Notes under the pieces: model-generated
What the model saw: the letters and a program-made list of their open reading frames with translations, nothing else
The model's database searches: none
Told to the model about the DNA's origin: nothing
Part shown: positions 1-64,000 of the stretch, piece after piece
Numbering within the stretch: position 1 is the first letter of the stretch
Layout: every line of letters begins with the position of its first letter
Assembly: GCA_964571255.1 (NCBI GenBank)
Contig: CAZNAA010000001.1
Coordinates: 423,674 to 487,673, forward strand
DNA length: 64,000 bases
Direction of reading: 5' to 3'
Origin: an uncultured Gammaproteobacteria bacterium
GTDB lineage: Bacteria; Patescibacteriota; Microgenomatia; Levybacterales; UBA12049
Position numbers and translations under genes: made by a program

Positions 1-35
1 TAATAACTCCACGGGGTTGAAGAGGATTAGATTGC

Positions 36-56
36 AGCTGGTTTGTTTCCAGCTGT
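36..56 (-). terminator. Possible stem-loop downstream of rpmA: 7-bp stem cagctgg/ccagctg with a 7-nt loop and no U-tract
   Basis: Inverted repeat read directly from the sequence: gcagctgg-tttgttt-ccagctg. It lies just 3' of the rpmA stop on the minus strand, and no T-run follows it. Confidence 0.2.
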
Positions 57-91
57 ATAAGTGTATCGGCAGGTAAGCTATTTTCCATTTT

Positions 92-343
92 TTAGTTTGT
101 AACTACTTCCACGAGTCTTTTTCCGTGTAATAACTTAAAATTAACTACTCCTTCTACTAAGGAAAAAAGAGTAAAATCTCGTCCCATAGAAACATTTACT
201 CCAGGATGAAACTTTGTTCCTTTTTGACGAACTATAATACTTCCCGCAATCACTTTTGCCCCACCATAAACCTTCACGCCTAAACGCTTTGATCTAGAGT
301 CTCTATTTCCTTTTACCGATCCTTGTGCCTTTGTATGTGCCAT
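92..343 (-). CDS. rpmA: 50S ribosomal protein L27
   Basis: The 83-aa translation begins MAHTKAQGS...[15 protein letters not shown], matching the conserved L27 N-terminus. It lies immediately downstream of rplU as in the canonical rplU-rpmA operon. Confidence 0.9.
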
Positions 344-388
344 AGTATTCCTTCAAATTCTATGAGCTGTGAAGCAAATTGTCAAGTA

Positions 389-784
389 TTATGCTTTTTT
401 TACAGCTCGTGTCTTTTTTACGGGTTTTTCTTCAGTTACTTCTGTTTTTTCTGCCTTTGCCACTTTTCCTTTAGCTCCAATACTATCAATTCGAAGAGTA
501 CTTAACTCTTGCCGGTGCCCCATAACACGTCGGTATCTCGCTTTAGCTTTAAATTTAGCAACCCGAATCTTTACTCCTCGTGGATGAGCCATAACTGTAG
601 CTGAAACTTGTACTCCATCAACAAAAGGCATTCCAACCTTTACACTATCTCCATCAATAAAAAGAAGGACATCTGAAAAAGTGACAGAAGTATCAGCATC
701 AGCCATCATTCTCTCTACATTCAAGACTGTTCCTTCTGTTACTTTGTACTGTTTCCCACCTGTTTGAATTACTGCGTATTTCAT
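389..784 (-). CDS. rplU: 50S ribosomal protein L21 with a Lys/Ala-rich C-terminal tail
   Basis: The translation begins MKYAVIQTGGKQYKVTEG, the classic L21 start. The C-terminal ~30 aa are K/A/E-rich. Confidence 0.85.
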   Translation of the reverse strand: MKYAVIQTGGKQYKVTEGTVLNVERMMADADTSVTFSDVLLFIDGDSVKVGMPFVDGVQVSATVMAHPRGVKIRVAKFKAKARYRRVMGHRQELSTLRIDSIGAKGKVAKAEKTEVTEEKPVKKTRAVKKA

Positions 785-806
785 GAATATGATTATAGCA
801 AAGTAT

Positions 807-1883
807 TTATCTTATTTCCAGCACCGCTTCTTTCTTCTGAGAAATACTCATTTGAGAAAGGATACTCAGAAAAATCATATTCGAAAGCAGTGAGCTACCA
901 CCTAAGGAGACAAAAGGAAGTGTCACTCCAACAACAGGAACAATTCCTGCATTCATGCCTACATTTACAAAAAAGTGAATTAATAAGAACCCAAAGACAC
1001 AAACCCCAAATATTTTTTCGAACGTTTCCTCTTGTTGTATAATTACTTTATAAATCCTAAATAGGAGAAAGAAGAAACAGCCAACAACTATCATTGCCCC
1101 TAAAAATCCAAGTCCCTCTGAAAGAGTAGCAAAAATAAAGTCTGTATGCCGCTCTGGAAGAAATCGAAGTCCTGATTGCGTACCTGCTCCAAACCCTTTC
1201 CCCATAATTCCTCCTGACCCAACAGCAATCACTGCTTGAATAACATTGTATGACTCACCCAGTGGATTTGATGCTGGATTGAAAAAGGTGAAAATTCTAT
1301 CTCTTTGATAATCATGAAGTTGTAACCAGAGAAGCGGAGAGAGTAAAAGAAACGGTACAGCTGAGGCAATAAACCATTTTATTGAATATCCAAAAGTGAA
1401 AAGAACAATTCCCACCACTAGGGCATAAATCGTCGCGTTTCCCAAATCAGGTTGAAAGAAGATAAGCAGAAAAATAGGAGCAAGAAAAACTCCAGTAAGG
1501 AAAAATGACTTTATACTTCGACTTTCAGAATTGGAGAGAAAGCTTGAGAGAGAAATGGCTAGAAGAGGCTTACAAAGCTCAGAGAACTGAATACTCACTC
1601 CAAAAATTTCAACCCATCTCACTGCTCCCTTACTTTCAAATCCAATAATAAAAATGATTGCTAAGGCAATGAGTGAGAAGATATAAAAAATCATCCCAAA
1701 TTCTTTGAGTATCCGATAATCAAACTTATGAAGAAGGAAAAAAAGGACAATACAGACTAGAGAAAAAAGAAATTGGTTTCTAAAATAGTCTCCTCCTAAA
1801 GAAAAAAGAGTAAGAAGCCCAATAATAATGAGAATACAAGACGGTATAAAAATAGACCAATCAACCTTTGGCAGGATTTTCAT
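807..1883 (-). CDS. SEDS-family peptidoglycan glycosyltransferase (RodA/FtsW-like)
   Basis: The 358-aa product is polytopic with about 10 TM segments and the C-terminal SEDS motif LPFVSLGGSS. It overlaps the ileS stop by 4 nt (ATGA). Confidence 0.75.
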   Translation of the reverse strand: MKILPKVDWSIFIPSCILIIIGLLTLFSLGGDYFRNQFLFSLVCIVLFFLLHKFDYRILKEFGMIFYIFSLIALAIIFIIGFESKGAVRWVEIFGVSIQFSELCKPLLAISLSSFLSNSESRSIKSFFLTGVFLAPIFLLIFFQPDLGNATIYALVVGIVLFTFGYSIKWFIASAVPFLLLSPLLWLQLHDYQRDRIFTFFNPASNPLGESYNVIQAVIAVGSGGIMGKGFGAGTQSGLRFLPERHTDFIFATLSEGLGFLGAMIVVGCFFFLLFRIYKVIIQQEETFEKIFGVCVFGFLLIHFFVNVGMNAGIVPVVGVTLPFVSLGGSSLLSNMIFLSILSQMSISQKKEAVLEIR

Positions 1884-4735
1884 GAAATTTTAGAAACAGT
1901 AAATGCTTGTCCAATCTCAATTTCATTCACTAAAGCATTTTTCTTGATATATTCTTCAAACCCTACAGGAAGGCTCTCCAGTGAAACATTTACCTTCTCA
2001 TCCATTGTTGTTCCTAAAAGTTTTCTTTCTTCTTGAATCTTACGCACCAAATCTCGTGCCTCTCCTTCTGCAGTAAGTTCAGGAGTGAGAGTAGTGTCAA
2101 ACTCCACTGTTACTGGAACACTTTCTTTTGTTTTTACATAAACAACTTCTTTTACATTTACTTCTTGAGAAAGTACTTCTGTTAATTCTTTACTCAACAT
2201 TGGCTCAGGAAGAGAAACAGTAAGTTTTGCTAGTGGTTGGCGAAGTTTTATTCCTAGCTTTTTTCTCTCTGCATGTGCAATCTCTACTAGTCCTCGGATA
2301 ATTACCATCTCTGTTCTTAAAAACGAGTTCTCTTTTTTTGCTACAGAATCTATTTCCTGGTTTTCTGGCCAATCAGTTAAATGAACTGACTCTTCTCCTG
2401 TAAGATTTTTATAGATTTCTTCACTGAGAAATGGGGTAATTGGAGCCATAAGTTTAGTAATAGTAGTTAGTACTATATAAGTAGTTTCATAGAAACTCTT
2501 TTTATCCTCTTCACTATTCGCACTTGGTCCTACACGATCCCTACTCCTTCTGATATACCAAGTCGAAAGATTTGTAATAAATTCCTCATATGCTTCAATT
2601 GTTGCAATAGTGTCATATCCATCTAAACTCTTGGTTACATCCTGTTTTGTGCGTTCAAGAAGAGTAAGAATCCATTTATCTAGTACATTCTCACTTGACT
2701 TTCCGGTAAGGTGAGATCTATCCCAGTTATCGATAAGAGCATAGGTAACAAAGAAGTTATATACATTCCACAAAATCAACATAGTACTTTTTACTTGATT
2801 TCGGTACTGCTCCTCAGAAATGACTAAATCCTCTCCTTTCATAATTGTTGATCCTAAAAGATATAAACGAAGTGCATCCCCTCCATACTTTTGAATCATT
2901 TCTTTAGGATCAGGATAATTTTTCAAGTTTTTACTCATTTTCCTCCCATCCGTTCCTAAAATGACTCCTTCAACCAGTACATTTTTAAACGCAGGAGATT
3001 CATATAAGGCAGCACCAATGACATGAAGGACATAAAACCAGGCTCTAATCTGACCAGTATATTCTGCAATAAAGTCAGGTGGGAAAAAGTCCTCTAATTT
3101 TTCCTCTGTATTAAATGGATAATGTCTCTCTGCAAATGAAGCACTTCCTGCTTCAATCCAACTATCTAATACCTCTGGAACTCTTTTAGTTTTTTTTCCA
3201 CACGACGTGCAAACTACCTCTACTTCATCGATAAATGGTTTATGCAAATCAGTAATTTCCACTCCACTCGCATCAGATAGCTCTTTTAAAGAGCCTGGAA
3301 CGAACCTCTCTCCACATGCACATTCCCAAACAGGAACTGGAGATCCCCAGTATCTATTTCGAGAGATATTCCAATCAGGAGCATTCTCTAAACTTTTCAG
3401 AAATCTTCCATTTTTAAAATGCTCTGGGAACCAGTGTATCTCCTTATTGGTTTGTTTCATTTTTTCTTTTAAGTCCTGAACATTCACATACCAGGCATTA
3501 ATTGGTGCATAATATAGTCTCGTATGACACCTCCAGCACAGTGGGACATTATGAGGAACTTCTTCATCTTTATAAATAAGTCCCCTCTCAGCTAGGTCTT
3601 CGTTCACTGCCTTATTTGCCTTGAGATAGTACATTCCTCCAAATTTTGGAACATCAGGTTTTATTATTCCTTCCTCATCAACGTGCATCTCAATATGCAC
3701 ATTTAACTCTCTCATCACTTTCAAATCTTCTTCTCCATAGGCTGCAATCGTCACGACTCCTGTTCCTTCCTCAGCTGTTACAAAGTCCCCTGGAATAATT
3801 TCAAATGATTTCTCTCCTTTGGCAATAGCGTAGTAGTCATAATGGGGAACAAACTTTTTTCCAACAAGCTCTGTTCCTTTCATTTTTGCTACCACTTCAT
3901 ACTCACCTACAAGCATTTGTTTTGTCGCCTCAGCAAGGATATAATATTCCTCACCTTGTTTTACTTTGATATATTCTAATGTAGGATTTACCGCTAAAGC
4001 AGGAGTGACAATTTTATTCCAAGGAGTTGTGGACCAGGCGAGAATAAAGGTGTTTTTTTCTCCGACTAATTCATATTTATAGGTTGTGGCACTATCTGGA
4101 ACTTCTTTATAGTTGTCTGCATCCATTGCTACTTCAAAGTTTGAAATCGGAGTACTGCAATGAGGGCAATACAGTGAAACTTTTAGTCCCTTATAGATAT
4201 ATCCCTTCTCATACATCTGCTTAAATATCCACATAACAGACTCCATATAGGGAATATCCCACGTTTTATAGGCATTTTTGAAATCAACCCATCTCCCGAT
4301 ATGATCTACATACCACTCCCACTCTCCTGAAACTTGATTTACATAGTGAAGACAGCGATCAATAAAGGTTTTGACTCCAACTTTTTCCTCAATATCTTTC
4401 TTCCTTTCAATATTCAACTCTCCTTCTACTTTGTTCTCAATCGGAAGACCATGTCCATCCCATCCCCAGACACGTCGTACTCGATATCCTTTCATCGTCC
4501 AATATCTGCCAAAAACATCCTTTGGAAGACTAGAAAGAAGAGTACCATAATGAGGCATTCCGGTAATAAAAGGAGGACCATCTAAAAAGGTCCATTTTTT
4601 TTCCTTTGGACGAAATTCTACGGACTTTTCAAAAATTTTATTCTCTTTCCAGAAAGAAAGGATATTTTCTTCCATTTCTGGAAAGGATGAGCTGAGGCTT
4701 ACAGGTGAAAATGAATTTTTATTTATATTCTTCAT
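1880..4735 (-). CDS. ileS: Isoleucyl-tRNA synthetase, type 2 (eukaryote/archaeal-like)
   Basis: The 951-aa product carries a class I HIGH-type motif (P-H-Y-G-T), a WGWDGHGLP block and the KMSKN(LKN) KMSKS-type motif. Its length and motif variants fit type-2 IleS. Confidence 0.85.
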   Translation of the reverse strand: MKNINKNSFSPVSLSSSFPEMEENILSFWKENKIFEKSVEFRPKEKKWTFLDGPPFITGMPHYGTLLSSLPKDVFGRYWTMKGYRVRRVWGWDGHGLPIENKVEGELNIERKKDIEEKVGVKTFIDRCLHYVNQVSGEWEWYVDHIGRWVDFKNAYKTWDIPYMESVMWIFKQMYEKGYIYKGLKVSLYCPHCSTPISNFEVAMDADNYKEVPDSATTYKYELVGEKNTFILAWSTTPWNKIVTPALAVNPTLEYIKVKQGEEYYILAEATKQMLVGEYEVVAKMKGTELVGKKFVPHYDYYAIAKGEKSFEIIPGDFVTAEEGTGVVTIAAYGEEDLKVMRELNVHIEMHVDEEGIIKPDVPKFGGMYYLKANKAVNEDLAERGLIYKDEEVPHNVPLCWRCHTRLYYAPINAWYVNVQDLKEKMKQTNKEIHWFPEHFKNGRFLKSLENAPDWNISRNRYWGSPVPVWECACGERFVPGSLKELSDASGVEITDLHKPFIDEVEVVCTSCGKKTKRVPEVLDSWIEAGSASFAERHYPFNTEEKLEDFFPPDFIAEYTGQIRAWFYVLHVIGAALYESPAFKNVLVEGVILGTDGRKMSKNLKNYPDPKEMIQKYGGDALRLYLLGSTIMKGEDLVISEEQYRNQVKSTMLILWNVYNFFVTYALIDNWDRSHLTGKSSENVLDKWILTLLERTKQDVTKSLDGYDTIATIEAYEEFITNLSTWYIRRSRDRVGPSANSEEDKKSFYETTYIVLTTITKLMAPITPFLSEEIYKNLTGEESVHLTDWPENQEIDSVAKKENSFLRTEMVIIRGLVEIAHAERKKLGIKLRQPLAKLTVSLPEPMLSKELTEVLSQEVNVKEVVYVKTKESVPVTVEFDTTLTPELTAEGEARDLVRKIQEERKLLGTTMDEKVNVSLESLPVGFEEYIKKNALVNEIEIGQAFTVSKIS

Positions 4736-4789
4736 AACAAATATCTTTAAACGATATCCAGATTGTAGCTGAATTAGGCAAGAAGATCA

Positions 4790-5920
4790 ATGAAGGTCTC
4801 AGATTTATTCAGGCAGATCTTACATAAATATACTACAATACTTTTACTTTCTTCTATGTACGTCTATCGAAAAACTCGGCAAAAAATTAGAAGACTAATC
4901 AAATCCTTCTTGTTTTTAGTTTTTCTAGGATTTATAGGAGTAATGGGATATACTGTATGGAGTTATATCGCATCAACTCTTTTCATCACTCCCCAACAAA
5001 TTGCGATTGAAAATACTCTCCCCTCTCCCTCAACTGTTGATATGAAAAATATTTCTCCAACTCCTACTTCGTATTTGGACAATAATGATGGTCCACTTTC
5101 TCAAATTGTTACCACTGCACTTGATGGATCAAAAGGAGTATACGGGATTATTATCAAAAACTTGAAAACAGGGGAGAAATACTATCAAAATGAAACTAAA
5201 ATCTTTACCTCAGGAAGCCTATATAAGCTATGGGTACTAGGTACTGTCTATAAACAACTTGACGCAAGTATTCTTAAAAAAACAACCGTGATGAAGTCAG
5301 ACGTAGTTGAGCTAACAAAACGGTTTGGCATCACCACAGAGTATGAAGTACAAAAAGAAGGAGACGTAACGTATAGTATTGGACAAGCATTAAATCAAAT
5401 GGTTGTCGTTTCTGATAACTATGCTTCCCTTCTCTTAACAGAAAAAGCAAAAACAACCAATATCCGAAACTTTATGGAAGACAACGGCTTTCACTCTTCC
5501 TCTATCGGCCTAAAAGATGAAGCTCCTTCAACTACTCCTTTAGATATTGCTTCATTTTTTGAAAAACTCTATAACAAAGAGCTCTTTGGAGAGGAGACTA
5601 CTACTGAGATTTTGGATCTGTTAAAACAACAACGATTGAACGGAAAAATTCCTAAATATCTTCCCACAGGTACTCAAGTTGCCCATAAGACAGGAGAGCT
5701 CTATAGTGCTTCACATGACGCAGGAATTATCTATGCACCTGAGGAAGAATATCTTATTGTTCTTCTCTCAGATACTACCTCACAAGTTCAAGCAAATGAA
5801 AGGCTAGCAAGGCTTTCAGAGGCAGTGTATACCTATTTCACCAAAGATGATACACCTATTACAAAAGCTCCAGCCAAAGTAGTAACAAAAATACCTACTC
5901 CTACTCCCGTTGAAGATTAG
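4790..5920 (+). CDS. Class-A beta-lactamase-like serine hydrolase with an N-terminal TM anchor and a Pro/Thr-rich C-terminal tail
   Basis: Three class-A motifs occur in the right order and spacing: S-x-x-K (SGSLYK), SDN (VVVSDNYA) and KTG (HKTGEL). There is an N-terminal hydrophobic segment. The C-terminus is IPTPTPVED. Confidence 0.6.
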   Translation: MKVSDLFRQILHKYTTILLLSSMYVYRKTRQKIRRLIKSFLFLVFLGFIGVMGYTVWSYIASTLFITPQQIAIENTLPSPSTVDMKNISPTPTSYLDNNDGPLSQIVTTALDGSKGVYGIIIKNLKTGEKYYQNETKIFTSGSLYKLWVLGTVYKQLDASILKKTTVMKSDVVELTKRFGITTEYEVQKEGDVTYSIGQALNQMVVVSDNYASLLLTEKAKTTNIRNFMEDNGFHSSSIGLKDEAPSTTPLDIASFFEKLYNKELFGEETTTEILDLLKQQRLNGKIPKYLPTGTQVAHKTGELYSASHDAGIIYAPEEEYLIVLLSDTTSQVQANERLARLSEAVYTYFTKDDTPITKAPAKVVTKIPTPTPVED

Positions 5921-6687
5921 GGAAGAATTTCTATATCTTTTTCTTTTTTTAAGGTCAAAATATTTATTTTTGGATCATAGAGTCCGGTAATGACTACTCG
6001 CTTATTTACATAGTTATCCAATTTTAAGTAAGTATGATTAAGAATAATCGTAATATTCTCCTCCTTATCAAGCAGTACCCATCGATACGTTACAGGAGTC
6101 GGGGTTGGAGTCAGAGTAGGAGTGGGAGTTGGGGTATTGGTTGGAGCAAGCGTGGGCGTTGGAATAGGAGTACTCTCCGCATCCACTGCATAGGCTTTTT
6201 TGACGATAGTAACACCCAGTACTTGATAGGAGGCTTTTAATACACCAACCTTTGTAATCATATAGGGAGATGGTGTAGGAATTGGAGTAATGCGTGAAAG
6301 AAGGGGAATGTCTGATTGCTGAGTTTGAACAACTTCTTGAGAATTTTTTCCTAAGCTAAAGAAAAAAGTAAATGCACTTCCTAAAACAAGTAAAAATACA
6401 GGAAGAGCAATGAGTGGCACTTTGACTTTAAACTCAAAGGTCGTAGTTTGCTTTTGCTTAATTTGTTTAATCCAATACAAAAGTCGTTTGAGTGGATTAT
6501 TTACTTGAAAAGAAAGTAAAGGTTTCTCAAGCTCTATCTCCTCACTCATTTCTGAAAGTACCAGTCCAGCTCCTGTTATTTTGCTACTTTTAACAGCAGT
6601 ATCTTCTGCTTTTGTACCAGATTTTACAAATCTTCCAGAAGCATCTCGAAGTTTCTTATTATCAGTTGAATTAGAGGAAGTGGGCAT
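5917..6687 (-). CDS. Hypothetical membrane protein with a (TP)n linker
   Basis: The 256-aa product has a charged N-terminus and a single TM segment (LIALPVFLLVLGSAFTFFF). An ectodomain follows, containing the linker PIPTPTLAPTNTPTPTPTLTPTPTP and a ~60-aa C-terminal domain. It is convergent with, and shares a stop-codon overlap with, the beta-lactamase-like gene. Confidence 0.4.
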   Translation of the reverse strand: MPTSSNSTDNKKLRDASGRFVKSGTKAEDTAVKSSKITGAGLVLSEMSEEIELEKPLLSFQVNNPLKRLLYWIKQIKQKQTTTFEFKVKVPLIALPVFLLVLGSAFTFFFSLGKNSQEVVQTQQSDIPLLSRITPIPTPSPYMITKVGVLKASYQVLGVTIVKKAYAVDAESTPIPTPTLAPTNTPTPTPTLTPTPTPVTYRWVLLDKEENITIILNHTYLKLDNYVNKRVVITGLYDPKINILTLKKEKDIEILP

Positions 6688-6736
6688 ACTCTCATTCAGT
6701 ATGGAACTATCACAGAGGAAGGGTCAAGAGGAAAGA

Positions 6737-7510
6737 TTATGCAGAAATTCTTCCTTCTTTAACATCTAAGTCTTGAATAAAACGATTTAATTCACTCAAT
6801 TGCCTCTGAATTATTTGACATCTTCCAAAATCAATTATGTTATTCGCCACTGCGTGTGTTAATACTTGATCGGCTGTAACAAGTGAATGAAGCTCAACAC
6901 CTTTTTTCCATAATACTCTTTTCCCGTACCCATTACTTCTATCCAGTGCGACAACTGCGTGTCTTACGGGAAGTTTTCCTACATTTCGTAAAGTATCAAT
7001 TGCTTTCATAAGTGTTTCACCTGTACTCCATACATCTTCAAGAACAGCTGTTTCCTTCCCTTCGTTTTGCGGAAGTAATCCGGCAATTTGTTGTCCTATT
7101 CCTATTGCTTTTGGTTCAAAATTTGGTGTAACAGAAGGTAAACCACCTAATCTTTCCTTAATAGAACCTAAAAGAACACTCATTGCATTTGGAACTCCAG
7201 CAATCATTTCTATCCTTGATCCAGGAGTTCTTCTGATTCTTTCTATTTCTCTCACATACCCTCTTGCTGTAAGCTTATATAACTGGTCACTTCCTTGTAC
7301 ATCACGAATGTTAAAAGATAGTGGAGCAAGAGGAGCTTCAGGATGTTTTCGATGAAGATTTGTCTCAAATCCTCCAAATTGGATAATACCTAAAGAGAAA
7401 CACAACGTGAGGAAAAAATCTTTATCAAAAAATGGCTCCACTCGTGGTGCTGTTTCAATTGCAGACATAGTTTGTTGGAGTATATAAAAATGTAAGAAAA
7501 ATAACAACAA
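6737..7510 (-). CDS. Type I phosphoribosyltransferase (orotate PRTase-like)
   Basis: The PRPP-binding motif VLEDVWSTGETL (acidic residues, then hydrophobic, then TG) is present. The N-terminal QFGGFETNLHRKHP block resembles the PyrE KFGEFTLKSG block. At 257 aa it is longer than typical PyrE. Confidence 0.5.
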   Translation of the reverse strand: MLLFFLHFYILQQTMSAIETAPRVEPFFDKDFFLTLCFSLGIIQFGGFETNLHRKHPEAPLAPLSFNIRDVQGSDQLYKLTARGYVREIERIRRTPGSRIEMIAGVPNAMSVLLGSIKERLGGLPSVTPNFEPKAIGIGQQIAGLLPQNEGKETAVLEDVWSTGETLMKAIDTLRNVGKLPVRHAVVALDRSNGYGKRVLWKKGVELHSLVTADQVLTHAVANNIIDFGRCQIIQRQLSELNRFIQDLDVKEGRISA

Positions 7511-7618
7511 GTTCTCTTTACTTCAATTCACCTTTCTTTTATGAAAAAATGGATCTACTACCTCATTTAAAATGATAGGCTACATTTTCTAACAAATTTT
7601 GTATAATAGGGTAGAATT

Positions 7619-8329
7619 ATGGATAAACAGAAAAAGTGGGGTATTATTACTCCGGTTGCTAACGAAGAAGAAATTATTACCAAGTTTGTAAGAGAATTAA
7701 GTAAGGAAGCGGAGAAAATTCCAGGTAAGGTTTCACTCTTTTTTGTTATAGACAAAGTTTCTACAGACAAAACTCTCTCTCTTCTAAAGAAAGAGAGTCA
7801 AAAGAATAAGTTGGTTCATGTAGTATATGAACCCAAAAACAGAAATTTAGTTGATGCATATGTTCGTGGATACAAAGAAGCATTAAATCAAAAATGTGAT
7901 TTTATTATTGAGATAGATTGTGGATTCTCTCATCAGCCAAAAGAAATTCATAAATTTGTTGAAGGATTACTTGAAGGCTATGATTGTGTTTTTGGAACCC
8001 GTCCTCTCTGGTCACCTTTTTACAAAGCACCCTTTATGCGCCGAATTTATAGCTTAGGAGGAACTGTTTTAGCAAACGTACTTCTTGGAACTCGACTAAA
8101 AGATATGACTTCAGGATTTGAAGCTTTTACTGCAAAAGCACTCAAAAGCATTATAGCTAAGCCTCTTAAATCCACGGGACATTTTTTCCAAACCGAAATT
8201 CGTTTCCGAGCACGTAAGCTGCACTTGAAACAAGTATGGATCAATTATAATTTTACAGGCACCAGCCTTAACAAAAGCAGTCTAGAGAACTCCTTCACTA
8301 CTCTCTTTTCTCTCATGAAAGAGCGATAA
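7619..8329 (+). CDS. GT2-family glycosyltransferase (DPM1-like, soluble)
   Basis: N-terminal GT-A signature (ITPVANEEE...VIDKVSTD) and a DxD-like EIDCGFSH region. At 236 aa it has no TM segments. Confidence 0.6.
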   Translation: MDKQKKWGIITPVANEEEIITKFVRELSKEAEKIPGKVSLFFVIDKVSTDKTLSLLKKESQKNKLVHVVYEPKNRNLVDAYVRGYKEALNQKCDFIIEIDCGFSHQPKEIHKFVEGLLEGYDCVFGTRPLWSPFYKAPFMRRIYSLGGTVLANVLLGTRLKDMTSGFEAFTAKALKSIIAKPLKSTGHFFQTEIRFRARKLHLKQVWINYNFTGTSLNKSSLENSFTTLFSLMKER

Positions 8330-8416
8330 ATCAACCCTTTTACTATCTTCCAAAGCTAGGTTAATTTTGTTAGTATCGTATGGTATTGTGTAAAGGAACG
8401 CTTATCTAATGAGATT

Positions 8417-9958
8417 ATGAATAATACCATTAAGCATATTATTATCCAGGCTGGAGGAAGAGGATCACGTCTTGAAAGTCTCACGGATAATAAGCCTAAA
8501 GCACTCGTCTCTGTGAATGGTGAAGCGCTGATTGTTAACCAAATGAAGCTATTCCCTGATGCACAGTATTATGTGATCGCTGATTATAAACACGATATTC
8601 TAGAAAAATATCTCAAGCTGTACGCTCCAGCCTCATATGAAATTATTACTGCACAAGGGAAACATAATTGTTCAGGAATACGTGAGTGCCTTACTCGTAT
8701 CCCTCCCAAAACCCCCTTCGTTCTTATGTGGTCTGATTTATTTTTTACTAAACAACTCTATCCTAAACACATTGAGCCAGATAAGAATAATTACATAGGT
8801 CTTTCTACTACCTTTACTTGTAGGTGGATGTTTGAAAAAGGGAAATTAAGAGAAGAACGAAGTTCAGAGCGAGGTATTGCAGGAGTTTTTATCTTTAAAA
8901 ATAAAGAGGAAATCGAAGATGTACCAGACAATGGAGAGCTTTGCGAGTACCTCGCTGAGAAAAATAACCAGTTCTCCTCCTTTTTCCTCAAAGGAGTCCA
9001 CGAAGTAGGAACTATTGAGGCATACGAGACTGTAACACGGCAATTTCCCCATACCAGACCATTTAACAAACTCCATCTTAAAGACACCGTTGTGATTAAA
9101 CGGGCAAAAGATGCTTTTGGAAAGCCACTAGCTAAATTAGAAGCGAATTGGTATAAACATCATAAAGATCATCTCCACGATTTCCTTCCCAAAGTGTATA
9201 AGCACTATCCTTTAACTCTTCAAAGAATTACAGGAAACCCACTGCATCGTACAAGCTTATCTATCTCAGAAAAAAAGAAATTGCTTAAAAGAATTGTTAC
9301 TAACTTACAAACCATTCATTCAGAAGCTACTCCTAAAAAAAGTTCTTTTGAGAATGATTATCAGGCCATACTAGGAAAAACCAAAGACAGACTCAATTCA
9401 ATAGCTACTCTTATTCCTTTTGTTAATTCAGATACCTTTGTCATTAACGGGAAAACGTGTATTAACTTTTATAAAGAATGGGATATCGTTGAGAACCTCC
9501 TGAAACATACCTTCCCACAAAAGTATGTTCCTATTCATGGCGATGCCACTTTTTCAAATATGCTCTATGAAGAAGCAGGACGGAAAATCTATCTTATCGA
9601 TCCAAGAGGATACTATGGTAAATCTAAATTGTATGGAGATGAAGACTATGATTGGGCAAAACTCTATTATTCTATTAAGGGGAACTATGATCAGTTTAAC
9701 GAAAAGAAATTTCGTTTAGGTGTTGAGGAGAATAATATTTCTCTTTCCATTGGCTCTAATGGATGGGAGCCTTTAGAAGAAAATTTTCTCAGTCTCATTA
9801 AGCGAGATATTACTAAGATCAAAGCCTACCATGCAATTATTTGGCTTTCACTCACTTCCTATGCATGGGATAACTATGATTCAATTTGCGGTGCATTTTA
9901 CAATGGTATATATTTAATGCAAGATAGCTATGAAAACTCACTTCCGAAAACAGATTGA
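8417..9958 (+). CDS. Fusion protein: N-terminal sugar-1-phosphate nucleotidyltransferase plus C-terminal APH/choline-kinase-like sugar kinase
   Basis: The N-terminus carries the NTP-transferase G-loop IIQAGGRGSRL...KPKALV. The C-terminal ~300 aa has the Brenner motif HGDATFSNML and the IDPRGYYG catalytic/Mg loop of the APH/ChoK/AmgK/NahK fold. Confidence 0.6.
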   Translation: MNNTIKHIIIQAGGRGSRLESLTDNKPKALVSVNGEALIVNQMKLFPDAQYYVIADYKHDILEKYLKLYAPASYEIITAQGKHNCSGIRECLTRIPPKTPFVLMWSDLFFTKQLYPKHIEPDKNNYIGLSTTFTCRWMFEKGKLREERSSERGIAGVFIFKNKEEIEDVPDNGELCEYLAEKNNQFSSFFLKGVHEVGTIEAYETVTRQFPHTRPFNKLHLKDTVVIKRAKDAFGKPLAKLEANWYKHHKDHLHDFLPKVYKHYPLTLQRITGNPLHRTSLSISEKKKLLKRIVTNLQTIHSEATPKKSSFENDYQAILGKTKDRLNSIATLIPFVNSDTFVINGKTCINFYKEWDIVENLLKHTFPQKYVPIHGDATFSNMLYEEAGRKIYLIDPRGYYGKSKLYGDEDYDWAKLYYSIKGNYDQFNEKKFRLGVEENNISLSIGSNGWEPLEENFLSLIKRDITKIKAYHAIIWLSLTSYAWDNYDSICGAFYNGIYLMQDSYENSLPKTD

Positions 9959-10541
9959 CGCATTAGAACATGTCTATAATTTGCTCGATGAAAAGACGTC
10001 TGAAAAGTTAATAAAACAATGTCGAACTGCTATAAAAAATGGCAATGCGATTATTGCTAGTGGACTGGGGAAAAATGTACCGATTTGTGAAAAATTTGTT
10101 GGAACTCTTAATTCTCTAGGCATACGTGGCCATTTTCTTCATATTAACTCCGCAATTCATGGTGACTTAGGAATGATTCAACCTGGTGATATTGTTATCT
10201 TATTATCAAAAAGTGGAGAGACACAAGAAGCCTTGTACTTAAATCAATTTTTAGAGAAAAGAACAAAACATATCTGGTTATTGACCTGTTCGAAAGACTC
10301 CACTCATGCCAAGATAACTCCAAATGTTGTTGTCTTACCTATCCCTCACGAAGGTGATGTATGGGATTTGGTACCAAACAACTCAAGCATTACATTCTTA
10401 GTATATCTCCAGGCTCTTTGCATGGAACTTCTTGAAACCTTACCTGTAAAACTTGGAACTTTTAAGAAAAATCATCCAGGAGGACGAATTGGAGAAATTC
10501 TTTCAGAAAAAGAAGAAACTATTACGTCTCTTCACAAATAG
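9930..10541 (+). CDS. SIS-domain sugar-phosphate isomerase (KpsF/GutQ-like, lacking CBS domains)
   Basis: It shows the motifs GLGKN, HGDLGMI, SKSGET and FKKNHPGG (HPGG), matching the SIS domain of arabinose-5-phosphate isomerases. At only 203 aa it has no CBS pair. It overlaps the upstream kinase gene by 29 nt. Confidence 0.65.
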   Translation: MKTHFRKQIDALEHVYNLLDEKTSEKLIKQCRTAIKNGNAIIASGLGKNVPICEKFVGTLNSLGIRGHFLHINSAIHGDLGMIQPGDIVILLSKSGETQEALYLNQFLEKRTKHIWLLTCSKDSTHAKITPNVVVLPIPHEGDVWDLVPNNSSITFLVYLQALCMELLETLPVKLGTFKKNHPGGRIGEILSEKEETITSLHK

Positions 10542-10608
10542 AAGAGTAGATATGATAAGATTATTTTTGATGCTCCTAATGGAGAGAGAAAGATAAGTAA
10601 TTAAGGAT

Positions 10609-11181
10609 ATGACAGCAGACCATACGTGTAACTATTGCCACCAACCTCTTGATCCAAATCAAGAAACCTGTTGCCGCGAACAGGCAGAAAAACAACTTCT
10701 GGATATTCTTCAAGTAACCCTTAAAAAGCCAACAGAGGAATTTTTACAACGACTTAAAACAATTTTTTCCACCAAATCAGAACAAGTACTCCAAGAGCAT
10801 CAACCTGAAGCATTCTCTCTTTCAGAAATAATTGATAAATTCCTCATCATTGCCTTAAAAAATCAGTATCTCGATGGTGATAGACTTGTTCAGAATAAAA
10901 ATGACTATCAAAACGTTGAAGATGTCATTAGAAATAAGTTTACTTCCTATGAAATTAATGATCTCCCCTTATTCCTATCACTGTGTAGTGACTTATGGGT
11001 AGTAAACGCTGAGATTTTTTGTATTAATGATATTTGTACAAGTAATCAGGATGATAAAATTGTAGCTGCTGCCGCACGAAGAATGTTTGATATGATTAAA
11101 GAAAGAAATCGAATCAAACATGCAATTGCTAAAGAATTAAAAGAAATGATGTTTGAGACAAAACAGTTCCAGAAAGCCTAG
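10609..11181 (+). CDS. Hypothetical protein with an N-terminal Cys cluster (CNYCHQ...ETCC)
   Basis: 190-aa ORF with no recognisable family. It is convergent with copZ. Confidence 0.3.
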   Translation: MTADHTCNYCHQPLDPNQETCCREQAEKQLLDILQVTLKKPTEEFLQRLKTIFSTKSEQVLQEHQPEAFSLSEIIDKFLIIALKNQYLDGDRLVQNKNDYQNVEDVIRNKFTSYEINDLPLFLSLCSDLWVVNAEIFCINDICTSNQDDKIVAAAARRMFDMIKERNRIKHAIAKELKEMMFETKQFQKA

Positions 11182-11193
11182 TTAACAACTATT

Positions 11194-11409
11194 TTATTGC
11201 TTAATTCTTGCAAGATACCCTGTCTTTTTAATTATTCCAACTATCTGTTCTAAATTAATTTTCTTTTCGTCAAATTCAACATCTGTCTCTTGTTTGGCAT
11301 AATTAGTATTTGATTCGATAACCCCCTCTGTATCTTCAAGTTCGCCATCAATATTCATGGCACAATTTGTGCAGTGCATTCCCTCAATTTTCAACGTTAC
11401 TTTCTTCAT
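11194..11409 (-). CDS. copZ: Copper chaperone CopZ (HMA domain)
   Basis: The 71-aa product carries the GMHCTNCA (M-x-C-x-x-C) motif in a ferredoxin-like HMA fold. Confidence 0.8.
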   Translation of the reverse strand: MKKVTLKIEGMHCTNCAMNIDGELEDTEGVIESNTNYAKQETDVEFDEKKINLEQIVGIIKKTGYLARIKQ

Positions 11410-12545
11410 ATTACATTTATCATCCCTCGATACATTCCCATGCTACACATAAAGGGGATTTGTGTTGGTTTATCAGGCATCTTGAGTGTAACGGTTTCTG
11501 TCTCTCCTTCTTGAACAACTTTTTGATAATTAAAAGCTGGAATAGTAAATGCGGAGGCACACGTGTACACCCCATCATTTCTTATCTCAAATGATACATT
11601 TGTTCCAACTTTTACGGTCACTATGTTTGGACTGTAACCACCTTCTAGTATATTAATCACAACATTCTCTTGAGGGGCACTATTTTTAGATTTGTTTTCT
11701 AAATTAGAATTTTGGCCAGATAGAGTATCAATTGTCCATAAACTTCCACTCAATGCAAGTACGTTGTTTAAATTAAATACGGCAAGAATAATAATGGCAA
11801 ATGCTGCTACCTTCATAAATTTTTGACGCAACGATTCACCCAATCTACTTGTAAAGTATCCAAGAATAAAAAACAATGGAGAAGTTCCAAGCACAAAAGC
11901 AAATAAGATTGCAGATCCCAAAAATGGATTTGCTGAACCTATGGCAAGAGCCATCATTGCCTGGGTAACACCACATGGAATAAACACCGTGAATGCACCA
12001 AGTAATGCTGGTGCGAATAAACTTTTACTTTTTGATTGATTTCTCACAATACGTGTTAGTGATTTTGGTGGTTGAATGATAAAGTATCTAAAAATTGGGT
12101 GAATATTAAGAATACTCAATGCTGTCCCTACCATAAAGATAACTACGACTAATTGCATCACAATTTGTGTGCGTAGTGATAATTGAAAAAGGGAGCCAAA
12201 AAAACCAAGAAGAAAACCAAGAATAGTATAGGCAATTAGTTTTGAAATAAGAAACGATAAAATTGGAAGCACATTGCCAGATTGGTTTGTTTTCTCCTTT
12301 AATGTATCTTCTTGTCGTTGGGCTAAAGTTGCGGCAAGTAATCCTCCTTGGATTGCTAAACAACTTAAGCCCCCAGTCAAAAGACCAGTTATAAAAACCG
12401 CCCACAAGTTAATATGTTGATCTGTAACACTTGAAACATTTGGATTCTCGAGTGAGTAAATTTTTAGCAAAAGAAAACCAATAAGAATAATAGCACCAAG
12501 ACACGCAGAAATCAATAATGTTTGTTTTTTAATCCTAATCTCCAT
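11406..12545 (-). CDS. Polytopic permease (DsbD_2/CcdA-like topology) fused to a C-terminal cupredoxin-like metal-binding domain
   Basis: The ~280-aa N-terminus has 7-8 TM segments with Cys-containing TMs (GGLSCLAIQGG and FIPCGVTQA). The C-terminal ~100 aa (EGGYSPNIVTVKVGTNVSFEIRNDG...CASAF...FMCSMGMYRGMINV) is paralogous to ORF 14822-15187. It overlaps copZ by 4 nt. Confidence 0.5.
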   Translation of the reverse strand: MEIRIKKQTLLISACLGAIILIGFLLLKIYSLENPNVSSVTDQHINLWAVFITGLLTGGLSCLAIQGGLLAATLAQRQEDTLKEKTNQSGNVLPILSFLISKLIAYTILGFLLGFFGSLFQLSLRTQIVMQLVVVIFMVGTALSILNIHPIFRYFIIQPPKSLTRIVRNQSKSKSLFAPALLGAFTVFIPCGVTQAMMALAIGSANPFLGSAILFAFVLGTSPLFFILGYFTSRLGESLRQKFMKVAAFAIIILAVFNLNNVLALSGSLWTIDTLSGQNSNLENKSKNSAPQENVVINILEGGYSPNIVTVKVGTNVSFEIRNDGVYTCASAFTIPAFNYQKVVQEGETETVTLKMPDKPTQIPFMCSMGMYRGMINVI

Positions 12546-12594
12546 ATTCTTTTTTCTTTAATACTCCTTATTAATTAAGTTCTTTGAACCATAT

Positions 12595-14832
12595 TCATTC
12601 TATTCTAACTCTTTTTAGTAAGAGTGAGTTAGAGACTACTGAGATTGACGATAGTGTCATAGCAACTGATGCAAAAATTGGGTTTAACAACAAACCAATG
12701 AATGGATAAAGGATACCCGTAGCTACTGGGATAAGTATTACATTATATCCAAATGCCCAGAATAAATTCATCCGTATTGTTCTCATAGTTTTTTGGGATA
12801 AATCAATTGCAGAAGAGACAGCTTGCAAATCTTTATTCACAAGAATGATGTCTGCTGCTTCGATTGCAACATCTGTTCCCGAACCCATCGCAATTCCAAC
12901 GTCTGCTGCTGCAAGTGCAGGGGCATCATTTATTCCATCGCCAACCATTGCTACAACTTTTCCTTCAGATTTAATCTTTTGTATTTCTATTTCTTTTTCG
13001 TGTGGTAAAACTTCTGCAAGAACTTGTTTTATACCTAGTTTTTGAGCAATTGAGTTTGCAGTTCTTTGATTGTCGCCAGTAATCATCACTACTTCAATAC
13101 CTTTCTTTTGTAACGCATGTACGCCTTCTTTGGCAGATGGTTTTATCGTATCTGCAACAGCAATAAATCCAGCAAGCGTCCCATCAACAGCAAGCATCAT
13201 AACTGTTTTACCTTCACTTTCTAATTTTTCTAACTGAGCTGAAACATTGCTGAAAGAAATCTTTTCTTTCTCTATGTGCTTTCTATTTCCTAGAAGAACT
13301 TTTTTACTCCCTATCATTCCGACAACTCCATGTCCTGCAATAGCTTGAAAGTTGGAGACAGAATCAAGTGTGATTTTCTCATCATCTGCTTTCTTCACGA
13401 TGGATTCTGCTAATGAGTGTTCTGATCCCTTTTCTACAGATGCAGCAAGTCTTAATACCTCGTCTTTCTTATAGTCATTTAGAGAGATAATATCTATTAT
13501 TTCAGGTTTTCCATTAGTTAATGTTCCCGTCTTATCAAAAACTATCGTTTTTATCTTATTTGCTAACTCCAGACTCTGTGCATCCTTAATTAAGATCCCC
13601 TTTTCAGCACCTAAACCTGTTCCCACCATAATTGCAGTAGGTGTTGCAAGTCCCATTGCACAAGGACAAGCAATGATGAGAACTCCAACAGTATTTAGCA
13701 TGGCATACAAAAACGCAGGACTTGCACCGAAAACATACCAAATACCAAACGTTGCAAAAGCAAGCATAATAACAACGGGAACAAAGTAAGAAGAAACTGC
13801 ATCAGCAAGTCGTTGAATCGGTGCCTTACTGCCCTGAGCATCTTGCACGAGTTTGATTATTTGAGCAAGCATTGTCTCAGAGCCAACCCTCATTGCTTTA
13901 TAAGTAAAAGTACCAGCTTTGTTCATCGTAGAACCAATAACCATGTCACCTTTTGCCTTTTCAACTGGGATACTTTCCCCACTAATCATAGACTCATCAA
14001 GTGCTGATTCTCCATTTATTATTTGCCCATCAACTGGTATTTTTTCACCTGGTCTTACTCGAATAATATCTCCTACTTTTACTTGCTCAATTGGAATATC
14101 AAATTCTTTTCCGTCTCTTACAACTCGAGCTGTTTTTGCTTGGAGTTCAACAAGTTTTTTAATTGCCCCAGAAGTTCCTGCTTTCGCTTTTGCTTCAAAA
14201 TATCTCCCAAGTAAAATTAACCCAATAACAATTGTTGCCACGTCAAAATAGGGCATTATTTCAACACCTAATCCCATAAAAACTGTAGGAAAAACAGTAA
14301 CAAAAGCAGAGTAAAAAAAGGCAACAGTTGTTCCTAAAGCAACAAGAGTATCCATATTGGAAGTTCTCTGTTTAAGAGCTGCAATAGCAGTTTTATAAAA
14401 CTCAGAACCTGCCCAAAATTGAACAGGTGTGGCTAAAAATAGTTGTATCCAAAAATTCTGTAAAAATGTTGGAGCAGTAGTCATTACTCCAGGAAAACTT
14501 CCCCAAAGAATTAACCCACCAAGGACTAAGCTAGTAATAACTTTGTTGCGTAGTACTTGGAGCTCTTTTTTCTTCTCTCCTTCTGCGACTTCTTCACTCT
14601 TTTCTTCAAGTTCAAGTGTATAACCCGTCTTGGCAACAGAATCAGCTAATTGCTCTTGTGTACAAGTATCCGTATCAAAGGTAACAGTTGCTTTCTCAGT
14701 TGCAAGATTGACAACAGCGTCTTTAACACCTAATACTTTTTTTAACGCCCGCTCAGTTACTCTTACACAAGACGCACAGTGCATGCCAGTAAGTCGAAAT
14801 GATTGTTTTACCTCAGTCATATTATTCAACAA
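12595..14832 (-). CDS. copA: Copper-translocating P1B-type ATPase
   Basis: N-terminal HMA motif (GMHCASCV), CPC metal site in the TM region ([13 protein letters not shown]), phosphorylation site DKTGTLT and hinge [10 protein letters not shown]. Length 745 aa. Confidence 0.9.
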
Positions 14833-15187
14833 TTATTTTTCCATGAAACATATTCATTCCACAGGACATTTCATATGTTCCGTTCTTCTTGGGTGTAATT
14901 TGAATAGATGTGGTTTTATTCAGAGGTAAATGTCTTCTAATCTTAAACTCAGGAAGGACAACTTCTTCCAAACAAGAGCTTTGGTCATGGCGTATGAAAT
15001 TTATTGTTGTAGTTTTACCTTTTGGGATAGAAATGACGTTGGGAGAATATCCACCTTCCACAGTAATATCTACACTGTTGGCCATTACTACTACGGTTGC
15101 ATCGTCTTTCTTCATCAAGAAAAACCAGTAGGTAAATCCTATTCCTCCTATACTAAATGCTGCAACAAGTAATTCATCAATTCCCAT
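14822..15187 (-). CDS. Small membrane-anchored cupredoxin-like (Cys/Met/His) metal-binding protein
   Basis: 121-aa product with an N-terminal TM segment. The domain [29 protein letters not shown]...[17 protein letters not shown] is paralogous to the C-terminus of 11406-12545. It overlaps the copA start by 11 nt. Confidence 0.5.
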
Positions 15188-15236
15188 ACGTTATCACCTT
15201 AGAAGAAGTGCATTTTTTGCACCTCTCCCAAAAAGA

Positions 15237-15899
15237 TTACTGAGAATACCCCCAGTCTATATACCATTGCCTCATCTGGTCAATCTCATTTGTCTGAGCA
15301 GTTATTATGTTATCAGCAAGCTTTTCCATTTCAGATCGCTGAGTTCCTCCTTTAAGCATATTTGCCATCATTACAGCCATTTGATGATGTGGAATCATTC
15401 CCTCAATGAATGCTTTATCAAAATCCTTTGCATTTTCAAGACTTGTCATATCTGTATCATTACCCATCATCCCCATGTGCATACTATTTCCTGTTTTCAT
15501 TCCGTGCTGATTCATAATAGTACTCCCTTCAGGAACGTCTTTTCCAAACCAAGATGTATACCAATCTTTCATTTGATTAATTTCCCTCCCCTGAGAAGTA
15601 ATAATATTTTCTGCTAACAACTTTATTTCAGGTTTTTGTGCTTTAGTTTGAGCAAGTTTTGCCATAGTGATTGCATCTTCGTGATGTGGAATCATTTGTT
15701 CTATAAAATGTGCATCAATTGAATCAGAATTTCGGATATTACTTGGCTGGGTTCCATTTCTATACCCCATCATTCCCATCATCGCAAAATTATTCGAGTT
15801 AAAAATATTTATAGAGATAAACCATATAAGCAACCCTCCAATAAATATTCCTCCCACTCCATATTTCAGATTATTGTCCATATTTTCACCTCCCTTCAT
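15237..15899 (-). CDS. Membrane-anchored protein with two DUF305 (HH-motif four-helix) repeats
   Basis: An N-terminal TM segment is followed by the repeat motifs FIEQMIPHHEDAITMA and FIEGMIPHHQMAVMMA. Such domains commonly sit in copper-resistance loci. Confidence 0.6.
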   Translation of the reverse strand: MKGGENMDNNLKYGVGGIFIGGLLIWFISINIFNSNNFAMMGMMGYRNGTQPSNIRNSDSIDAHFIEQMIPHHEDAITMAKLAQTKAQKPEIKLLAENIITSQGREINQMKDWYTSWFGKDVPEGSTIMNQHGMKTGNSMHMGMMGNDTDMTSLENAKDFDKAFIEGMIPHHQMAVMMANMLKGGTQRSEMEKLADNIITAQTNEIDQMRQWYIDWGYSQ

Positions 15900-16171
15900 T
15901 ATGATTTCTTTTTAAACACTTCCATTATTTCAGCAATTGATTTATCAGCTTCACCATTCTTAATTGCATCAGCAACACACCCTTTCAGATGGTTTTCAAG
16001 AAGGAGATTTCCTGTTTCTTTCAGTCCACTCTCAATAGCCTGCATTTGATGCAATACGTCAATACAATACGCATCTGTCTCAATCATTTTAATAACTTTA
16101 TCAAGGTGTCCTCTTGCTATCTTTAGTCGGTGAGTAATTCGTTCCTGAGTATCTTTTGGTCTATATGCCAT
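15899..16171 (-). CDS. csoR: CsoR/RcnR-family copper-sensing repressor; ATG at 16171 preferred over the track's TTG at 16219
   Basis: The core ITHRLKIARGHLDKVIKMIE...YCIDVLHQ...C shows C-H-C ligand spacing. The track's codon 1 is TTG (read from the sequence). An in-frame ATG at 16169-16171 (MAYRPK...) is preceded by GGGGGA and by the operator palindrome. Confidence 0.7.
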   Translation of the reverse strand: MAYRPKDTQERITHRLKIARGHLDKVIKMIETDAYCIDVLHQMQAIESGLKETGNLLLENHLKGCVADAIKNGEADKSIAEIMEVFKKKS

Positions 16172-16193
16172 ATATCCCCCTAGTAGGGATATA
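16171..16193. promoter_or_regulatory. Putative CsoR operator: TATATCCC-N7-GGGATATA inverted repeat
   Basis: 8-bp perfect inverted repeat with a 7-nt spacer, read directly. It is a G/C-tract pseudo-palindrome like known CsoR operators and sits immediately 5' of the csoR ATG at the head of the cop operon. Confidence 0.4.
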
Positions 16194-16286
16194 CTATCCG
16201 TTAACAAGTGAGATGTCAATCTGACAACTATCTAAAGAAAACTTGAGATAATTGATGAAAAATCGGAGTTGAGGATTAATTAGAAG

Positions 16287-17420
16287 CTAATTCTTCTGTC
16301 TTAGAAAGGCGGGGATATCCCATTCATCTTCTTCTTTTTCAACAGGCTTCTCATTGCTGTTATTCTGAGGAATAGATGGTTGGGATTGTGGTTGGGACTG
16401 AGGACGTTCATCTTCATCAGATACTTCATATCGACGATTTGGCATAAAGTTACTAAGCGTTTGTTTCGTTGAGTCAAAGCCTGTTGCAACTACCGTAATT
16501 CGCATTTGATCAGTCATACTTTCATCAATTGCTGCTCCAAAAATAATGTTGGCATCTGGATCTGCAGCCGCACGAATAATCTTGGCTGCTTCATCGACCT
16601 CAGTCATGGTGAGATCAGAATCTCCTACGATATTAAAGAGAACTCCTCGTGCTCCCTCCATGGAGACTTCAAGAAGCGGGCTAGAAATTGCCATTCGTGC
16701 AGCAGCTTGGGCTCGTCCTTCTCCTTTTCCTGTTCCAATACCCATAAGAGCACTTCCTGCATTTACCATAATGGTTCGAACGTCAGCAAAGTCGATATTG
16801 ATAAGACCAGGAAGCGTAATGATTTCAGAAATTCCTTGAACTCCTTGGTTCAGTACAGAATCTGCTACTTTAAAAGCATCAACAAGTGAGAGTTTTCGAT
16901 CTACTACTTCAAGAATTCGTTGATTGGGGATAACAATAAGGGTATCTACTTTATCTCGAACACTCTCGATCCCCTCCTCTGCAGCAACCATTCTTCGAGT
17001 TCCTTCAAAAGCAAATGGTTTAGTAACAACAGCAACAGTTAAGGCTCCTACTTCTTTAGCAATCTGAGCAACGACAGGAATAGCACCTGTTCCTGTTCCT
17101 CCACCCATTCCAGCTGTAAGAAAGACCATGTCTGATCCTTCAAGCATGTGTTTAATTTTTTCTGCAGATTCCTCAGCTGCAATTCGCCCTACTTCTGGAT
17201 CTCCTCCTGAACCAAGACCGCGAGTATAATTTTCACCTATTTGGAGTTTTGTATCTGCTTTATTTCGAAGAAGGGCTTGAGCATCGGTATTTACAGCAAC
17301 AAAGTCTACACCTTGAATTGCATTACTGCTAATCATGGAGTTAACTGCATTTCCTCCGCCACCACCAATACCAAGTACTCGAATTTTGGCAAAATTAGTA
17401 GCCTGAGGCTTTATCAGCAT
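16287..17420 (-). CDS. ftsZ: Cell division GTPase FtsZ
   Basis: Tubulin signature GGGTGTG, N-terminal [15 protein letters not shown], and a conserved C-terminal DIPAFLR peptide. Confidence 0.95.
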
Positions 17421-17576
17421 AATGGGTCAATCCTATCAGATAAAAATAGCATTTGCAAGGATATAGGATGGAATTAATGAGGAGTAATTATCTTTCGCTC
17501 TGAAAACAAATATTTTATTTTCAAGGCGAAAGAGAGAGATTGGGTTGATAGCTATGATGTTCTCTTTCGCGTCCGC

Positions 17577-17972
17577 TTAGCGGACTGACTCCACTGTGTA
17601 GTGGAGCTTATAATCCGAAGTGATATGTACCACAAGGAAAAGCTTGCCGGTGCCGTCGAGTAGGTAAATGGGATAAGAGGTGCGATGCTTATCGGGCACC
17701 GCTCCAGCATAATACCAAACACCATTCCGCCCGGCCGTGTAGTGCCGGACTTCGAGCCAGCACACGCTGCTGCGAGAGAACTGAACTAGGGTGACGTACC
17801 CCCCGAGAGGGGCTGCCTCATCTCCGAACAGTTGCTTTTCGTAGTTGTTCTGCCCTGATGGGCATGACTCGCTGAGTGCGACTGGCGTGATGGTCGGAGT
17901 GATCACCAGAATCGACAGAATCGACAGAATCACCGGTAATCGGTTAGCCTGGTTGCCATTCCGTTGCTGCAT
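17577..17972 (-). CDS. Small secreted protein (signal peptide plus ~100-aa two-Cys domain) encoded on a GC-rich insert
   Basis: 131-aa ORF with canonical SD AAGGAGG 5 nt upstream of the ATG. The N-terminus (RLPVILSILSILVITPTITPVALS-ES) is signal-peptide-like. Local G+C is much higher than the flanks. Confidence 0.45.
   Translation of the reverse strand: MQQRNGNQANRLPVILSILSILVITPTITPVALSESCPSGQNNYEKQLFGDEAAPLGGYVTLVQFSRSSVCWLEVRHYTAGRNGVWYYAGAVPDKHRTSYPIYLLDGTGKLFLVVHITSDYKLHYTVESVR
17907..17933. repeat. 9-bp tandem direct repeat (cagaatcga x2 plus cagaatcac)
   Basis: Read directly from the sequence. It encodes the ILSILSIL core of the signal peptide on the minus strand. Confidence 0.6.
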
Positions 17973-18221
17973 CTGATCCTCCTTTGAGAACTTTTTGCCA
18001 TCTGCCCCGTTTGGCAGTCAGCAAAACGGCCCCATTCTAAAGATACTATGTATCTTCACAATAGAACCGTCTTATCAACTACTACTTGGTGGCTTTTGGC
18101 CCAATCTCTCTATTAATGTGCAGATTCTATTCGTAAGTGAAACTAAATAGCCTCAAAAACAAACAAAAATCGTAAGGTGATCCTAGCACAAAAAAAGGAA
18201 ATGTCAATACTATAGGTTTAT

Positions 18222-19541
18222 TTAGGGGATAAAAGACTTGAGGAGGGCAAAGATTTTCTTCATAAATTTACCTCCATCTCCTCCTCCAGGAAGCTTAGGC
18301 ATAGAGAAGCCAAATGGCAGACTCGATTTTTCACTACCTCCAGTTGTTGCTCCGTATTGAGCAAGGCCAATTACTGTTGAAAAGGCAGGGTGCTGTACTT
18401 CATCAGTTATTCCTTTAACATTTGATGGGTATCCTATCCTAACTGGCATAGCCATTGTGCGTCTCGCTGCATCCTTAATACCAACAGTCATTGCCCCTCC
18501 TCCAGTAATGACAACTCCAGCTGGTATTTGCCCGCCAAATCCACTCTTTTTCAACTCTAGCCCAACCATGGTAAAGATTTCATTGAGTCGAGGCCTAATA
18601 ATACCTTCAACAAGAGTTTTTTGAGATACTTTTCGAAGTTCTTCTGGAAGCCCAAGAGTTGTAAGATCCAAATCATCAGATGGTCTTTCTCTTTTCTTCT
18701 CCTCAACCACTTCCTCCTCATCAGGTCTGGTTACTAGCTTTTTTCGAGCTTCATGGGAAAGATAGAGCTTAATTTTCTCTGCACTCTCTAGCGAGATCCT
18801 AAGCCCAATAGCTAAATCATTGGTAATGTGTCTGGCACCAATGGCAAGAACTGATGAATAAGAGATTGACCCTTCCGTATAAATAGCAATATCTGTTGTC
18901 CCAGCTCCAATATCAACTAATACCACTCCTAATTCCTTCTCCGTATCAGAAAGAGTTGCAAGGGATGAGGCAAACCCACTAAAAACAAAGTTATCCACGT
19001 CTACCCCAACTTGTGAGAAAGCTTTATCTAAATTTCGAACTGAGATACTGTTAGCACTAATGATATGCGTATCGACCTCTAAGCGGACTCCAGACATGCC
19101 AATAGGATCTTTTATTCCTTCTTGTCCATCTACGACATAATTACGAGGTAAAACGTGAATAATGTCCCGTGTGGAGGGCATAGAGATGGCTTTTGCTGCA
19201 TCAATTACTCGAACTAAATCACTCTCTCCTATTTCTCCTTGTGGAGTAGAAATTGCTACAACACCCCTGGAGTTTTGACTTTCAATTTGAGATCCACCAA
19301 TGGAGGCAACAATATGTGAGGCAGAATAACCTGCCATACGCTCAGCAGCTTCAAGAGAGGTATTAATACTTCCAACCGCTTCTTCAATATCAACTACTTG
19401 CCCTTTTCTAATTCCTCCAGATTTACCTTCAGATACGCCTAAAACGTTGACAATATCATCAGTTACTTTGGCTATGACAGTAACAACTTTATAAGTACCT
19501 ACATCAATCGCAACAACAATTTTTCCCTCATTCATATGCAT
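18222..19541 (-). CDS. ftsA: Cell division protein FtsA (actin-like ATPase)
   Basis: N-terminal IVVAIDVGTYKV (phosphate-1), DIGAGTTDIAIY (phosphate-2), 439 aa, positioned beside ftsZ. Confidence 0.9.
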   Translation of the reverse strand: MHMNEGKIVVAIDVGTYKVVTVIAKVTDDIVNVLGVSEGKSGGIRKGQVVDIEEAVGSINTSLEAAERMAGYSASHIVASIGGSQIESQNSRGVVAISTPQGEIGESDLVRVIDAAKAISMPSTRDIIHVLPRNYVVDGQEGIKDPIGMSGVRLEVDTHIISANSISVRNLDKAFSQVGVDVDNFVFSGFASSLATLSDTEKELGVVLVDIGAGTTDIAIYTEGSISYSSVLAIGARHITNDLAIGLRISLESAEKIKLYLSHEARKKLVTRPDEEEVVEEKKRERPSDDLDLTTLGLPEELRKVSQKTLVEGIIRPRLNEIFTMVGLELKKSGFGGQIPAGVVITGGGAMTVGIKDAARRTMAMPVRIGYPSNVKGITDEVQHPAFSTVIGLAQYGATTGGSEKSSLPFGFSMPKLPGGGDGGKFMKKIFALLKSFIP

Positions 19542-19993
19542 TATTTAAAAACCACTACTGGCTTATCAAATCGAAGATCCAGTCTTCCGACCTTCTTTCC
19601 TTCCATTGTAAGCTGTGAAAAGATCTGTTGTAAAGAGGAGATCTGTTTGGAATAATTCTTTTCCTCTAAAACAAGTTCTTCCCCTGTTTGGAGTCTTACT
19701 AGATACGCTGAATTTGACGCTTGAGAAATAGAATCTACCGTATACCCTTCTCTTTCCAGAAGAACAGTAATATTTTCTTCCTGTCCTTTCTCTTTATTTT
19801 CAATTTGAGAAGAAAGTGGATTAATAAGAGGGGACTTATGAGAAAGAACCATTTTCATTACTAAAAAATACCCAATGATAAATGGCAAGAGAAGAAAAAG
19901 AATGTTTACTCTTCGTGGTTTGTCAGACGCTAAGCGTCTTTTTTTGCGTAACATCATTAATGACTGAGAGAATCTGTTCTGTAGCCTTCTCAT
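19541..19993 (-). CDS. FtsQ/DivIB-like small division protein (basic N-terminus, one TM, short POTRA-like region)
   Basis: Its position between murG and ftsA and its topology support the call. At 150 aa it is shorter than canonical FtsQ. It overlaps the murG 3' end, so the start may instead be at the MML codons near 19957. Confidence 0.4.
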   Translation of the reverse strand: MRRLQNRFSQSLMMLRKKRRLASDKPRRVNILFLLLPFIIGYFLVMKMVLSHKSPLINPLSSQIENKEKGQEENITVLLEREGYTVDSISQASNSAYLVRLQTGEELVLEEKNYSKQISSLQQIFSQLTMEGKKVGRLDLRFDKPVVVFK

Positions 19994-21017
19994 GGATATG
20001 ACTTAGCTTCTTATCACTCACTCCATAGTCTGATCTCTGAGAAAGAACTGTTTCAATTGTCCTGAGGAGTTTTTCACTCGTTATATTACCTTGTTCAAGC
20101 ACTACTCCAATCCCTGCTTGTTTCAAAAACAAGGCATTTTTCAACTGCTCATTCTTTTGTCCATGAGGAAGTGGAATCAAAATACATGGTTTTTCCAAAG
20201 CTAAAAGCTCAGTTACTGTATTCATTCCTGATCTACAAATTACCATATCTGATTTTGAAAGATAAGCTGCATATTCTTTTGGAGTTGCAAATGGGTGAAG
20301 AGTATAGTGATCTGACTTTATTTTTGACAAACGATGGTAATCTTCTAATGCATTTGCCCCTCCTGTTAAATGAATAACAGAATATTTTTTTAATAAGTCT
20401 GGAAGAAGCTTTTCAATCTCGGTATTAATTGCTTTTGACCCTGCACTCCCTCCTGTAACAAGAATAACTGGGCGAGGATTTTCTTCTCTCTTTTTTCCTT
20501 TTACTTCAAGAATTTCTTTTCGCATCGGATTTCCTGTCAGAATACATTTTCCTTTGGGGAAGAATTTCTTTGAATTTTCAAATGAAATACAGACCTTTGT
20601 TGCAAATTTAGCAACTAATTTATTGGCAAGTCCTGCTTCAAGCGTTTGTTCATGAATAATAATGGGAATATGCATGACAAATCCAGCAAAGCATAATGGA
20701 ATAGAAAGATAGCCTCCAAAACCCAAAATAAGATCTGGTTTTTGTTCTCTGAGTACTCTAAATGCTTCAGAAAACCCTTTGGGGAGACGAAGCAGTGAAG
20801 GAAGGGTATGTTTACTAAATCGCCTTTGTAAACGCCCTGTCTCTAAATGAATAAAAGGAATTTCCCGCTCTCTCACCGTTTTGTACTCCAAAGAAGGAGT
20901 AGTATCCCCTTCAAGCGAATACTTCCTCCCAACAAAAACTATCTCTGTCTGTTTAGGCAGCGCATCAATCGTTGCTAAGGCCGGTGATAAATGACCTCCA
21001 ATAACACAAATTTTCAT
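19923..21017 (-). CDS. murG: UDP-GlcNAc:lipid I GlcNAc transferase MurG (GT28)
   Basis: N-terminal MKICVIGGHLSPALA glycine-rich loop, 364-aa two-domain GT-B fold, and dcw context. Confidence 0.85.
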   Translation of the reverse strand: MKICVIGGHLSPALATIDALPKQTEIVFVGRKYSLEGDTTPSLEYKTVREREIPFIHLETGRLQRRFSKHTLPSLLRLPKGFSEAFRVLREQKPDLILGFGGYLSIPLCFAGFVMHIPIIIHEQTLEAGLANKLVAKFATKVCISFENSKKFFPKGKCILTGNPMRKEILEVKGKKREENPRPVILVTGGSAGSKAINTEIEKLLPDLLKKYSVIHLTGGANALEDYHRLSKIKSDHYTLHPFATPKEYAAYLSKSDMVICRSGMNTVTELLALEKPCILIPLPHGQKNEQLKNALFLKQAGIGVVLEQGNITSEKLLRTIETVLSQRSDYGVSDKKLSHIHEKATEQILSVINDVTQKKTLSV

Positions 21018-21021
21018 ATGG

Positions 21022-22146
21022 TTAAGTAGTGTGTGAAATATTTAATAAAATCCCAATTGCTACCATATCAACAATTAAAGCAGAACCACCGTAAGAGATA
21101 AAGGGAAGAGGAACTCCAGTTAAGGGAAGAAGCGCTGTCATTGCTGCTAAGTTTACTACCATCTGAATTCCTAGAAAAGACGTAATTCCTCCAGCCAATA
21201 ATTTTCCAAAGGTATCTTTGCTATGATGAGCAATCATGAAGCCTCGCCAGATAATCGTCATACATAACCCCATTAAAAGCACTGAGCCAAAAAATCCAAA
21301 CTCCTCTGCAATGATTGCAAAAATTGAATCTGTTACGTTTTCTGGAAGATACGCATATTTTTGCAAGGAATTACCAATTCCTACTCCAAATAATCCCCCA
21401 GACCCTAAAGCAATTAAAATTTGTTTCACATGATACGACGTTCCTTCCAAATTTCCTCCTGTATTAAGAAAGGATGTTAACCGAGCCAACCGGTAAGGAG
21501 CAAGTAACACAGCAATTAGCCCCACCCCTCCAATGAGCGGAAGTCCTATTAAAAATTGACCAATACTTCCTCCTGAAAGAAAGTAAATAACTGCTGCTTC
21601 AAAAAGAATGATGGAGGTTGTTCCCATATCTGGCTGGAGCATAACCAAAAGAATAATTGCTCCCATAAGCATGGAAAATGCAGGAAGTCTCCCTTGTTCT
21701 TTAATAGAAAACCAAGCAGAGAGATAAATTGCTAAACTCAATTTGACAAATTCTGCTGGTTGAAGCGTGGTAAAGCCTAAGTTAATCCATCTTTGTGCGC
21801 CTAAAGCATTTACGCCAATACCAGGGATAAAAACAGCAACAAGCATTCCCAACGCAATCATCAGAAATGGCAGTGCCAGTCCATAGAGTTTTTTATAAGG
21901 GAAATAACTGGCAGCAAACATACCTCCCACTCCTAAAACTGCCCACACGAGTTGATTTTTAATGTAGTAATACTTGTCGTTAAAATCTCGATAGGCAATA
22001 ACTGATGAGGCATCATAAATCATAAGCAAACCAAAACAGATCATTACGACAACAGAAGTAAGAAGAAAACCATCAATTTTTTTCATGAAGTAACTGTATT
22101 GTAGAGGAAAAATATCATTTAGCCAAAAGCTATGTGATGAAGGCAA
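21022..22146 (-). CDS. ftsW: SEDS protein FtsW
   Basis: 374 aa with 10 TM segments and the C-terminal LPFISYGGSA motif. It lies between murG and mraY. Confidence 0.8.
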   Translation of the reverse strand: MPSSHSFWLNDIFPLQYSYFMKKIDGFLLTSVVVMICFGLLMIYDASSVIAYRDFNDKYYYIKNQLVWAVLGVGGMFAASYFPYKKLYGLALPFLMIALGMLVAVFIPGIGVNALGAQRWINLGFTTLQPAEFVKLSLAIYLSAWFSIKEQGRLPAFSMLMGAIILLVMLQPDMGTTSIILFEAAVIYFLSGGSIGQFLIGLPLIGGVGLIAVLLAPYRLARLTSFLNTGGNLEGTSYHVKQILIALGSGGLFGVGIGNSLQKYAYLPENVTDSIFAIIAEEFGFFGSVLLMGLCMTIIWRGFMIAHHSKDTFGKLLAGGITSFLGIQMVVNLAAMTALLPLTGVPLPFISYGGSALIVDMVAIGILLNISHTT

Positions 22147-23140
22147 GGTAGAGTCCTAACACGGCAAAAAGAAGACCAATAAGCCAGAGTCTCATGACAA
22201 TCTTTGGTTCCTCCCAACCTCTTTTGAGAAGGTATAAATGCATAGGAGCAACAGGAAATACTTTTCTTCCTAAAAATCTTTTACTGAGCATTTGAATTAA
22301 AGAAGAGGCTACTTCAATAAGAAATACTCCTCCAATGACAACAATTGCCAATGTTTTTCCTGTTAATAACCCAATAACAGCAAGTGCAGCTCCTAAGGAT
22401 AACGACCCCACATCTCCCATCCAAATTCTCGCTTTATAAATATTAAAATATAGAAAGGCTGCTAAGGCTCCAATAAGAATCGCAATAAAAATTCCTAAAC
22501 CTTGATCCAATTGAGAAAAAGCAATCGTTAAAAAGGCTACTAAACAGATAATCATCAGTCCTGTTGCTAATCCATCTAACCCATCGGTAATATTAGCTGC
22601 ATTGACAAAAGAGACTATGACAAAAGCAGCAAACGGAACAAATAACCATCCTAATTTTATGAGTCCAAATCCATGCAGATAAATAAAGTTATATCCTAAA
22701 GCAGCATATAATACGATGGCAATAATAAAGGCCAAAATCCACTGAATTAAAAACTTATACCGAAACCTCAAGCCAAAAAAACTGGCTGCTTCTTTTTTCA
22801 CCAATTTCTTTAAATCGTCATAAAGTCCAAGCATTCCAAAACTGATAAAAGCAAAAAAGAGAGCAAAAAGCTCCCATCCTTTGGTTGTTATACCTAAAAT
22901 CCCATAGGCCCACAAGGAAAGAGTAGTAACAATCAGGATAATAAGAATACCTCCTCCAAAAGGAGTGCCTACTTTCCATTGATTTGACTTATCAAAAAAA
23001 GGAGTTGTGTTGTTAAAAGGATCTCTGGTTATCTGATACTGACGTCTCATTTTAACCCGATAAAGAAAATCAATAAAAGGGATAAAAAGAATAACAGAAA
23101 TAAAACACGATAAAATAATAAAACCCAATAATTGTGCCAT
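22130..23140 (-). CDS. mraY: Phospho-N-acetylmuramoyl-pentapeptide transferase MraY
   Basis: It has the DGLDGLATG motif, a NxxNxTDGLDG-like block and the C-terminal FHLYLL-like HLYL motif, with a polytopic topology. Confidence 0.9.
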   Translation of the reverse strand: MAQLLGFIILSCFISVILFIPFIDFLYRVKMRRQYQITRDPFNNTTPFFDKSNQWKVGTPFGGGILIILIVTTLSLWAYGILGITTKGWELFALFFAFISFGMLGLYDDLKKLVKKEAASFFGLRFRYKFLIQWILAFIIAIVLYAALGYNFIYLHGFGLIKLGWLFVPFAAFVIVSFVNAANITDGLDGLATGLMIICLVAFLTIAFSQLDQGLGIFIAILIGALAAFLYFNIYKARIWMGDVGSLSLGAALAVIGLLTGKTLAIVVIGGVFLIEVASSLIQMLSKRFLGRKVFPVAPMHLYLLKRGWEEPKIVMRLWLIGLLFAVLGLYLAFIT

Positions 23141-23160
23141 AACGGTATTGTACCAAAAGC

Positions 23161-24489
23161 CTATTCTTCTTTTACACGAGAAATTCGTGCTCCGAGTTGT
23201 TTAAGTCTTTCTTCAAATTGCTCATACCCCCGATCAACATGCTGAATTCCATGAACAACTGTTTCTCCCTTTGCACAAAGCCCTGCAATAACAACAGCAG
23301 CACCTGCCCTCAGGTCAATCATATTAACGATGGCATTGTGAAGAGGAGTAGGACCAGTAATTTTTATTGCATGAAAAAATCCAGGTTTATCATCTTCTAA
23401 ATTGAAATTGTAAAAGTCCTCTTTGTTTTCAACTACAGGATTAAACATTTCAATTTTAGCTCCCATTTTCTTCAATTCATGCACATACCCAAATTTATTT
23501 TCAAAAATAGTTTCGTGAATAACTGCTTCTCCTCGTGCTTGAGTCATGAGAACTGCCCAAGGGGACTGCCAATCAGTCATAAAGGCAGGATAGGGTTGTG
23601 TTTCAACATCTACTGAGTGCAGTTCTTCTTTGTAGAAAAAGCGAATACCATTTTCCTGTACTTCTATTCCTGCTCCTGTCTCTTCAAGCTTTTCTAAAAA
23701 CTCCTCAATCCCTCGAGTCGTAATCCCTGTTAAGACAATATCTCCTTTAGTTACTAAAGCTGCAATTGCAAACGTTACTACTTCATTTCGATCAGGTAAA
23801 ATCGTACACTCTGCTCCATGCAGTTTTTCAACTCCTACAATAGTAATTTGTCGCTTTGCACTTCTTTTGATATTTCCTCCCATAGCATTAATGAGTTCAA
23901 TTAACTCATCAATCTCTGGCTCCTCTGCAGCATTTTCTAAAATAGTTATTCCTTTAGCAAGGGATGCAGCAATAATCATCGTTTCTGTCCCTGTATGCGT
24001 GTTTTTCTCAAAATGGTATGTTACTCCTGTAAGTCCTTCAGTTTGTGCATGAAAGTATCCGTCCTCACTGTGATAAGAAATTTTAGCTCCCATATGTTCT
24101 AAACCTTGCACGATTCGATTAATAGGACGTGCTCCTAATCGGCATCCTCCTGGATTTGGGATGATAGCTTCTTTAACCCGTGCCAAAAGAGGAGCAATAT
24201 ACATAGAGGAAGTTCGAGTATGAGCTGCTTGCTCTAAAGAGATCATATGCTTTGAGAACTCTTTCATATGAACTGTTGCGCTGTGTCCTTCAATACTGAC
24301 TGTGGCACCCAAATCTTTCATAATATCAAGCATGGTAAAAACATCTGAGATAAGGGGGATATTGTGAAGAATAACAGGTTCATCTGTTAAACAAGCTGCT
24401 ACGAGAACTTTGAGCACAACATTTTTAGCTCCCGCAATCTGAACTGACCCTTTAAGGGGGATCTGACCATTCACTACGTATTTTTCCAT
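23161..24489 (-). CDS. murA: UDP-N-acetylglucosamine 1-carboxyvinyltransferase MurA
   Basis: N-terminal IAGAKNVVLKVLVAA, the active-site loop PGGCRLGARP (Cys retained), 442 aa. Confidence 0.9.
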   Translation of the reverse strand: MEKYVVNGQIPLKGSVQIAGAKNVVLKVLVAACLTDEPVILHNIPLISDVFTMLDIMKDLGATVSIEGHSATVHMKEFSKHMISLEQAAHTRTSSMYIAPLLARVKEAIIPNPGGCRLGARPINRIVQGLEHMGAKISYHSEDGYFHAQTEGLTGVTYHFEKNTHTGTETMIIAASLAKGITILENAAEEPEIDELIELINAMGGNIKRSAKRQITIVGVEKLHGAECTILPDRNEVVTFAIAALVTKGDIVLTGITTRGIEEFLEKLEETGAGIEVQENGIRFFYKEELHSVDVETQPYPAFMTDWQSPWAVLMTQARGEAVIHETIFENKFGYVHELKKMGAKIEMFNPVVENKEDFYNFNLEDDKPGFFHAIKITGPTPLHNAIVNMIDLRAGAAVVIAGLCAKGETVVHGIQHVDRGYEQFEERLKQLGARISRVKEE

Positions 24490-25908
24490 TTAGTTATGAA
24501 AGAGAAAGGTTTCCTTTATCTTATAGAGATCTCCTGCTCCCATCGTAATAATAACTGTATCATCCTGTGGAGCAAGAGTATTAAGGTATTGTACCACATC
24601 TGAAGCTGTTGAAAAAAACTTGGCATTCCTACTTTTCTTGTTAATTTCTGTCACTAACATCTCACTAGTTATTGATAAATCAATCTCTTCTCTAGCTGAT
24701 GGATAAATAGAAATTATCCCTGCCAAATCTACGTGATCAAATGAGTCACTAAATTCCTCGAACAACTTTTTTGTCCGAGAGTAGGTATGGGGTTGGAAAA
24801 AACAAAGAATTTTTTTCTCTGGATACATACTCTTTAGAGTCTTTAGGGTATTTTGTATTTCTGTTGGGTGATGGGCATAGTCATCATACAAAAGAGCACC
24901 TGTTGTCAGTTTTCCAATATACTCCAGTCGTCTTTTCGTTCCTTTAAATGAGAGGAGTCCTTTGTGAATTTCACTTGATACCACCCCTACCTGTTTTGCC
25001 GCAAGATAGGATGCAGTCGCGTTTAGAGCGTTATGTTCCCCAAATACTCTAACAATAAGAGTCTCAAGAAGTACTCCCTTACTCCAAATTTCAAAAGAGG
25101 TTCCAGTAGGAGAAACAGTTACTCCTTTAATAACAAACATATTATTCTCAGAAAATCCATATGTTTGGACTACTCCTGTGTATTCTTTTAGTAGGTCCTG
25201 TACCGCCTCATCATCTCCACACGCAATGAGAAGCCCCGTTGAGGGAAGTTGTAGAGCAAATTGTAAAAATACTCGCTTAACAGCTGCTAAGTCAGGATAG
25301 ATATCAGGATGATCTAATTCAATATTCGTAATTACTAAAACAGAAGGGTGTTGCCAGAGAAATTTTGCTGTCTTGTCATACACTGGCTCTGTTGCATATT
25401 CATCTGCTTCTGCAACAAATACATCTCCCTTGCCGAAATGTCCTGGATTTCCTAAAGGAAATAAATCACTCGTTCCAATAACAAAAGAGGGGTCTTTTCT
25501 TGCACTCATTAAAACAGTTGCGATAAGAGCTGTAGTAGTCGTTTTTCCGTGAGATCCTGCAACAGAAATACCTATTTGTTCTCTCCCAAAGAGTTTCCCG
25601 TTCATAAACTCTCCAACTGCCTCTCCTTGTGTGAGAAGTGGAAGTCCTCTTTCCTTAGCTTCTTTCACTTCAATATTATCATAACCCCCATGGGCTCCTG
25701 TTGTAATAACTAAATCTTGATCAGTAATGTGCTCTCTAAGGAATCCCACAGATACTTCTATTCCAGCCCTTCGTAGGATTGGATCGGTAATAAACTCATC
25801 CCCTACATCAGATCCTGTCACTTCAATCCCAGCTTCTTTAGCAATCAAGGCAAGAGGTGTCATCCCTACTCCTTTAATACCAACAAAATGAATTTTTTTA
25901 TATTGCAT
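24490..25908 (-). CDS. murC: UDP-N-acetylmuramate--L-alanine ligase MurC
   Basis: N-terminal IHFVGIKGVGMTPLALIAKEAG (MurC-type UDP-binding domain) and the P-loop GSHGKTTTTALIA. Length 472 aa. Confidence 0.8.
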   Translation of the reverse strand: MQYKKIHFVGIKGVGMTPLALIAKEAGIEVTGSDVGDEFITDPILRRAGIEVSVGFLREHITDQDLVITTGAHGGYDNIEVKEAKERGLPLLTQGEAVGEFMNGKLFGREQIGISVAGSHGKTTTTALIATVLMSARKDPSFVIGTSDLFPLGNPGHFGKGDVFVAEADEYATEPVYDKTAKFLWQHPSVLVITNIELDHPDIYPDLAAVKRVFLQFALQLPSTGLLIACGDDEAVQDLLKEYTGVVQTYGFSENNMFVIKGVTVSPTGTSFEIWSKGVLLETLIVRVFGEHNALNATASYLAAKQVGVVSSEIHKGLLSFKGTKRRLEYIGKLTTGALLYDDYAHHPTEIQNTLKTLKSMYPEKKILCFFQPHTYSRTKKLFEEFSDSFDHVDLAGIISIYPSAREEIDLSITSEMLVTEINKKSRNAKFFSTASDVVQYLNTLAPQDDTVIITMGAGDLYKIKETFLFHN

Positions 25909-25909
25909 A

Positions 25910-27136
25910 TTACTTTTTCTCCTCTATTCCTTTTTTAATTGCTTCATACTCATCCCATACTTCCTCTCCCTTTCCATAGTTAATTCCCTTTTCATGACTT
26001 TTCCCTGTACACACAATTGTATCTCCTTTTTTAGCAATTGCTATTGCATAAGCAATTGCCCTTTCACGCCGAAGTATTTCAATAATATATTTTTCGTTTT
26101 TGGAAAGATCTTCTCCTTCCTTCCCTTTTCTAAATTCACTTGAGGAAATTTCTTGGGTAATTTGTTGATTAATCTTTTCCAAAGATTCTTTTCGTGGATC
26201 CTCAGCGGTTAGAATCATGATATCTGCATACTTTGCTGAGATCTTTCCCATTTCAGAACGTTTCCCAGAATCCCTTTCTCCTGCACAACCAAAAACATGA
26301 ATCAGCTTCCCCTTCGTCTCCTCAGCAAGAGGACTTAAGATACTTTCGAAAGAATTTGGAGTATGGGCAAAATCCACCACAATCTTAAAATCCTTGTTAT
26401 ACACAACTTCTTGTCTTCCTTTTGGAGGAGTGAAAGACTTCATTGCTGACTGGATTATTTTTCGATCAATTCCTAATTTGTCACACACAGCAATTGCTGC
26501 AAGTGAATTATAAATATTAAACTCCCCAATAAGTTTTGTCTCAAAGGGAAAGTTTTTTCTATTATACCGGGCAGATTTATCTTTTCCATAGGTTATAATT
26601 TTTCCTTTATATTTTTTCTTCTTCAAATAAGCAGTTAAAGGAGCGTAGGAGGAGTCGTCAAAATTAAGTATAGAGATTTTTGATTTGAGAAAAAGTCTAG
26701 CTTTGGCTTTCAGGTACTTCTCATACGTTTTATGATAATCCAAATGTTCTCTGGTAATATTTGTCAAAACCGAAATAGCATATTTGATGCCATACACTCG
26801 GTGCTGATCAAGAGAATGTGAGGTAGTTTCAAGAACGAAATGGGTAATTCCTGCTTTTTTTGCTTTTCTCAAATACTTTTGCAAGGTAAATGAACTTGGG
26901 GTTGTAACATGAAAACCTGTTTCGTACTCTTTTCCATCAATGAGAGCAGAAACGGTAGTTAACATTGCAGCTTTTTTCCCAGCATGAATAAGAGTGTGGT
27001 AAATAAGACTTGCTGTAGTGGTTTTTCCATCCGTTCCTGTTACTCCAATAATCTTCATTCCTTTTGAGGGATTGAGATACAGTACATTTGCAAGAAAGGC
27101 TTTGTGTAGATGAAAGATGTTTTTAATCTTTTGCAT
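25910..27136 (-). CDS. MurE-like Mur ligase lacking the N-terminal UDP-binding domain
   Basis: The P-loop GVTGTDGKTTT begins at residue ~32. C-terminal motifs VVDFAHTPNS and HVFGCAGERDSGKR resemble MurE (DYAHTPDA / FGCGGDRDKGKR). At 408 aa it is ~90 aa shorter than E. coli MurE. It has a genuine ATG and there is no room upstream. Confidence 0.55.
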   Translation of the reverse strand: MQKIKNIFHLHKAFLANVLYLNPSKGMKIIGVTGTDGKTTTASLIYHTLIHAGKKAAMLTTVSALIDGKEYETGFHVTTPSSFTLQKYLRKAKKAGITHFVLETTSHSLDQHRVYGIKYAISVLTNITREHLDYHKTYEKYLKAKARLFLKSKISILNFDDSSYAPLTAYLKKKKYKGKIITYGKDKSARYNRKNFPFETKLIGEFNIYNSLAAIAVCDKLGIDRKIIQSAMKSFTPPKGRQEVVYNKDFKIVVDFAHTPNSFESILSPLAEETKGKLIHVFGCAGERDSGKRSEMGKISAKYADIMILTAEDPRKESLEKINQQITQEISSSEFRKGKEGEDLSKNEKYIIEILRRERAIAYAIAIAKKGDTIVCTGKSHEKGINYGKGEEVWDEYEAIKKGIEEKK

Positions 27137-27138
27137 AC

Positions 27139-27744
27139 CTAACGAATTATTTGCGTTCTAATAATATGGATCAATGTATCGTAGTGCGCGTAGATTATAT
27201 ACCCATTTATGAATAAAAGCATCGGGAAAACAAAAGATTTTTCAACCACTCCTCCTGTTTTAAACCGCATAAATCTCAAAGGAGGGATTCCAATATTAAT
27301 GGGTATTGGAAAAAGCCAGGGAACCCCGTCTCTTGTGAAGCTATCTGTTACTAAATGAGAAACATATCCAATCATAAAAGACCACCAAACAAGATTCATA
27401 TCTACCAAAAGCACCGTTCCTAAGGCTTTTCCAAATAGATGAGTAATATACCCAAACAGAAAAACTCCAACAAGAGAGTGTGAGATATATCTATGTCCCC
27501 CAAACAAGGGGTGAACTAATCTTCCTAAGATTGATCCTGCTCGAATTCTTTGCCAGAGAGAACTAGTTGGTTGATCAATATCAGGAGCCAGTCCTCCAAG
27601 CATATTCACACCAAAACAGGTAATTACGGTTGCTAGAGACATTTGAGGCAAAGGAAGGGTTGCAGCACAATAAAGCATTGCCGTGAATGCAGCGAGGTCA
27701 TGTGTTCTACCAGTCATATATATTAGAATAGAGAAAATGAGCAT
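27139..27744 (-). CDS. Membrane-bound metal-dependent hydrolase-like protein (DUF457/YdjM-like); start uncertain (ATG at 27744 or 27717)
   Basis: About 5 TM segments and His-containing TM motifs (THDL..., HPLFGGHRYISH). The track start at 27858 is TTG and would overlap the divergent DUF192 gene. Confidence 0.35.
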   Translation of the reverse strand: MLIFSILIYMTGRTHDLAAFTAMLYCAATLPLPQMSLATVITCFGVNMLGGLAPDIDQPTSSLWQRIRAGSILGRLVHPLFGGHRYISHSLVGVFLFGYITHLFGKALGTVLLVDMNLVWWSFMIGYVSHLVTDSFTRDGVPWLFPIPINIGIPPLRFMRFKTGGVVEKSFVFPMLLFINGYIIYAHYDTLIHIIRTQIIR

Positions 27745-28069
27745 TCGAAACAAGACTAAAGGTACTATTCTTTCAGAAAAGGTAGTAAAAGCTACTTCTT
27801 TCTGGGAAAAAACCAAAGGGCTATTGTTCTCATATGAACCTTCCTCTCTTCTTCTCAAAACTCGTTGTGGGATTCACACTTTTGGAATGAAGTATCCGTT
27901 AGACATTTTAGTGTTAGATAGAAATAACTGTGTAGTAAAAATACAAGAAGGATTACTTCCTAATAGAATATGTATCTGGAATCCACTTTTTGACACTGTT
28001 CTTGAGTTACCTGAAAATACTATCCAAAACTCTAAAACAACTCTTTCAGATATTCTTATGCTAAAATAG
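27737..28069 (+). CDS. DUF192 (COG1430) family protein
   Basis: Family motifs KTKGLLF, CGIHTFGM and LDILVLD. The track start at 27683 is GTG. The ATG at 27737 fits the family length and avoids overlapping the divergent gene. Confidence 0.5.
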   Translation: MSIRNKTKGTILSEKVVKATSFWEKTKGLLFSYEPSSLLLKTRCGIHTFGMKYPLDILVLDRNNCVVKIQEGLLPNRICIWNPLFDTVLELPENTIQNSKTTLSDILMLK

Positions 28070-28073
28070 CCAT

Positions 28074-28403
28074 ATGAAACCTATTATTCAATTTGAAGAT
28101 TTTGCCAAACTTGATTTGCGGGTTGGAGAGATTACAAATTGCGAAGCCAAAGAGGGATCAGAAAAACTTCTTCGTCTTGCGGTAGATTTTGGTAAAGAAG
28201 GAACTCGTAACATTCTTTCAGGAATTGCACAGTGGTATACACCAGAAGACTTACTAGGAAAACAATTTATCTTTGTTTTTAATCTCGCTCCCAAAACGTT
28301 AATGGGTGAAGAATCAGAAGGAATGATTTTGGCAGCAGATGGAGAAAAACCACTTCCGCTTATTCCATCAGAGAAAGCAATTCCAGGATCACCTATTAGG
28401 TGA
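28074..28403 (+). CDS. tRNA-binding domain protein (CsaA/Trbp111-like, EMAP-II fold)
   Basis: DLRVGEI...KLLRLAVDFG...ILSGIAQWY matches the OB-fold tRNA-binding domain family. Length 109 aa. Confidence 0.7.
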   Translation: MKPIIQFEDFAKLDLRVGEITNCEAKEGSEKLLRLAVDFGKEGTRNILSGIAQWYTPEDLLGKQFIFVFNLAPKTLMGEESEGMILAADGEKPLPLIPSEKAIPGSPIR

Positions 28404-30098
28404 TCCGTACCTCTCAATCGATTCTGTTGGAGCAATTCCGTAATACTTTAGTATGCGATCAGTTATCTTGAAAAAGATGGGTGCTGCTGTTTCTGATCCA
28501 TAGATAGAACTTTGAGGACGATTCAGAACGACTAACATCACAAACTTTGGATCATCAGCTGGACCAAAACCAATGAATGAAGGAATGGTTTGATTAGGAT
28601 CATAATGTCCTTCAATTGGGATTTGAGCTGTTCCTGTTTTTCCTGCTATTCTGTAGCCTTTCACACTCGTCCATTTTGACTCACCATCTTTTACTGCTGA
28701 TACCATCATTTCTGTAATTATGTGGGCAGTTTGAGATGAGATCGGTTCGTTTAGCACTTTTGGTGGAATCTCAATCACATCTCCTTCTGGGGTTTCAATA
28801 CTTTTCACAACATGTGGCTCCATTCGTTTTCCTCCATTGGCAATGGCAGTAAAAGCGGTAAGAAGAGAAATAGGCGTAACAGAAATTCCCTGTCCAAAAC
28901 TAGCTGTAGCTAGATCAATCGGATACCACGAATCCCGCTCTCTTAAACCTGCTTTTCCTTCCCCTTCTAAATCAATCCCAGTTGATTCTCCAATGCCATA
29001 TTTTTTAAAGTAAGAAAGCATTCTATCTAGCTTCAAAAGTCTGCCTGCATAAACCATTCCTGTATTGTCAGATTGGACAATCACCTCAGTCATGGTTTTA
29101 TTGGGAACATATTTTCCATTCCAGGTTCGAATCTGATACTCTCCGATTTGAATAGGTCCTGCACAAATAGGACATTTGGTATCAGGTTTTACTAACCCTT
29201 CCTCAATGGCTGCTGCCATTACAAGAGGCTTAAACGTAGATCCAGGTTCATAGGTATCTGAGATAAAAGGATTTTTATATTCACTATCAGTGAATTCATT
29301 ATACGTACGAGGATCAAAGGTAGGAAATGCTGCTAGAGCAAGAATTCCACCTGTTTTTGGATCAATGGCTGCTGCCATGCCACTTTGCGCTCCATACCTT
29401 TCAATTCCTTTTTTCAACTCCTCCTCCATAAAAAATTGGATACTTCGATCAATGTGAAGGGTTAATGATCTTCCATCAATAGCCCCTGAAAAATCATTCA
29501 TCTTTGCTAAAATCGGTCTTCCAAACGCATCATGAACTTGTACAGCAATCCCACTTTTCCCTTTTAACTGCCTATCATAATATCCTTCAAGTCCAAAATA
29601 GCCTGTGTCTTCTCCATCTTCATTTTTTCCAACAAATCCAAGAAGTTTAGCTCCAATCGATGCCTCAGGATAAAATCGTACCGTCTGTTCCTCAAATCCA
29701 ACTCCTGGAATATCTAATTTGGCTACTTCTTGTTTCTTCTTTTCATCAATTCTAGACTTAATAGGAACCCAAAACCGATCTAAATCTAAAAGGGCACTAA
29801 TACTTGCTCTATCTACCTCTAAAAGTGGAGCTAAAAGCAATGAAGCTTTTTCTTTCTCTTCAATTTCTTTTGGATTAGCAAACACTTGATAGGTTATTCT
29901 ATTTCCTGCAAGAGAAAATCCATCAGATGTTTTTATTTCTCCACGAATCGGGGTAAGTTTTAATCGTTGGCCGTATTGAGATTCACCAATGGAGGTAAGC
30001 TCTGCTGCTCTGACGGTTTGCCAATACAATAACCGTACTGCAACGCAGAAGAACATGAAGAAAAAAGAACCTAAGACAAACGTGTAGCGCCATTTCAT
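28389..30098 (-). CDS. ftsI: Penicillin-binding protein 2/3-class transpeptidase (FtsI)
   Basis: An N-terminal TM segment is followed by the transpeptidase motifs SxxK (GSTFKP), SxN (QSDNTG) and KTG (GKTGTA). Its dcw position is after ftsL. Confidence 0.85.
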   Translation of the reverse strand: MKWRYTFVLGSFFFMFFCVAVRLLYWQTVRAAELTSIGESQYGQRLKLTPIRGEIKTSDGFSLAGNRITYQVFANPKEIEEKEKASLLLAPLLEVDRASISALLDLDRFWVPIKSRIDEKKKQEVAKLDIPGVGFEEQTVRFYPEASIGAKLLGFVGKNEDGEDTGYFGLEGYYDRQLKGKSGIAVQVHDAFGRPILAKMNDFSGAIDGRSLTLHIDRSIQFFMEEELKKGIERYGAQSGMAAAIDPKTGGILALAAFPTFDPRTYNEFTDSEYKNPFISDTYEPGSTFKPLVMAAAIEEGLVKPDTKCPICAGPIQIGEYQIRTWNGKYVPNKTMTEVIVQSDNTGMVYAGRLLKLDRMLSYFKKYGIGESTGIDLEGEGKAGLRERDSWYPIDLATASFGQGISVTPISLLTAFTAIANGGKRMEPHVVKSIETPEGDVIEIPPKVLNEPISSQTAHIITEMMVSAVKDGESKWTSVKGYRIAGKTGTAQIPIEGHYDPNQTIPSFIGFGPADDPKFVMLVVLNRPQSSIYGSETAAPIFFKITDRILKYYGIAPTESIERYGSPNR

Positions 30099-30376
30099 CG
30101 CCGAGCTATTGGTAATGGTTGAGAGATACTTACCTGTGTTTTAATATTAGTGTATCCAGCGAGTTTTGCCTTCTCATTTACATTCATAAGAGATGAAGCT
30201 TGAAGAATGTGCTCTTTAAGTTGGGTATTTTCCTTCTTATATGACTTAATCTCCTCTTGCATCTTAGAAAGAGTAATACCAGTAGTTGATAAAGAATTAG
30301 CAACAGATACGTGAATTACTGAAAGTCCAATAACTGTTAAAAACAATATAGCAATAAAAAAGATAGGTCTTTTCAT
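30095..30376 (-). CDS. ftsL: FtsL-like septum protein (single TM plus coiled coil)
   Basis: 93 aa with TM segment FFIAILFLTVIGLSVI and a heptad-like EEIKSYKKENTQLKEHIL. It lies between rsmH and ftsI. Confidence 0.5.
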   Translation of the reverse strand: MKRPIFFIAILFLTVIGLSVIHVSVANSLSTTGITLSKMQEEIKSYKKENTQLKEHILQASSLMNVNEKAKLAGYTNIKTQVSISQPLPIARR

Positions 30377-31254
30377 AATTTTTCAAAAACACGAAACTTA
30401 GCGCTTCGTGAACGACTATTTTTTCCCTGCTCTGACGACGTTGGTATTATTGGTTTTTTAGTAAGGATTTTCCCTTTGCCTTTATCTTCCCATTCATTAA
30501 ATGTCTGTTTTACAATCCTGTCCTCAAGTGAATGAAAAGAGATAATACCGACTCTCCCTCCACTTTTTAATATTCGAAAGATTTGTGACAATCCTTCAGT
30601 TAAAACATATAATTCATCATTTACAGCAATCCTAAGAGCTTGAAAGACCAAGGTTGCTGGATGAATGCCATCCTTTCTTGGAAGTGCTCTTTTGATCAAA
30701 TCTGCAAGTTCTGTTGTCCTTGCAATTTCTCTCTCACTTCGTCTCTTTACAATTGATTTTGCAATCCTTTTTGCAAAAGGTTCTTCTCCAAATCTTTCAA
30801 AAAGTTCAGCTAACTCTTTCTCTGTTAGTGCATGAATCAAATCTTTAGCCGTCACTCCTAAAGACAGATCCATTCTCATATCCAAGTTTCCTTCTTTTTG
30901 ATGGCTAAATCCTCTTTCCCCAGTATCAAATTGATGGCTTGATACACCTAAGTCAAGTAATACTCCATCCACTGTTTCAATTCCGTTTTTTTTCGCAAAT
31001 TCTTCTATTTTAGAAAAATTTCCCTTTACGAGTATTAAATTCTTTCCAAGCTCTGGATCTTTCCCAATTGTTTCTTGGACATACGCTAATGCATCATCGT
31101 CTTGATCAATTCCTAGTACTCTGGCTCCTTTTTGTAACAATTCTTTCGTATGTCCTCCACCACCCACTGTTCCATCAATAAAGACTTTCCCACCACTTGG
31201 TTGCAAAGCTTCTAGAACTTCCTGTAAAAGAACACTTACATGATAGTTACTCAT
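30373..31254 (-). CDS. rsmH: 16S rRNA m4C1402 methyltransferase RsmH (MraW)
   Basis: N-terminal HVSVLLQEVLEAL...DGTVGGGGHT, 293 aa, mraZ neighbour. Confidence 0.9.
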   Translation of the reverse strand: MSNYHVSVLLQEVLEALQPSGGKVFIDGTVGGGGHTKELLQKGARVLGIDQDDDALAYVQETIGKDPELGKNLILVKGNFSKIEEFAKKNGIETVDGVLLDLGVSSHQFDTGERGFSHQKEGNLDMRMDLSLGVTAKDLIHALTEKELAELFERFGEEPFAKRIAKSIVKRRSEREIARTTELADLIKRALPRKDGIHPATLVFQALRIAVNDELYVLTEGLSQIFRILKSGGRVGIISFHSLEDRIVKQTFNEWEDKGKGKILTKKPIIPTSSEQGKNSRSRSAKFRVFEKL

Positions 31255-31684
31255 GTGACACCCTCTCTGTGATTTTTTCAGCTACGCTTAAAATCACTTC
31301 TGATAATCCTTTCTCGTGCTTTTCCCATTCTTGTTTTGCCCATACTTCTACATACCTACTTACTCCAATAAACACTAATTCCTCTTTAATCTGGGCAAAC
31401 TCTTTTAAATATTCAGGAAGAATAAATCTACCTTTCATATCTAACTCCACCTCTGTTGCATTTCCAAACAAAAATCTCTGGATTTGTCTTGTGTGTATAT
31501 CCGTAAACGGTTTATCCTCAGTTCCCTCTAGAAGCGTTTTCCATTGCTGCTGTGACACAATCAAAAGGTTTCTGTCCAATCCCTTAGTAAGAAGTATTTT
31601 CTCGCCTAATTCTTCTCGAAACCTTTTGGGAAATGCTACTTGTCTTTTCTCACTTACTATTCCGTCGTGTCTTCCCAGTAACAT
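31247..31684 (-). CDS. mraZ: Transcriptional regulator MraZ
   Basis: 145 aa with two repeats of the DxxxR-type SpoVT/AbrB-like half (first repeat GRFILPEYLKEFAQI). It is the first gene of the dcw cluster. Confidence 0.85.
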   Translation of the reverse strand: MLLGRHDGIVSEKRQVAFPKRFREELGEKILLTKGLDRNLLIVSQQQWKTLLEGTEDKPFTDIHTRQIQRFLFGNATEVELDMKGRFILPEYLKEFAQIKEELVFIGVSRYVEVWAKQEWEKHEKGLSEVILSVAEKITERVSHE

Positions 31685-31803
31685 ATCCTACTTTTTCCTA
31701 CTTTCGCCTCTACAATCTATATTGAGGTCTGTGAAAAAAGAAGTCAATAAATTTTGTTAACAATTGCATATACGAAAATGGAAGAGAACGAGGAGAGTGG
31801 AGA

Positions 31804-32301
31804 TTAGAGAGTAATACTATCTTCTACTTGATAGACTTTTCCATCTTTTTTAGTTACTTTCAGAAGAATATTTACTTTTTCAACCCCTGCGTCAAACCGG
31901 CATTTTCCTGAAGAACAGGAACCTAATTCTCGGAATTCAGATTCATAAGAGTTACCAGTAACATCTGTTTCTCCTTCAAAGGCTTGAGTAATTTTCTGTC
32001 CTTCTTCTCCTGCAAAATCTCCCGAGGTCGGAACATCAGCGTCATAGGAAAATTCCCATGATAGCTTACTTACATCAGATAGCTTACTTGCCATGAGCTT
32101 CACTTTTCTCTTATCTGGAGAAAGAACGAGTTCTAGTCCAATATCTTCTGGATTTAATTTTTCAATAGGTTGGGAAAATTCATCATCATATAAAGATGGC
32201 GTAGCAGAGTTTGAACGGGAACGAGCAAAAAGAACCCCACCAACAAGTAAAAGAAGTACTACTCCAGCAACTATTCCATATAGAACTCTTTTATCTTTCA
32301 T
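31804..32301 (-). CDS. Hypothetical membrane-anchored/secreted protein
   Basis: 165 aa with N-terminal TM segment IVAGVVLLLLVGGVLFA. There is a CxxxxC pair near the C-terminus. Confidence 0.3.
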   Translation of the reverse strand: MKDKRVLYGIVAGVVLLLLVGGVLFARSRSNSATPSLYDDEFSQPIEKLNPEDIGLELVLSPDKRKVKLMASKLSDVSKLSWEFSYDADVPTSGDFAGEEGQKITQAFEGETDVTGNSYESEFRELGSCSSGKCRFDAGVEKVNILLKVTKKDGKVYQVEDSITL

Positions 32302-32312
32302 AGATTTATTGT

Positions 32313-32711
32313 TCAGGATTTTTTTCTTCTTGTCAATCTCCTAGGCGTACCATCTGTACCCGTAGAATCGGGGATAGTTGTATACCAGTAAATTCTAAAA
32401 GGTTTTCTTGGAACTGAACTGTCTTTACTTCGAAACTCATCATCCTGAGCACTATTAGCAACATCCTCTGCTTGCATTTGTTTTTCTATTCTTAATATTT
32501 GTTCTCCTTGTTGTGTGGGATCATTTGATAGGCCTAGTTCGCGGGCTAATTGTTCAATCTCTAGTTCATATTGACTTCTTAGCTCAGGTGAAATTGCTTG
32601 GGTTTCCCTTCTTGCATTTGCATTAAGAATAATTCGTCTAAGAAGAGCGATTTTAATATACTTTGACTCTACTTGTGGATTTGGATGAACTGATTCTGGA
32701 GAGGTAGCCAT
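32313..32711 (-). CDS. Hypothetical charged/coiled-coil protein (start moved to ATG at 32711)
   Basis: The track start at 32780 overlaps glyS by 68 nt. The in-frame MATSPESVH start abuts the glyS stop. No family recognised. Confidence 0.3.
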   Translation of the reverse strand: MATSPESVHPNPQVESKYIKIALLRRIILNANARRETQAISPELRSQYELEIEQLARELGLSNDPTQQGEQILRIEKQMQAEDVANSAQDDEFRSKDSSVPRKPFRIYWYTTIPDSTGTDGTPRRLTRRKKS

Positions 32712-32712
32712 T

Positions 32713-34140
32713 TTATAATTTTTCTTGAATACAAGAAGAAAGAGAAGAAATAGATACTCTCTCTTGCTGAGCTGTATCACGATATCTCACTGTCACAGTA
32801 TCGTCCTCAAGTGTCTGATAATCAATAGTCACACAATACGGAGTTCCTACTTCATCTTGATACAAATATCTCTTTCCAATATTTCCCCGATCATCCCAAG
32901 ATGTAGTCATTTTTTCATTAAGCATATTAAATACCTCTTTTGCCTTATTCACTACTTCCTCTTTATTGGAAACAAGAGGGAATACAGCAACTTTAGTAGG
33001 CGCAAGAGATGGAGCAAGCTTTAAAATTATTCTATTCTCTTCTTCAGTATACGCATCACAAAGCACCATTAACATAAGTCTATCGATACCTACTGCAGGT
33101 TCAATTACATGAGGAAGAATTTTTTCTTGGGTGTAAGGATCTTGAATGGTTAAATCTTTTCCAGAGTATTTCTCGTGCTGTGACAAATCATAATTTGTTC
33201 GATATGCTAACCCCCATAATTCTTTAAAACCAAATGGAAATTTATACTCTAAATCTTCTGTCCTTTTACTGTAAAAAGACCTTTCTTCATCAGTGTGTGG
33301 CCTCCATCGCAAATTCTCTTCCTGAACCCCTAATTTTTTTGTAACAAACGTATGCATCTGCTTTTTCCATTCTTCAAATAACTCTTCCCAGTTAGATTTA
33401 TTAGGATCGAAAAAGTACTCAACCTCTGCATTTTCAAAAACGAGTGTTCTAAAAATAGAGTTTCCTGGAGTAATCTCGTTTCGAAAACTCTTTCCAACTT
33501 GTGCAACTCCAAAGGGAAGTCTGACTCTTGTTGTATCAGTAATGTTTTTGAAATTCGTAAACATACCTTGAGCTGTCTCACCTCGAAGATATGCCAGGGA
33601 GTCATCTCCTGCTACGATTCCTAAATTCACTGGGAATAATTGATTGAACTTTCGAACAGGAGTCCAGTTGGTTTTTTTGCAGTTTGGACAAGAAATATGA
33701 AAGTCTGAGATAAAGTGATCAAGCTGTGAAAGGGATAACCCTTCCACTTTTCCTGTTTCAATTGATTTCTTAATTACTTCGTCATCTGACGTATTGTTCA
33801 TTTCCTCTTTATGAGATTCAATATAGTCCTCAATCAAATGATCTGCCCGCATTCGATGCTGACATTCTTTACAATCGACCAACGCATCTGCAAATCCTGC
33901 AGTATGACCAGAAGCTTCCCAAATTTTATGATGGGAAATAATACTGGCCTCAAGTCCGACCATATCGGGCCGTTTATGAACAAAATAATCCCACCATGCG
34001 TTTCGAATATTTCGGAGTAATTCTGCTCCTACCGGACCATAATCATACGTGTTTGCCACCCCTCCATAAAGATCAGACCCTGGAAAGAAAAATCCTCTCC
34101 GTTTTGCTAAAGAAACTACTTTTTCCATTACGTTATCCAT
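32713..34140 (-). CDS. glyS: Glycyl-tRNA synthetase, dimeric archaeal/eukaryal type
   Basis: Class II motifs and the N-terminal RRGFFFPGSDLYGGVANTYDYGPVG block. The track start at 34242 is GTG and has a non-conserved leader, so the ATG at 34140 (MDNVMEKV) or 34128 is preferred. Confidence 0.85.
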   Translation of the reverse strand: MDNVMEKVVSLAKRRGFFFPGSDLYGGVANTYDYGPVGAELLRNIRNAWWDYFVHKRPDMVGLEASIISHHKIWEASGHTAGFADALVDCKECQHRMRADHLIEDYIESHKEEMNNTSDDEVIKKSIETGKVEGLSLSQLDHFISDFHISCPNCKKTNWTPVRKFNQLFPVNLGIVAGDDSLAYLRGETAQGMFTNFKNITDTTRVRLPFGVAQVGKSFRNEITPGNSIFRTLVFENAEVEYFFDPNKSNWEELFEEWKKQMHTFVTKKLGVQEENLRWRPHTDEERSFYSKRTEDLEYKFPFGFKELWGLAYRTNYDLSQHEKYSGKDLTIQDPYTQEKILPHVIEPAVGIDRLMLMVLCDAYTEEENRIILKLAPSLAPTKVAVFPLVSNKEEVVNKAKEVFNMLNEKMTTSWDDRGNIGKRYLYQDEVGTPYCVTIDYQTLEDDTVTVRYRDTAQQERVSISSLSSCIQEKL

Positions 34141-34199
34141 ACGAGGTAATGATAGCAGATTAACCTTGCAAGAACAAAAACTTATAGTATAATACCGGG

Positions 34200-34814
34200 A
34201 TGGAACAATTTTTAGGTAGATTTGATCACGTTCCAAATGCACCCCGTTTTGACCAAGTCGTTTCCTATCATGAAATAATCGTCGCTGGTTTAATGAATGC
34301 TGAAGTCACTCTAAACAAGGAGATTAATAATCTAGCTCAGTGTTATGACGAGTTAGTAGGTTCTGGAATCGTTACTGTTGTTGCCCCTTATCTTTCTGAA
34401 CTATCGAAATTTGGTATTTCATTAAACGCTGCGACACGTCATCTTAAAGATATACAGTTTAATCCTTTTATTGCCCGTAAAGTATATGGTCAAGGAGAAG
34501 TAGTTGAAACTTTTGTAGTTCTTCCACAAGGACTCCCCGAGATGGTAAAAGTATCCCCTATCCAAGTGTTAGGAAACTTTACGAGAATGATGAGTAGACT
34601 TAAAGATAGCTTCTCTGAATATTCTAAGAGGGAAAAACGCTTAAATATATATATTCAACATATGCGTAATAGAGAAGAAGCTTATGAGAGTGAATTAATT
34701 AACACTTTCAGAGTAGATCCTAGTGATCTAACTCCAAAACAACGTGCAACTTTAAACTATTACCCTACTGGACTTTATGGGTTACATCCAGGAATTCGCT
34801 ATCCTGGAAGATAG
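34200..34814 (+). CDS. Hypothetical protein
   Basis: 204-aa ORF with a real ATG and no recognisable family. It is divergent from glyS. Confidence 0.3.
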   Translation: MEQFLGRFDHVPNAPRFDQVVSYHEIIVAGLMNAEVTLNKEINNLAQCYDELVGSGIVTVVAPYLSELSKFGISLNAATRHLKDIQFNPFIARKVYGQGEVVETFVVLPQGLPEMVKVSPIQVLGNFTRMMSRLKDSFSEYSKREKRLNIYIQHMRNREEAYESELINTFRVDPSDLTPKQRATLNYYPTGLYGLHPGIRYPGR

Positions 34815-34815
34815 T

Positions 34816-35361
34816 TTATACCTTGGCAAAAATTCTTCTAGATTTGAGTCTTCGTTCTAAAAGAGACTCAATATAGAGTTCTGTATCTACTTCTTTTTCT
34901 GCATAGTCTCTCTGTTTAGAGTTCCAAAACCCAAGAATGGTTAACAGTGCTACTTCAAAATTTCGAACTAAAAGAGCAGAGTTATCCTCAGTTAGTTTTG
35001 ATAAGGTTTCAAAAAGAAGTGTGTAGATATCAGGATGGACTTCCTCTTCAGGACACAACCCATCTATGACCTCACAGAGGTGGTAAGCAAGTCCTACTGA
35101 TGAGAGATCTTCTTTGATATTACTAAAGATTTCATGAGAGTTTACTTCAACCAATACAGGCATTCCTTTGCCTTTATAGTAAGAAAGAGATATGTGATTC
35201 AGAAGCTCAACGTGAGGAGACCTTTTACTCGCAATTTTTCGAACTCCTTGGGCTTTTAACTGAAGTTTTCCATATTCTCTGGTAAATACAGTAATAAACT
35301 TATCTGTTTCACCACTATCACGACGTTTGATGACAATACCTTCTGCCTTGTGAGTTCTCAT
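34816..35361 (-). CDS. recO: DNA repair protein RecO (short form)
   Basis: The N-terminal OB fold AEGIVIKRRDSGETDKFITVFTREYGKL matches RecO. At 181 aa it lacks a long C-terminal domain. Confidence 0.65.
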   Translation of the reverse strand: MRTHKAEGIVIKRRDSGETDKFITVFTREYGKLQLKAQGVRKIASKRSPHVELLNHISLSYYKGKGMPVLVEVNSHEIFSNIKEDLSSVGLAYHLCEVIDGLCPEEEVHPDIYTLLFETLSKLTEDNSALLVRNFEVALLTILGFWNSKQRDYAEKEVDTELYIESLLERRLKSRRIFAKV

Positions 35362-35366
35362 GAAGA

Positions 35367-37310
35367 TTACAATTTTATCTTAAGTTCTGTATCGGTGAGG
35401 AGTTTGAATGGATCTCCACTTCGTCCTTTAACAACGGTTGTATACTCTGGCTCATCACTTCCTGGTTGTTTCTGGATCAGTACAGGAACTTCAGTTCCGT
35501 TAGGAACCGTGAAAGGAAGTTTATAAGCTATAGTGATCTTGGCTTTTCCTTCTGGTCTGACGGTTAAGAATCCTTCAATAACGGTTTTTCCAAGTTCCTC
35601 ATAGGACAGGAGTTTTACTTGAGAGCCTTTGGACTTATCTTGAATAATTTCACTACCTTTGGGAACATAGAGTCTGAGCCAGTTTCTGTTTTCTGCATTC
35701 AAACACAAATCTCCTCTTTCTAAGTTACAACCTGAATGAGGTTGAGGATTTTCGTATTCAATTGTTACTGTTTTAATAATACTGTCCCCTTCTCTTTCAT
35801 ATTTATTCTCTACTTTTTGAGTAATAAAGAGATTTGATTTTGCTCCAGCAAAGTTGACATCATTAATATGTAAATAGTCTCCCTTGTCTTCAAAATCTTG
35901 AATTCGTCCTGCTGCATTTAGAGCTTCTACTCCTTGCTGAGCATCTTTATTGAAAAGATAAAACATCACGTGTTTTTGTTGTGCTTGAGTTAAACCTGAT
36001 TGAATGAGAGGCCCCCAATATTCTTTCGGAGATGAAGAAAGAGCTTTTTTCATGATTGCCTGGAGTAATTCTCCCAATAGTCCTTTTCGGTTTGTTTTAA
36101 TATAGTTCACTGGACGAGAGATATTATCCTCTAGCTCATAAATTACTTGAGGACAAGCATCCCAACATCGTGGATCTGGTTTAGTATTAAAAGTTAATCC
36201 ACCAGCACTTACCTCGTCATCCAATATTTTAATAGTTGAGACAAGAATATGGGTATCAAGAGCAATGATTCCATCAATGGCTACTTCTTGAGGAGATTTC
36301 TGATACATTTCATAAAAAGTCTTCATTGATTCAACGTAATCTGGGGACAAGTTACTATCTCTTAGATTAAAGGTAGATACTTTTGGAAGATATTGAGCAA
36401 TAGGACGAGGAGCTTTTGTTTTTGGAATCGTATTATCAAGAGCGTAAATATCCTCAGATTTGTCAACAAAAATATTTCCTTTATCTACTCTGAAAATGGC
36501 ATATGCTGTAATAAATCCACCTGTTGCCCGAAGTTCTGCATCATTTTGGAAGAGAACTAAGTATTTTTTCTCTTTTTTCTCTCCTAGTAACTCAGGAAGA
36601 ACTTTTACCAAAGGCCGTGCATCATTAACAAACGTTACTCCTTGATCTGTCAAGTCTCGAAGAAGAGTTAATTGCGTTTGTACTCTTTCTCCAAAAATCA
36701 ATTTAGGATAGTGTTTTGGGTTTACTTGATTTACTTCACTCTTAACAGTGTCTAAATGCTTAGCAATATCATCAATTCGTGGAGTAATCTTTCCTAATGT
36801 TAATACAGCAGTTCTAATTCTATCTTCTGCTGAACCTCCAACAAAGCTTCCTCCACCTTTTAATCCTAATACATCAGCATAAGGCTCTAAAGCTTTTATA
36901 GCAATTTCGGCACTATCTAGTCCGGCCGCTCCTGCCTTCATCATATGATCAGCATCGTTGTAATAGAAGTTAGCAACTGGAATAAGTTTTAAATAAAACA
37001 TAGATCCAAGTTTTTTCTGAGTATCAGAAAGAGCTACTTTGGTTTTTTGTAATTCAGTTGAGGCAAGACTAATATCTTGTTGTTTTAAGGCAGCAGAGAG
37101 GACTTTCGCTTGACGATAGGTAGTAATACCAGATTTATACAAAGCAAATGCTTGCATTCCAGTAAGTACACCAAATAACCCAAGAACGACAATTACTCCG
37201 ATTAAAATTTTCGTTGCTTTTTTAGATAATCTAAATTTTGATCGTCGCTTTGTCATAGGTGAGCTTATCTGGGTATCTTCAGGGGCATCTAGAACCTCAA
37301 TTTTTTCCAT
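35367..37310 (-). CDS. Large N-terminally anchored exported protein of unknown function (possibly DUF4012-like)
   Basis: 647 aa with a basic cytoplasmic N-terminus and one TM segment (ILIGVIVVLGLFGVLTGMQAFALY), followed by a ~580-aa ectodomain. The DUF4012 assignment is from memory only. Confidence 0.35.
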   Translation of the reverse strand: MEKIEVLDAPEDTQISSPMTKRRSKFRLSKKATKILIGVIVVLGLFGVLTGMQAFALYKSGITTYRQAKVLSAALKQQDISLASTELQKTKVALSDTQKKLGSMFYLKLIPVANFYYNDADHMMKAGAAGLDSAEIAIKALEPYADVLGLKGGGSFVGGSAEDRIRTAVLTLGKITPRIDDIAKHLDTVKSEVNQVNPKHYPKLIFGERVQTQLTLLRDLTDQGVTFVNDARPLVKVLPELLGEKKEKKYLVLFQNDAELRATGGFITAYAIFRVDKGNIFVDKSEDIYALDNTIPKTKAPRPIAQYLPKVSTFNLRDSNLSPDYVESMKTFYEMYQKSPQEVAIDGIIALDTHILVSTIKILDDEVSAGGLTFNTKPDPRCWDACPQVIYELEDNISRPVNYIKTNRKGLLGELLQAIMKKALSSSPKEYWGPLIQSGLTQAQQKHVMFYLFNKDAQQGVEALNAAGRIQDFEDKGDYLHINDVNFAGAKSNLFITQKVENKYEREGDSIIKTVTIEYENPQPHSGCNLERGDLCLNAENRNWLRLYVPKGSEIIQDKSKGSQVKLLSYEELGKTVIEGFLTVRPEGKAKITIAYKLPFTVPNGTEVPVLIQKQPGSDEPEYTTVVKGRSGDPFKLLTDTELKIKL

Positions 37311-37347
37311 ATATCCATCATATCCAAGGACGTTTTACTTTGTCAAA

Positions 37348-38013
37348 TTAATGAGCACCTCTTCCTGACAGAATAGCTAATGGAGTTTTAATCATAAGAT
37401 ATATATCATACCAGAATGAGCGTCTTTTTACATATTCAGCATCCATTTCAATCCGTTTATCAAAGTTAATTTGAGATCGACCCGAGACTTGCCAAAACCC
37501 AGTGAGACCAGGTTTTACTGATAACACAATTTTTACCGCATCTTTCGTATGAGGATATTTGTTCTGTTGCTCTTTAAGCTCGTCAGGATAATAGGCTCGT
37601 GGTCCTACGACACTCATTTCTCCTCTAATCACATTCACAAATTGAGGTATCTCATCAATCGAGTACTTTCGAATAAACTTTCCTACCCTGGTAACACGAG
37701 GATCATTAATTAACTTATAACTTCCTTTCTTATAATCTGCATAAAGCTTGGCAAATTCAGGATCTTCTCTTAAGAGAAGATGTGCATTTTGAATCATAGA
37801 ACGAAATTTATACATTTTAAATAATCGCCCACTTCTCCCCACTCGTTCAGGAGTATCTGCAAACACAGGACCTTCAGAATTCAATTTAATAGCTAAGGCT
37901 ACAAGGAGGAGGAGCGGAGAAAAGACGATGAGAAAAGCAGCAGCGAATGTGATATCCACTACTCTTTTCAATACTTCATAAATTGGATGTTTTTTGATAA
38001 CTGTGTATTCCAT
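37348..38013 (-). CDS. Polyprenyl-phosphate sugar-1-phosphate transferase (Bac_transf / WbaP C-domain type)
   Basis: Motifs PVFADTPERVGRSGRLFKMYKFRSM and KPGLTGFWQVSGRS; 221 aa with one N-terminal TM segment. Confidence 0.85.
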   Translation of the reverse strand: MEYTVIKKHPIYEVLKRVVDITFAAAFLIVFSPLLLLVALAIKLNSEGPVFADTPERVGRSGRLFKMYKFRSMIQNAHLLLREDPEFAKLYADYKKGSYKLINDPRVTRVGKFIRKYSIDEIPQFVNVIRGEMSVVGPRAYYPDELKEQQNKYPHTKDAVKIVLSVKPGLTGFWQVSGRSQINFDKRIEMDAEYVKRRSFWYDIYLMIKTPLAILSGRGAH

Positions 38014-39089
38014 TAGGCTAAATTTTCAAATTTAGTACCTTTTAAACCTTCAACAAATTTTTTTATTTTAGGAACAGAGGTTTTAGGACAAACCAGTAAG
38101 ACATCTTCTGTATTAATAACTAAGAGCTCGTCTAAATCAAGACCAACTACTAATTTTTCTGGTTGATAGTTAAATACTAAGGTATCCCGTGAGTCCTGAA
38201 CGACGATATTTCCCTGTGTTACATTCTCTTCAACAGAATTACTTAATGCCTCTTTTAGAGCTTCCCAAGCTCCTACATCAGCCCATTCAATATCATCAAC
38301 AATGACTAACGCGTCAGATTTATCAATCCGCTCTGGAATAATGTTATCAAAATGAAGCTTTGGCATTTCTTTATAATAGGTATCCAACGCTTTTTGAATA
38401 TGTGGTGCATTTACGATTTTCTGAGCAATTGCATATACTTCAGGCTCATACTCTTTGGTTTTTTCTAAGACAAATTGGGGAGTTGTTGCAAAGTATCCTA
38501 AGTTCCAACAATAGTTACTATCTTTAAACCACTCCTGTGCAACTGGTCTAGTGGGACGATACTTAAATCCTGCAAATTCTCTAAAAATCACATCGTTTTT
38601 CTCCTCAACTGCAACTCCTGTATGGATCCATCCCAGGTTTTCAGAAGCAAATCGAGGTTTGTGTCCAATAAAAATCATTTTGTTTGGATCATTTTCTAAC
38701 CTTTTTCCAGCCTGAATAACAATATTTTTAAACTTTTTTTCATTTTTAATGATATGATCACTCCACAAAATAGCAACTGGTTCTAGAGGATGTTCTTTAG
38801 CTAGAAGTGCCATAGCATAAATAACCGCAGCTCCTACATCTCGCCTCTCAGGTTCTCCAATAATATTTTCTTTTGGGATTTTGGGGAGTTGTTCAATAAC
38901 AAGATCTACATATCTTTTCTCAGTCGCAATATAAATATCAGCATACTCAAATTCAGGGATAAGACGCTCAACTGCTAATTGAAGCATTGATTTGTCACCA
39001 ACTATTCTTTCAAATTGTTTTGGAGATTTCTCTCGAGAAAGAGGCCATAACCTACTTCCTACTCCTCCTGCAAAAATAACTACTCTCAT
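38013..39089 (-). CDS. Mannose-1-phosphate guanylyltransferase-like NDP-sugar pyrophosphorylase
   Basis: N-terminal G-loop VVIFAGGVGSRLWPLSREKSPKQF, ManC-like, 358 aa without a cupin isomerase domain. Confidence 0.7.
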   Translation of the reverse strand: MRVVIFAGGVGSRLWPLSREKSPKQFERIVGDKSMLQLAVERLIPEFEYADIYIATEKRYVDLVIEQLPKIPKENIIGEPERRDVGAAVIYAMALLAKEHPLEPVAILWSDHIIKNEKKFKNIVIQAGKRLENDPNKMIFIGHKPRFASENLGWIHTGVAVEEKNDVIFREFAGFKYRPTRPVAQEWFKDSNYCWNLGYFATTPQFVLEKTKEYEPEVYAIAQKIVNAPHIQKALDTYYKEMPKLHFDNIIPERIDKSDALVIVDDIEWADVGAWEALKEALSNSVEENVTQGNIVVQDSRDTLVFNYQPEKLVVGLDLDELLVINTEDVLLVCPKTSVPKIKKFVEGLKGTKFENLA

Positions 39090-40171
39090 ATATGTTTTTT
39101 TACTAAATTTTCAACTGTTGTTTTAAACTCTTCAAGAAATCTTCTTTCACTAAACTTTTCTGCATTCTTTTCTAACACTTTTGGATCATAAGTGAAAGTA
39201 TCGAATTTCTTAAGCGCATCAACTAAGCACGAAACCGTTTGCTTATCAAAAAACATTCCTGTTTTCCCTTCAACAATAGTTTCCAATGCTCCTCCTCCTC
39301 TGAAAGCTAAGACAGGTTTTCCAAGAAGCTGTGCTTCAAGGATGGTTATACCAAAATCTTCACTCCCCGGGAAAAGAAATCCCTTGCACTGTCTATAGTA
39401 CCCAACTACCTCTTCATCAGTCAAGTTACCTAGAAATTCTATGGTAGGTCCACTCATCCCTTTTAGCCTCTTTTCATCACTCCCACTTCCAATTATCTTT
39501 AAAGAAAATCCTAATTTATTGCACGCTTTTATAGCTAAATCGACCCGTTTATACGGAACAAGACGAGAAACAATTAGGTAATAGCCTTTTTCTTGAGGAA
39601 GAGGTGAGAGAGCACTCTTTGGTAATTCTACTGGTGGATAGATTAAAAGAGAATCTTGGTTGTAATACTCTTTTATTCTTTTCTGGACTTCTTTAGAAAT
39701 AGCAATATAAGAATGTGGCCTCGTCGAGGCAATCTTATCCCACCAACGCAAATAAGACACTGCTGGACTAAGAAGCATCCTTACTACTTTTTTGGGGAAG
39801 TATTCTTCATACCCACTCCATAAATATCTTGTTGGGGTAAGACAATAACAGAGATGGATGGTATTGGGCTTTGTAAGAATTCCTTTCCCTGCTTCACTCG
39901 TAATTGAAATAACAACATCATACTCATCAAAAGAAAAACTTTCAAAGACAATTGGCATAAGAGGAGCAAGTTTCTCATGAGAAGTTTTGGTGAAAGGAAG
40001 TTTTTGCAAAAAAGATGGAAAAACGATAAATACGTTGGCCCACGAAGCACTTTGGGGATTATACACTGAGGTAAAAAGAGGAGCATCAGGAAAAAGTTTA
40101 TGAAGGGAAAGCAGGACCCTTTCAGCCCCTCCGAATTTATTTACCCTATCATAGACTAGCGCAACTTTCAT
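39086..40171 (-). CDS. GT4-family glycosyltransferase
   Basis: GT-B fold with C-terminal EDFGITILEAQLLGKPVLAFRGGGALE (E-x7-E region). Confidence 0.7.
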   Translation of the reverse strand: MKVALVYDRVNKFGGAERVLLSLHKLFPDAPLFTSVYNPQSASWANVFIVFPSFLQKLPFTKTSHEKLAPLMPIVFESFSFDEYDVVISITSEAGKGILTKPNTIHLCYCLTPTRYLWSGYEEYFPKKVVRMLLSPAVSYLRWWDKIASTRPHSYIAISKEVQKRIKEYYNQDSLLIYPPVELPKSALSPLPQEKGYYLIVSRLVPYKRVDLAIKACNKLGFSLKIIGSGSDEKRLKGMSGPTIEFLGNLTDEEVVGYYRQCKGFLFPGSEDFGITILEAQLLGKPVLAFRGGGALETIVEGKTGMFFDKQTVSCLVDALKKFDTFTYDPKVLEKNAEKFSERRFLEEFKTTVENLVKKHI

Positions 40172-41261
40172 ATGCTTCTTTTGTCAAACGTGCCATCTCC
40201 TTCCAAGAAAAAAGAGAAAGTCTTTTCTTTCCTTTCTCTTTATAGTTATTTTTTTCTTTAGAAGAAAGTGAGTTCCATTCTAGCATAGTCTTAGTTATTT
40301 CTTTCGGATTATTCGGTTCAAAATACAGTGCTCCGTCCGCAATTACTTCTTTAAAGGCAGTAATATGTGAAAGCAAAGGAACTGTTCCATTCGCAATAGC
40401 TTCAAGTGGAGGAAGACCAAAACCTTCTTGAATAGATGAAGAGATATAGGCATCAGCACTTTTATACAAAGAAGATAGATCTGTATCAGTTACTTCATGG
40501 AGAAAATGAATATCTTTTCTTTTGTACTGAGATTCTTTTTGAAGTTGGGTATAGAAAAAATCTTCCTTCCCAACGAGTACTAAAGAGTTTTTTCCTTTTT
40601 GCTTTTTATATTGGAGAAATGCTTCTAAAAGAGTTTCTAAATTTTTATGTGGATACGCATTTCCCACATATAAGAAAAAAGAGCCATATTTACTTATTTT
40701 TTCCTGGCCCTTCGTAACAGAGAAGTCCACACCTTCTTTAGTCACTATAATTTTTTCGTTTTTTAAGGAAAAAGTATTTACAAGATCATCTTTTACACAC
40801 TGAAGTGGAACAAGTATTTTTTCAGATCTTTTCAAACCATGTCTTAATACTCTACCAAAGAAGAATCTTTTCACCTTATACATGGGAAGGGGAAGAGTTG
40901 AAGCTTTTCCTGTATCAAAATGATGAATAATCAAATCGTGGATGGTTATAATAAAAGGTTTGCGATACAAAACAGGAAGTGAAAAATAAGGAAAGTGCAT
41001 AATATCAAGTGGATGAAGATACAGATCATTGAGAAACTGCGTTTGTTCAGAAAGTGAGTGCCAGTGAGATGAAACAGGAATGACTCTCCATTTGTGTTTC
41101 CGAGAGGTTATGACTTTCTCAATTGCTTCTTTGTCTTTTGGAAGAGAAAAAAGGTAATATTCATTTTCTAAATCAATTCGAGTTAATTCTGTAATTAAAT
41201 TTCGAATATATCTTCCAACCCCCGTCTCACTCCATAACCTAGTATCAATTCCAATTTTCAT
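40149..41261 (-). CDS. GT4-family glycosyltransferase
   Basis: N-terminal KIGIDTRLWSETGVGRY, C-terminal QEGFGLPPLEAIANGTVP. Confidence 0.7.
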   Translation of the reverse strand: MKIGIDTRLWSETGVGRYIRNLITELTRIDLENEYYLFSLPKDKEAIEKVITSRKHKWRVIPVSSHWHSLSEQTQFLNDLYLHPLDIMHFPYFSLPVLYRKPFIITIHDLIIHHFDTGKASTLPLPMYKVKRFFFGRVLRHGLKRSEKILVPLQCVKDDLVNTFSLKNEKIIVTKEGVDFSVTKGQEKISKYGSFFLYVGNAYPHKNLETLLEAFLQYKKQKGKNSLVLVGKEDFFYTQLQKESQYKRKDIHFLHEVTDTDLSSLYKSADAYISSSIQEGFGLPPLEAIANGTVPLLSHITAFKEVIADGALYFEPNNPKEITKTMLEWNSLSSKEKNNYKEKGKKRLSLFSWKEMARLTKEAYESCASL

Positions 41262-41300
41262 ATAGCTAGTATAGCAAGATCGTATTATAATGTCTCACAT

Positions 41301-42137
41301 ATGTCAGGTCGTCAAGAAGTTTTTTCCGATCAAGATATTACTGATACCATTAATGGTATCGCTGATTGGCTTCGTAATCCAAAAGAGTATGATGCTAAAA
41401 AAGATAAAGAGGAAGCAATACGAGTTGCACAAGAATTAATAATACCTCATCCAATATCTCCAGATATTGTTAACTGTTTGGATTTATCAGCTGCAAACTT
41501 TACTCACTTACTTGAGGGACTTCTACCACCTAACGAGATAGCAAAGGAGACAAGAAGAAGCCTTGAGCTTGTTGTTGTATCTCCTCTGTTCTCTTATATA
41601 ATTACAGAACTAATAAAATATAACGGAAAAATCCGCAAATACATCCCTGCAGATGAACTCCAAAGACGCGTCCTACAAGAATGCCTAGACCATATCCAGT
41701 TACTATTAGGAAAAGTAGGGAAAGGCGTAAAAGAGATAGAGGCAAGATCAGGTCTTCCTGTTCCTATACCACTTTTACAGGTCTCTCTAGTAAGCCCCAA
41801 TATAAGTGTTTCCCAACGATATATAGCCACAACTACAGGAAGTGGAGATTTAAAAGGAACACAATTTACTGCTATCCACACATTAGCAGCAAGAACAGCT
41901 ATTCTCCCTCTCTTAGGATTTGAGCTGGACCAAAATAACCAACTCCTGCAGCAGCCAGCTGATATGAAAAATTTAGTAGGGAGAGGACGTCAAGTAGAAA
42001 CAGTTTATGTAAGTAACAAAATTCCTACTATCTCTTTTCGAACTTCTAGAAGTTATGTGGGGATCAAAGAAGTTCCTTCTCAACTATGTAGTATCAATGA
42101 ACGACTAACTTTTATTCCTCCACCTTTTACCGCTTAG
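41301..42137 (+). CDS. Hypothetical protein (only plus-strand gene inside the minus-strand glycan cluster)
   Basis: 278-aa ORF with no TM segment or signal peptide and no recognisable motifs. Confidence 0.3.
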   Translation: MSGRQEVFSDQDITDTINGIADWLRNPKEYDAKKDKEEAIRVAQELIIPHPISPDIVNCLDLSAANFTHLLEGLLPPNEIAKETRRSLELVVVSPLFSYIITELIKYNGKIRKYIPADELQRRVLQECLDHIQLLLGKVGKGVKEIEARSGLPVPIPLLQVSLVSPNISVSQRYIATTTGSGDLKGTQFTAIHTLAARTAILPLLGFELDQNNQLLQQPADMKNLVGRGRQVETVYVSNKIPTISFRTSRSYVGIKEVPSQLCSINERLTFIPPPFTA

Positions 42138-43051
42138 CGATATTTCCGAAGTGTCAAATACTCTTTAGAAGAAATTCCTAATAAAACTAACTGAGTTATA
42201 AAAGAAGGGTATGTTGTTTTATAATGTTTTTCATAAAAAATCCTCATTGCCTTAAATCTTTGCTGCGTCACAAATCGTTTTCTCTCTTTATTTGCCGTTG
42301 TGATTCCAGCAGTTACCTCCTTTGTTCCTCCGGCTACTCCGTTGTAGTGAAGAATGGAAACTTCGGGAACATAATAAATTTTCCAATCTTTATTCCTTAA
42401 CTCATAACAAAAATCAATATCTTCTCCGTTAAAAAAGTAATCCTCATCCCACCATTTCACTTGCTCCCCTGCTTCCCATCTCACTAACATAAATGCACCT
42501 GCTAAACAATCAATTTCATGAGTTTTGGTTAAATCTTTCCATCCTTGAGTATAACCACTAAATAATCTAGTAGTAGGAAATTTTTTCGTAAGACCTGAGA
42601 AGAAACAAAAAGCATTCCAAGGAGAAGGAAAACCTCGATGACTTGCATAATCAATTTGTCCATTAAGCATTTCTAATTTACACGTTGATGCTCCTGCATC
42701 TGGATGCTCATTCATAAATTTGATCATGTATTCAATTGTTTTTTCCCTGGTAATGGTGTCAGGGTTTAAGAATAAAACGTATTTTCCTTTTGCTTTTTTT
42801 ACTCCTACATTATTGCCTTTAGAAAAGCCTAAATTTGCTTTGTTTTCAATGAGAATAAGAGTAGCATTTTTCTGTTTTAATCCTTTTTGTAACTGTTTTA
42901 CTTCCTCAATCGATCCATCTTGAGAATCATTATCTGAAACAATAATTTCATACTGTAGTGATTCAGGAACTGTTTTGAGTACTGATTCAATTGCTTCTTT
43001 TAGAAAGTTTTTTGTATTATACGAAACGATAATAATGGATAAATCTAACAT
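42134..43051 (-). CDS. GT2-family glycosyltransferase
   Basis: LSIIIVSYNTKNFLKEAIESV...SDNDSQD...FLNPDT (GT-A, DxD). Confidence 0.75.
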   Translation of the reverse strand: MLDLSIIIVSYNTKNFLKEAIESVLKTVPESLQYEIIVSDNDSQDGSIEEVKQLQKGLKQKNATLILIENKANLGFSKGNNVGVKKAKGKYVLFLNPDTITREKTIEYMIKFMNEHPDAGASTCKLEMLNGQIDYASHRGFPSPWNAFCFFSGLTKKFPTTRLFSGYTQGWKDLTKTHEIDCLAGAFMLVRWEAGEQVKWWDEDYFFNGEDIDFCYELRNKDWKIYYVPEVSILHYNGVAGGTKEVTAGITTANKERKRFVTQQRFKAMRIFYEKHYKTTYPSFITQLVLLGISSKEYLTLRKYR

Positions 43052-43053
43052 AC

Positions 43054-44232
43054 TTATTTTATAGCACTAACATACACAGATTCTAACTTTTTCACAATAC
43101 TTTTCCAATCATACGTATCTTCAATAAGTTTTCGAGCCTTTTTTTGTATCTTTGTATATAAAGCTCTATCTCCTGTTATTTCTTGAACTAATCTCGCAAG
43201 TTCTTTTGATGTATCTCCAATAAGTACTTCTTCCTTGTGATGAGCATCAATTCCTTCAATCCCAAGTGCAGTCGTTACTACGGGTAGACCACTTGCCATA
43301 GCTTCAAGTACTTTAAATTTAGTTCCCCCTCCAACACGGATTGGAGCAAGAAGAACATGTGCTTCTTGAAATGCTTTGGCTGCATCTTCAACGTGTTCAT
43401 CAAAAATAATTGACGTGTCTTTACTTAAATTCTTAATTTGTTGAGGAATTTCTTTTCCTACTATCCAAAGCGTAAGTGAATCTCCCTCTTTTCCTTCTTT
43501 TATCTTTGGCCAGATCTGAGTAATGATTTGATTTACTGCATCTTGGTTGGCAATCCATTTGAAACTACCAATAAACAGTACCTTTTTGGATCTTTTCTTT
43601 TCAGAAAAAGCAAAATTAGTAATATCAACGCCATTAGGAACTAGTGCTACATCGTTTCGTTTCATCTTTTTTTGCTCAATCCCTGATACTGCAACCAACT
43701 TAGTAGCTTTCTTCCAGAATTTTTCCTCCCAATATTTTATTTTCGCAATATCAAAATAAAGAAGAGGAAGTAATCCTACTAAGATACGAGGAAGTGTCTG
43801 GATGTACCGCTGGTATACCAGGTACTCAATATTATGTTCAACTAGAACTGTCGGAAGGAGAGTATTGGGTAAATTATGCATAATATAAAATGTTTCTACA
43901 TGAATAAGATCATATGTCTCTTTACTCAAAAGCTCTGAAATTTTCCTTTTCATTTCAGGATGAAAATGTCCAGTAAGTAAAAATGGATACCAAGTAAAAG
44001 CAGTTTTGAAAATATTAGCAGATGACCACTGTTTTTTTCTATCCACTGTATAGACTTCGTTACAAATCTTTTTCAGCTCAGCAATATCTTTCTCTGATTG
44101 ATGATGACGCCTCTCACAAACAAGAGTAACAGTATGAGTACGACTCAACTCTTTAATGATGTTATACAAGCGTACATCTCCTCCTGAGTACAAAGGAAAA
44201 GGGAGAAAAGATGATACAAGTAGGATGTTCAT
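43054..44232 (-). CDS. GT4-family glycosyltransferase
   Basis: C-terminal GGGTKFKVLEAMASGLPVVTT; 392 aa. Confidence 0.7.
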   Translation of the reverse strand: MNILLVSSFLPFPLYSGGDVRLYNIIKELSRTHTVTLVCERRHHQSEKDIAELKKICNEVYTVDRKKQWSSANIFKTAFTWYPFLLTGHFHPEMKRKISELLSKETYDLIHVETFYIMHNLPNTLLPTVLVEHNIEYLVYQRYIQTLPRILVGLLPLLYFDIAKIKYWEEKFWKKATKLVAVSGIEQKKMKRNDVALVPNGVDITNFAFSEKKRSKKVLFIGSFKWIANQDAVNQIITQIWPKIKEGKEGDSLTLWIVGKEIPQQIKNLSKDTSIIFDEHVEDAAKAFQEAHVLLAPIRVGGGTKFKVLEAMASGLPVVTTALGIEGIDAHHKEEVLIGDTSKELARLVQEITGDRALYTKIQKKARKLIEDTYDWKSIVKKLESVYVSAIK

Positions 44233-45743
44233 TTTTTAAGAGAAAAAAGAAGATATGCAGGTGATTCACTAATTAAAGGATATTCACTACTTATCCCTTT
44301 ATCTTCTGGCTTCGGATAGAGAATAACAAAATAATCTGCACCCATCAAGGCAAGTTCAGGAAGGCTTTTGGACATACTTGCCCACCCTTTCCTATTCATA
44401 GCATAAAGAAAGGTTGTATCTCCATCTCTGTTAGTAACAACTGTTGCATCTTTAGGAAGGGTTTTATCAAGTTCTTTTCCAACTGCCACAAGTGTTGGAT
44501 CATATTTATAAAACTCTCGCACTTGATACCAGGTAAATGCTAACATGAGAAGCATAATAAGGCCTAACACTCCCCGGGAAACCCACGGATGAAAAAGTCC
44601 TTTGACAGGCATAAAGAGAAGTCTTGCTCCTAACCCTGTAAAAATTGCAAGGGATGGAATAATAGGGATTTGATAATAATCATGTTGAACATTTCCCCGA
44701 GCCACTACAACTAGATAAATAAGAGTAGATGCCAAAAAGGAATAAAAAAGTCCCCGATGAGTTGGTCCTTTTTTCTCTCCAAATTGCACGAGACTGTTAT
44801 AAAGAATACCAAGTATTAATAGTGCCACTCCATAATAGCCAAGAATTAACTTTCCAATTCTTTCAGCAAAAATCCAGTGAAAATATGCTCCTGTGAAACG
44901 AATATTGCCTCCGTTAAATAACCAATTACTCACAGGAATTCCTTCTGGAAATTGGGTAATCCATATTCTCCAAAGAAGCAAAGGCAGGACTGCCAATACA
45001 GCATAGAGATATAACTCCCATCGTTTAAATACTTTCACTCCATATGTACTAAATGATAGATAAACAATTGGGAGATAGAAAAAAAGAGCAAAGGGTTTAA
45101 AGAGTAAACTCTCTATCGCAAAAACAAGAGAGCAAAGAAAAAAAAGAACTTTCTTTTTTCCACTCGCTGAAAGATATCCATCAAAAAAGTATATTGCCAT
45201 AATAACAGCAGCTATCATATGAGGATCAGGAAGGACTACTCTACCGTAATACACAGCAAATGGTAAAACTGCGTAGACTCCAGCAACCATGAGCCCTGTC
45301 AAATCATCAGTATATTTTCTTACCAGAAGAAAAAGAAAGGTAACTGTTAATAAACTCGCTCCTACTGCCCACAATCTTCCCCACATCTCAAGTGTAATAA
45401 ATGGGAAAATAATAAATGCTAAGGCATGAGGAAGATTAAAAAGTGGAAATTCAACAAATCTATTTCCTTCAGGATTATCTAGTCCTGCTGGAACATTTGA
45501 TAAGTCATCAAATTTTGGATGAAGAAGATCAAACTCTCCTTGAACTAAATTTCGAGAAACTGCTGAGGTATCTACTTGACGCCAACTATGCCAATCAGCA
45601 AGAGGAGATTGAATGTGGTAAAGACGTAATAGCCCAGTGAGGATAAAAGCACCGATAAAAAATATCAGAGTAGTTTTCTTCATATTAATTTCTTTCTGCT
45701 TCGTAAAGAGAGTAAGACTCATCAAAAAGAAGAATACGGGCAT
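44229..45743 (-). CDS. GT-C superfamily polytopic glycosyltransferase (ArnT/PMT-like)
   Basis: 504 aa with >=10 TM segments, and a first extracytoplasmic loop WHSWRQVDTSAVSRN that resembles the acidic loop of GT39/GT83 enzymes. Confidence 0.5.
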   Translation of the reverse strand: MPVFFFLMSLTLFTKQKEINMKKTTLIFFIGAFILTGLLRLYHIQSPLADWHSWRQVDTSAVSRNLVQGEFDLLHPKFDDLSNVPAGLDNPEGNRFVEFPLFNLPHALAFIIFPFITLEMWGRLWAVGASLLTVTFLFLLVRKYTDDLTGLMVAGVYAVLPFAVYYGRVVLPDPHMIAAVIMAIYFFDGYLSASGKKKVLFFLCSLVFAIESLLFKPFALFFYLPIVYLSFSTYGVKVFKRWELYLYAVLAVLPLLLWRIWITQFPEGIPVSNWLFNGGNIRFTGAYFHWIFAERIGKLILGYYGVALLILGILYNSLVQFGEKKGPTHRGLFYSFLASTLIYLVVVARGNVQHDYYQIPIIPSLAIFTGLGARLLFMPVKGLFHPWVSRGVLGLIMLLMLAFTWYQVREFYKYDPTLVAVGKELDKTLPKDATVVTNRDGDTTFLYAMNRKGWASMSKSLPELALMGADYFVILYPKPEDKGISSEYPLISESPAYLLFSLKK

Positions 45744-48702
45744 TAGGGATATTGTCTGATTCTTTAACTGCAGCTTCTAGTGTTGACATTAATCGCACTG
45801 AAGGTGGATTATTTTGGAATGCTAACCACATCCCGTCTGCCAATCCAGTTGGGAAAACCCATGCATGTTTATATTTGGTTGGAGTATTTACAAAATAAAA
45901 GGTGGTATTTGCCGGTTTCCCACTCAACTGGTAAAGCTCACTCGTTGTTGAGACTGTTCTATCTGAAATTTGACCTGCAACATGCCACTCACCATTTAAC
46001 TTTTGGATTTGTGACAGATGATACGATGTGAAACCTAAAATAAATAATCCAAAGATCACAGTTAACCCTTTCTTTTTCTTGGAAATAAATCCTTCATATA
46101 AAAGACTGATCATTGCTCCGAGTAACCCAGCTGTTGCTAAATAGGAATATCTTTCTGCAATATTCCCTAATCCTAAGAAAGGAAGAAGGGGAATAAGAAA
46201 CAGTAAGAGACTAAAGAACACAATATACTTTGTTTCTTTGGTGATATTTCGATATATCAAGACCCCAAGCCAGATACCTATAGGAAGAATAACAAGAGTG
46301 ATAATACCACTGAGTAATAGATCAGTTTTAAACGAGAGACGAAGGGTATTATACAAAGGTAAAGACTCCACTCCTCCTAAAATAAGCCCAAGATACCCAA
46401 GAAGGTTTCCAAACACATTAAACGGGAGTTTCAAAAGGTTATAAGAGTAATCTCCGTGAGGTTGGAAGCTTTGAGCAAGAGTCCTCGCTGTTAGATAAAG
46501 AGGGATTTGAAGCAAGAATAATAAGGAAAGTTTTTCTTTCCATACTCTCCCTTTGGTCTGAATAAGTTCATACCCAATAATAAGTAACGGAGCTACAATT
46601 CCCATTTCTTGAAAAAGAGGAGCGACTAAGACGTGAGCAAGTGATAGAAGAAGGAGTAAAATATTTTTTTGTTCTTTCCATAAGAGATAAAAGACTAATC
46701 CTCCTAAGATAAAATATGACGAGGCAATATGCCCAATCGATGAAATCCAAAAGATCGCTTCATGATATCCGCTTGCAGCCACAAAACTTAATCCAATAAT
46801 AAATGAAAGCAGTTTGTTTTTGGTTACTAAATAGAAAGTCATAAAAACAGCAATAACAGTTGCAATATGGAAAACAAGAGAAGCTAGGTGATAAGAGAAA
46901 GGGTTAAGTGTTCCAAAAGAATACAGAATTGAGATCAGGACTTTTGTTCCTGGTCGATAGAAAAACCCAGCAGAATCCGTAAAGTATCTCACAATACTTT
47001 GTTGAAACGTTTCACAGACACTCACACCCCCCACCATGACTTTTTGACACTCTGCTGCCCATCTGATCCAGGTATAGTCATCTCCAATAAAAAAGTTCCC
47101 CATAATAACAGACCAAATACCAATAGTCAGTGCTCCTAGATAGAGAGCTAAAGCAATAGGAGAAAATAAAGCATTTTTTACTTCTTTAAAAACCGAGAAG
47201 GCTTGCTTTTGATAGAGTGACAAAACACCAACTGCACATCCTATTAATAACCACTGGGTATAGGCAACTTTTGATGCTTCAAAGACATCAATAAGAGTTG
47301 CATTCATTAAAATGCCAAAGACTCCCGCTGTTACTCCTAAGACAAAACTGCGAGATAATGGATCATCTACATCAGGAATAATTTTTCTGACATATAAAAA
47401 GAAAGTAAGGAAAATAAGTAGGAAAGATGCAAACCCAAAAAGCCCCACTTCCCCAAGTAAGCGCAGATAATCTCCATCTGTTGCTAAACTAATGGAGGAG
47501 TATCCACTCCCAAGAAGAATATTACGTTTAAAAGCATCAATAGCTCGTGGCCATTCTCCTTGGAAACGAGTAGTCCAAGATACATCAAATGCATATCCTT
47601 TCTTGGTTCCAAACTCTCCTCGCAATTCATCTGTTATTACTTTTCCATCAGCAGTAAGTCGTTTCACAGTAATTTTATTTGGCCCTTTCTGAATTTCTCC
47701 AGGAACATTGATATACCCTGAACCTCGAGGGAGGTTTTCTCCAGTTGAGAGAGTATCTTCAATTACCAGCTCTTTTCCTGTTTCATCAGGTTTTGCTGTC
47801 CCTATAACTTTTCCAGTTCTTGCATCTACAATCTGATCAACCTGTGTAATAGTTCCTGCAAAACGCTCCATAAACCCATTGAAAGGAACAGCAATAAGAA
47901 GACTAATGATTAATACCGGTAACACTAACCATTTTTTGTTTTGAATAAACAACATAAAAGAAATAGTTAAAAGATATACGGCAAAAGACACCCGAGATTC
48001 TGTGAGAAGAAGAAGGCAAAGTCCTAAGGCTGCTAAAACTATATGAAAAATCTTCCACCCCCACTTTTTTACTCCAAAAGAGATACTTCCAATAAGAGGA
48101 ATTATAAGGACTAAATAAGCTGCTAAATCATAATGTCCTGCAAAAGTAGAGGGAATTCGAGCAAGAGGAGAAAGTCTTAGAGGAATTCCTTTTGAAAACT
48201 CCTCATTCATAGTTGAGAAAGCATAAAAATACTCAGGCCTAATTTTTTGTCCAAACCCATAAAAAATAACTAGACCAAGAGTAACAATAACTGAAATAAT
48301 AACGGGTCTTATATACTCTTTCTTCCTTAAGGCAGAAAAGGCAATAAAAAAGAGCATGAGGTATTCAATGCGTCTGGCAAAATGCAACACTGCTAAACTC
48401 CAGGACACATTAGAAAGAGAAGGGAAAATAAGAAAAATAGCATAGAGAGTAGAAAGAGCACCAACCACCCAAAAAAGAATAATAGGAAGACTTAAAGGAG
48501 CTGAAAAGTTCACTTTTTTTCTTAAAAACTGAATACCCCACAAAAGTCCCACTAAAAGAATCACATAATCTTCAAGCCTAATATTTACCCACGTCCCAAC
48601 AATATCTTGTAAAGGAAGTTTTGGATACAAAGGAATAAAAACAATAAGAAAAATGGTAGAGAAAATGAGGCTATTGTCTAATATTTTATGCAACAGTTTC
48701 AT
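45685..48702 (-). CDS. 1005-aa polytopic fusion: O-antigen-ligase-like (Wzy_C) domain plus a second GT-C-like membrane domain
   Basis: The N-terminal ~450 aa has ~10 TM segments and an extracytoplasmic loop with ILLGSGYSS...DGDYLRLLGEVGLFGF (Wzy_C-like). The C-terminal ~500 aa is a second multi-TM module. Confidence 0.45.
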   Translation of the reverse strand: MKLLHKILDNSLIFSTIFLIVFIPLYPKLPLQDIVGTWVNIRLEDYVILLVGLLWGIQFLRKKVNFSAPLSLPIILFWVVGALSTLYAIFLIFPSLSNVSWSLAVLHFARRIEYLMLFFIAFSALRKKEYIRPVIISVIVTLGLVIFYGFGQKIRPEYFYAFSTMNEEFSKGIPLRLSPLARIPSTFAGHYDLAAYLVLIIPLIGSISFGVKKWGWKIFHIVLAALGLCLLLLTESRVSFAVYLLTISFMLFIQNKKWLVLPVLIISLLIAVPFNGFMERFAGTITQVDQIVDARTGKVIGTAKPDETGKELVIEDTLSTGENLPRGSGYINVPGEIQKGPNKITVKRLTADGKVITDELRGEFGTKKGYAFDVSWTTRFQGEWPRAIDAFKRNILLGSGYSSISLATDGDYLRLLGEVGLFGFASFLLIFLTFFLYVRKIIPDVDDPLSRSFVLGVTAGVFGILMNATLIDVFEASKVAYTQWLLIGCAVGVLSLYQKQAFSVFKEVKNALFSPIALALYLGALTIGIWSVIMGNFFIGDDYTWIRWAAECQKVMVGGVSVCETFQQSIVRYFTDSAGFFYRPGTKVLISILYSFGTLNPFSYHLASLVFHIATVIAVFMTFYLVTKNKLLSFIIGLSFVAASGYHEAIFWISSIGHIASSYFILGGLVFYLLWKEQKNILLLLLSLAHVLVAPLFQEMGIVAPLLIIGYELIQTKGRVWKEKLSLLFLLQIPLYLTARTLAQSFQPHGDYSYNLLKLPFNVFGNLLGYLGLILGGVESLPLYNTLRLSFKTDLLLSGIITLVILPIGIWLGVLIYRNITKETKYIVFFSLLLFLIPLLPFLGLGNIAERYSYLATAGLLGAMISLLYEGFISKKKKGLTVIFGLFILGFTSYHLSQIQKLNGEWHVAGQISDRTVSTTSELYQLSGKPANTTFYFVNTPTKYKHAWVFPTGLADGMWLAFQNNPPSVRLMSTLEAAVKESDNIPNARILLFDESYSLYEAERN

Positions 48703-49553
48703 AATGAGTATCGTAGTGCTTTTTTATAGGTAGAAACCAATTCTTTTTTCCTTAGCACCATTCCAAGAGTTAAAGCCAGTACTGCTTTAACCGTTAGTAA
48801 TAGTTTAACAAGATAATACGCAAAAAGCGACTTATGCTTCTTGTAAAAGTAAATAAGTCCTTTATAAATATTTACAATAGCAAATTCTCTATTTGAGCTC
48901 CCATATCCAAGATGTTTGACAACAAAGGAAGGATTAAAGAAAATGGAATAGCCTGCTTTTCGCACTCGAAAACATAATTCCATATCCTCAATATACATAA
49001 ATATCTGCTTATCAAATCCTTGAAGCTTGTCAAAAATATCTTTCCTAATAAACATACATCCCCCACTTACCCAATCAACTTCTCGTCCCTTATCTCCCTT
49101 ATATAAAGATGTTTCAAGTTTATCTCCTCCAAAAAGCATGAGAAAAATATCCTTGATTCCATAAAAGTTACTGAAAGACCTTTGATATGATCCATCTTTA
49201 TTTTCAAGTCGTCCTCCAATAATTCCACACGTTACTTCTTTTTCAAAAAAAGAAACAATGTCTTTTAATCCATCAGTTTTTATTTCTGCGTCTGAGTTAA
49301 GAAATAGAAGGTATTCTCCCTTGGCTTTTGTAGCACCTAGATTAATTCCATTTCCAAACCCTAGGTTTTCTTTACTTTTTATCAGTTTTACCCACGGATA
49401 TTTTTTTTCAATCATTCCACAACTAGCATCACTTGAAGCATTATCCACAACAATTACTTCATAAGAAGATGTCTTGAGCATCTGCTTCACTGAAGATAAA
49501 CACCCGTCAAGAAGTTTTTCGGTATTAAAAGATAAGATAATTATCGAAACCAT
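48699..49553 (-). CDS. GT2-family glycosyltransferase
   Basis: VSIIILSFNTEKLL...VVDNASSD...FLNSDA; 284 aa. Confidence 0.75.
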   Translation of the reverse strand: MVSIIILSFNTEKLLDGCLSSVKQMLKTSSYEVIVVDNASSDASCGMIEKKYPWVKLIKSKENLGFGNGINLGATKAKGEYLLFLNSDAEIKTDGLKDIVSFFEKEVTCGIIGGRLENKDGSYQRSFSNFYGIKDIFLMLFGGDKLETSLYKGDKGREVDWVSGGCMFIRKDIFDKLQGFDKQIFMYIEDMELCFRVRKAGYSIFFNPSFVVKHLGYGSSNREFAIVNIYKGLIYFYKKHKSLFAYYLVKLLLTVKAVLALTLGMVLRKKELVSTYKKALRYSL

Positions 49554-50158
49554 CGTGCTCTTCCTAGAATGTAATGAAGATTTGAGGTATCTCTGGTTCC
49601 AATTACTTTGGCAGGAATTCCTCCAACAACTTCTCCTTCTCCTACGTCTTTAGTCACTACTGCACCTGCTCCGATAACTGCACCTTTCCCAATAGTTATT
49701 CCTGGAAGAATGATAGCTCGAGGACCAATAAATACATAATCATGAATTGTCACTGCCTCTTCTTGTACTCCCTCATTTGATGCAAAATGTTCAGCATGAA
49801 TATTATGTTGAGAGTTATAAATCATCACTTCACTTGCTATATCAACATGATCTCCAATAACAAGTTTTGCCCGTCCATCAAGAACTACTCCCTCGCCAAT
49901 AATACTATCTTTTCCAATTGAGATATTATGAGGATTATAAAACCTAGCATGCATGTGAATAGTTGATCCTTTGCCAATCTGAATCCCCCCCATTCTATAA
50001 AAAAGTCTTCTTACTAAATGTGAGGGAGCACATCCCACCATATGAAGCAAGTACACTTCAAGTTCCAGTAAAATATTTTCGACTCTATTAAATCCTTTTT
50101 TCATAACCTCAGTACTTGATAATGACTTTCCTGTTTTATCTTTAAGCATTTTTTCCAA
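49541..50158 (-). CDS. Hexapeptide-repeat (LbH) sugar O-acetyltransferase
   Basis: Repeated [LIV]GxxxxIxxx hexads, e.g. IGKGSTIHMHARF, IGKDSIIGEGVVL and IGKGAVIGAGAVV (WcaF/maltose-acetyltransferase-like). Confidence 0.75.
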   Translation of the reverse strand: MEKMLKDKTGKSLSSTEVMKKGFNRVENILLELEVYLLHMVGCAPSHLVRRLFYRMGGIQIGKGSTIHMHARFYNPHNISIGKDSIIGEGVVLDGRAKLVIGDHVDIASEVMIYNSQHNIHAEHFASNEGVQEEAVTIHDYVFIGPRAIILPGITIGKGAVIGAGAVVTKDVGEGEVVGGIPAKVIGTRDTSNLHYILGRARWFR

Positions 50159-51260
50159 CCTCCAGTAAAACTTCTAGGGTTTGTTTTGCTGTTTTTTCCC
50201 AACTAAACTTTTTAACTTGTTCCCTTCCTTTTTTAATTAACTCTTCACGTACTTTTTTATCTGTATACATCTCTTCCATCTTCTCAGCAATATCTTGAGA
50301 GTTCAATGGATCAACATAGAGTACTGCATCTCCTCCAGCTTCAGGGAGACTACTAATATTACTGGTAATAACAGGACAATCAAACTTCATGGCTTCAAGA
50401 ACAGGGAGTCCAAATCCTTCGTAGAGACTGGGGAGAACATAGGCAACAGCATTACTATAAAGTCCGGGAAGATCTTCATTTGGAACAAAATCAAGAAACT
50501 TTACTTGGTCTTCAACTCCATACGTTTTAGGAGAAGCTAAAATTTCTTCATACATCCATCCCTTTTTGCCTACAATAATAAGTTGCACTTCGGGATGTTT
50601 TTTTTGAAGGTAGGAAAAGGCTTGGACAAGCCTGGTTACATTTTTTCTCGGTTGGAGTGTACTGACAAACAAAAAGTAAGGCATTGAGAAAGAGTATTTC
50701 TTTTGTAATTCAGCTATGGTTATTTGATTTTTCATATCACCCGTTGGCTTAATTCCTAAGTAGGTTACTGTAATATCTTCCTCTTTTACCTTGTAGAACT
50801 TAATTATATCACGTTTACTTGCCTCACTAATGGTAAAAACTTTAGTTGCATTTTTCACTGAATACCCTGTCCACTCTTTCAATTGGTATAAATCTGATTG
50901 GTTAAATAGTGCTGGAAAATGGAGGTATGCTAAATCCATAATCGAAATAACTGTTGGAACTGGAGAGAAACGAGGAGCATAGTGAGAAGGGGTAAAAAAG
51001 AGTGTGGGACGAGGAAAGTGGGTAAAAAGATAGAGAGGAAGACCCACCTGAGTCCAGAGTCTTTTGGGTTTTACAAGTACGTATTTCCAGTACTCATTTT
51101 CCTTTGGCATATCACCAAGTGGAGGCTGTTTAAGATACACAGTAAACTGAAGGGTTGATGAAGCATTCGCAGCAAAGTGTTTTAGTACTTCATATGCATA
51201 TACTCCACTTCCCACTCTTCTCTCTTCATTAGCTTCATTTCCATCAATTCCAATTATCAT
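50142..51260 (-). CDS. GT4-family glycosyltransferase
   Basis: C-terminal YEGFGLPVLEAMKFDCPVITS; 372 aa. Confidence 0.7.
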   Translation of the reverse strand: MIIGIDGNEANEERRVGSGVYAYEVLKHFAANASSTLQFTVYLKQPPLGDMPKENEYWKYVLVKPKRLWTQVGLPLYLFTHFPRPTLFFTPSHYAPRFSPVPTVISIMDLAYLHFPALFNQSDLYQLKEWTGYSVKNATKVFTISEASKRDIIKFYKVKEEDITVTYLGIKPTGDMKNQITIAELQKKYSFSMPYFLFVSTLQPRKNVTRLVQAFSYLQKKHPEVQLIIVGKKGWMYEEILASPKTYGVEDQVKFLDFVPNEDLPGLYSNAVAYVLPSLYEGFGLPVLEAMKFDCPVITSNISSLPEAGGDAVLYVDPLNSQDIAEKMEEMYTDKKVREELIKKGREQVKKFSWEKTAKQTLEVLLEVGKNA

Positions 51261-51835
51261 ACATTTACTCCTGCTAAAATAACTTTTAATTTATTTTCTG
51301 GAATTCCCAGTATATCCACTGCATCCTTTTTCGTTGCTTCTGAGATGCAAAGGATTTTATCTACTTCTTTTTTTACCCAGTATAGTTTTTTCTTTTGAGT
51401 AGTAACAATATTAGGAGTGAGTAACATTTTTTTAAGAGAGAAACTCGTATTATTATTTGCTTCTTCTGGGTATTTATAGACAACCAAATCATAGAGAATA
51501 GTTACTTTTTTTGCTTTTTGTACGGGCGGCTCAACCCAATCTGATGAAAGAAAAACATCAACTTTTCCAATAAGTCGCTCAATGGGAAGAATGTGTAAGA
51601 CATTCCATAACAGATGTAAAACTGTAGGAGGTAATTTGAACTGTTTTATAGCCACATTTGAATGTTTCGTTGTAAGATCCTGGACTCTCTGAGGAAGAGT
51701 CCCACGTAAAGAGGAGAAAAACAGAATATACTCATTCTCCAAATCTTGTTTCAAAAGAGTGGAAACAAGTGAATAAAGATAATTAGGTACTCCCCCAGAA
51801 TAAGCAAGTTGCGAAATATCAATTCCTATTTTCAT
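51257..51835 (-). CDS. Stand-alone GT4 N-terminal-domain protein (possible split or truncated GT)
   Basis: MKIGIDISQLAYSGGVPNY matches the Glyco_trans_4 N-domain start. At only 192 aa it has no C-terminal sugar-donor domain. The downstream gene is a complete GT4 with its own N-domain. Confidence 0.4.
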   Translation of the reverse strand: MKIGIDISQLAYSGGVPNYLYSLVSTLLKQDLENEYILFFSSLRGTLPQRVQDLTTKHSNVAIKQFKLPPTVLHLLWNVLHILPIERLIGKVDVFLSSDWVEPPVQKAKKVTILYDLVVYKYPEEANNNTSFSLKKMLLTPNIVTTQKKKLYWVKKEVDKILCISEATKKDAVDILGIPENKLKVILAGVNV

Positions 51836-52058
51836 AGTGCTTTAGTATTACTACTATCACATACCCTACTAAAAAAGACAACGCGTACATAATGAATCTT
51901 CGTGCGGTAAAGAAATTTCCTAAAGTATAAAGAAGAAGTGAGGATCCAGCAAGAAAAGTACTACTCCATAAAAATATTCTTTCATTTTTCTTGAAAAGAA
52001 AAATGAGAATAAGTATGAATAGAAAGGAAATTATCCAAACGATATCTTGAATTTTCAT
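51819..52058 (-). CDS. Small two-TM membrane protein
   Basis: 79 aa with two hydrophobic segments. It overlaps its neighbours by 4 and 17 nt. Coding status is uncertain. Confidence 0.3.
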   Translation of the reverse strand: MKIQDIVWIISFLFILILIFLFKKNERIFLWSSTFLAGSSLLLYTLGNFFTARRFIMYALSFLVGYVIVVILKHYENRN

Positions 52059-53017
52059 TTAGCCTCTGAAGAATATTTTAGAGGAAATATGATAGGTTTG
52101 TCATCTTCCATTGGTTGAGAATATGACATATGAAGCAAAAGATCAGCAATAAAGCCTGTTGAAAAGATTTGTAATCCTCCAACAATAAGGAGTACTGCAT
52201 ACGTTAAGAGAGGTCTTGTACCAATTGATTGTCCACTCAAACGGAGAAGTGTGAGATAGACAAGGAGAGCTCCTCCAATAATGGTACATATTCCACCAAT
52301 TATTCCAAAAAAGTGCATAGGTCTTTTACTGTACTTGAAAATAAAGATTACGGTAAACATATCTGGAAGCTCCTTCCAGAGTTTAGAAAAACCATATTTA
52401 GAAGTACCTTGCATTCGTGGAGCATGTTCAACTACTACTTCATCAACTGAAAATCCGTTATTTTGTGAGATAAGAGGAATAAAACGATGGAGCCCTCCAT
52501 AGAGTCTAAGAGATTTAGCAGCATCTTTTTTATACATCTTAAGTCCACAGTTATAATCATGAAGGCTTAATCCAAATAGATAATTCATGATTTTATTGAA
52601 AATTCGAGAGATAGCAACCATTTTGGACTTATCTTTTCTATCTCTTCTCCATCCAGAAACAACATCTGTTCCTGATTGACATTTTTTAAGTAATTTATGG
52701 ATTTCAGTTGGCTTATCTTGTAAATCTGCATCCAATGTAACAATATAATCTCCGTCTGATTTTTGGAAACCTAAGGTAAGGGCCTCAGCCTTACCCATAT
52801 TTTTTCTAAAAGAAAATGCTTTTACTCTCTTATCCTTTTTAACTAAATCTTGAAGCATAGAGAGACTTTTATCTGTAGAACCATCATCGACAAACACTAT
52901 CTCATAGCGAGAAGATAAAGAAGGCATAACACGAGTTGCTTCAGCATAGAAAGCATCAAGACTTTCTTCCTCGTTGTAGACTGGAACTACCACTGAAATC
53001 AACGGATTTTTTTCCAT
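52055..53017 (-). CDS. Polyprenyl-phosphate glycosyltransferase (GT2; DPM1/GtrB/ArnC-like with a C-terminal 2-TM anchor)
   Basis: ISVVVPVYNEEESL...VFVDDGSTDKS...DADLQD, plus two C-terminal TM segments. Confidence 0.75.
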   Translation of the reverse strand: MEKNPLISVVVPVYNEEESLDAFYAEATRVMPSLSSRYEIVFVDDGSTDKSLSMLQDLVKKDKRVKAFSFRKNMGKAEALTLGFQKSDGDYIVTLDADLQDKPTEIHKLLKKCQSGTDVVSGWRRDRKDKSKMVAISRIFNKIMNYLFGLSLHDYNCGLKMYKKDAAKSLRLYGGLHRFIPLISQNNGFSVDEVVVEHAPRMQGTSKYGFSKLWKELPDMFTVIFIFKYSKRPMHFFGIIGGICTIIGGALLVYLTLLRLSGQSIGTRPLLTYAVLLIVGGLQIFSTGFIADLLLHMSYSQPMEDDKPIIFPLKYSSEAK

Positions 53018-54984
53018 ATTATTAAACTATATATCGAGTATATCACAAATGCCAATAAAAGTCCTATAGGTAATAATTTTGTGTAGTTTTGTAGTGTATA
53101 ATGAAGCTTTAGTGAAGAAGAAGAATCAGGAGATATAGTAAATTTCATTGTGTTAAATTCTGTTTTTTCAACTTTTTTTGTTATACCTTCTTGCTCAATC
53201 TCCCAAAAAGGATCATACATCTCAGAAAAATAAATCTCTCTATTTGGCTCTGTCTTCAAAGCAGAGGTATCAAGCGTATAAGAGACAGGTGAAGCAGAGG
53301 TAACAGCTATTTCCCCCTGTGCTGACCAAATATGATGTTTATACTCATCCACCTCATAAAGGATTACTCCCTCTTTCTCTATTTTTTTAAGCCAAGAGAG
53401 AGAATCAAGAGTAGCATAGGTTTCTTTTTCCAGCTTTGGTGAATATTTACGATCTTGAGTAAAGATAGTACCTTCTGTATCTTTAGGAACAATAATATAT
53501 CGAATAGCTGACTCTTTTATCCTTTGCTCAGTTACTGAGTTTTTCATTTTGTTATGAAGAGAAGATAGTGAATATGTTTCAAAGTAATCAACAGCAGGAA
53601 TTGCAGGATGGGTGAAAGAATAGTAACTAAAAATAGAAATACTCGGATACCAAAGTGTTCGATAAAAAGAAGCATCTTTTTTTATTACCTCTCCACTTTT
53701 TTGATACCACTGCGGAACTTCCCGTGATTTGATTGCACCTGTTGGTGTAAAAAGAAGATAGTGGAGTGTTGGGATTGTAAGAATAAAAACTGCATAGATA
53801 AAAAGGCAAGCTTTTATTTTTTGAGACTTTTCTTTTGAGAACAAATAGATACTCAGTGGGAAAAGAATCATATACCCAACAAGTACTAACATAAAAAACT
53901 TACTCGGATCTCTAAATAAAGAAAATCCTGGAATATGAAAGAATAACCACTGAAAGATTTGCCCAAAAGGATCCTGCACTCCTTTTCCAAAAAAACTTCC
54001 AAGAAGAATAAGAACAAGTGAAAATATAATAAGAACCTTTGTATTCTTCTCTTGTTTGCTTAAGGAGAGAAAAAGTAAGGCTGAGAAAGGTAAAAGAAGA
54101 AAAAGTGGTGAGAAAAAACTCATTTTTCCAAATATATTCTCAGGCCAAAAGGGATGATGAAGAGCAAAGGGATATTCAATAGTTGCAAAACTAAAATACT
54201 TTAATGCCTCAACACTATAAAAGGCTTTCCCCAAATCTTTAATAGGATCTGTCTTATGAAGAAGTACTGGAATGTACCAAAAAGCATTTAATACTATAAG
54301 AAATAGAGTGGAAAAAAGAAACATTCCACCAAAAAGATACATTATTTGTTTTTTATTTTTCGCAAATATAAACTGGAGAAGAGTAAAAAGCCCCACAATT
54401 CCTAATCCTAAAACAAATACACGCAACTCATACCATAAAAGAAGTGCTAGTGAAAATGGAAAGAGTATAATTCCAATCTTTTTTTCCAAAATACTTCCAA
54501 AATTAGTACTAAGAACTAAAGAAAGTGTCACGAGAATCAAACAACTAAATCCTAGAGCCATTTGGACTTGTCCTCCTGATAAGAGTAAAACAACATATGA
54601 GTTAAAGAAGAAAAGTATTGGACCAAGTAGCCCTATCCACCAACTCTTTGTGATTTGTCTAACAAGAAGAAAACTTCCTCCTCCACCCAAGATAAAAAGA
54701 GGAAGAAAAAGAACTACGCGAACAACTATTTCCCAAGAAATATGAAGAGTATCTAAAAGAAATCGGAAAGGTAAGGTAATTGGCAGAAAATACCAAAGAA
54801 ATGGAGCATAGAATCCCCCCGTCCCAGATCCTCTTTGCATGTCCCAGACAAAGGGAAGCGGGAGAAGGTTACTACTATTCCAATAGGGCAAATCAGTATT
54901 GGTTAACGTACCTGGAGTTAGAATTCCTCGATATGCTATAAGAATGATTCCAATTATCGATGCAACAAGAAGGTATTTTTTCAT
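52999..54984 (-). CDS. Large polytopic membrane protein, GT-C-like
   Basis: 661 aa with about 13 TM segments, a ~200-aa extracytoplasmic C-terminal domain and a terminal TM segment. It sits immediately downstream of a polyprenyl-P GT2. Confidence 0.4.
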   Translation of the reverse strand: MKKYLLVASIIGIILIAYRGILTPGTLTNTDLPYWNSSNLLPLPFVWDMQRGSGTGGFYAPFLWYFLPITLPFRFLLDTLHISWEIVVRVVLFLPLFILGGGGSFLLVRQITKSWWIGLLGPILFFFNSYVVLLLSGGQVQMALGFSCLILVTLSLVLSTNFGSILEKKIGIILFPFSLALLLWYELRVFVLGLGIVGLFTLLQFIFAKNKKQIMYLFGGMFLFSTLFLIVLNAFWYIPVLLHKTDPIKDLGKAFYSVEALKYFSFATIEYPFALHHPFWPENIFGKMSFFSPLFLLLPFSALLFLSLSKQEKNTKVLIIFSLVLILLGSFFGKGVQDPFGQIFQWLFFHIPGFSLFRDPSKFFMLVLVGYMILFPLSIYLFSKEKSQKIKACLFIYAVFILTIPTLHYLLFTPTGAIKSREVPQWYQKSGEVIKKDASFYRTLWYPSISIFSYYSFTHPAIPAVDYFETYSLSSLHNKMKNSVTEQRIKESAIRYIIVPKDTEGTIFTQDRKYSPKLEKETYATLDSLSWLKKIEKEGVILYEVDEYKHHIWSAQGEIAVTSASPVSYTLDTSALKTEPNREIYFSEMYDPFWEIEQEGITKKVEKTEFNTMKFTISPDSSSSLKLHYTLQNYTKLLPIGLLLAFVIYSIYSLIIWKKIR

Positions 54985-55045
54985 TAAATATGGTAGGTAT
55001 ATACTTTATAGTAACGGATAATAATAGGCGAATCTATATGTAGTT

Positions 55046-56119
55046 CTAACGGACAAGCTTTTTTTCATCTCGTAGTTCTATCCACGCATGTAATAGACCG
55101 ATAAGAAGAAGTAAAAACACCCATATACTGGATTCATCAGCAAGTAGGGGTTTATTTATTGTTAAAAGAATGATAGTCAAACCTAGCATAAAAATAGAAG
55201 AGAAAAAAGAGATAACACTTGGAAGTTTATAAAACCATACTCCAAGTACCCACAAAAACATTGTATGGCTTAATAAGTATCCGTTCACTCCAGTGAAAAG
55301 AAATATTGGTATAAGAATAATTATGTGTAAAAGAAATATTACACTAAAGGTATTAAGAGTAATGATATGAGTAGCCAAAAGCTTATGTCCTTTTTTCACT
55401 CGTTCGTTTCCTTTAAGCTGTTTTATTATTCTTTTTGCACCTGATTCAATAACATTTTTAAAAAGAAGATATGTCAAAAATGGACTAAATGAGAATGCAA
55501 TAATAAGAATGCTTATAGGATTTGATAATGAGAAAGTTATCTTTTGTGCAATGAAATGAAGAGACACAGTTTTGTCTGAGACTAGAACAGCTTTAGAGAA
55601 TTGATAACTTCCAACAATAGCAGGATAATTTGGATTAAAGGTCAACGAATTATCCTCTGTTCCCCTTTGAGAAATAACTTCAACAATATATTTTTTATTT
55701 TTAGATGAGGCTATTGTTGGAAAACCAAATGGGTAAAGAGTAAGCGTTCGGAAATTTCCTCCCCCGTATGCCCGTTCGTAATACCATTTTGCATCACCCT
55801 CCTCTTTTATTCGAAATACTATTTCATCCTCATCAATATTCCACTTGTTATAATTTTTTAGACGGAGTGAAATAATTCCGAGATTATCTTCTGAAGCTAT
55901 AAAAACAGCTCTAACCTTTTCTCCTTTTAGAATTCTTCCTGTTTTACTTTTACTATCAAGACCTGAAGTATGATCAACAGGCAAGGTAGATAAACTAGCA
56001 CTATTATTAAAAAGAACCATTGCAGCGACAAACAAGCCAAAGAAGAAGAACATGTAGAGAGTAATCCAGTGTCTGATATGTATACCTATGAGGTTTATTA
56101 CGGAATAAATAAATTTCAT
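55046..56119 (-). CDS. Hypothetical membrane protein (N-terminal TM, beta-rich ectodomain, C-terminal 4-5 TM)
   Basis: 357 aa with no recognised motifs. Confidence 0.3.
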   Translation of the reverse strand: MKFIYSVINLIGIHIRHWITLYMFFFFGLFVAAMVLFNNSASLSTLPVDHTSGLDSKSKTGRILKGEKVRAVFIASEDNLGIISLRLKNYNKWNIDEDEIVFRIKEEGDAKWYYERAYGGGNFRTLTLYPFGFPTIASSKNKKYIVEVISQRGTEDNSLTFNPNYPAIVGSYQFSKAVLVSDKTVSLHFIAQKITFSLSNPISILIIAFSFSPFLTYLLFKNVIESGAKRIIKQLKGNERVKKGHKLLATHIITLNTFSVIFLLHIIILIPIFLFTGVNGYLLSHTMFLWVLGVWFYKLPSVISFFSSIFMLGLTIILLTINKPLLADESSIWVFLLLLIGLLHAWIELRDEKKLVR

Positions 56120-57288
56120 ACTGAAAAGATTGGTTTTAATGCTCTACTATAAATTGCACTCCAATCAAACTCTTTAGCATATCGCAAAGCATTTTTCCTA
56201 TACAGTTGAGTTTGTGTCTTATCTTTCATGAGCTTAATAATTGTATCCGCTAATACTTTTTTATCATATTTAACTACAACACCACATCTCCTCTTCTCAA
56301 GTTCATCACCCATATATGTAACGTTTGTTGTAATGACAGGTAAACCGCACCCGAGATACGATTTGATCTTTGATGGATCAGCATAATAGGACCATATATC
56401 TAATTCTTTACTATACATTGCAACCGCAACATCTCCTTGGATAAGGATTTTTTCGACGTCTTCATGTTTCTCTTGATATCCTAAGAACTCTACATACTTT
56501 TCAATCTTTAACTGTTTAGACTTTTTCTTTAAAACCTCTTCATAGTTTCCAGAACCAACAATTTTAAAGACAAAATTGGGAAGTTTTTTTACTACTAAAG
56601 GAATCGCTTCTAGAACTACCTGTACTCCTTGATGAGGAGATAATCCTCCTGCATATACAAGAACATTCTGAGAAGTTTGCTTACTTTTTCTTTTTGGAAT
56701 TCTATCAATCCAGATGCCAATTGGAGCAATGATTTGCTTATTATAAACTTCTCTTGATAACCCTCTTACTTTTTCTCTTCCCTCTGCCATTCTTTCTGTT
56801 AAATTCCACGTTACATCAGCTAGTTTGACTGATTGTTTATCGAGGAAATGATAGATATTGTTAAGAACATTATTCTTAAACCGTTGAGGTACGAAGTCTA
56901 TTGTGTAATAGATAACTTTTTCAATATATCCTACGCTTTTTAATATGAGTCCAGTTATCGTGTTTAAATTATCAAGAGCAATAATTAAATCCCATTTTCC
57001 CCCTATTTTTATAACCCAGAAAATAGTCACTAGTATATCACGAATATAAGCAGGGATTCCTGATAAAGGATAATTTTTGTGAGAAACGGATTTAACTAAT
57101 TTCCCATTTTTATAAAGTTTAAAATAGGATCCAGGTTTACCTTCTTTATAGAACAAGGGGTGACCAATAAAAAGAAGTTCCTTTACTTTACGATCTAATA
57201 AAAACTTCTCCAGATCTTCAGCAGGAACTGTTGTAATTACATGAGACAGAATAATAATTGATTTTTGATGTAATCCTTGTTTTTTCAT
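56116..57288 (-). CDS. GT4-like glycosyltransferase
   Basis: GT-B C-domain YAGGLSPHQGVQVVLEAIP...GCGLPVITTNVTYMGDE. Confidence 0.6.
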   Translation of the reverse strand: MKKQGLHQKSIIILSHVITTVPAEDLEKFLLDRKVKELLFIGHPLFYKEGKPGSYFKLYKNGKLVKSVSHKNYPLSGIPAYIRDILVTIFWVIKIGGKWDLIIALDNLNTITGLILKSVGYIEKVIYYTIDFVPQRFKNNVLNNIYHFLDKQSVKLADVTWNLTERMAEGREKVRGLSREVYNKQIIAPIGIWIDRIPKRKSKQTSQNVLVYAGGLSPHQGVQVVLEAIPLVVKKLPNFVFKIVGSGNYEEVLKKKSKQLKIEKYVEFLGYQEKHEDVEKILIQGDVAVAMYSKELDIWSYYADPSKIKSYLGCGLPVITTNVTYMGDELEKRRCGVVVKYDKKVLADTIIKLMKDKTQTQLYRKNALRYAKEFDWSAIYSRALKPIFSV

Positions 57289-58532
57289 TTTTTCTTTTTT
57301 ATGTTTACTTTTGCTATCATATTTCTTCCTCTTGCAATAAAAGGTTGTTCAATTAACTTCTCACTCATGGTACTTACCAGGAGAGTAATAAGAAATATGG
57401 AAATAAATCTAAGATATTCATTTCCTAGAGGTATAAGAGTGAAAAAAGCAATAATTAATAAATGAAATAAGTAGAACGAATAACTAATTTTTCCTATATG
57501 TAGAATGAACTTATTCTCAAAAACCACTCTTACCAAAACTCCTCCTTCTAAACATGCGAAAATTAATACCATAGTAAAAAGAGAAAGGAAAAGATCGGGT
57601 AGTAAGATTGTGCTATTAATATATAAACCTAGTAGTACAAGAAGAAAAAAGATTGAGGAATTTTGAATGATCTGTTTATTTATATTTTTTTTAACTAACG
57701 ATAACATTTTTTGCTGAAAAAAAAGGACATAGGCAAAAAGACTAAGTCCAATGACCCAAAAAATTCTTTGTTCCGTAGACAGTGCTTTTAAGATATAGAT
57801 GAAGATTCCACTGGTAACTACTACAGAGAATATATGTTTAAAATTGGGAAAGATAGAAATAATTTTTCCACGTGTAGGTTTTATCATATATGCTAGTATT
57901 CCCATACAATAAACTGCTAAATATGTTTCAATAGCCCAGTCCCCTCCCCCTAATCGTATTTGATAAATCGGTAACTCAACAGTTCTATTCAGATAAAAAA
58001 ACACTCCCATCCCAAGTAAACCAACAAGGAATAAACTATACTTTCTTGCCAAAAAGAAAATAAAAGGAATAACCAAATAGTAAAAGAACTCTAAAGGGAT
58101 AGTCCACTCTACACCCAGCAAACTATTTTGATATCTTTGATTAAGAATACTAAAAAAAGTGAGATGATAAAAAAGATTGGCAAAGTCAAAAGTTGAAAGT
58201 TGGAATAGATTTTTATAATAGGCAGCCAAAGGTAAAAATCCTCCTAATAAAAAACAAATAATCATAACAAAGTAGTACAACGGAACAATTCTGAGAATTC
58301 TTTTTTTTAGATATACTCTAAAATCAAATAGTTTTGACCTATCAATACTCATACACAGCGTAAAGGCTGAGATAATAAAAAATACTGTTACTCCATATTT
58401 CCCAAAATTTACTAATTTATCAGAAAACGAATTGATATTTCCCAGGAAGGTTCCTGCATGAATGAGAAACACAAAAAGTGCGGCATATCCCCGAAGACCA
58501 GTAATAAAAGCTAATGTTTCTTTCTGTTCCAT
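57285..58532 (-). CDS. Acyltransferase family 3 (OatA/OafA-like) membrane O-acyltransferase
   Basis: N-terminal FITGLRGYAALFVFLIHAG..., 10-11 TM segments, 415 aa. Confidence 0.75.
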   Translation of the reverse strand: MEQKETLAFITGLRGYAALFVFLIHAGTFLGNINSFSDKLVNFGKYGVTVFFIISAFTLCMSIDRSKLFDFRVYLKKRILRIVPLYYFVMIICFLLGGFLPLAAYYKNLFQLSTFDFANLFYHLTFFSILNQRYQNSLLGVEWTIPLEFFYYLVIPFIFFLARKYSLFLVGLLGMGVFFYLNRTVELPIYQIRLGGGDWAIETYLAVYCMGILAYMIKPTRGKIISIFPNFKHIFSVVVTSGIFIYILKALSTEQRIFWVIGLSLFAYVLFFQQKMLSLVKKNINKQIIQNSSIFFLLVLLGLYINSTILLPDLFLSLFTMVLIFACLEGGVLVRVVFENKFILHIGKISYSFYLFHLLIIAFFTLIPLGNEYLRFISIFLITLLVSTMSEKLIEQPFIARGRNMIAKVNIKKKK

Positions 58533-58534
58533 AC

Positions 58535-60715
58535 TTATTTCTTTTTTTTCTCTCTCCTTTGAACAAGATTATAAACTATATATATACCCAAACTAATAAG
58601 TGTAATTAAGGTAACTAACATTCCACTTAGTCTTTTTGCTTCAGGTTGAAAATAGAGGGTAAATTCAGCTGAAGTAGTACTATTCATTTGTCCTTGTTGA
58701 AAGATATCACTACGTGGATCAAGTATCCACCCATTGGCATACTCATTTGCATGTACTCTTTCAACAACAGCATTTCTTCTTCTCAAAAATAATAAGTCAT
58801 TTGTTCTAGTCAGATCTCCTGGATACAACCTCCACTTATCAGAATATGGAGTATTAAATACAAGCACTGTTTTTTCTGTTACTCCTTCAATTGTAATATG
58901 ATACTTTGCTGCAGATGTCTTCTTATAACTAATCTTATTATTTCCTGTCGATGAAAAAAGTTCTTTCTTTCCGATTTTATTTTCTTCTACCACTTTTTTA
59001 ATTTGATAAACAGAGATATCTTTCGAACGGTCAATCATTGACAAGTATCCTGGATCTTTAGGAGCAGTGTATCTTCCAATAAATGATAATCTTTCATCGT
59101 TATTTAAAATTTCATTTAACTCTTTAGCTGGTAACTCTAAATCTTCAAATTTATTATAGATAAGAATCGTATCAACTCCATAATGTGTTAATGTATCAAT
59201 AGCAGTAGGAGAAGTGATTTCTTTAATTTTCTGATAATATGCTCTGCTATTTTCGTCAGCAAACGGACTTAGACCGGCTGTAAGAGGTTTTTCATAAATA
59301 ATCTGCCCCATAAGTTGATAGGTTGGGGGAAATCCGTTATCACCATTATTCAATACTAAAGGATAAGCAGAAATTGCATGAATTTGTGAATTATCCTTTA
59401 GTGGACTATATAGTTTCTCTATTGAGGCAAAACTCGTGCTTTTATACCAACTCCCATCAGATGTTAAGGAAATAAAAATAACAAAGATTCCAAGAAGTAT
59501 AAAGATGGCATACGAAAACCATTTTGAAATACGAGTATAGAGAGGGGAATTCATGTAGTAGCTAATAGTTACTCCAAAAAGAAGACCTAAGAAAAGCGTA
59601 GTGTGAACATTAATTCTGGCAACACTCCGAAACATACTAAAAAATTTAAAGTAAATTTCATTAACAAAAAAGAGATTGGGCACATATGAAGAAAGAAGAA
59701 TTGAAAGCAAAAAACAGCTAAAAAGAGTGAGGAATAATCTTTTTTTTCTTAAGAAAATAAGTGACCCAATTAAAAAAAGAGTAAGAAGTCCACTAAAAAT
59801 GTGGCTATAGTTACCAAAATGAAAAAATAAATAACTATTTTCTGCCATGGAAAAATGATAAACAATATCAAGTAATTCATTTTGAGGAAGTGAGTTTCTT
59901 CCACTCAAAACTGCCTGTGATTTATTAAATAGGTAGAGATTAGAAAGAATGAAATTAATATTTAAGAGAAAAAATACAATAAACAAAGGGCTGTAGTAAG
60001 AGAAGAAAGTACCAATTTTTCTTTGGATTGCTTCTTTATGATAAAGCAGAATAATTGGTACTGTAAAAATTCCCGAGAAAAATGCATAGTAAGCGTCTGC
60101 TTTAAAAAGAAGTCCAAAAAGTGTTATGGAAAGAACTAACGAAAACATGTTTCTTCTATCTAAGTAATAAAACAATGAAAGAAAATAAAGAGGAATCATT
60201 TCAGTATGATTAATAGACATTTGTCCTCTCCCCCATAAAACAGTATTAAAAGAAAAGGCATATACTAATCCAGCAATAAAACTCCCTACTTTATTTCTTG
60301 TTAAGTAATAACAAAGAATACTTGCTCCTAAAGCAGAGAGTGGATATACCAAAAAAGAAGAGATATTAATAACTAAGATAAGATTATTCCACGAAAAACC
60401 CATGAGGTTAAGTATAAATACTTGAATTGTATAAATGAGATTAAATACCGGGGAAAAGGCAAGATCAAACCCAAAAGGATACCCTGTAAGATTAATAACG
60501 TCATAAACGTGCTGATGCTTATGAATATACGTTAAGAACCATTGGTACCATAATCCTCCTTCTGTATCAATGTCAGGCATTGCATAATGAGTAAAGAACA
60601 AGGGAATACGATGTTTAAATATGATAATTGTTATAAGAGAATAACTAAGAAATGAGAGGGTTATATAGAAAAGAGTATTATGCTTGCGTACGGTACTGTT
60701 TAAGTTTTTAACCAT
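58535..60715 (-). CDS. Large polytopic membrane protein, GT-C-like (YfhO/ArnT-like topology)
   Basis: 726 aa with ~12 TM segments, followed by a ~280-aa extracytoplasmic domain and a terminal TM segment. Confidence 0.4.
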   Translation of the reverse strand: MVKNLNSTVRKHNTLFYITLSFLSYSLITIIIFKHRIPLFFTHYAMPDIDTEGGLWYQWFLTYIHKHQHVYDVINLTGYPFGFDLAFSPVFNLIYTIQVFILNLMGFSWNNLILVINISSFLVYPLSALGASILCYYLTRNKVGSFIAGLVYAFSFNTVLWGRGQMSINHTEMIPLYFLSLFYYLDRRNMFSLVLSITLFGLLFKADAYYAFFSGIFTVPIILLYHKEAIQRKIGTFFSYYSPLFIVFFLLNINFILSNLYLFNKSQAVLSGRNSLPQNELLDIVYHFSMAENSYLFFHFGNYSHIFSGLLTLFLIGSLIFLRKKRLFLTLFSCFLLSILLSSYVPNLFFVNEIYFKFFSMFRSVARINVHTTLFLGLLFGVTISYYMNSPLYTRISKWFSYAIFILLGIFVIFISLTSDGSWYKSTSFASIEKLYSPLKDNSQIHAISAYPLVLNNGDNGFPPTYQLMGQIIYEKPLTAGLSPFADENSRAYYQKIKEITSPTAIDTLTHYGVDTILIYNKFEDLELPAKELNEILNNDERLSFIGRYTAPKDPGYLSMIDRSKDISVYQIKKVVEENKIGKKELFSSTGNNKISYKKTSAAKYHITIEGVTEKTVLVFNTPYSDKWRLYPGDLTRTNDLLFLRRRNAVVERVHANEYANGWILDPRSDIFQQGQMNSTTSAEFTLYFQPEAKRLSGMLVTLITLISLGIYIVYNLVQRREKKKK

Positions 60716-60779
60716 GTTTTTATTGTAACAAATACATATAGTGCTTTATAAATAAAATTATCATTATTTACATTTACCT

Positions 60780-61850
60780 CTACTTCCTTGCAACAACCTT
60801 TGATTCATCATAACTTTTTAGTAAAGGGTTATCACCTAGTATGTGACGAATAGTGTGATAAATAATAAGATTAGCAGTAAAAAAACTCAAAGGTAGATGA
60901 AAAATATAGAGAAAATTTCTTCTTGAGATAATTAAGGAAAGTGAATCATATAAACAAAAAATTATCGAATAAACATAAGGGAAGAAAAGGTATTTTTTTA
61001 TTTTACTTTCTTGATGATAAACTTCTCGCCCAGTGTAGCCTGCCTTTCCCATATAATCACTATGGTATATATTATTTTTCACTCTCCATCTAATTTTGTT
61101 TAAATATTTTTGCAAGGTATCTGACGAGTAATGAAGAAGAGCGTCATTTTTAGTAATAGCAATACATGAATTGGTTTTATTAAGAAGATAGAAAAAATGT
61201 GGGATAAGCTCTGCTGTTTTTACTGTTTGAGGAAATTTTTTCTTCATAAATGACGCATCAAACATACTTCCTCCAGCACACAGTTCAATAATAGGTGTTT
61301 GTTTTACAGATTGTAAGTTAAAGATACTATATTGTTCATTTTCTGTAATAACACCATAGCGTCTAACCATTTCTTTCAGAAAAAAATGATTATTCTTTGA
61401 AAGACGATAGATAAAAAAAGAGAAAGGATCTCCGAAATCATTAATATAATTATTAATAAATGGGTATCCACGAGGATTTTCGTATCCACTAACTAAAACA
61501 GCTTTTACCCTCTTCTCTTTTTCTAGACAAGAAACTTTATTTTTCAGACTATCAGGATTTTGGAGTACTTCATCATGATCAAGGTATAGGATGTATTTCC
61601 CTTTCGATCTAGTGTAACCTAAATACTTTGCGTGTAATGGTTCTGTTAGCGGATTTTTTATTATTTTACACTTGAATTTTTTCCCAAGTTTTAAGGTTGT
61701 ATCTGTAGATCCACCATCAACAAGAACAATTTCTAGTCTATTTTTAGGATAGGTTTGTTGTGATAATGCTTTAAGCACTAAAGGTAGTGTTCTAGCCGAA
61801 TTATAAGTTGCAATTACTACTGAAACAATAGGAAGCAAAGAGGTAGTCAT
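60780..61850 (-). CDS. GT2-family glycosyltransferase
   Basis: VSVVIATYNSARTLPLVLKALSQQTY...VLVDGGSTD...LDHDE. Confidence 0.75.
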   Translation of the reverse strand: MTTSLLPIVSVVIATYNSARTLPLVLKALSQQTYPKNRLEIVLVDGGSTDTTLKLGKKFKCKIIKNPLTEPLHAKYLGYTRSKGKYILYLDHDEVLQNPDSLKNKVSCLEKEKRVKAVLVSGYENPRGYPFINNYINDFGDPFSFFIYRLSKNNHFFLKEMVRRYGVITENEQYSIFNLQSVKQTPIIELCAGGSMFDASFMKKKFPQTVKTAELIPHFFYLLNKTNSCIAITKNDALLHYSSDTLQKYLNKIRWRVKNNIYHSDYMGKAGYTGREVYHQESKIKKYLFFPYVYSIIFCLYDSLSLIISRRNFLYIFHLPLSFFTANLIIYHTIRHILGDNPLLKSYDESKVVARK

Positions 61851-61964
61851 GTAACTAGGTTCGTGTAGGAAGTTTCATTACCGTATAATTCATGATTCAT
61901 AATTCCTAGCGTAACTAAACTAATATATCTTATGATTTTTAATAATACAAGGCATCAGACTATT

Positions 61965-63281
61965 TCACTTATTACCTTTAGAAAGATATATGTCCCTAAT
62001 AGAAATTGTTACATTAAAAGCAAGGAGAATAATTATTGTATATAAAGGAAGAATTCCTCTATTCCCAATAACAGTCCCATGATAAAACGCAGAAAAAAGA
62101 ACATAGGTAATACTTCCTATCCAAAGAGGAATAAAAATTGACTCTCTCCTGAATTGCTTTATACACAATGCTGGAGAAATAATAAATCCTAAAAGGATAA
62201 TTGTATTAAGTGGTTTTTCTAATAGTTTTAAAAATCCCATTACATCATTTTTGTTCCATTGAAAGGTGGGATCAAGAAAGAGAGATGCTATAGATATTCT
62301 GAATTGATTTAATACCAACTTTGGATGAGTTAACATATACTCTCTAGTTCGTTTTGCAATTTCTTTATTAAAAGTTACATATGCTACTCCTACTGGTACA
62401 TTCTTTTTCAGTTGGTCTTGCATATATTTTTCTCCTGCTTTATCTATGTGAATCCAAGCAACTAGTTTATTTGTTTCTGCATTTGGAAAAAGGGAAAAGT
62501 AAGTATATTCGTTAAGTAATTGGGATTCAGAAGCTGTTGAAATCGCAAGAGACTTAGTAATAGTATAGTTTCTGCCAACCCATACCACTAAGAGAATTAC
62601 AAAACTTACTACTAATCCAAGAAAAACTCTTGAATAACGATCAAGTTTTCTTTTCTTTATGAGTGGGAGCAATGGAAATAAAAGGACAGGAAGAATAAAA
62701 AGTAATGTATTTTGACGACTAAAAATAGCCCCTACTCCGAAAAAAAAAGTTAAAAAGATTATTTTTCTAGACATTTCTTTTTTATATAGTAAGACCGCAT
62801 AGTATACAAATCCTGTTACCATTGCATAAGAAAAAAGATCTACATTTCCCATCCGGGTTGTATAGAAAAGAAGAGAGGGACTTAACAGAATAAGAAGTAA
62901 TGGAAATAAAGCATCTTTTTTGAAAAATAATAAGAAAAGTTTATATGAGTAAGCATGAATGAGGAAAATAAAAGCTATATTATAAATTACTAATAAAGTT
63001 GACTCGCTATATATCGTTCTCCCTGCAGTTAAGAGTAATGAGAAAGCTGGAAGTCGCATTGTTTCTGGAATATATTGCCCTTCTTTAGGAGGGAGAAAAT
63101 AGAGATTAGATACTTTTTGAGCAGAATATCCATTTCCACTTAGTAAACTATTTGAATAATCCATATATTGATCCATATCTTGCCCACACCACTCTTTCTG
63201 CATGCAAGAATCTTGGACGTAATAGTAGATAACTGAGGAATATACTAAAAGAAGGATAGCGAGGAGAAGTTTATTTGGCAT
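61965..63281 (-). CDS. GT-C-like polytopic membrane glycosyltransferase
   Basis: 438 aa with >=10 TM segments. The extracytoplasmic N-terminal loop has acidic residues (QDSCMQKEWCGQDMDQYMDY). Confidence 0.45.
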   Translation of the reverse strand: MPNKLLLAILLLVYSSVIYYYVQDSCMQKEWCGQDMDQYMDYSNSLLSGNGYSAQKVSNLYFLPPKEGQYIPETMRLPAFSLLLTAGRTIYSESTLLVIYNIAFIFLIHAYSYKLFLLFFKKDALFPLLLILLSPSLLFYTTRMGNVDLFSYAMVTGFVYYAVLLYKKEMSRKIIFLTFFFGVGAIFSRQNTLLFILPVLLFPLLPLIKKRKLDRYSRVFLGLVVSFVILLVVWVGRNYTITKSLAISTASESQLLNEYTYFSLFPNAETNKLVAWIHIDKAGEKYMQDQLKKNVPVGVAYVTFNKEIAKRTREYMLTHPKLVLNQFRISIASLFLDPTFQWNKNDVMGFLKLLEKPLNTIILLGFIISPALCIKQFRRESIFIPLWIGSITYVLFSAFYHGTVIGNRGILPLYTIIILLAFNVTISIRDIYLSKGNK

Positions 63282-64000
63282 GGTAAGGTTGTTTAAAGAA
63301 ACGATAAATATTCTTTATTATTTCTTCATGCTCTTCAGGAGTAAGATTATAAAAGAGAGGAAGCCTGACTAGCGTATCTGAGACAGTATCAGTTACATTC
63401 ATATCTCCAACAAATCTCCCATACTTCTTTCCCGCTGGGGAGGAATGAAGCGGAATGTAGTGAAAAACCGAGAGAATATTATATTTCTTTAAGTATTCAA
63501 TTAATTTTGTTCTCGTTTTAAGAGAATCAACTAATATATAGTACATATGTCCGTTGTGCTCACAATCTCGAGGGATAATAGGACGGCGCAGTAATCCTTT
63601 TTCTTCTAATGATTTTAATCCTTTATGATAGGTTTTCCAGACCTTAAGTCTCTGTTCATTTATCTCACTCGCATTTTCAAATTGTGCCATTAAGAAAGCG
63701 GCAATTATTTCACCTGGCAAATAGGAAGAGCCAATATCAACCCACGTATATTTATCTACTTGTCCCCTAAAAAATTTAGCTCTATTTGTCCCTTTCTCTC
63801 TTATCATTTCAGCTCGCTCACTAAATCTCTCTTCATTAATTACAAGAGCACCTCCTTCTCCTGATATAACATTTTTTGTTTCATGAAAACTAAATGCACT
63901 CATATGTCCAAGAGTTCCCAGATTTCGTCCTTTATAGGTTGATAAAAAACCTTGAGCAGCATCTTCCATTACAAGAAGATTATGTTTTTTTGCAATTTTA
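63271..64000 (-). CDS. DegT/DnrJ/EryC1/StrS-family PLP-dependent sugar aminotransferase (C-terminal part; N-terminus beyond the window)
   Basis: GTLGHMSAFSFHETKNVISGEGGALV matches the conserved FSFYPTKNLG...GEGG region. The ORF is still open at the window edge. Confidence 0.7.
   Translation of the reverse strand, partial: KIAKKHNLLVMEDAAQGFLSTYKGRNLGTLGHMSAFSFHETKNVISGEGGALVINEERFSERAEMIREKGTNRAKFFRGQVDKYTWVDIGSSYLPGEIIAAFLMAQFENASEINEQRLKVWKTYHKGLKSLEEKGLLRRPIIPRDCEHNGHMYYILVDSLKTRTKLIEYLKKYNILSVFHYIPLHSSPAGKKYGRFVGDMNVTDTVSDTLVRLPLFYNLTPEEHEEIIKNIYRFFKQPYHAK

What the first reader, a model, noticed from the sequence alone, without database searches (positions are those of the whole stretch)
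35367..64000. ~29 kb glycan-assembly supercluster dominated by GT-C membrane enzymes
Twenty-five consecutive genes, all but one on the minus strand, many overlapping by 4-60 nt. They are as follows.
- A large exported protein (35367).
- A Bac_transf priming phosphotransferase and a ManC-like GDP-sugar pyrophosphorylase.
- Six full-length GT4 genes (39086, 40149, 43054, 50142, 56116, plus an orphan GT4 N-domain at 51257).
- Five GT2 genes (42134, 48699, 52055 polyprenyl-P type, 60780; plus 7619 upstream).
- At least five large polytopic GT-C-like proteins (44229, 45685, 52999, 58535, 61965).
- A hexapeptide O-acetyltransferase, an acyltransferase-3 O-acyltransferase, and a DegT aminotransferase running off the end.
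This is the signature of a lipid-linked, extracytoplasmically elaborated glycan (S-layer or protein O-glycosylation, or a wall polysaccharide) with acetyl and amino-sugar modifications. A polyprenyl-P GT2 followed immediately by a GT-C protein (52055 then 52999) is the classic 'activate on lipid, transfer outside' pair. No Wzx flippase or Wzz/ABC exporter is recognisable in the window, which is unusual for a cluster of this size.
Basis: partly seen in the sequence, partly recalled or inferred. Interest (0 to 1): 0.6.

Follow-up and report, generated by a model that had tools for sequence, protein, structure and literature searches.

The report
Conserved CPR surface-glycan assembly locus
This is a real gene cluster of more than 29 kb for building a lipid-linked cell-surface sugar polymer in a candidate-phyla-radiation (CPR, Patescibacteria) bacterium; it is an ordinary kind of pathway, but half of it is conserved gene-for-gene across distant CPR genomes and several of its membrane enzymes belong to undescribed families.

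Summary
Window 35367-64000 carries 24 back-to-back genes, 23 on the minus strand. They are a Bac_transf priming enzyme, a ManC-like pyrophosphorylase, five GT4 genes plus a stand-alone GT4 N-domain, four GT2 genes, two acyltransferases, a WecE-like aminotransferase and five polytopic transferases.

I tested the GT-C claim:
- 58535 and 52999 have no Pfam match, but AlphaFold models (pLDDT 87 and 85) match only solved GT-C enzymes. The two families are homologous to each other.
- 44229 passes the Pfam PMT_2 threshold. 61965 falls just below it.
- 45685 is a Wzy_C (O-antigen ligase or polymerase, GT-C-B class) protein with an extra polytopic half of unknown family.

New findings:
- The locus has two modules. 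Module A (35367-53017) keeps its gene order in four divergent CPR contigs, so it is core, not a strain island.
- Module B (52999 onward) is patchy and lower in GC. Its DegT-GT2-GT-C trio recurs in Acidovorax O-antigen-like loci.
- The cluster runs about 7 kb past the window end.
- A conserved 79-aa membrane gene (51819-52058) had been missed.
- No Wzx, MurJ or ABC gene lies in the locus in six genomes.

This is a known kind of pathway with new family members.

The parts
35367..37310 (-). DUF4012 protein, 647 aa. One N-terminal TM with the rest predicted outside. Last gene of module A. Role unknown.
   Evidence: Pfam DUF4012, 80 bits. TM prediction. Homologue at 60% identity in the same position in L020; a DUF4012 gene also holds that position in L023.
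37348..38013 (-). Small monotopic phosphoglycosyltransferase (Bac_transf, 221 aa). It is the priming enzyme that puts a sugar-1-phosphate on the polyprenyl phosphate carrier.
   Evidence: Pfam Bac_transf, 205 bits. NCBIfam EPS_sugtrans and WbaP C-terminal domain, 243-255 bits. 65-69% identical in L019 and L020.
38013..39089 (-). ManC-like mannose-1-phosphate guanylyltransferase (358 aa), without the isomerase domain.
   Evidence: Pfam NTP_transferase plus ManC beta-helix. TIGR01479, 210 bits, covering profile positions 3-348 of 467.
39086..41261 (-). Two GT4 (GT-B) glycosyltransferases: 39086-40171 and 40149-41261.
   Evidence: Pfam Glycos_transf_1 with or without Glyco_transf_4. No TM. Conserved in L019 and L020; GT4 genes occupy the same positions in L022 and L023.
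41301..42137 (+). The only plus-strand ORF (278 aa, one TM, no family). A lineage-specific insertion, probably not part of the pathway.
   Evidence: No Pfam or NCBIfam match. Singleton cluster. Absent from L019, L020 and L023, where there is no gene between the flanking glycosyltransferase genes.
42134..44232 (-). GT2 (42134-43051) and GT4 (43054-44232) cytoplasmic glycosyltransferases.
   Evidence: Pfam. 52-56% identical in L019.
44229..45743 (-). PMT_2-type GT-C glycosyltransferase, 504 aa, about 11 TM.
   Evidence: Pfam PMT_2, 30.7 bits, above the cut-off of 26.1. Homologues in L020, L022 and L023 hit PMT_2 and PMT. Always directly downstream of the 1005-aa gene.
45685..48702 (-). 1005-aa polytopic protein. 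The N-terminal half is Wzy_C (O-antigen ligase, polymerase or O-oligosaccharyltransferase superfamily). The C-terminal half (about 495-1005, roughly 7 TM) has an invariant acidic loop motif VGDDFTWLRW and belongs to no known family.
   Evidence: Wzy_C, 29.7 bits. 30 of 33 homologues hit Wzy_C. More than 1800 homologues; the 120 listed are near full length, and the few that carry a name are all from CPR. The C-terminal half has no Pfam or PDB-sequence match. Weak colinear hhalign match to the GT-C family of 58535 (probability 19%, E 1.2e-3).
48699..50158 (-). GT2 (48699-49553) and a hexapeptide-repeat acetyltransferase (49541-50158, WcaF-like).
   Evidence: Pfam. NCBIfam WcaF family, 97 bits.
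50142..51835 (-). GT4 (50142-51260) preceded by a stand-alone GT4 N-domain protein (51257-51835, 192 aa).
   Evidence: Pfam. The pair is conserved as two separate genes in L005, L019, L020 and L023, so the short gene is not a pseudogene.
51819..52058 (-). Previously unlisted 79-aa membrane protein of about 3 TM. Its start overlaps the stop of 52055 (ATGA).
   Evidence: ORF. Conserved in L002 (91%), L019 (36%) and L005 (33%), with motif MKxQD...FFTAxR..YA. No Pfam match.
52055..53017 (-). GtrB/ArnC/PgfS-type polyprenyl-phosphate glycosyltransferase: a GT2 domain plus two C-terminal TM helices.
   Evidence: Pfam GT2, 118 bits. NCBIfam ArnC 172 bits and PgfS 145 bits. 29% identical to E. coli GtrB over 289 aa, E 5e-36. 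TM prediction.
52999..54984 (-). GT-C glycosyltransferase of an undescribed family (661 aa). It has a polytopic core, a beta-rich outside domain and a C-terminal TM anchor. First gene of module B.
   Evidence: AlphaFold pLDDT 85.2. Foldseek hits with E below 0.01 are all GT-C: AftD (E 9e-7), STT3, PglB, AglB, AftA, DPY19 and ArnT. Homologous to the 58535 family (hhalign 99.7%, E 2e-25). Invariant D31 in the first outside loop.
55046..56119 (-). 357-aa membrane protein of unknown family. It has an N-terminal TM, an outside domain of about 160 aa, and 4 C-terminal TM helices. It is a recurrent neighbour of the 661/726-type GT-C genes.
   Evidence: No Pfam or NCBIfam match. 874 representatives at 50% identity. 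Adjacent to GT-C genes in L002, L005 and L020; L023 has a 348-aa gene with no Pfam match in the same position. Not GtrA-like.
56116..57288 (-). GT4 glycosyltransferase, part of the mobile DegT-GT2-GT-C-GT4 sub-module.
   Evidence: Pfam. 39-58% identical next to 58535 homologues in L004-L007.
57285..58532 (-). Acyl_transf_3 membrane O-acyltransferase, 415 aa, about 9-10 TM.
   Evidence: Pfam, 73 bits. Truncated in the close relative L003.
58535..60715 (-). GT-C glycosyltransferase of an undescribed family (726 aa). It has the same plan as 52999. The acidic motif MPDxDT(D/E)GG lies in the first outside loop.
   Evidence: Only 33 clusters among 5.8 billion proteins, almost none with a Pfam hit. 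AlphaFold pLDDT 86.7. Foldseek: STT3 (E 7e-9), DPY19, AftD, PglB, AglB, AftA and ArnT. D50 is invariant and D48 and D52 nearly invariant (the window protein has Glu at 52).
60780..61850 (-). Soluble GT2 (356 aa), tightly linked to the DegT gene across phyla. It probably transfers the 4-amino-4,6-dideoxyhexose derivative.
   Evidence: Pfam GT2, 58 bits. 46-58% identical in L004-L007 and 42-44% in Acidovorax, Paracidovorax and Chitinimonas, always near DegT and a 58535 homologue.
61965..63281 (-). Probable PMT_2-type GT-C (438 aa, polytopic).
   Evidence: PMT_2, 23.5 bits, below the cut-off of 26.1. The L002 orthologue has a weak PMT_2 hit. TM prediction.
63271..64000 (-). C-terminal roughly two-thirds of a WecE-like dTDP-4-amino-4,6-dideoxyhexose aminotransferase. 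The gene runs off the window.
   Evidence: Pfam DegT, 144 bits, profile positions 143-359 of 360. NCBIfam NF008687, 355 bits. The full 382-aa gene is present in L002.

Best explanation
The locus makes a polyprenyl-linked heteroglycan of the CPR cell envelope. The product is most likely a conserved wall-associated polysaccharide, a functional counterpart of a secondary cell wall polymer or 'common antigen'. Assembly has two stages.

**Stage 1, cytoplasmic face (module A).**
- The small Bac_transf enzyme (37348) loads a sugar-1-phosphate onto the carrier.
- Four GT4 enzymes (one paired with a stand-alone GT4 N-domain protein) and two GT2 enzymes extend it. Donors include GDP-mannose from the ManC-like enzyme.
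- A hexapeptide transferase acetylates it.

**Flipping.** The lipid-PP-oligosaccharide is flipped by a protein that has not been identified.

**Stage 2, outer face.**
- The Wzy_C half of the 1005-aa protein (45685) polymerises the unit or ligates it to its acceptor.
- The GtrB/ArnC-type GT2 (52055) makes polyprenyl-P-monosaccharide.
- The GT-C enzymes (44229, 52999, 58535, 61965) use such donors to add side-chain sugars outside.
- The Acyl_transf_3 protein O-acylates the product.

**Module B.** This part (52999 onward) is an accessory decoration unit. It includes a conserved trio of a WecE-like aminotransferase, a soluble GT2 and a GT-C. The trio introduces a 4-amino-4,6-dideoxyhexose derivative.

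**Shown versus inferred.** Enzyme families and folds, gene order and conservation are shown. Sugar identities, the order of steps, the acceptor and the flipping step are inferred.
For: - **Families.** Pfam and NCBIfam assignments for 17 of the 24 genes, with whole-protein E-values from 4e-7 to 6e-61.
- **GT-C fold.** Two confident models for 58535 and 52999. Every Foldseek hit with E below 0.001 is a GT-C enzyme. An invariant Asp sits in the first outside loop of each family: D50 in the 58535 family and D31 in the 52999 family.
- **Donor synthase.** 52055 resembles GtrB, ArnC and PgfS and has two predicted C-terminal TM helices.
- **Wzy_C.** Detected in 30 of 33 homologues of 45685, which NCBI names 'O-antigen ligase family protein' in Levybacteria, Parcubacteria and Patescibacteria.
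- **Conservation of module A.** The same gene order is kept in L019, L020, L022 and L023, which carry copies of the 1005-aa protein only 41-47% identical to the window's. The other module A proteins are 39-69% identical in L019 and L020. RecO follows the cluster in L020 and L023, as in the window. A conserved gene set argues for a conserved glycan rather than a serotype-variable one.
- **Module B in a known setting.** In Acidovorax the sub-module sits in an O-antigen-like locus with Wzx, a GNAT acetyltransferase, Gmd and ManC.
- **Precedent.** Multi-component transmembrane glycosylation systems combine a GT-A polyprenyl-P synthase, a flippase that is often encoded elsewhere, and a GT-C. Wzx/Wzy-type wall polysaccharides decorated by such systems are established in Gram-positive bacteria (PMC8035078).
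Against: - No flippase (MOP/Wzx, MurJ, ABC or GtrA-type), no chain-length regulator and no LCP-type wall ligase was found in the locus in the window or in five relatives.
- The Wzy_C hit in the window protein is below Pfam's threshold, and its catalytic residues were not mapped.
- Nothing in the sequence identifies the acceptor. A protein or a lipid acceptor is equally allowed by the enzyme set.
- Sugar specificities are unknown.
- The claim of conservation rests on four relatives chosen through one protein family.
Confidence: 0.55

Rival explanations
1. The locus is a general protein O-glycosylation system. The lipid-PP-oligosaccharide built by module A would be transferred en bloc to Ser/Thr of pilins, S-layer proteins or other surface proteins. 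The Wzy_C protein would act as a PglL/PilO-type O-oligosaccharyltransferase. The PMT_2-type GT-Cs would act like protein O-mannosyltransferases.
For: - PglL and PilO O-oligosaccharyltransferases belong to the same Wzy_C family as WaaL (PMC3643930).
- The locus has a small PglC-like priming enzyme, an aminotransferase and an acetyltransferase, as pgl loci do.
- 52055 scores 145 bits against PgfS of the streptococcal Pgf protein-glycosylation system.
- CPR rely on type IV pili, and their pilins are predicted to be O-glycosylated (10.1101/2024.11.25.624915).
- A highly conserved transferase fits a conserved protein acceptor.
Against: - No pilin or S-layer gene lies in or beside the locus in any of the six genomes.
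- Nine cytoplasmic glycosyltransferases plus four GT-C enzymes is far more than known O-glycosylation loci need.
- The aminotransferase is WecE-like (dTDP-sugar) rather than PglE/PglC-like.
Confidence: 0.25
2. The locus is two independent pathways that merely lie side by side. Module A would make one conserved glycan. Module B would be a separately acquired system that makes or decorates a different surface molecule.
For: - Module B has lower GC: 0.30-0.33 against 0.34-0.37.
- Its distribution is patchy. L019 and L022 lack the DegT-GT2-GT-C trio within 10 kb.
- The trio occurs without module A in L004, L006 and L007 and in Betaproteobacteria.
Against: - The two modules abut with overlapping genes (52999 and 52055 overlap by 19 nt).
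- The GT-C 52999 depends on a donor that the adjacent module A gene 52055 is best placed to make.
- L005, L020 and L023 also join 661/726-type GT-C genes directly to module A.
Confidence: 0.3
3. The locus makes a lipoglycan built mainly outside the membrane, as lipomannan, lipoarabinomannan and arabinan are in mycobacteria. A glycolipid or short primer would be extended sugar by sugar by the several GT-C enzymes from polyprenyl-P donors, so no oligosaccharide flippase would be needed.
For: - The best structural match of 52999 is the mycobacterial arabinofuranosyltransferase AftD.
- There are four to six GT-C enzymes per locus, including the 497-aa polytopic protein in L002.
- ManC, a polyprenyl-P GT2 and PMT_2-type GT-Cs parallel the actinobacterial GDP-Man, Ppm1 and GT-C route (established knowledge).
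- No Wzx or ABC gene is present.
Against: - A Bac_transf priming enzyme plus nine soluble glycosyltransferases implies a substantial cytoplasmic lipid-PP-oligosaccharide, which must still be flipped.
- Only one polyprenyl-P synthase gene is evident.
- The Wzy_C domain uses lipid-PP-linked donors (PMC10920833).
Confidence: 0.1

Closest known systems
Multi-component (three-component) transmembrane glycosylation systems: GtrA/GtrB/GtrC, CsbB/GtcA/YfhO, GacI/J/K/L, ArnC/ArnE-F/ArnT
   Same: A membrane-anchored GT2 makes polyprenyl-P-sugar (52055: 29% identical to E. coli GtrB, 172 bits to ArnC). An adjacent polytopic GT-C transfers the sugar outside. Several GT-C enzymes share one locus. The flippase is not encoded next to the pair, as in B. 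subtilis and L. lactis (PMC8035078).
   Different: The GT-C enzymes 52999 and 58535 match neither YfhO nor PMT_2 in Pfam. They carry a C-terminal TM anchor after the outside domain. No GtrA-type gene is recognisable (hhalign 0.1% for 55046). Two extra conserved membrane proteins (357 aa and 79 aa) of unknown role accompany them.
Wzx/Wzy-dependent heteropolysaccharide pathways (O-antigen, enterobacterial common antigen, B. anthracis secondary cell wall polysaccharide)
   Same: Both have a polyprenyl-phosphate priming transferase, a run of GT-A and GT-B enzymes, acetyl and amino-sugar tailoring including a WecE-like transaminase, and a Wzy_C-family membrane enzyme.
   Different: There is no Wzx, no chain-length regulator and no LCP ligase in the locus. 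The Wzy_C domain is fused to a second polytopic half of about 500 aa. Gene content and order are conserved across distant genomes, unlike serotype-variable O-antigen loci.
Mycobacterial AftD, AftA and Emb arabinosyltransferases, and the STT3/PglB/AglB and DPY19 GT-C enzymes
   Same: These are the best structural matches of the two modelled proteins. They share a polytopic core with an acidic first outside loop, followed by a soluble outside domain. The solved enzymes have a comparable outside 'dome' domain (PMC10154233).
   Different: Sequence identity is 9-16%. There are no carbohydrate-binding-module arrays as in AftD. No WWD-type oligosaccharyltransferase motif was looked for or seen. The genomic context is a polysaccharide locus in a CPR genome.
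PglL/PilO O-oligosaccharyltransferases and the WaaL O-antigen ligase (Pfam Wzy_C, CAZy GT121, GT-C-B class)
   Same: The N-terminal half of 45685 hits Wzy_C at residues 223-427, with a long loop between TM helices. Homologues are annotated as O-antigen ligase family.
   Different: It is twice the size (1005 aa). The score is below Pfam's threshold in this protein. There is no match to the WaaL sequence in the PDB, even with a family profile. CPR have no lipid A-core acceptor.

Membership tests
GT-C fold glycosyltransferases, subclass A (lipid-P-sugar or oligosaccharyltransferase type): 58535 and 52999 | Polytopic membrane core of 8-14 TM helices | tested here: met
   Hydropathy scan finds 8-11 TM. 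The AlphaFold models show about 13 membrane-length helices plus a C-terminal anchor.
GT-C fold glycosyltransferases, subclass A (lipid-P-sugar or oligosaccharyltransferase type): 58535 and 52999 | Fold similarity to solved GT-C enzymes | tested here: met
   Foldseek against the PDB. For 58535, all 23 hits with E of 0.001 or less are GT-C (best is STT3, 6.8e-9). For 52999, all 15 such hits are GT-C (best is AftD, 9e-7).
GT-C fold glycosyltransferases, subclass A (lipid-P-sugar or oligosaccharyltransferase type): 58535 and 52999 | Conserved acidic residue or residues in the first extracytoplasmic loop | tested here: met
   In the 58535 family D50 is invariant and D48 and D52 nearly invariant, in the motif MPDVDTDGG. 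In the 52999 family D31 is invariant, in GGDWPY. Both follow TM1, which has a positively charged N-terminus.
GT-C fold glycosyltransferases, subclass A (lipid-P-sugar or oligosaccharyltransferase type): 58535 and 52999 | Membership of a described sequence family (YfhO, PMT_2, AftD/DUF3367, DUF6541) | tested here: not met
   No Pfam or NCBIfam family at E of 0.01 or less. Only 3 of 81 homologue clusters carry a precomputed hit (PF20176, PF10131, PF11847).
GT-C fold glycosyltransferases, subclass A (lipid-P-sugar or oligosaccharyltransferase type): 58535 and 52999 | Use of a polyprenyl-phosphate-linked sugar donor | not testable with these tools
   Inferred only, from the fold and from the adjacent GtrB-type gene.
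PMT_2 (GT39/GT83-like GT-C): 44229 and 61965 | Pfam PMT_2 score at or above the curated cut-off of 26.1 bits | tested here: inconclusive
   44229 scores 30.7 bits (met). 61965 scores 23.5 bits (not met).
Wzy_C / O-antigen ligase-polymerase superfamily (GT-C-B): 45685 | Pfam Wzy_C score at or above the curated cut-off of 31.7 bits | tested here: inconclusive
   The window protein scores 29.7 bits, below the cut-off. However, 30 of 33 homologues hit at E of 0.1 or less (best 8e-9), and most carry a precomputed PF04932 hit.
Wzy_C / O-antigen ligase-polymerase superfamily (GT-C-B): 45685 | Conserved Arg residues that bind Und-PP and a catalytic His in the long outside loop (WaaL R191, R265, H313; PMC10920833) | not tested
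   Invariant Arg, His and Asp residues exist (R237, R280, R379, H190, D409). They could not be aligned to WaaL, because no PDB-sequence match was obtained.
Wzx/Wzy-dependent pathway | Polyprenyl-phosphate priming transferase plus cytoplasmic glycosyltransferases | tested here: met
   Bac_transf at 205 bits, five GT4 and three soluble GT2.
Wzx/Wzy-dependent pathway | MOP-family Wzx flippase in the locus | tested here: not met
   No Polysacc_synt or MVIN hit in the window, L002, L019, L020, L022 or L023. By contrast, Acidovorax L013 has Polysacc_synt_3.
Wzx/Wzy-dependent pathway | Chain-length regulator (Wzz/PCP) | tested here: not met
   No such Pfam hit. The role of DUF4012 is unknown.
Multi-component transmembrane glycosylation system | Membrane-linked GT-A that makes polyprenyl-P-sugar | tested here: met
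   For 52055: GT2 at 118 bits, ArnC 172 bits, PgfS 145 bits, 29% identity to GtrB (E 5e-36), and two C-terminal TM helices. Activity itself was not tested.
Multi-component transmembrane glycosylation system | GtrA-type (or Wzx-type) flippase for the lipid-P-sugar | tested here: not met
   No GtrA Pfam hit. The 55046 family against E. coli GtrA gives hhalign probability 0.1%. The 79-aa protein has no family.
Multi-component transmembrane glycosylation system | GT-C transferase encoded beside the GT-A | tested here: met
   52999 overlaps 52055 by 19 nt and has the GT-C fold.
ABC-transporter-dependent polysaccharide export | Wzm/Wzt-type ABC transporter | tested here: not met
   No ORF in the window has both a Walker A motif and the ABC signature. 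No ABC Pfam hit in the related loci.

The most novel reading that the evidence does not exclude
Module A may encode a CPR-wide envelope-glycan pathway whose central enzyme is a natural fusion of two lipid-linked-sugar transferase modules. One module is a Wzy_C (GT-C-B) domain that handles lipid-PP-oligosaccharide. The other is a minimal module of about 7 TM helices, GT-C-A-like, with an outside acidic loop (VGDDFTWLRW). The pathway would dispense with a classical Wzx or ABC flippase. Flipping, or donor hand-over, would be done by one of the conserved uncharacterised membrane proteins in the locus: the C-terminal half of 45685, the 357-aa family or the 79-aa family.
Probability: 0.15. Interest if true: 0.65.

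Novelty: new member of a known kind. Interest (0 to 1): 0.4.

Why it matters
CPR bacteria are a large share of bacterial diversity, live attached to other cells, and have an almost unstudied surface chemistry. The literature calls glycosylation in Saccharibacteria unexplored (10.1101/2024.11.25.624915). Predicted EPS genes are essential or confer a growth deficit when inactivated in the one Tn-seq study (PMC10633639).

Part of this locus is kept gene-for-gene in distant CPR genomes, next to RecO and in the same window as the cell-division and cell-wall (dcw) cluster. That makes it a good candidate for the main non-peptidoglycan envelope polymer of these organisms.

It also supplies concrete targets:
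- two GT-C families with confident models but no Pfam family;
- a 1005-aa Wzy_C fusion with more than 1800 homologues;
- two conserved membrane proteins of unknown role.

In kind, however, it is a familiar lipid-linked glycan pathway.

Tried and rejected
- **55046 as a GtrA-like flippase.** A profile of 35 homologues against E. coli GtrA (YfdG) gave hhalign probability 0.1%. Rejected for lack of evidence.
- **The 79-aa protein as DUF2304.** A comparison with the Acidovorax DUF2304 protein gave no similarity. A Pfam scan at E up to 10 gave only noise.
- **ABC exporter by motif scan.** None found. The LSGGQ in 52999 is part of its own conserved GGQ motif.
- **PDB sequence searches.** Searches with 58535, 52999, 44229, 61965, both halves of 45685 (single sequence and family profile), DUF4012 and the 55046 profile found nothing meaningful.
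- **hhalign between GT-C groups.** Only 52999 against 58535 is significant. The C-terminal half of 45685 against the 58535 family is weak (19%). All other pairs are below 6%.
- **Fusion partners of 55046 homologues.** Only TIG or methyltransferase domains turned up, which is uninformative.
- **Reaching past the window end on the source contig.** Look-ups with 61965 and 60780 returned only short Logan contigs. I used the 89% identical L002 instead.
- **Rfam and tRNA scans.** Nothing in the window.
- **Promoter and terminator scans.** Counts did not clearly exceed those in shuffled sequence.
- **Literature.** No paper describes this locus.

Full report
**1. The observation**

From 35367 to the window end there are 22 minus-strand ORFs of at least 100 aa, packed with overlaps of 4-59 nt, and one plus-strand ORF (41301-42137).

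The only sizeable 'gap' (51835-52055) is not empty. It holds a 79-aa membrane-protein gene at 51819-52058. Its start overlaps the stop of 52055, and it is conserved in L002, L019 and L005. The count is therefore 24 genes.

Pfam confirms the domain calls:
- DUF4012 (35367), Bac_transf (37348) and NTP_transferase plus ManC beta-helix (38013).
- Five full-length GT4 genes (39086, 40149, 43054, 50142, 56116) and a GT4 N-domain alone (51257).
- Four GT2 genes (42134, 48699, 52055, 60780).
- A hexapeptide transferase (49541), Acyl_transf_3 (57285) and DegT (63271, truncated by the window end).

Minus-strand orientation is a feature of almost the whole window, so it says little about the cluster itself.

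The region is not an assembly artefact. Three independent Logan contigs match it at 99.97-100%, and an ENA contig is colinear with 50933-64000 at 89%.

**2. Source organism and setting**

The 1005-aa protein is identical to a protein on a 772,860-bp NCBI contig. Its more than 1800 homologues are named, where named at all, 'O-antigen ligase family protein' of Levybacteria, Parcubacteria or 'Patescibacteria group'. The window has 30-43% GC.

Upstream in the window lies a dcw cluster with FtsZ, FtsA, MurG, FtsW, MraY, MurA, Mur ligases and a PBP. A class-II aminoacyl-tRNA synthetase follows; its L020 homologue carries a GlyRS insertion domain. RecO then directly abuts the glycan cluster. The organism is a CPR/Patescibacteria bacterium. 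I could not name it more precisely.

**3. Are the big membrane proteins GT-C enzymes?**

- **44229** passes the Pfam PMT_2 threshold (30.7 against 26.1 bits).
- **61965** falls just short (23.5 bits).
- **52999 and 58535** match nothing in Pfam. In NCBIfam only 52999 has a hit, far below its cut-off. Neither matches any PDB sequence.

I collected their homologues: 33 and 48 clusters only among 5.8 billion proteins, nearly all without Pfam hits. I aligned them and modelled both proteins. Mean pLDDT was 86.7 and 85.2.

Foldseek against the PDB returned only GT-C enzymes at significant E-values:
- For 58535: STT3 (6.8e-9), DPY19, AftD, PglB, AglB, AftA and ArnT.
- For 52999: AftD (9e-7), STT3, PglB, AglB, AftA, DPY19 and ArnT.

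The two families are homologous to each other (hhalign 99.7%, E 2e-25, 529 columns). They share one plan: a polytopic core, a beta-rich outside domain of about 220 aa and a C-terminal TM anchor. Each keeps an invariant Asp in the first outside loop, in the motifs MPDVDTDGG and GGDWPY. That is where GT-C enzymes place their catalytic carboxylate (PMC10154233). They are not transporters.

**4. The 1005-aa protein**

45685 is different. Its N-terminal half is Wzy_C: 29.7 bits here, below the cut-off, but detected in 30 of 33 homologues. That family holds O-antigen ligases, some polymerases and O-oligosaccharyltransferases (PMC3643930). It is now classed as GT-C fold, subclass B, with lipid-PP-oligosaccharide donors (PMC10920833).

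Its C-terminal half (about 495-1005) has roughly seven TM helices and invariant motifs (VGDDFTWLRW, FFYRPG). It has no Pfam or PDB-sequence match.

The only lead is weak. A colinear hhalign match to the start of the 58535 family (probability 19%, E 1.2e-3) lines up the acidic loop motifs.

**5. The lipid-activation pair**

52055 has a GT2 domain and two predicted C-terminal TM helices. It scores 172 bits against ArnC and 145 against PgfS. It is 29% identical to E. coli GtrB over 289 residues (E 5e-36). It overlaps the GT-C gene 52999 by 19 nt.

**6. Two modules**

Look-ups of four divergent homologues of the 1005-aa protein (41-47% identical) gave loci L019, L020, L022 and L023. Gene order there is, with minor gaps and insertions, that of window 35367-53017:

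polyprenyl-P GT2, [79-aa], GT4 N-domain, GT4, hexapeptide transferase, [GT2], Wzy_C protein, PMT_2, GT4, [GT2], GT4, GT4, ManC, Bac_transf, DUF4012.

RecO follows in L020 and L023, as in the window. Protein identities, measured in L019 and L020, are 39-69%. This is module A. It is a core, syntenic CPR locus, not a strain-variable island.

Module B runs from 52999 to the window end and beyond. It contains the two fold-defined GT-C genes, the 357-aa membrane protein, a GT4, Acyl_transf_3, a GT2, the weaker PMT_2 and DegT. It has lower GC (0.30-0.33) and a patchy distribution.

Within module B, the set DegT, soluble GT2 and 58535-type GT-C (plus a GT4) recurs in other low-GC MAGs (L004-L007). At 30-33% identity for the GT-C and 42-44% for the GT2, it also recurs in Acidovorax, Paracidovorax and Chitinimonas. 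In Acidovorax L013 it sits among ManC/PMI, a polyprenyl-P GT2, DUF2304, a GNAT acetyltransferase, a Wzx flippase, Gmd and an epimerase. That is an O-antigen-like locus.

The DegT is WecE-like: 355 bits to the dTDP-4-amino-4,6-dideoxygalactose transaminase model. The trio therefore most likely introduces a 4-amino-4,6-dideoxyhexose derivative.

**7. Beyond the window**

L002 and L003 carry orthologues 85-99% identical at the protein level. They show that the cluster continues for about 7 kb past position 64000. That stretch holds the rest of DegT, a methyltransferase, a metallophosphoesterase (opposite strand), an ATP-grasp enzyme and an epimerase/dehydratase. It also holds a further 497-aa polytopic protein with an N-terminal YDDAYITYRYA motif and no Pfam match, a UDP-GlcNAc 2-epimerase-type gene and another epimerase/dehydratase.

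**8. The missing flippase**

No MOP/Wzx or MurJ Pfam hit appears in the Pfam-scanned ORFs of the window or in the roughly 20-23 kb loci L002, L019, L020, L022 and L023. No ABC transporter or GtrA-type gene appears there either. One locus (L022) has an EamA/DMT transporter nearby.

The absence is therefore a stable property of the locus, not an effect of the window edge. GtrA-type flippases are often encoded elsewhere and shared between systems (PMC8035078).

It remains unexplained for the lipid-PP-oligosaccharide implied by a priming transferase and nine soluble glycosyltransferases. Either the flippase is elsewhere in the genome, or one of the uncharacterised conserved membrane proteins does the job.

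**9. Mechanism**

I commit to a two-stage model.
- On the cytoplasmic face, Bac_transf, the GT4 and GT2 enzymes and the acetyltransferase assemble a lipid-PP-oligosaccharide.
- An unidentified protein flips it.
- The Wzy_C domain polymerises it or ligates it.
- GT-C enzymes decorate it outside from polyprenyl-P-sugars made by 52055. Acyl_transf_3 then O-acylates it.

Because module A is conserved in content and order across distant genomes, the product is more likely a conserved wall-associated polymer than a variable capsule or O-antigen.

The main rival is protein O-glycosylation, with the Wzy_C protein as a PglL-like transferase. No target gene is linked, but nothing excludes it. A lipoglycan built outside by GT-C enzymes is a weaker rival. 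Sugar identities, the acceptor and the order of steps are inference.

**10. Comparison and verdict**

The nearest known systems are:
- Wzx/Wzy-type wall or O-polysaccharide pathways combined with multi-component transmembrane glycosylation (PMC8035078);
- at the fold level, the AftD, STT3 and DPY19 group of GT-C enzymes.

The locus fails the membership tests for a complete Wzx/Wzy pathway (no Wzx, no chain-length regulator) and for a complete three-component system (no GtrA). Its two modelled GT-C proteins belong to no described sequence family.

These are differences of membership, not of kind. I rate it a new member of a known kind. It is of moderate interest because it looks like the conserved envelope-glycan locus of a poorly understood bacterial radiation. 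DUF4012 enrichment in CPR had been noted (PMC6744442), but I found no description of this locus.

Noticed in passing
window 51819-52058 (-): A 79-aa membrane protein gene of about 3 TM lies in the apparent 220-bp gap. Its start overlaps the stop of the polyprenyl-P GT2 gene (ATGA). It is conserved in L002 (91%), L019 (36%) and L005 (33%) and has no known family. Its size and position recall GacJ, the 3-TM helper of GacI (PMC8035078), but that similarity was not tested.
   Followed up: partly
window 51257-51835 (-): The GT4 N-domain-only ORF is kept as a separate gene of about 180-192 aa in front of a full-length GT4 in L002, L005, L019, L020 and L023. It is therefore a conserved stand-alone protein, not a pseudogene. 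Its role is unknown; it may be a partner subunit.
   Followed up: partly
window 41301-42137 (+): The only plus-strand ORF (278 aa, one TM, no family, singleton cluster) sits between two glycosyltransferase genes. The relatives L019, L020 and L023 have no gene between the corresponding genes, so it is a lineage-specific insertion. L022 has a different insertion (MerR, GntR and a 174-aa gene) one gene further along.
   Followed up: partly
L003 12184-13399 (corresponds to window 57285-58532): In one close relative (89.6% nt identity) a small indel truncates the Acyl_transf_3 gene to 221 aa. O-acylation therefore appears to vary between near-identical strains.
   Followed up: partly
window 55046-56119 (-), and L002, L005, L020, L023: The 357-aa membrane protein family (874 representatives at 50% identity, no Pfam) lies next to 661/726-type GT-C genes in L002, L005 and L020. 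L023 has a 348-aa gene with no Pfam match in the same position. It may be an acceptor-binding or accessory partner. A few homologues are fused to TIG or methyltransferase domains.
   Followed up: partly
L002 1538-3031 (about 4-5 kb beyond the window end): A further 497-aa polytopic protein with an N-terminal YDDAYITYRYA motif and no Pfam match. It is possibly a sixth GT-C-type enzyme of the cluster.
   Followed up: partly
window 54000-64000: GC falls to 0.30-0.33, against 0.34-0.37 in the rest of the cluster. This coincides with the patchily distributed module B.
   Followed up: partly
window 7619-11181 (+): A second small sugar-related group on the opposite strand: a GT2, a 513-aa nucleotidyltransferase-domain protein, a SIS-domain isomerase and a 190-aa unknown. 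It is possibly a nucleotide-heptose or similar precursor route.
   Followed up: no
window 4790-5920 (+): A 376-aa protein with a class-A-type Beta-lactamase2 domain (139 bits) in a CPR genome, between IleRS/RodA and the sugar mini-cluster.
   Followed up: no
L005, L006, L007, L008, L009 (record titles): These loci have 34-42% GC and hold homologues of the window's module B genes; L005 also holds a homologue of the 1005-aa protein. They carry titles such as 'uncultured Gammaproteobacteria', 'Vitreimonas' and 'Desulfurococcales archaeon'. Either the labels or bins are wrong, or the module has moved widely.
   Followed up: no
window 37317-37346 (-): An 11-of-12 match to the sigma-70 consensus lies in the 38-bp gap before the DUF4012 gene. 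Overall promoter-like counts do not exceed shuffles, so its meaning is unclear.
   Followed up: no
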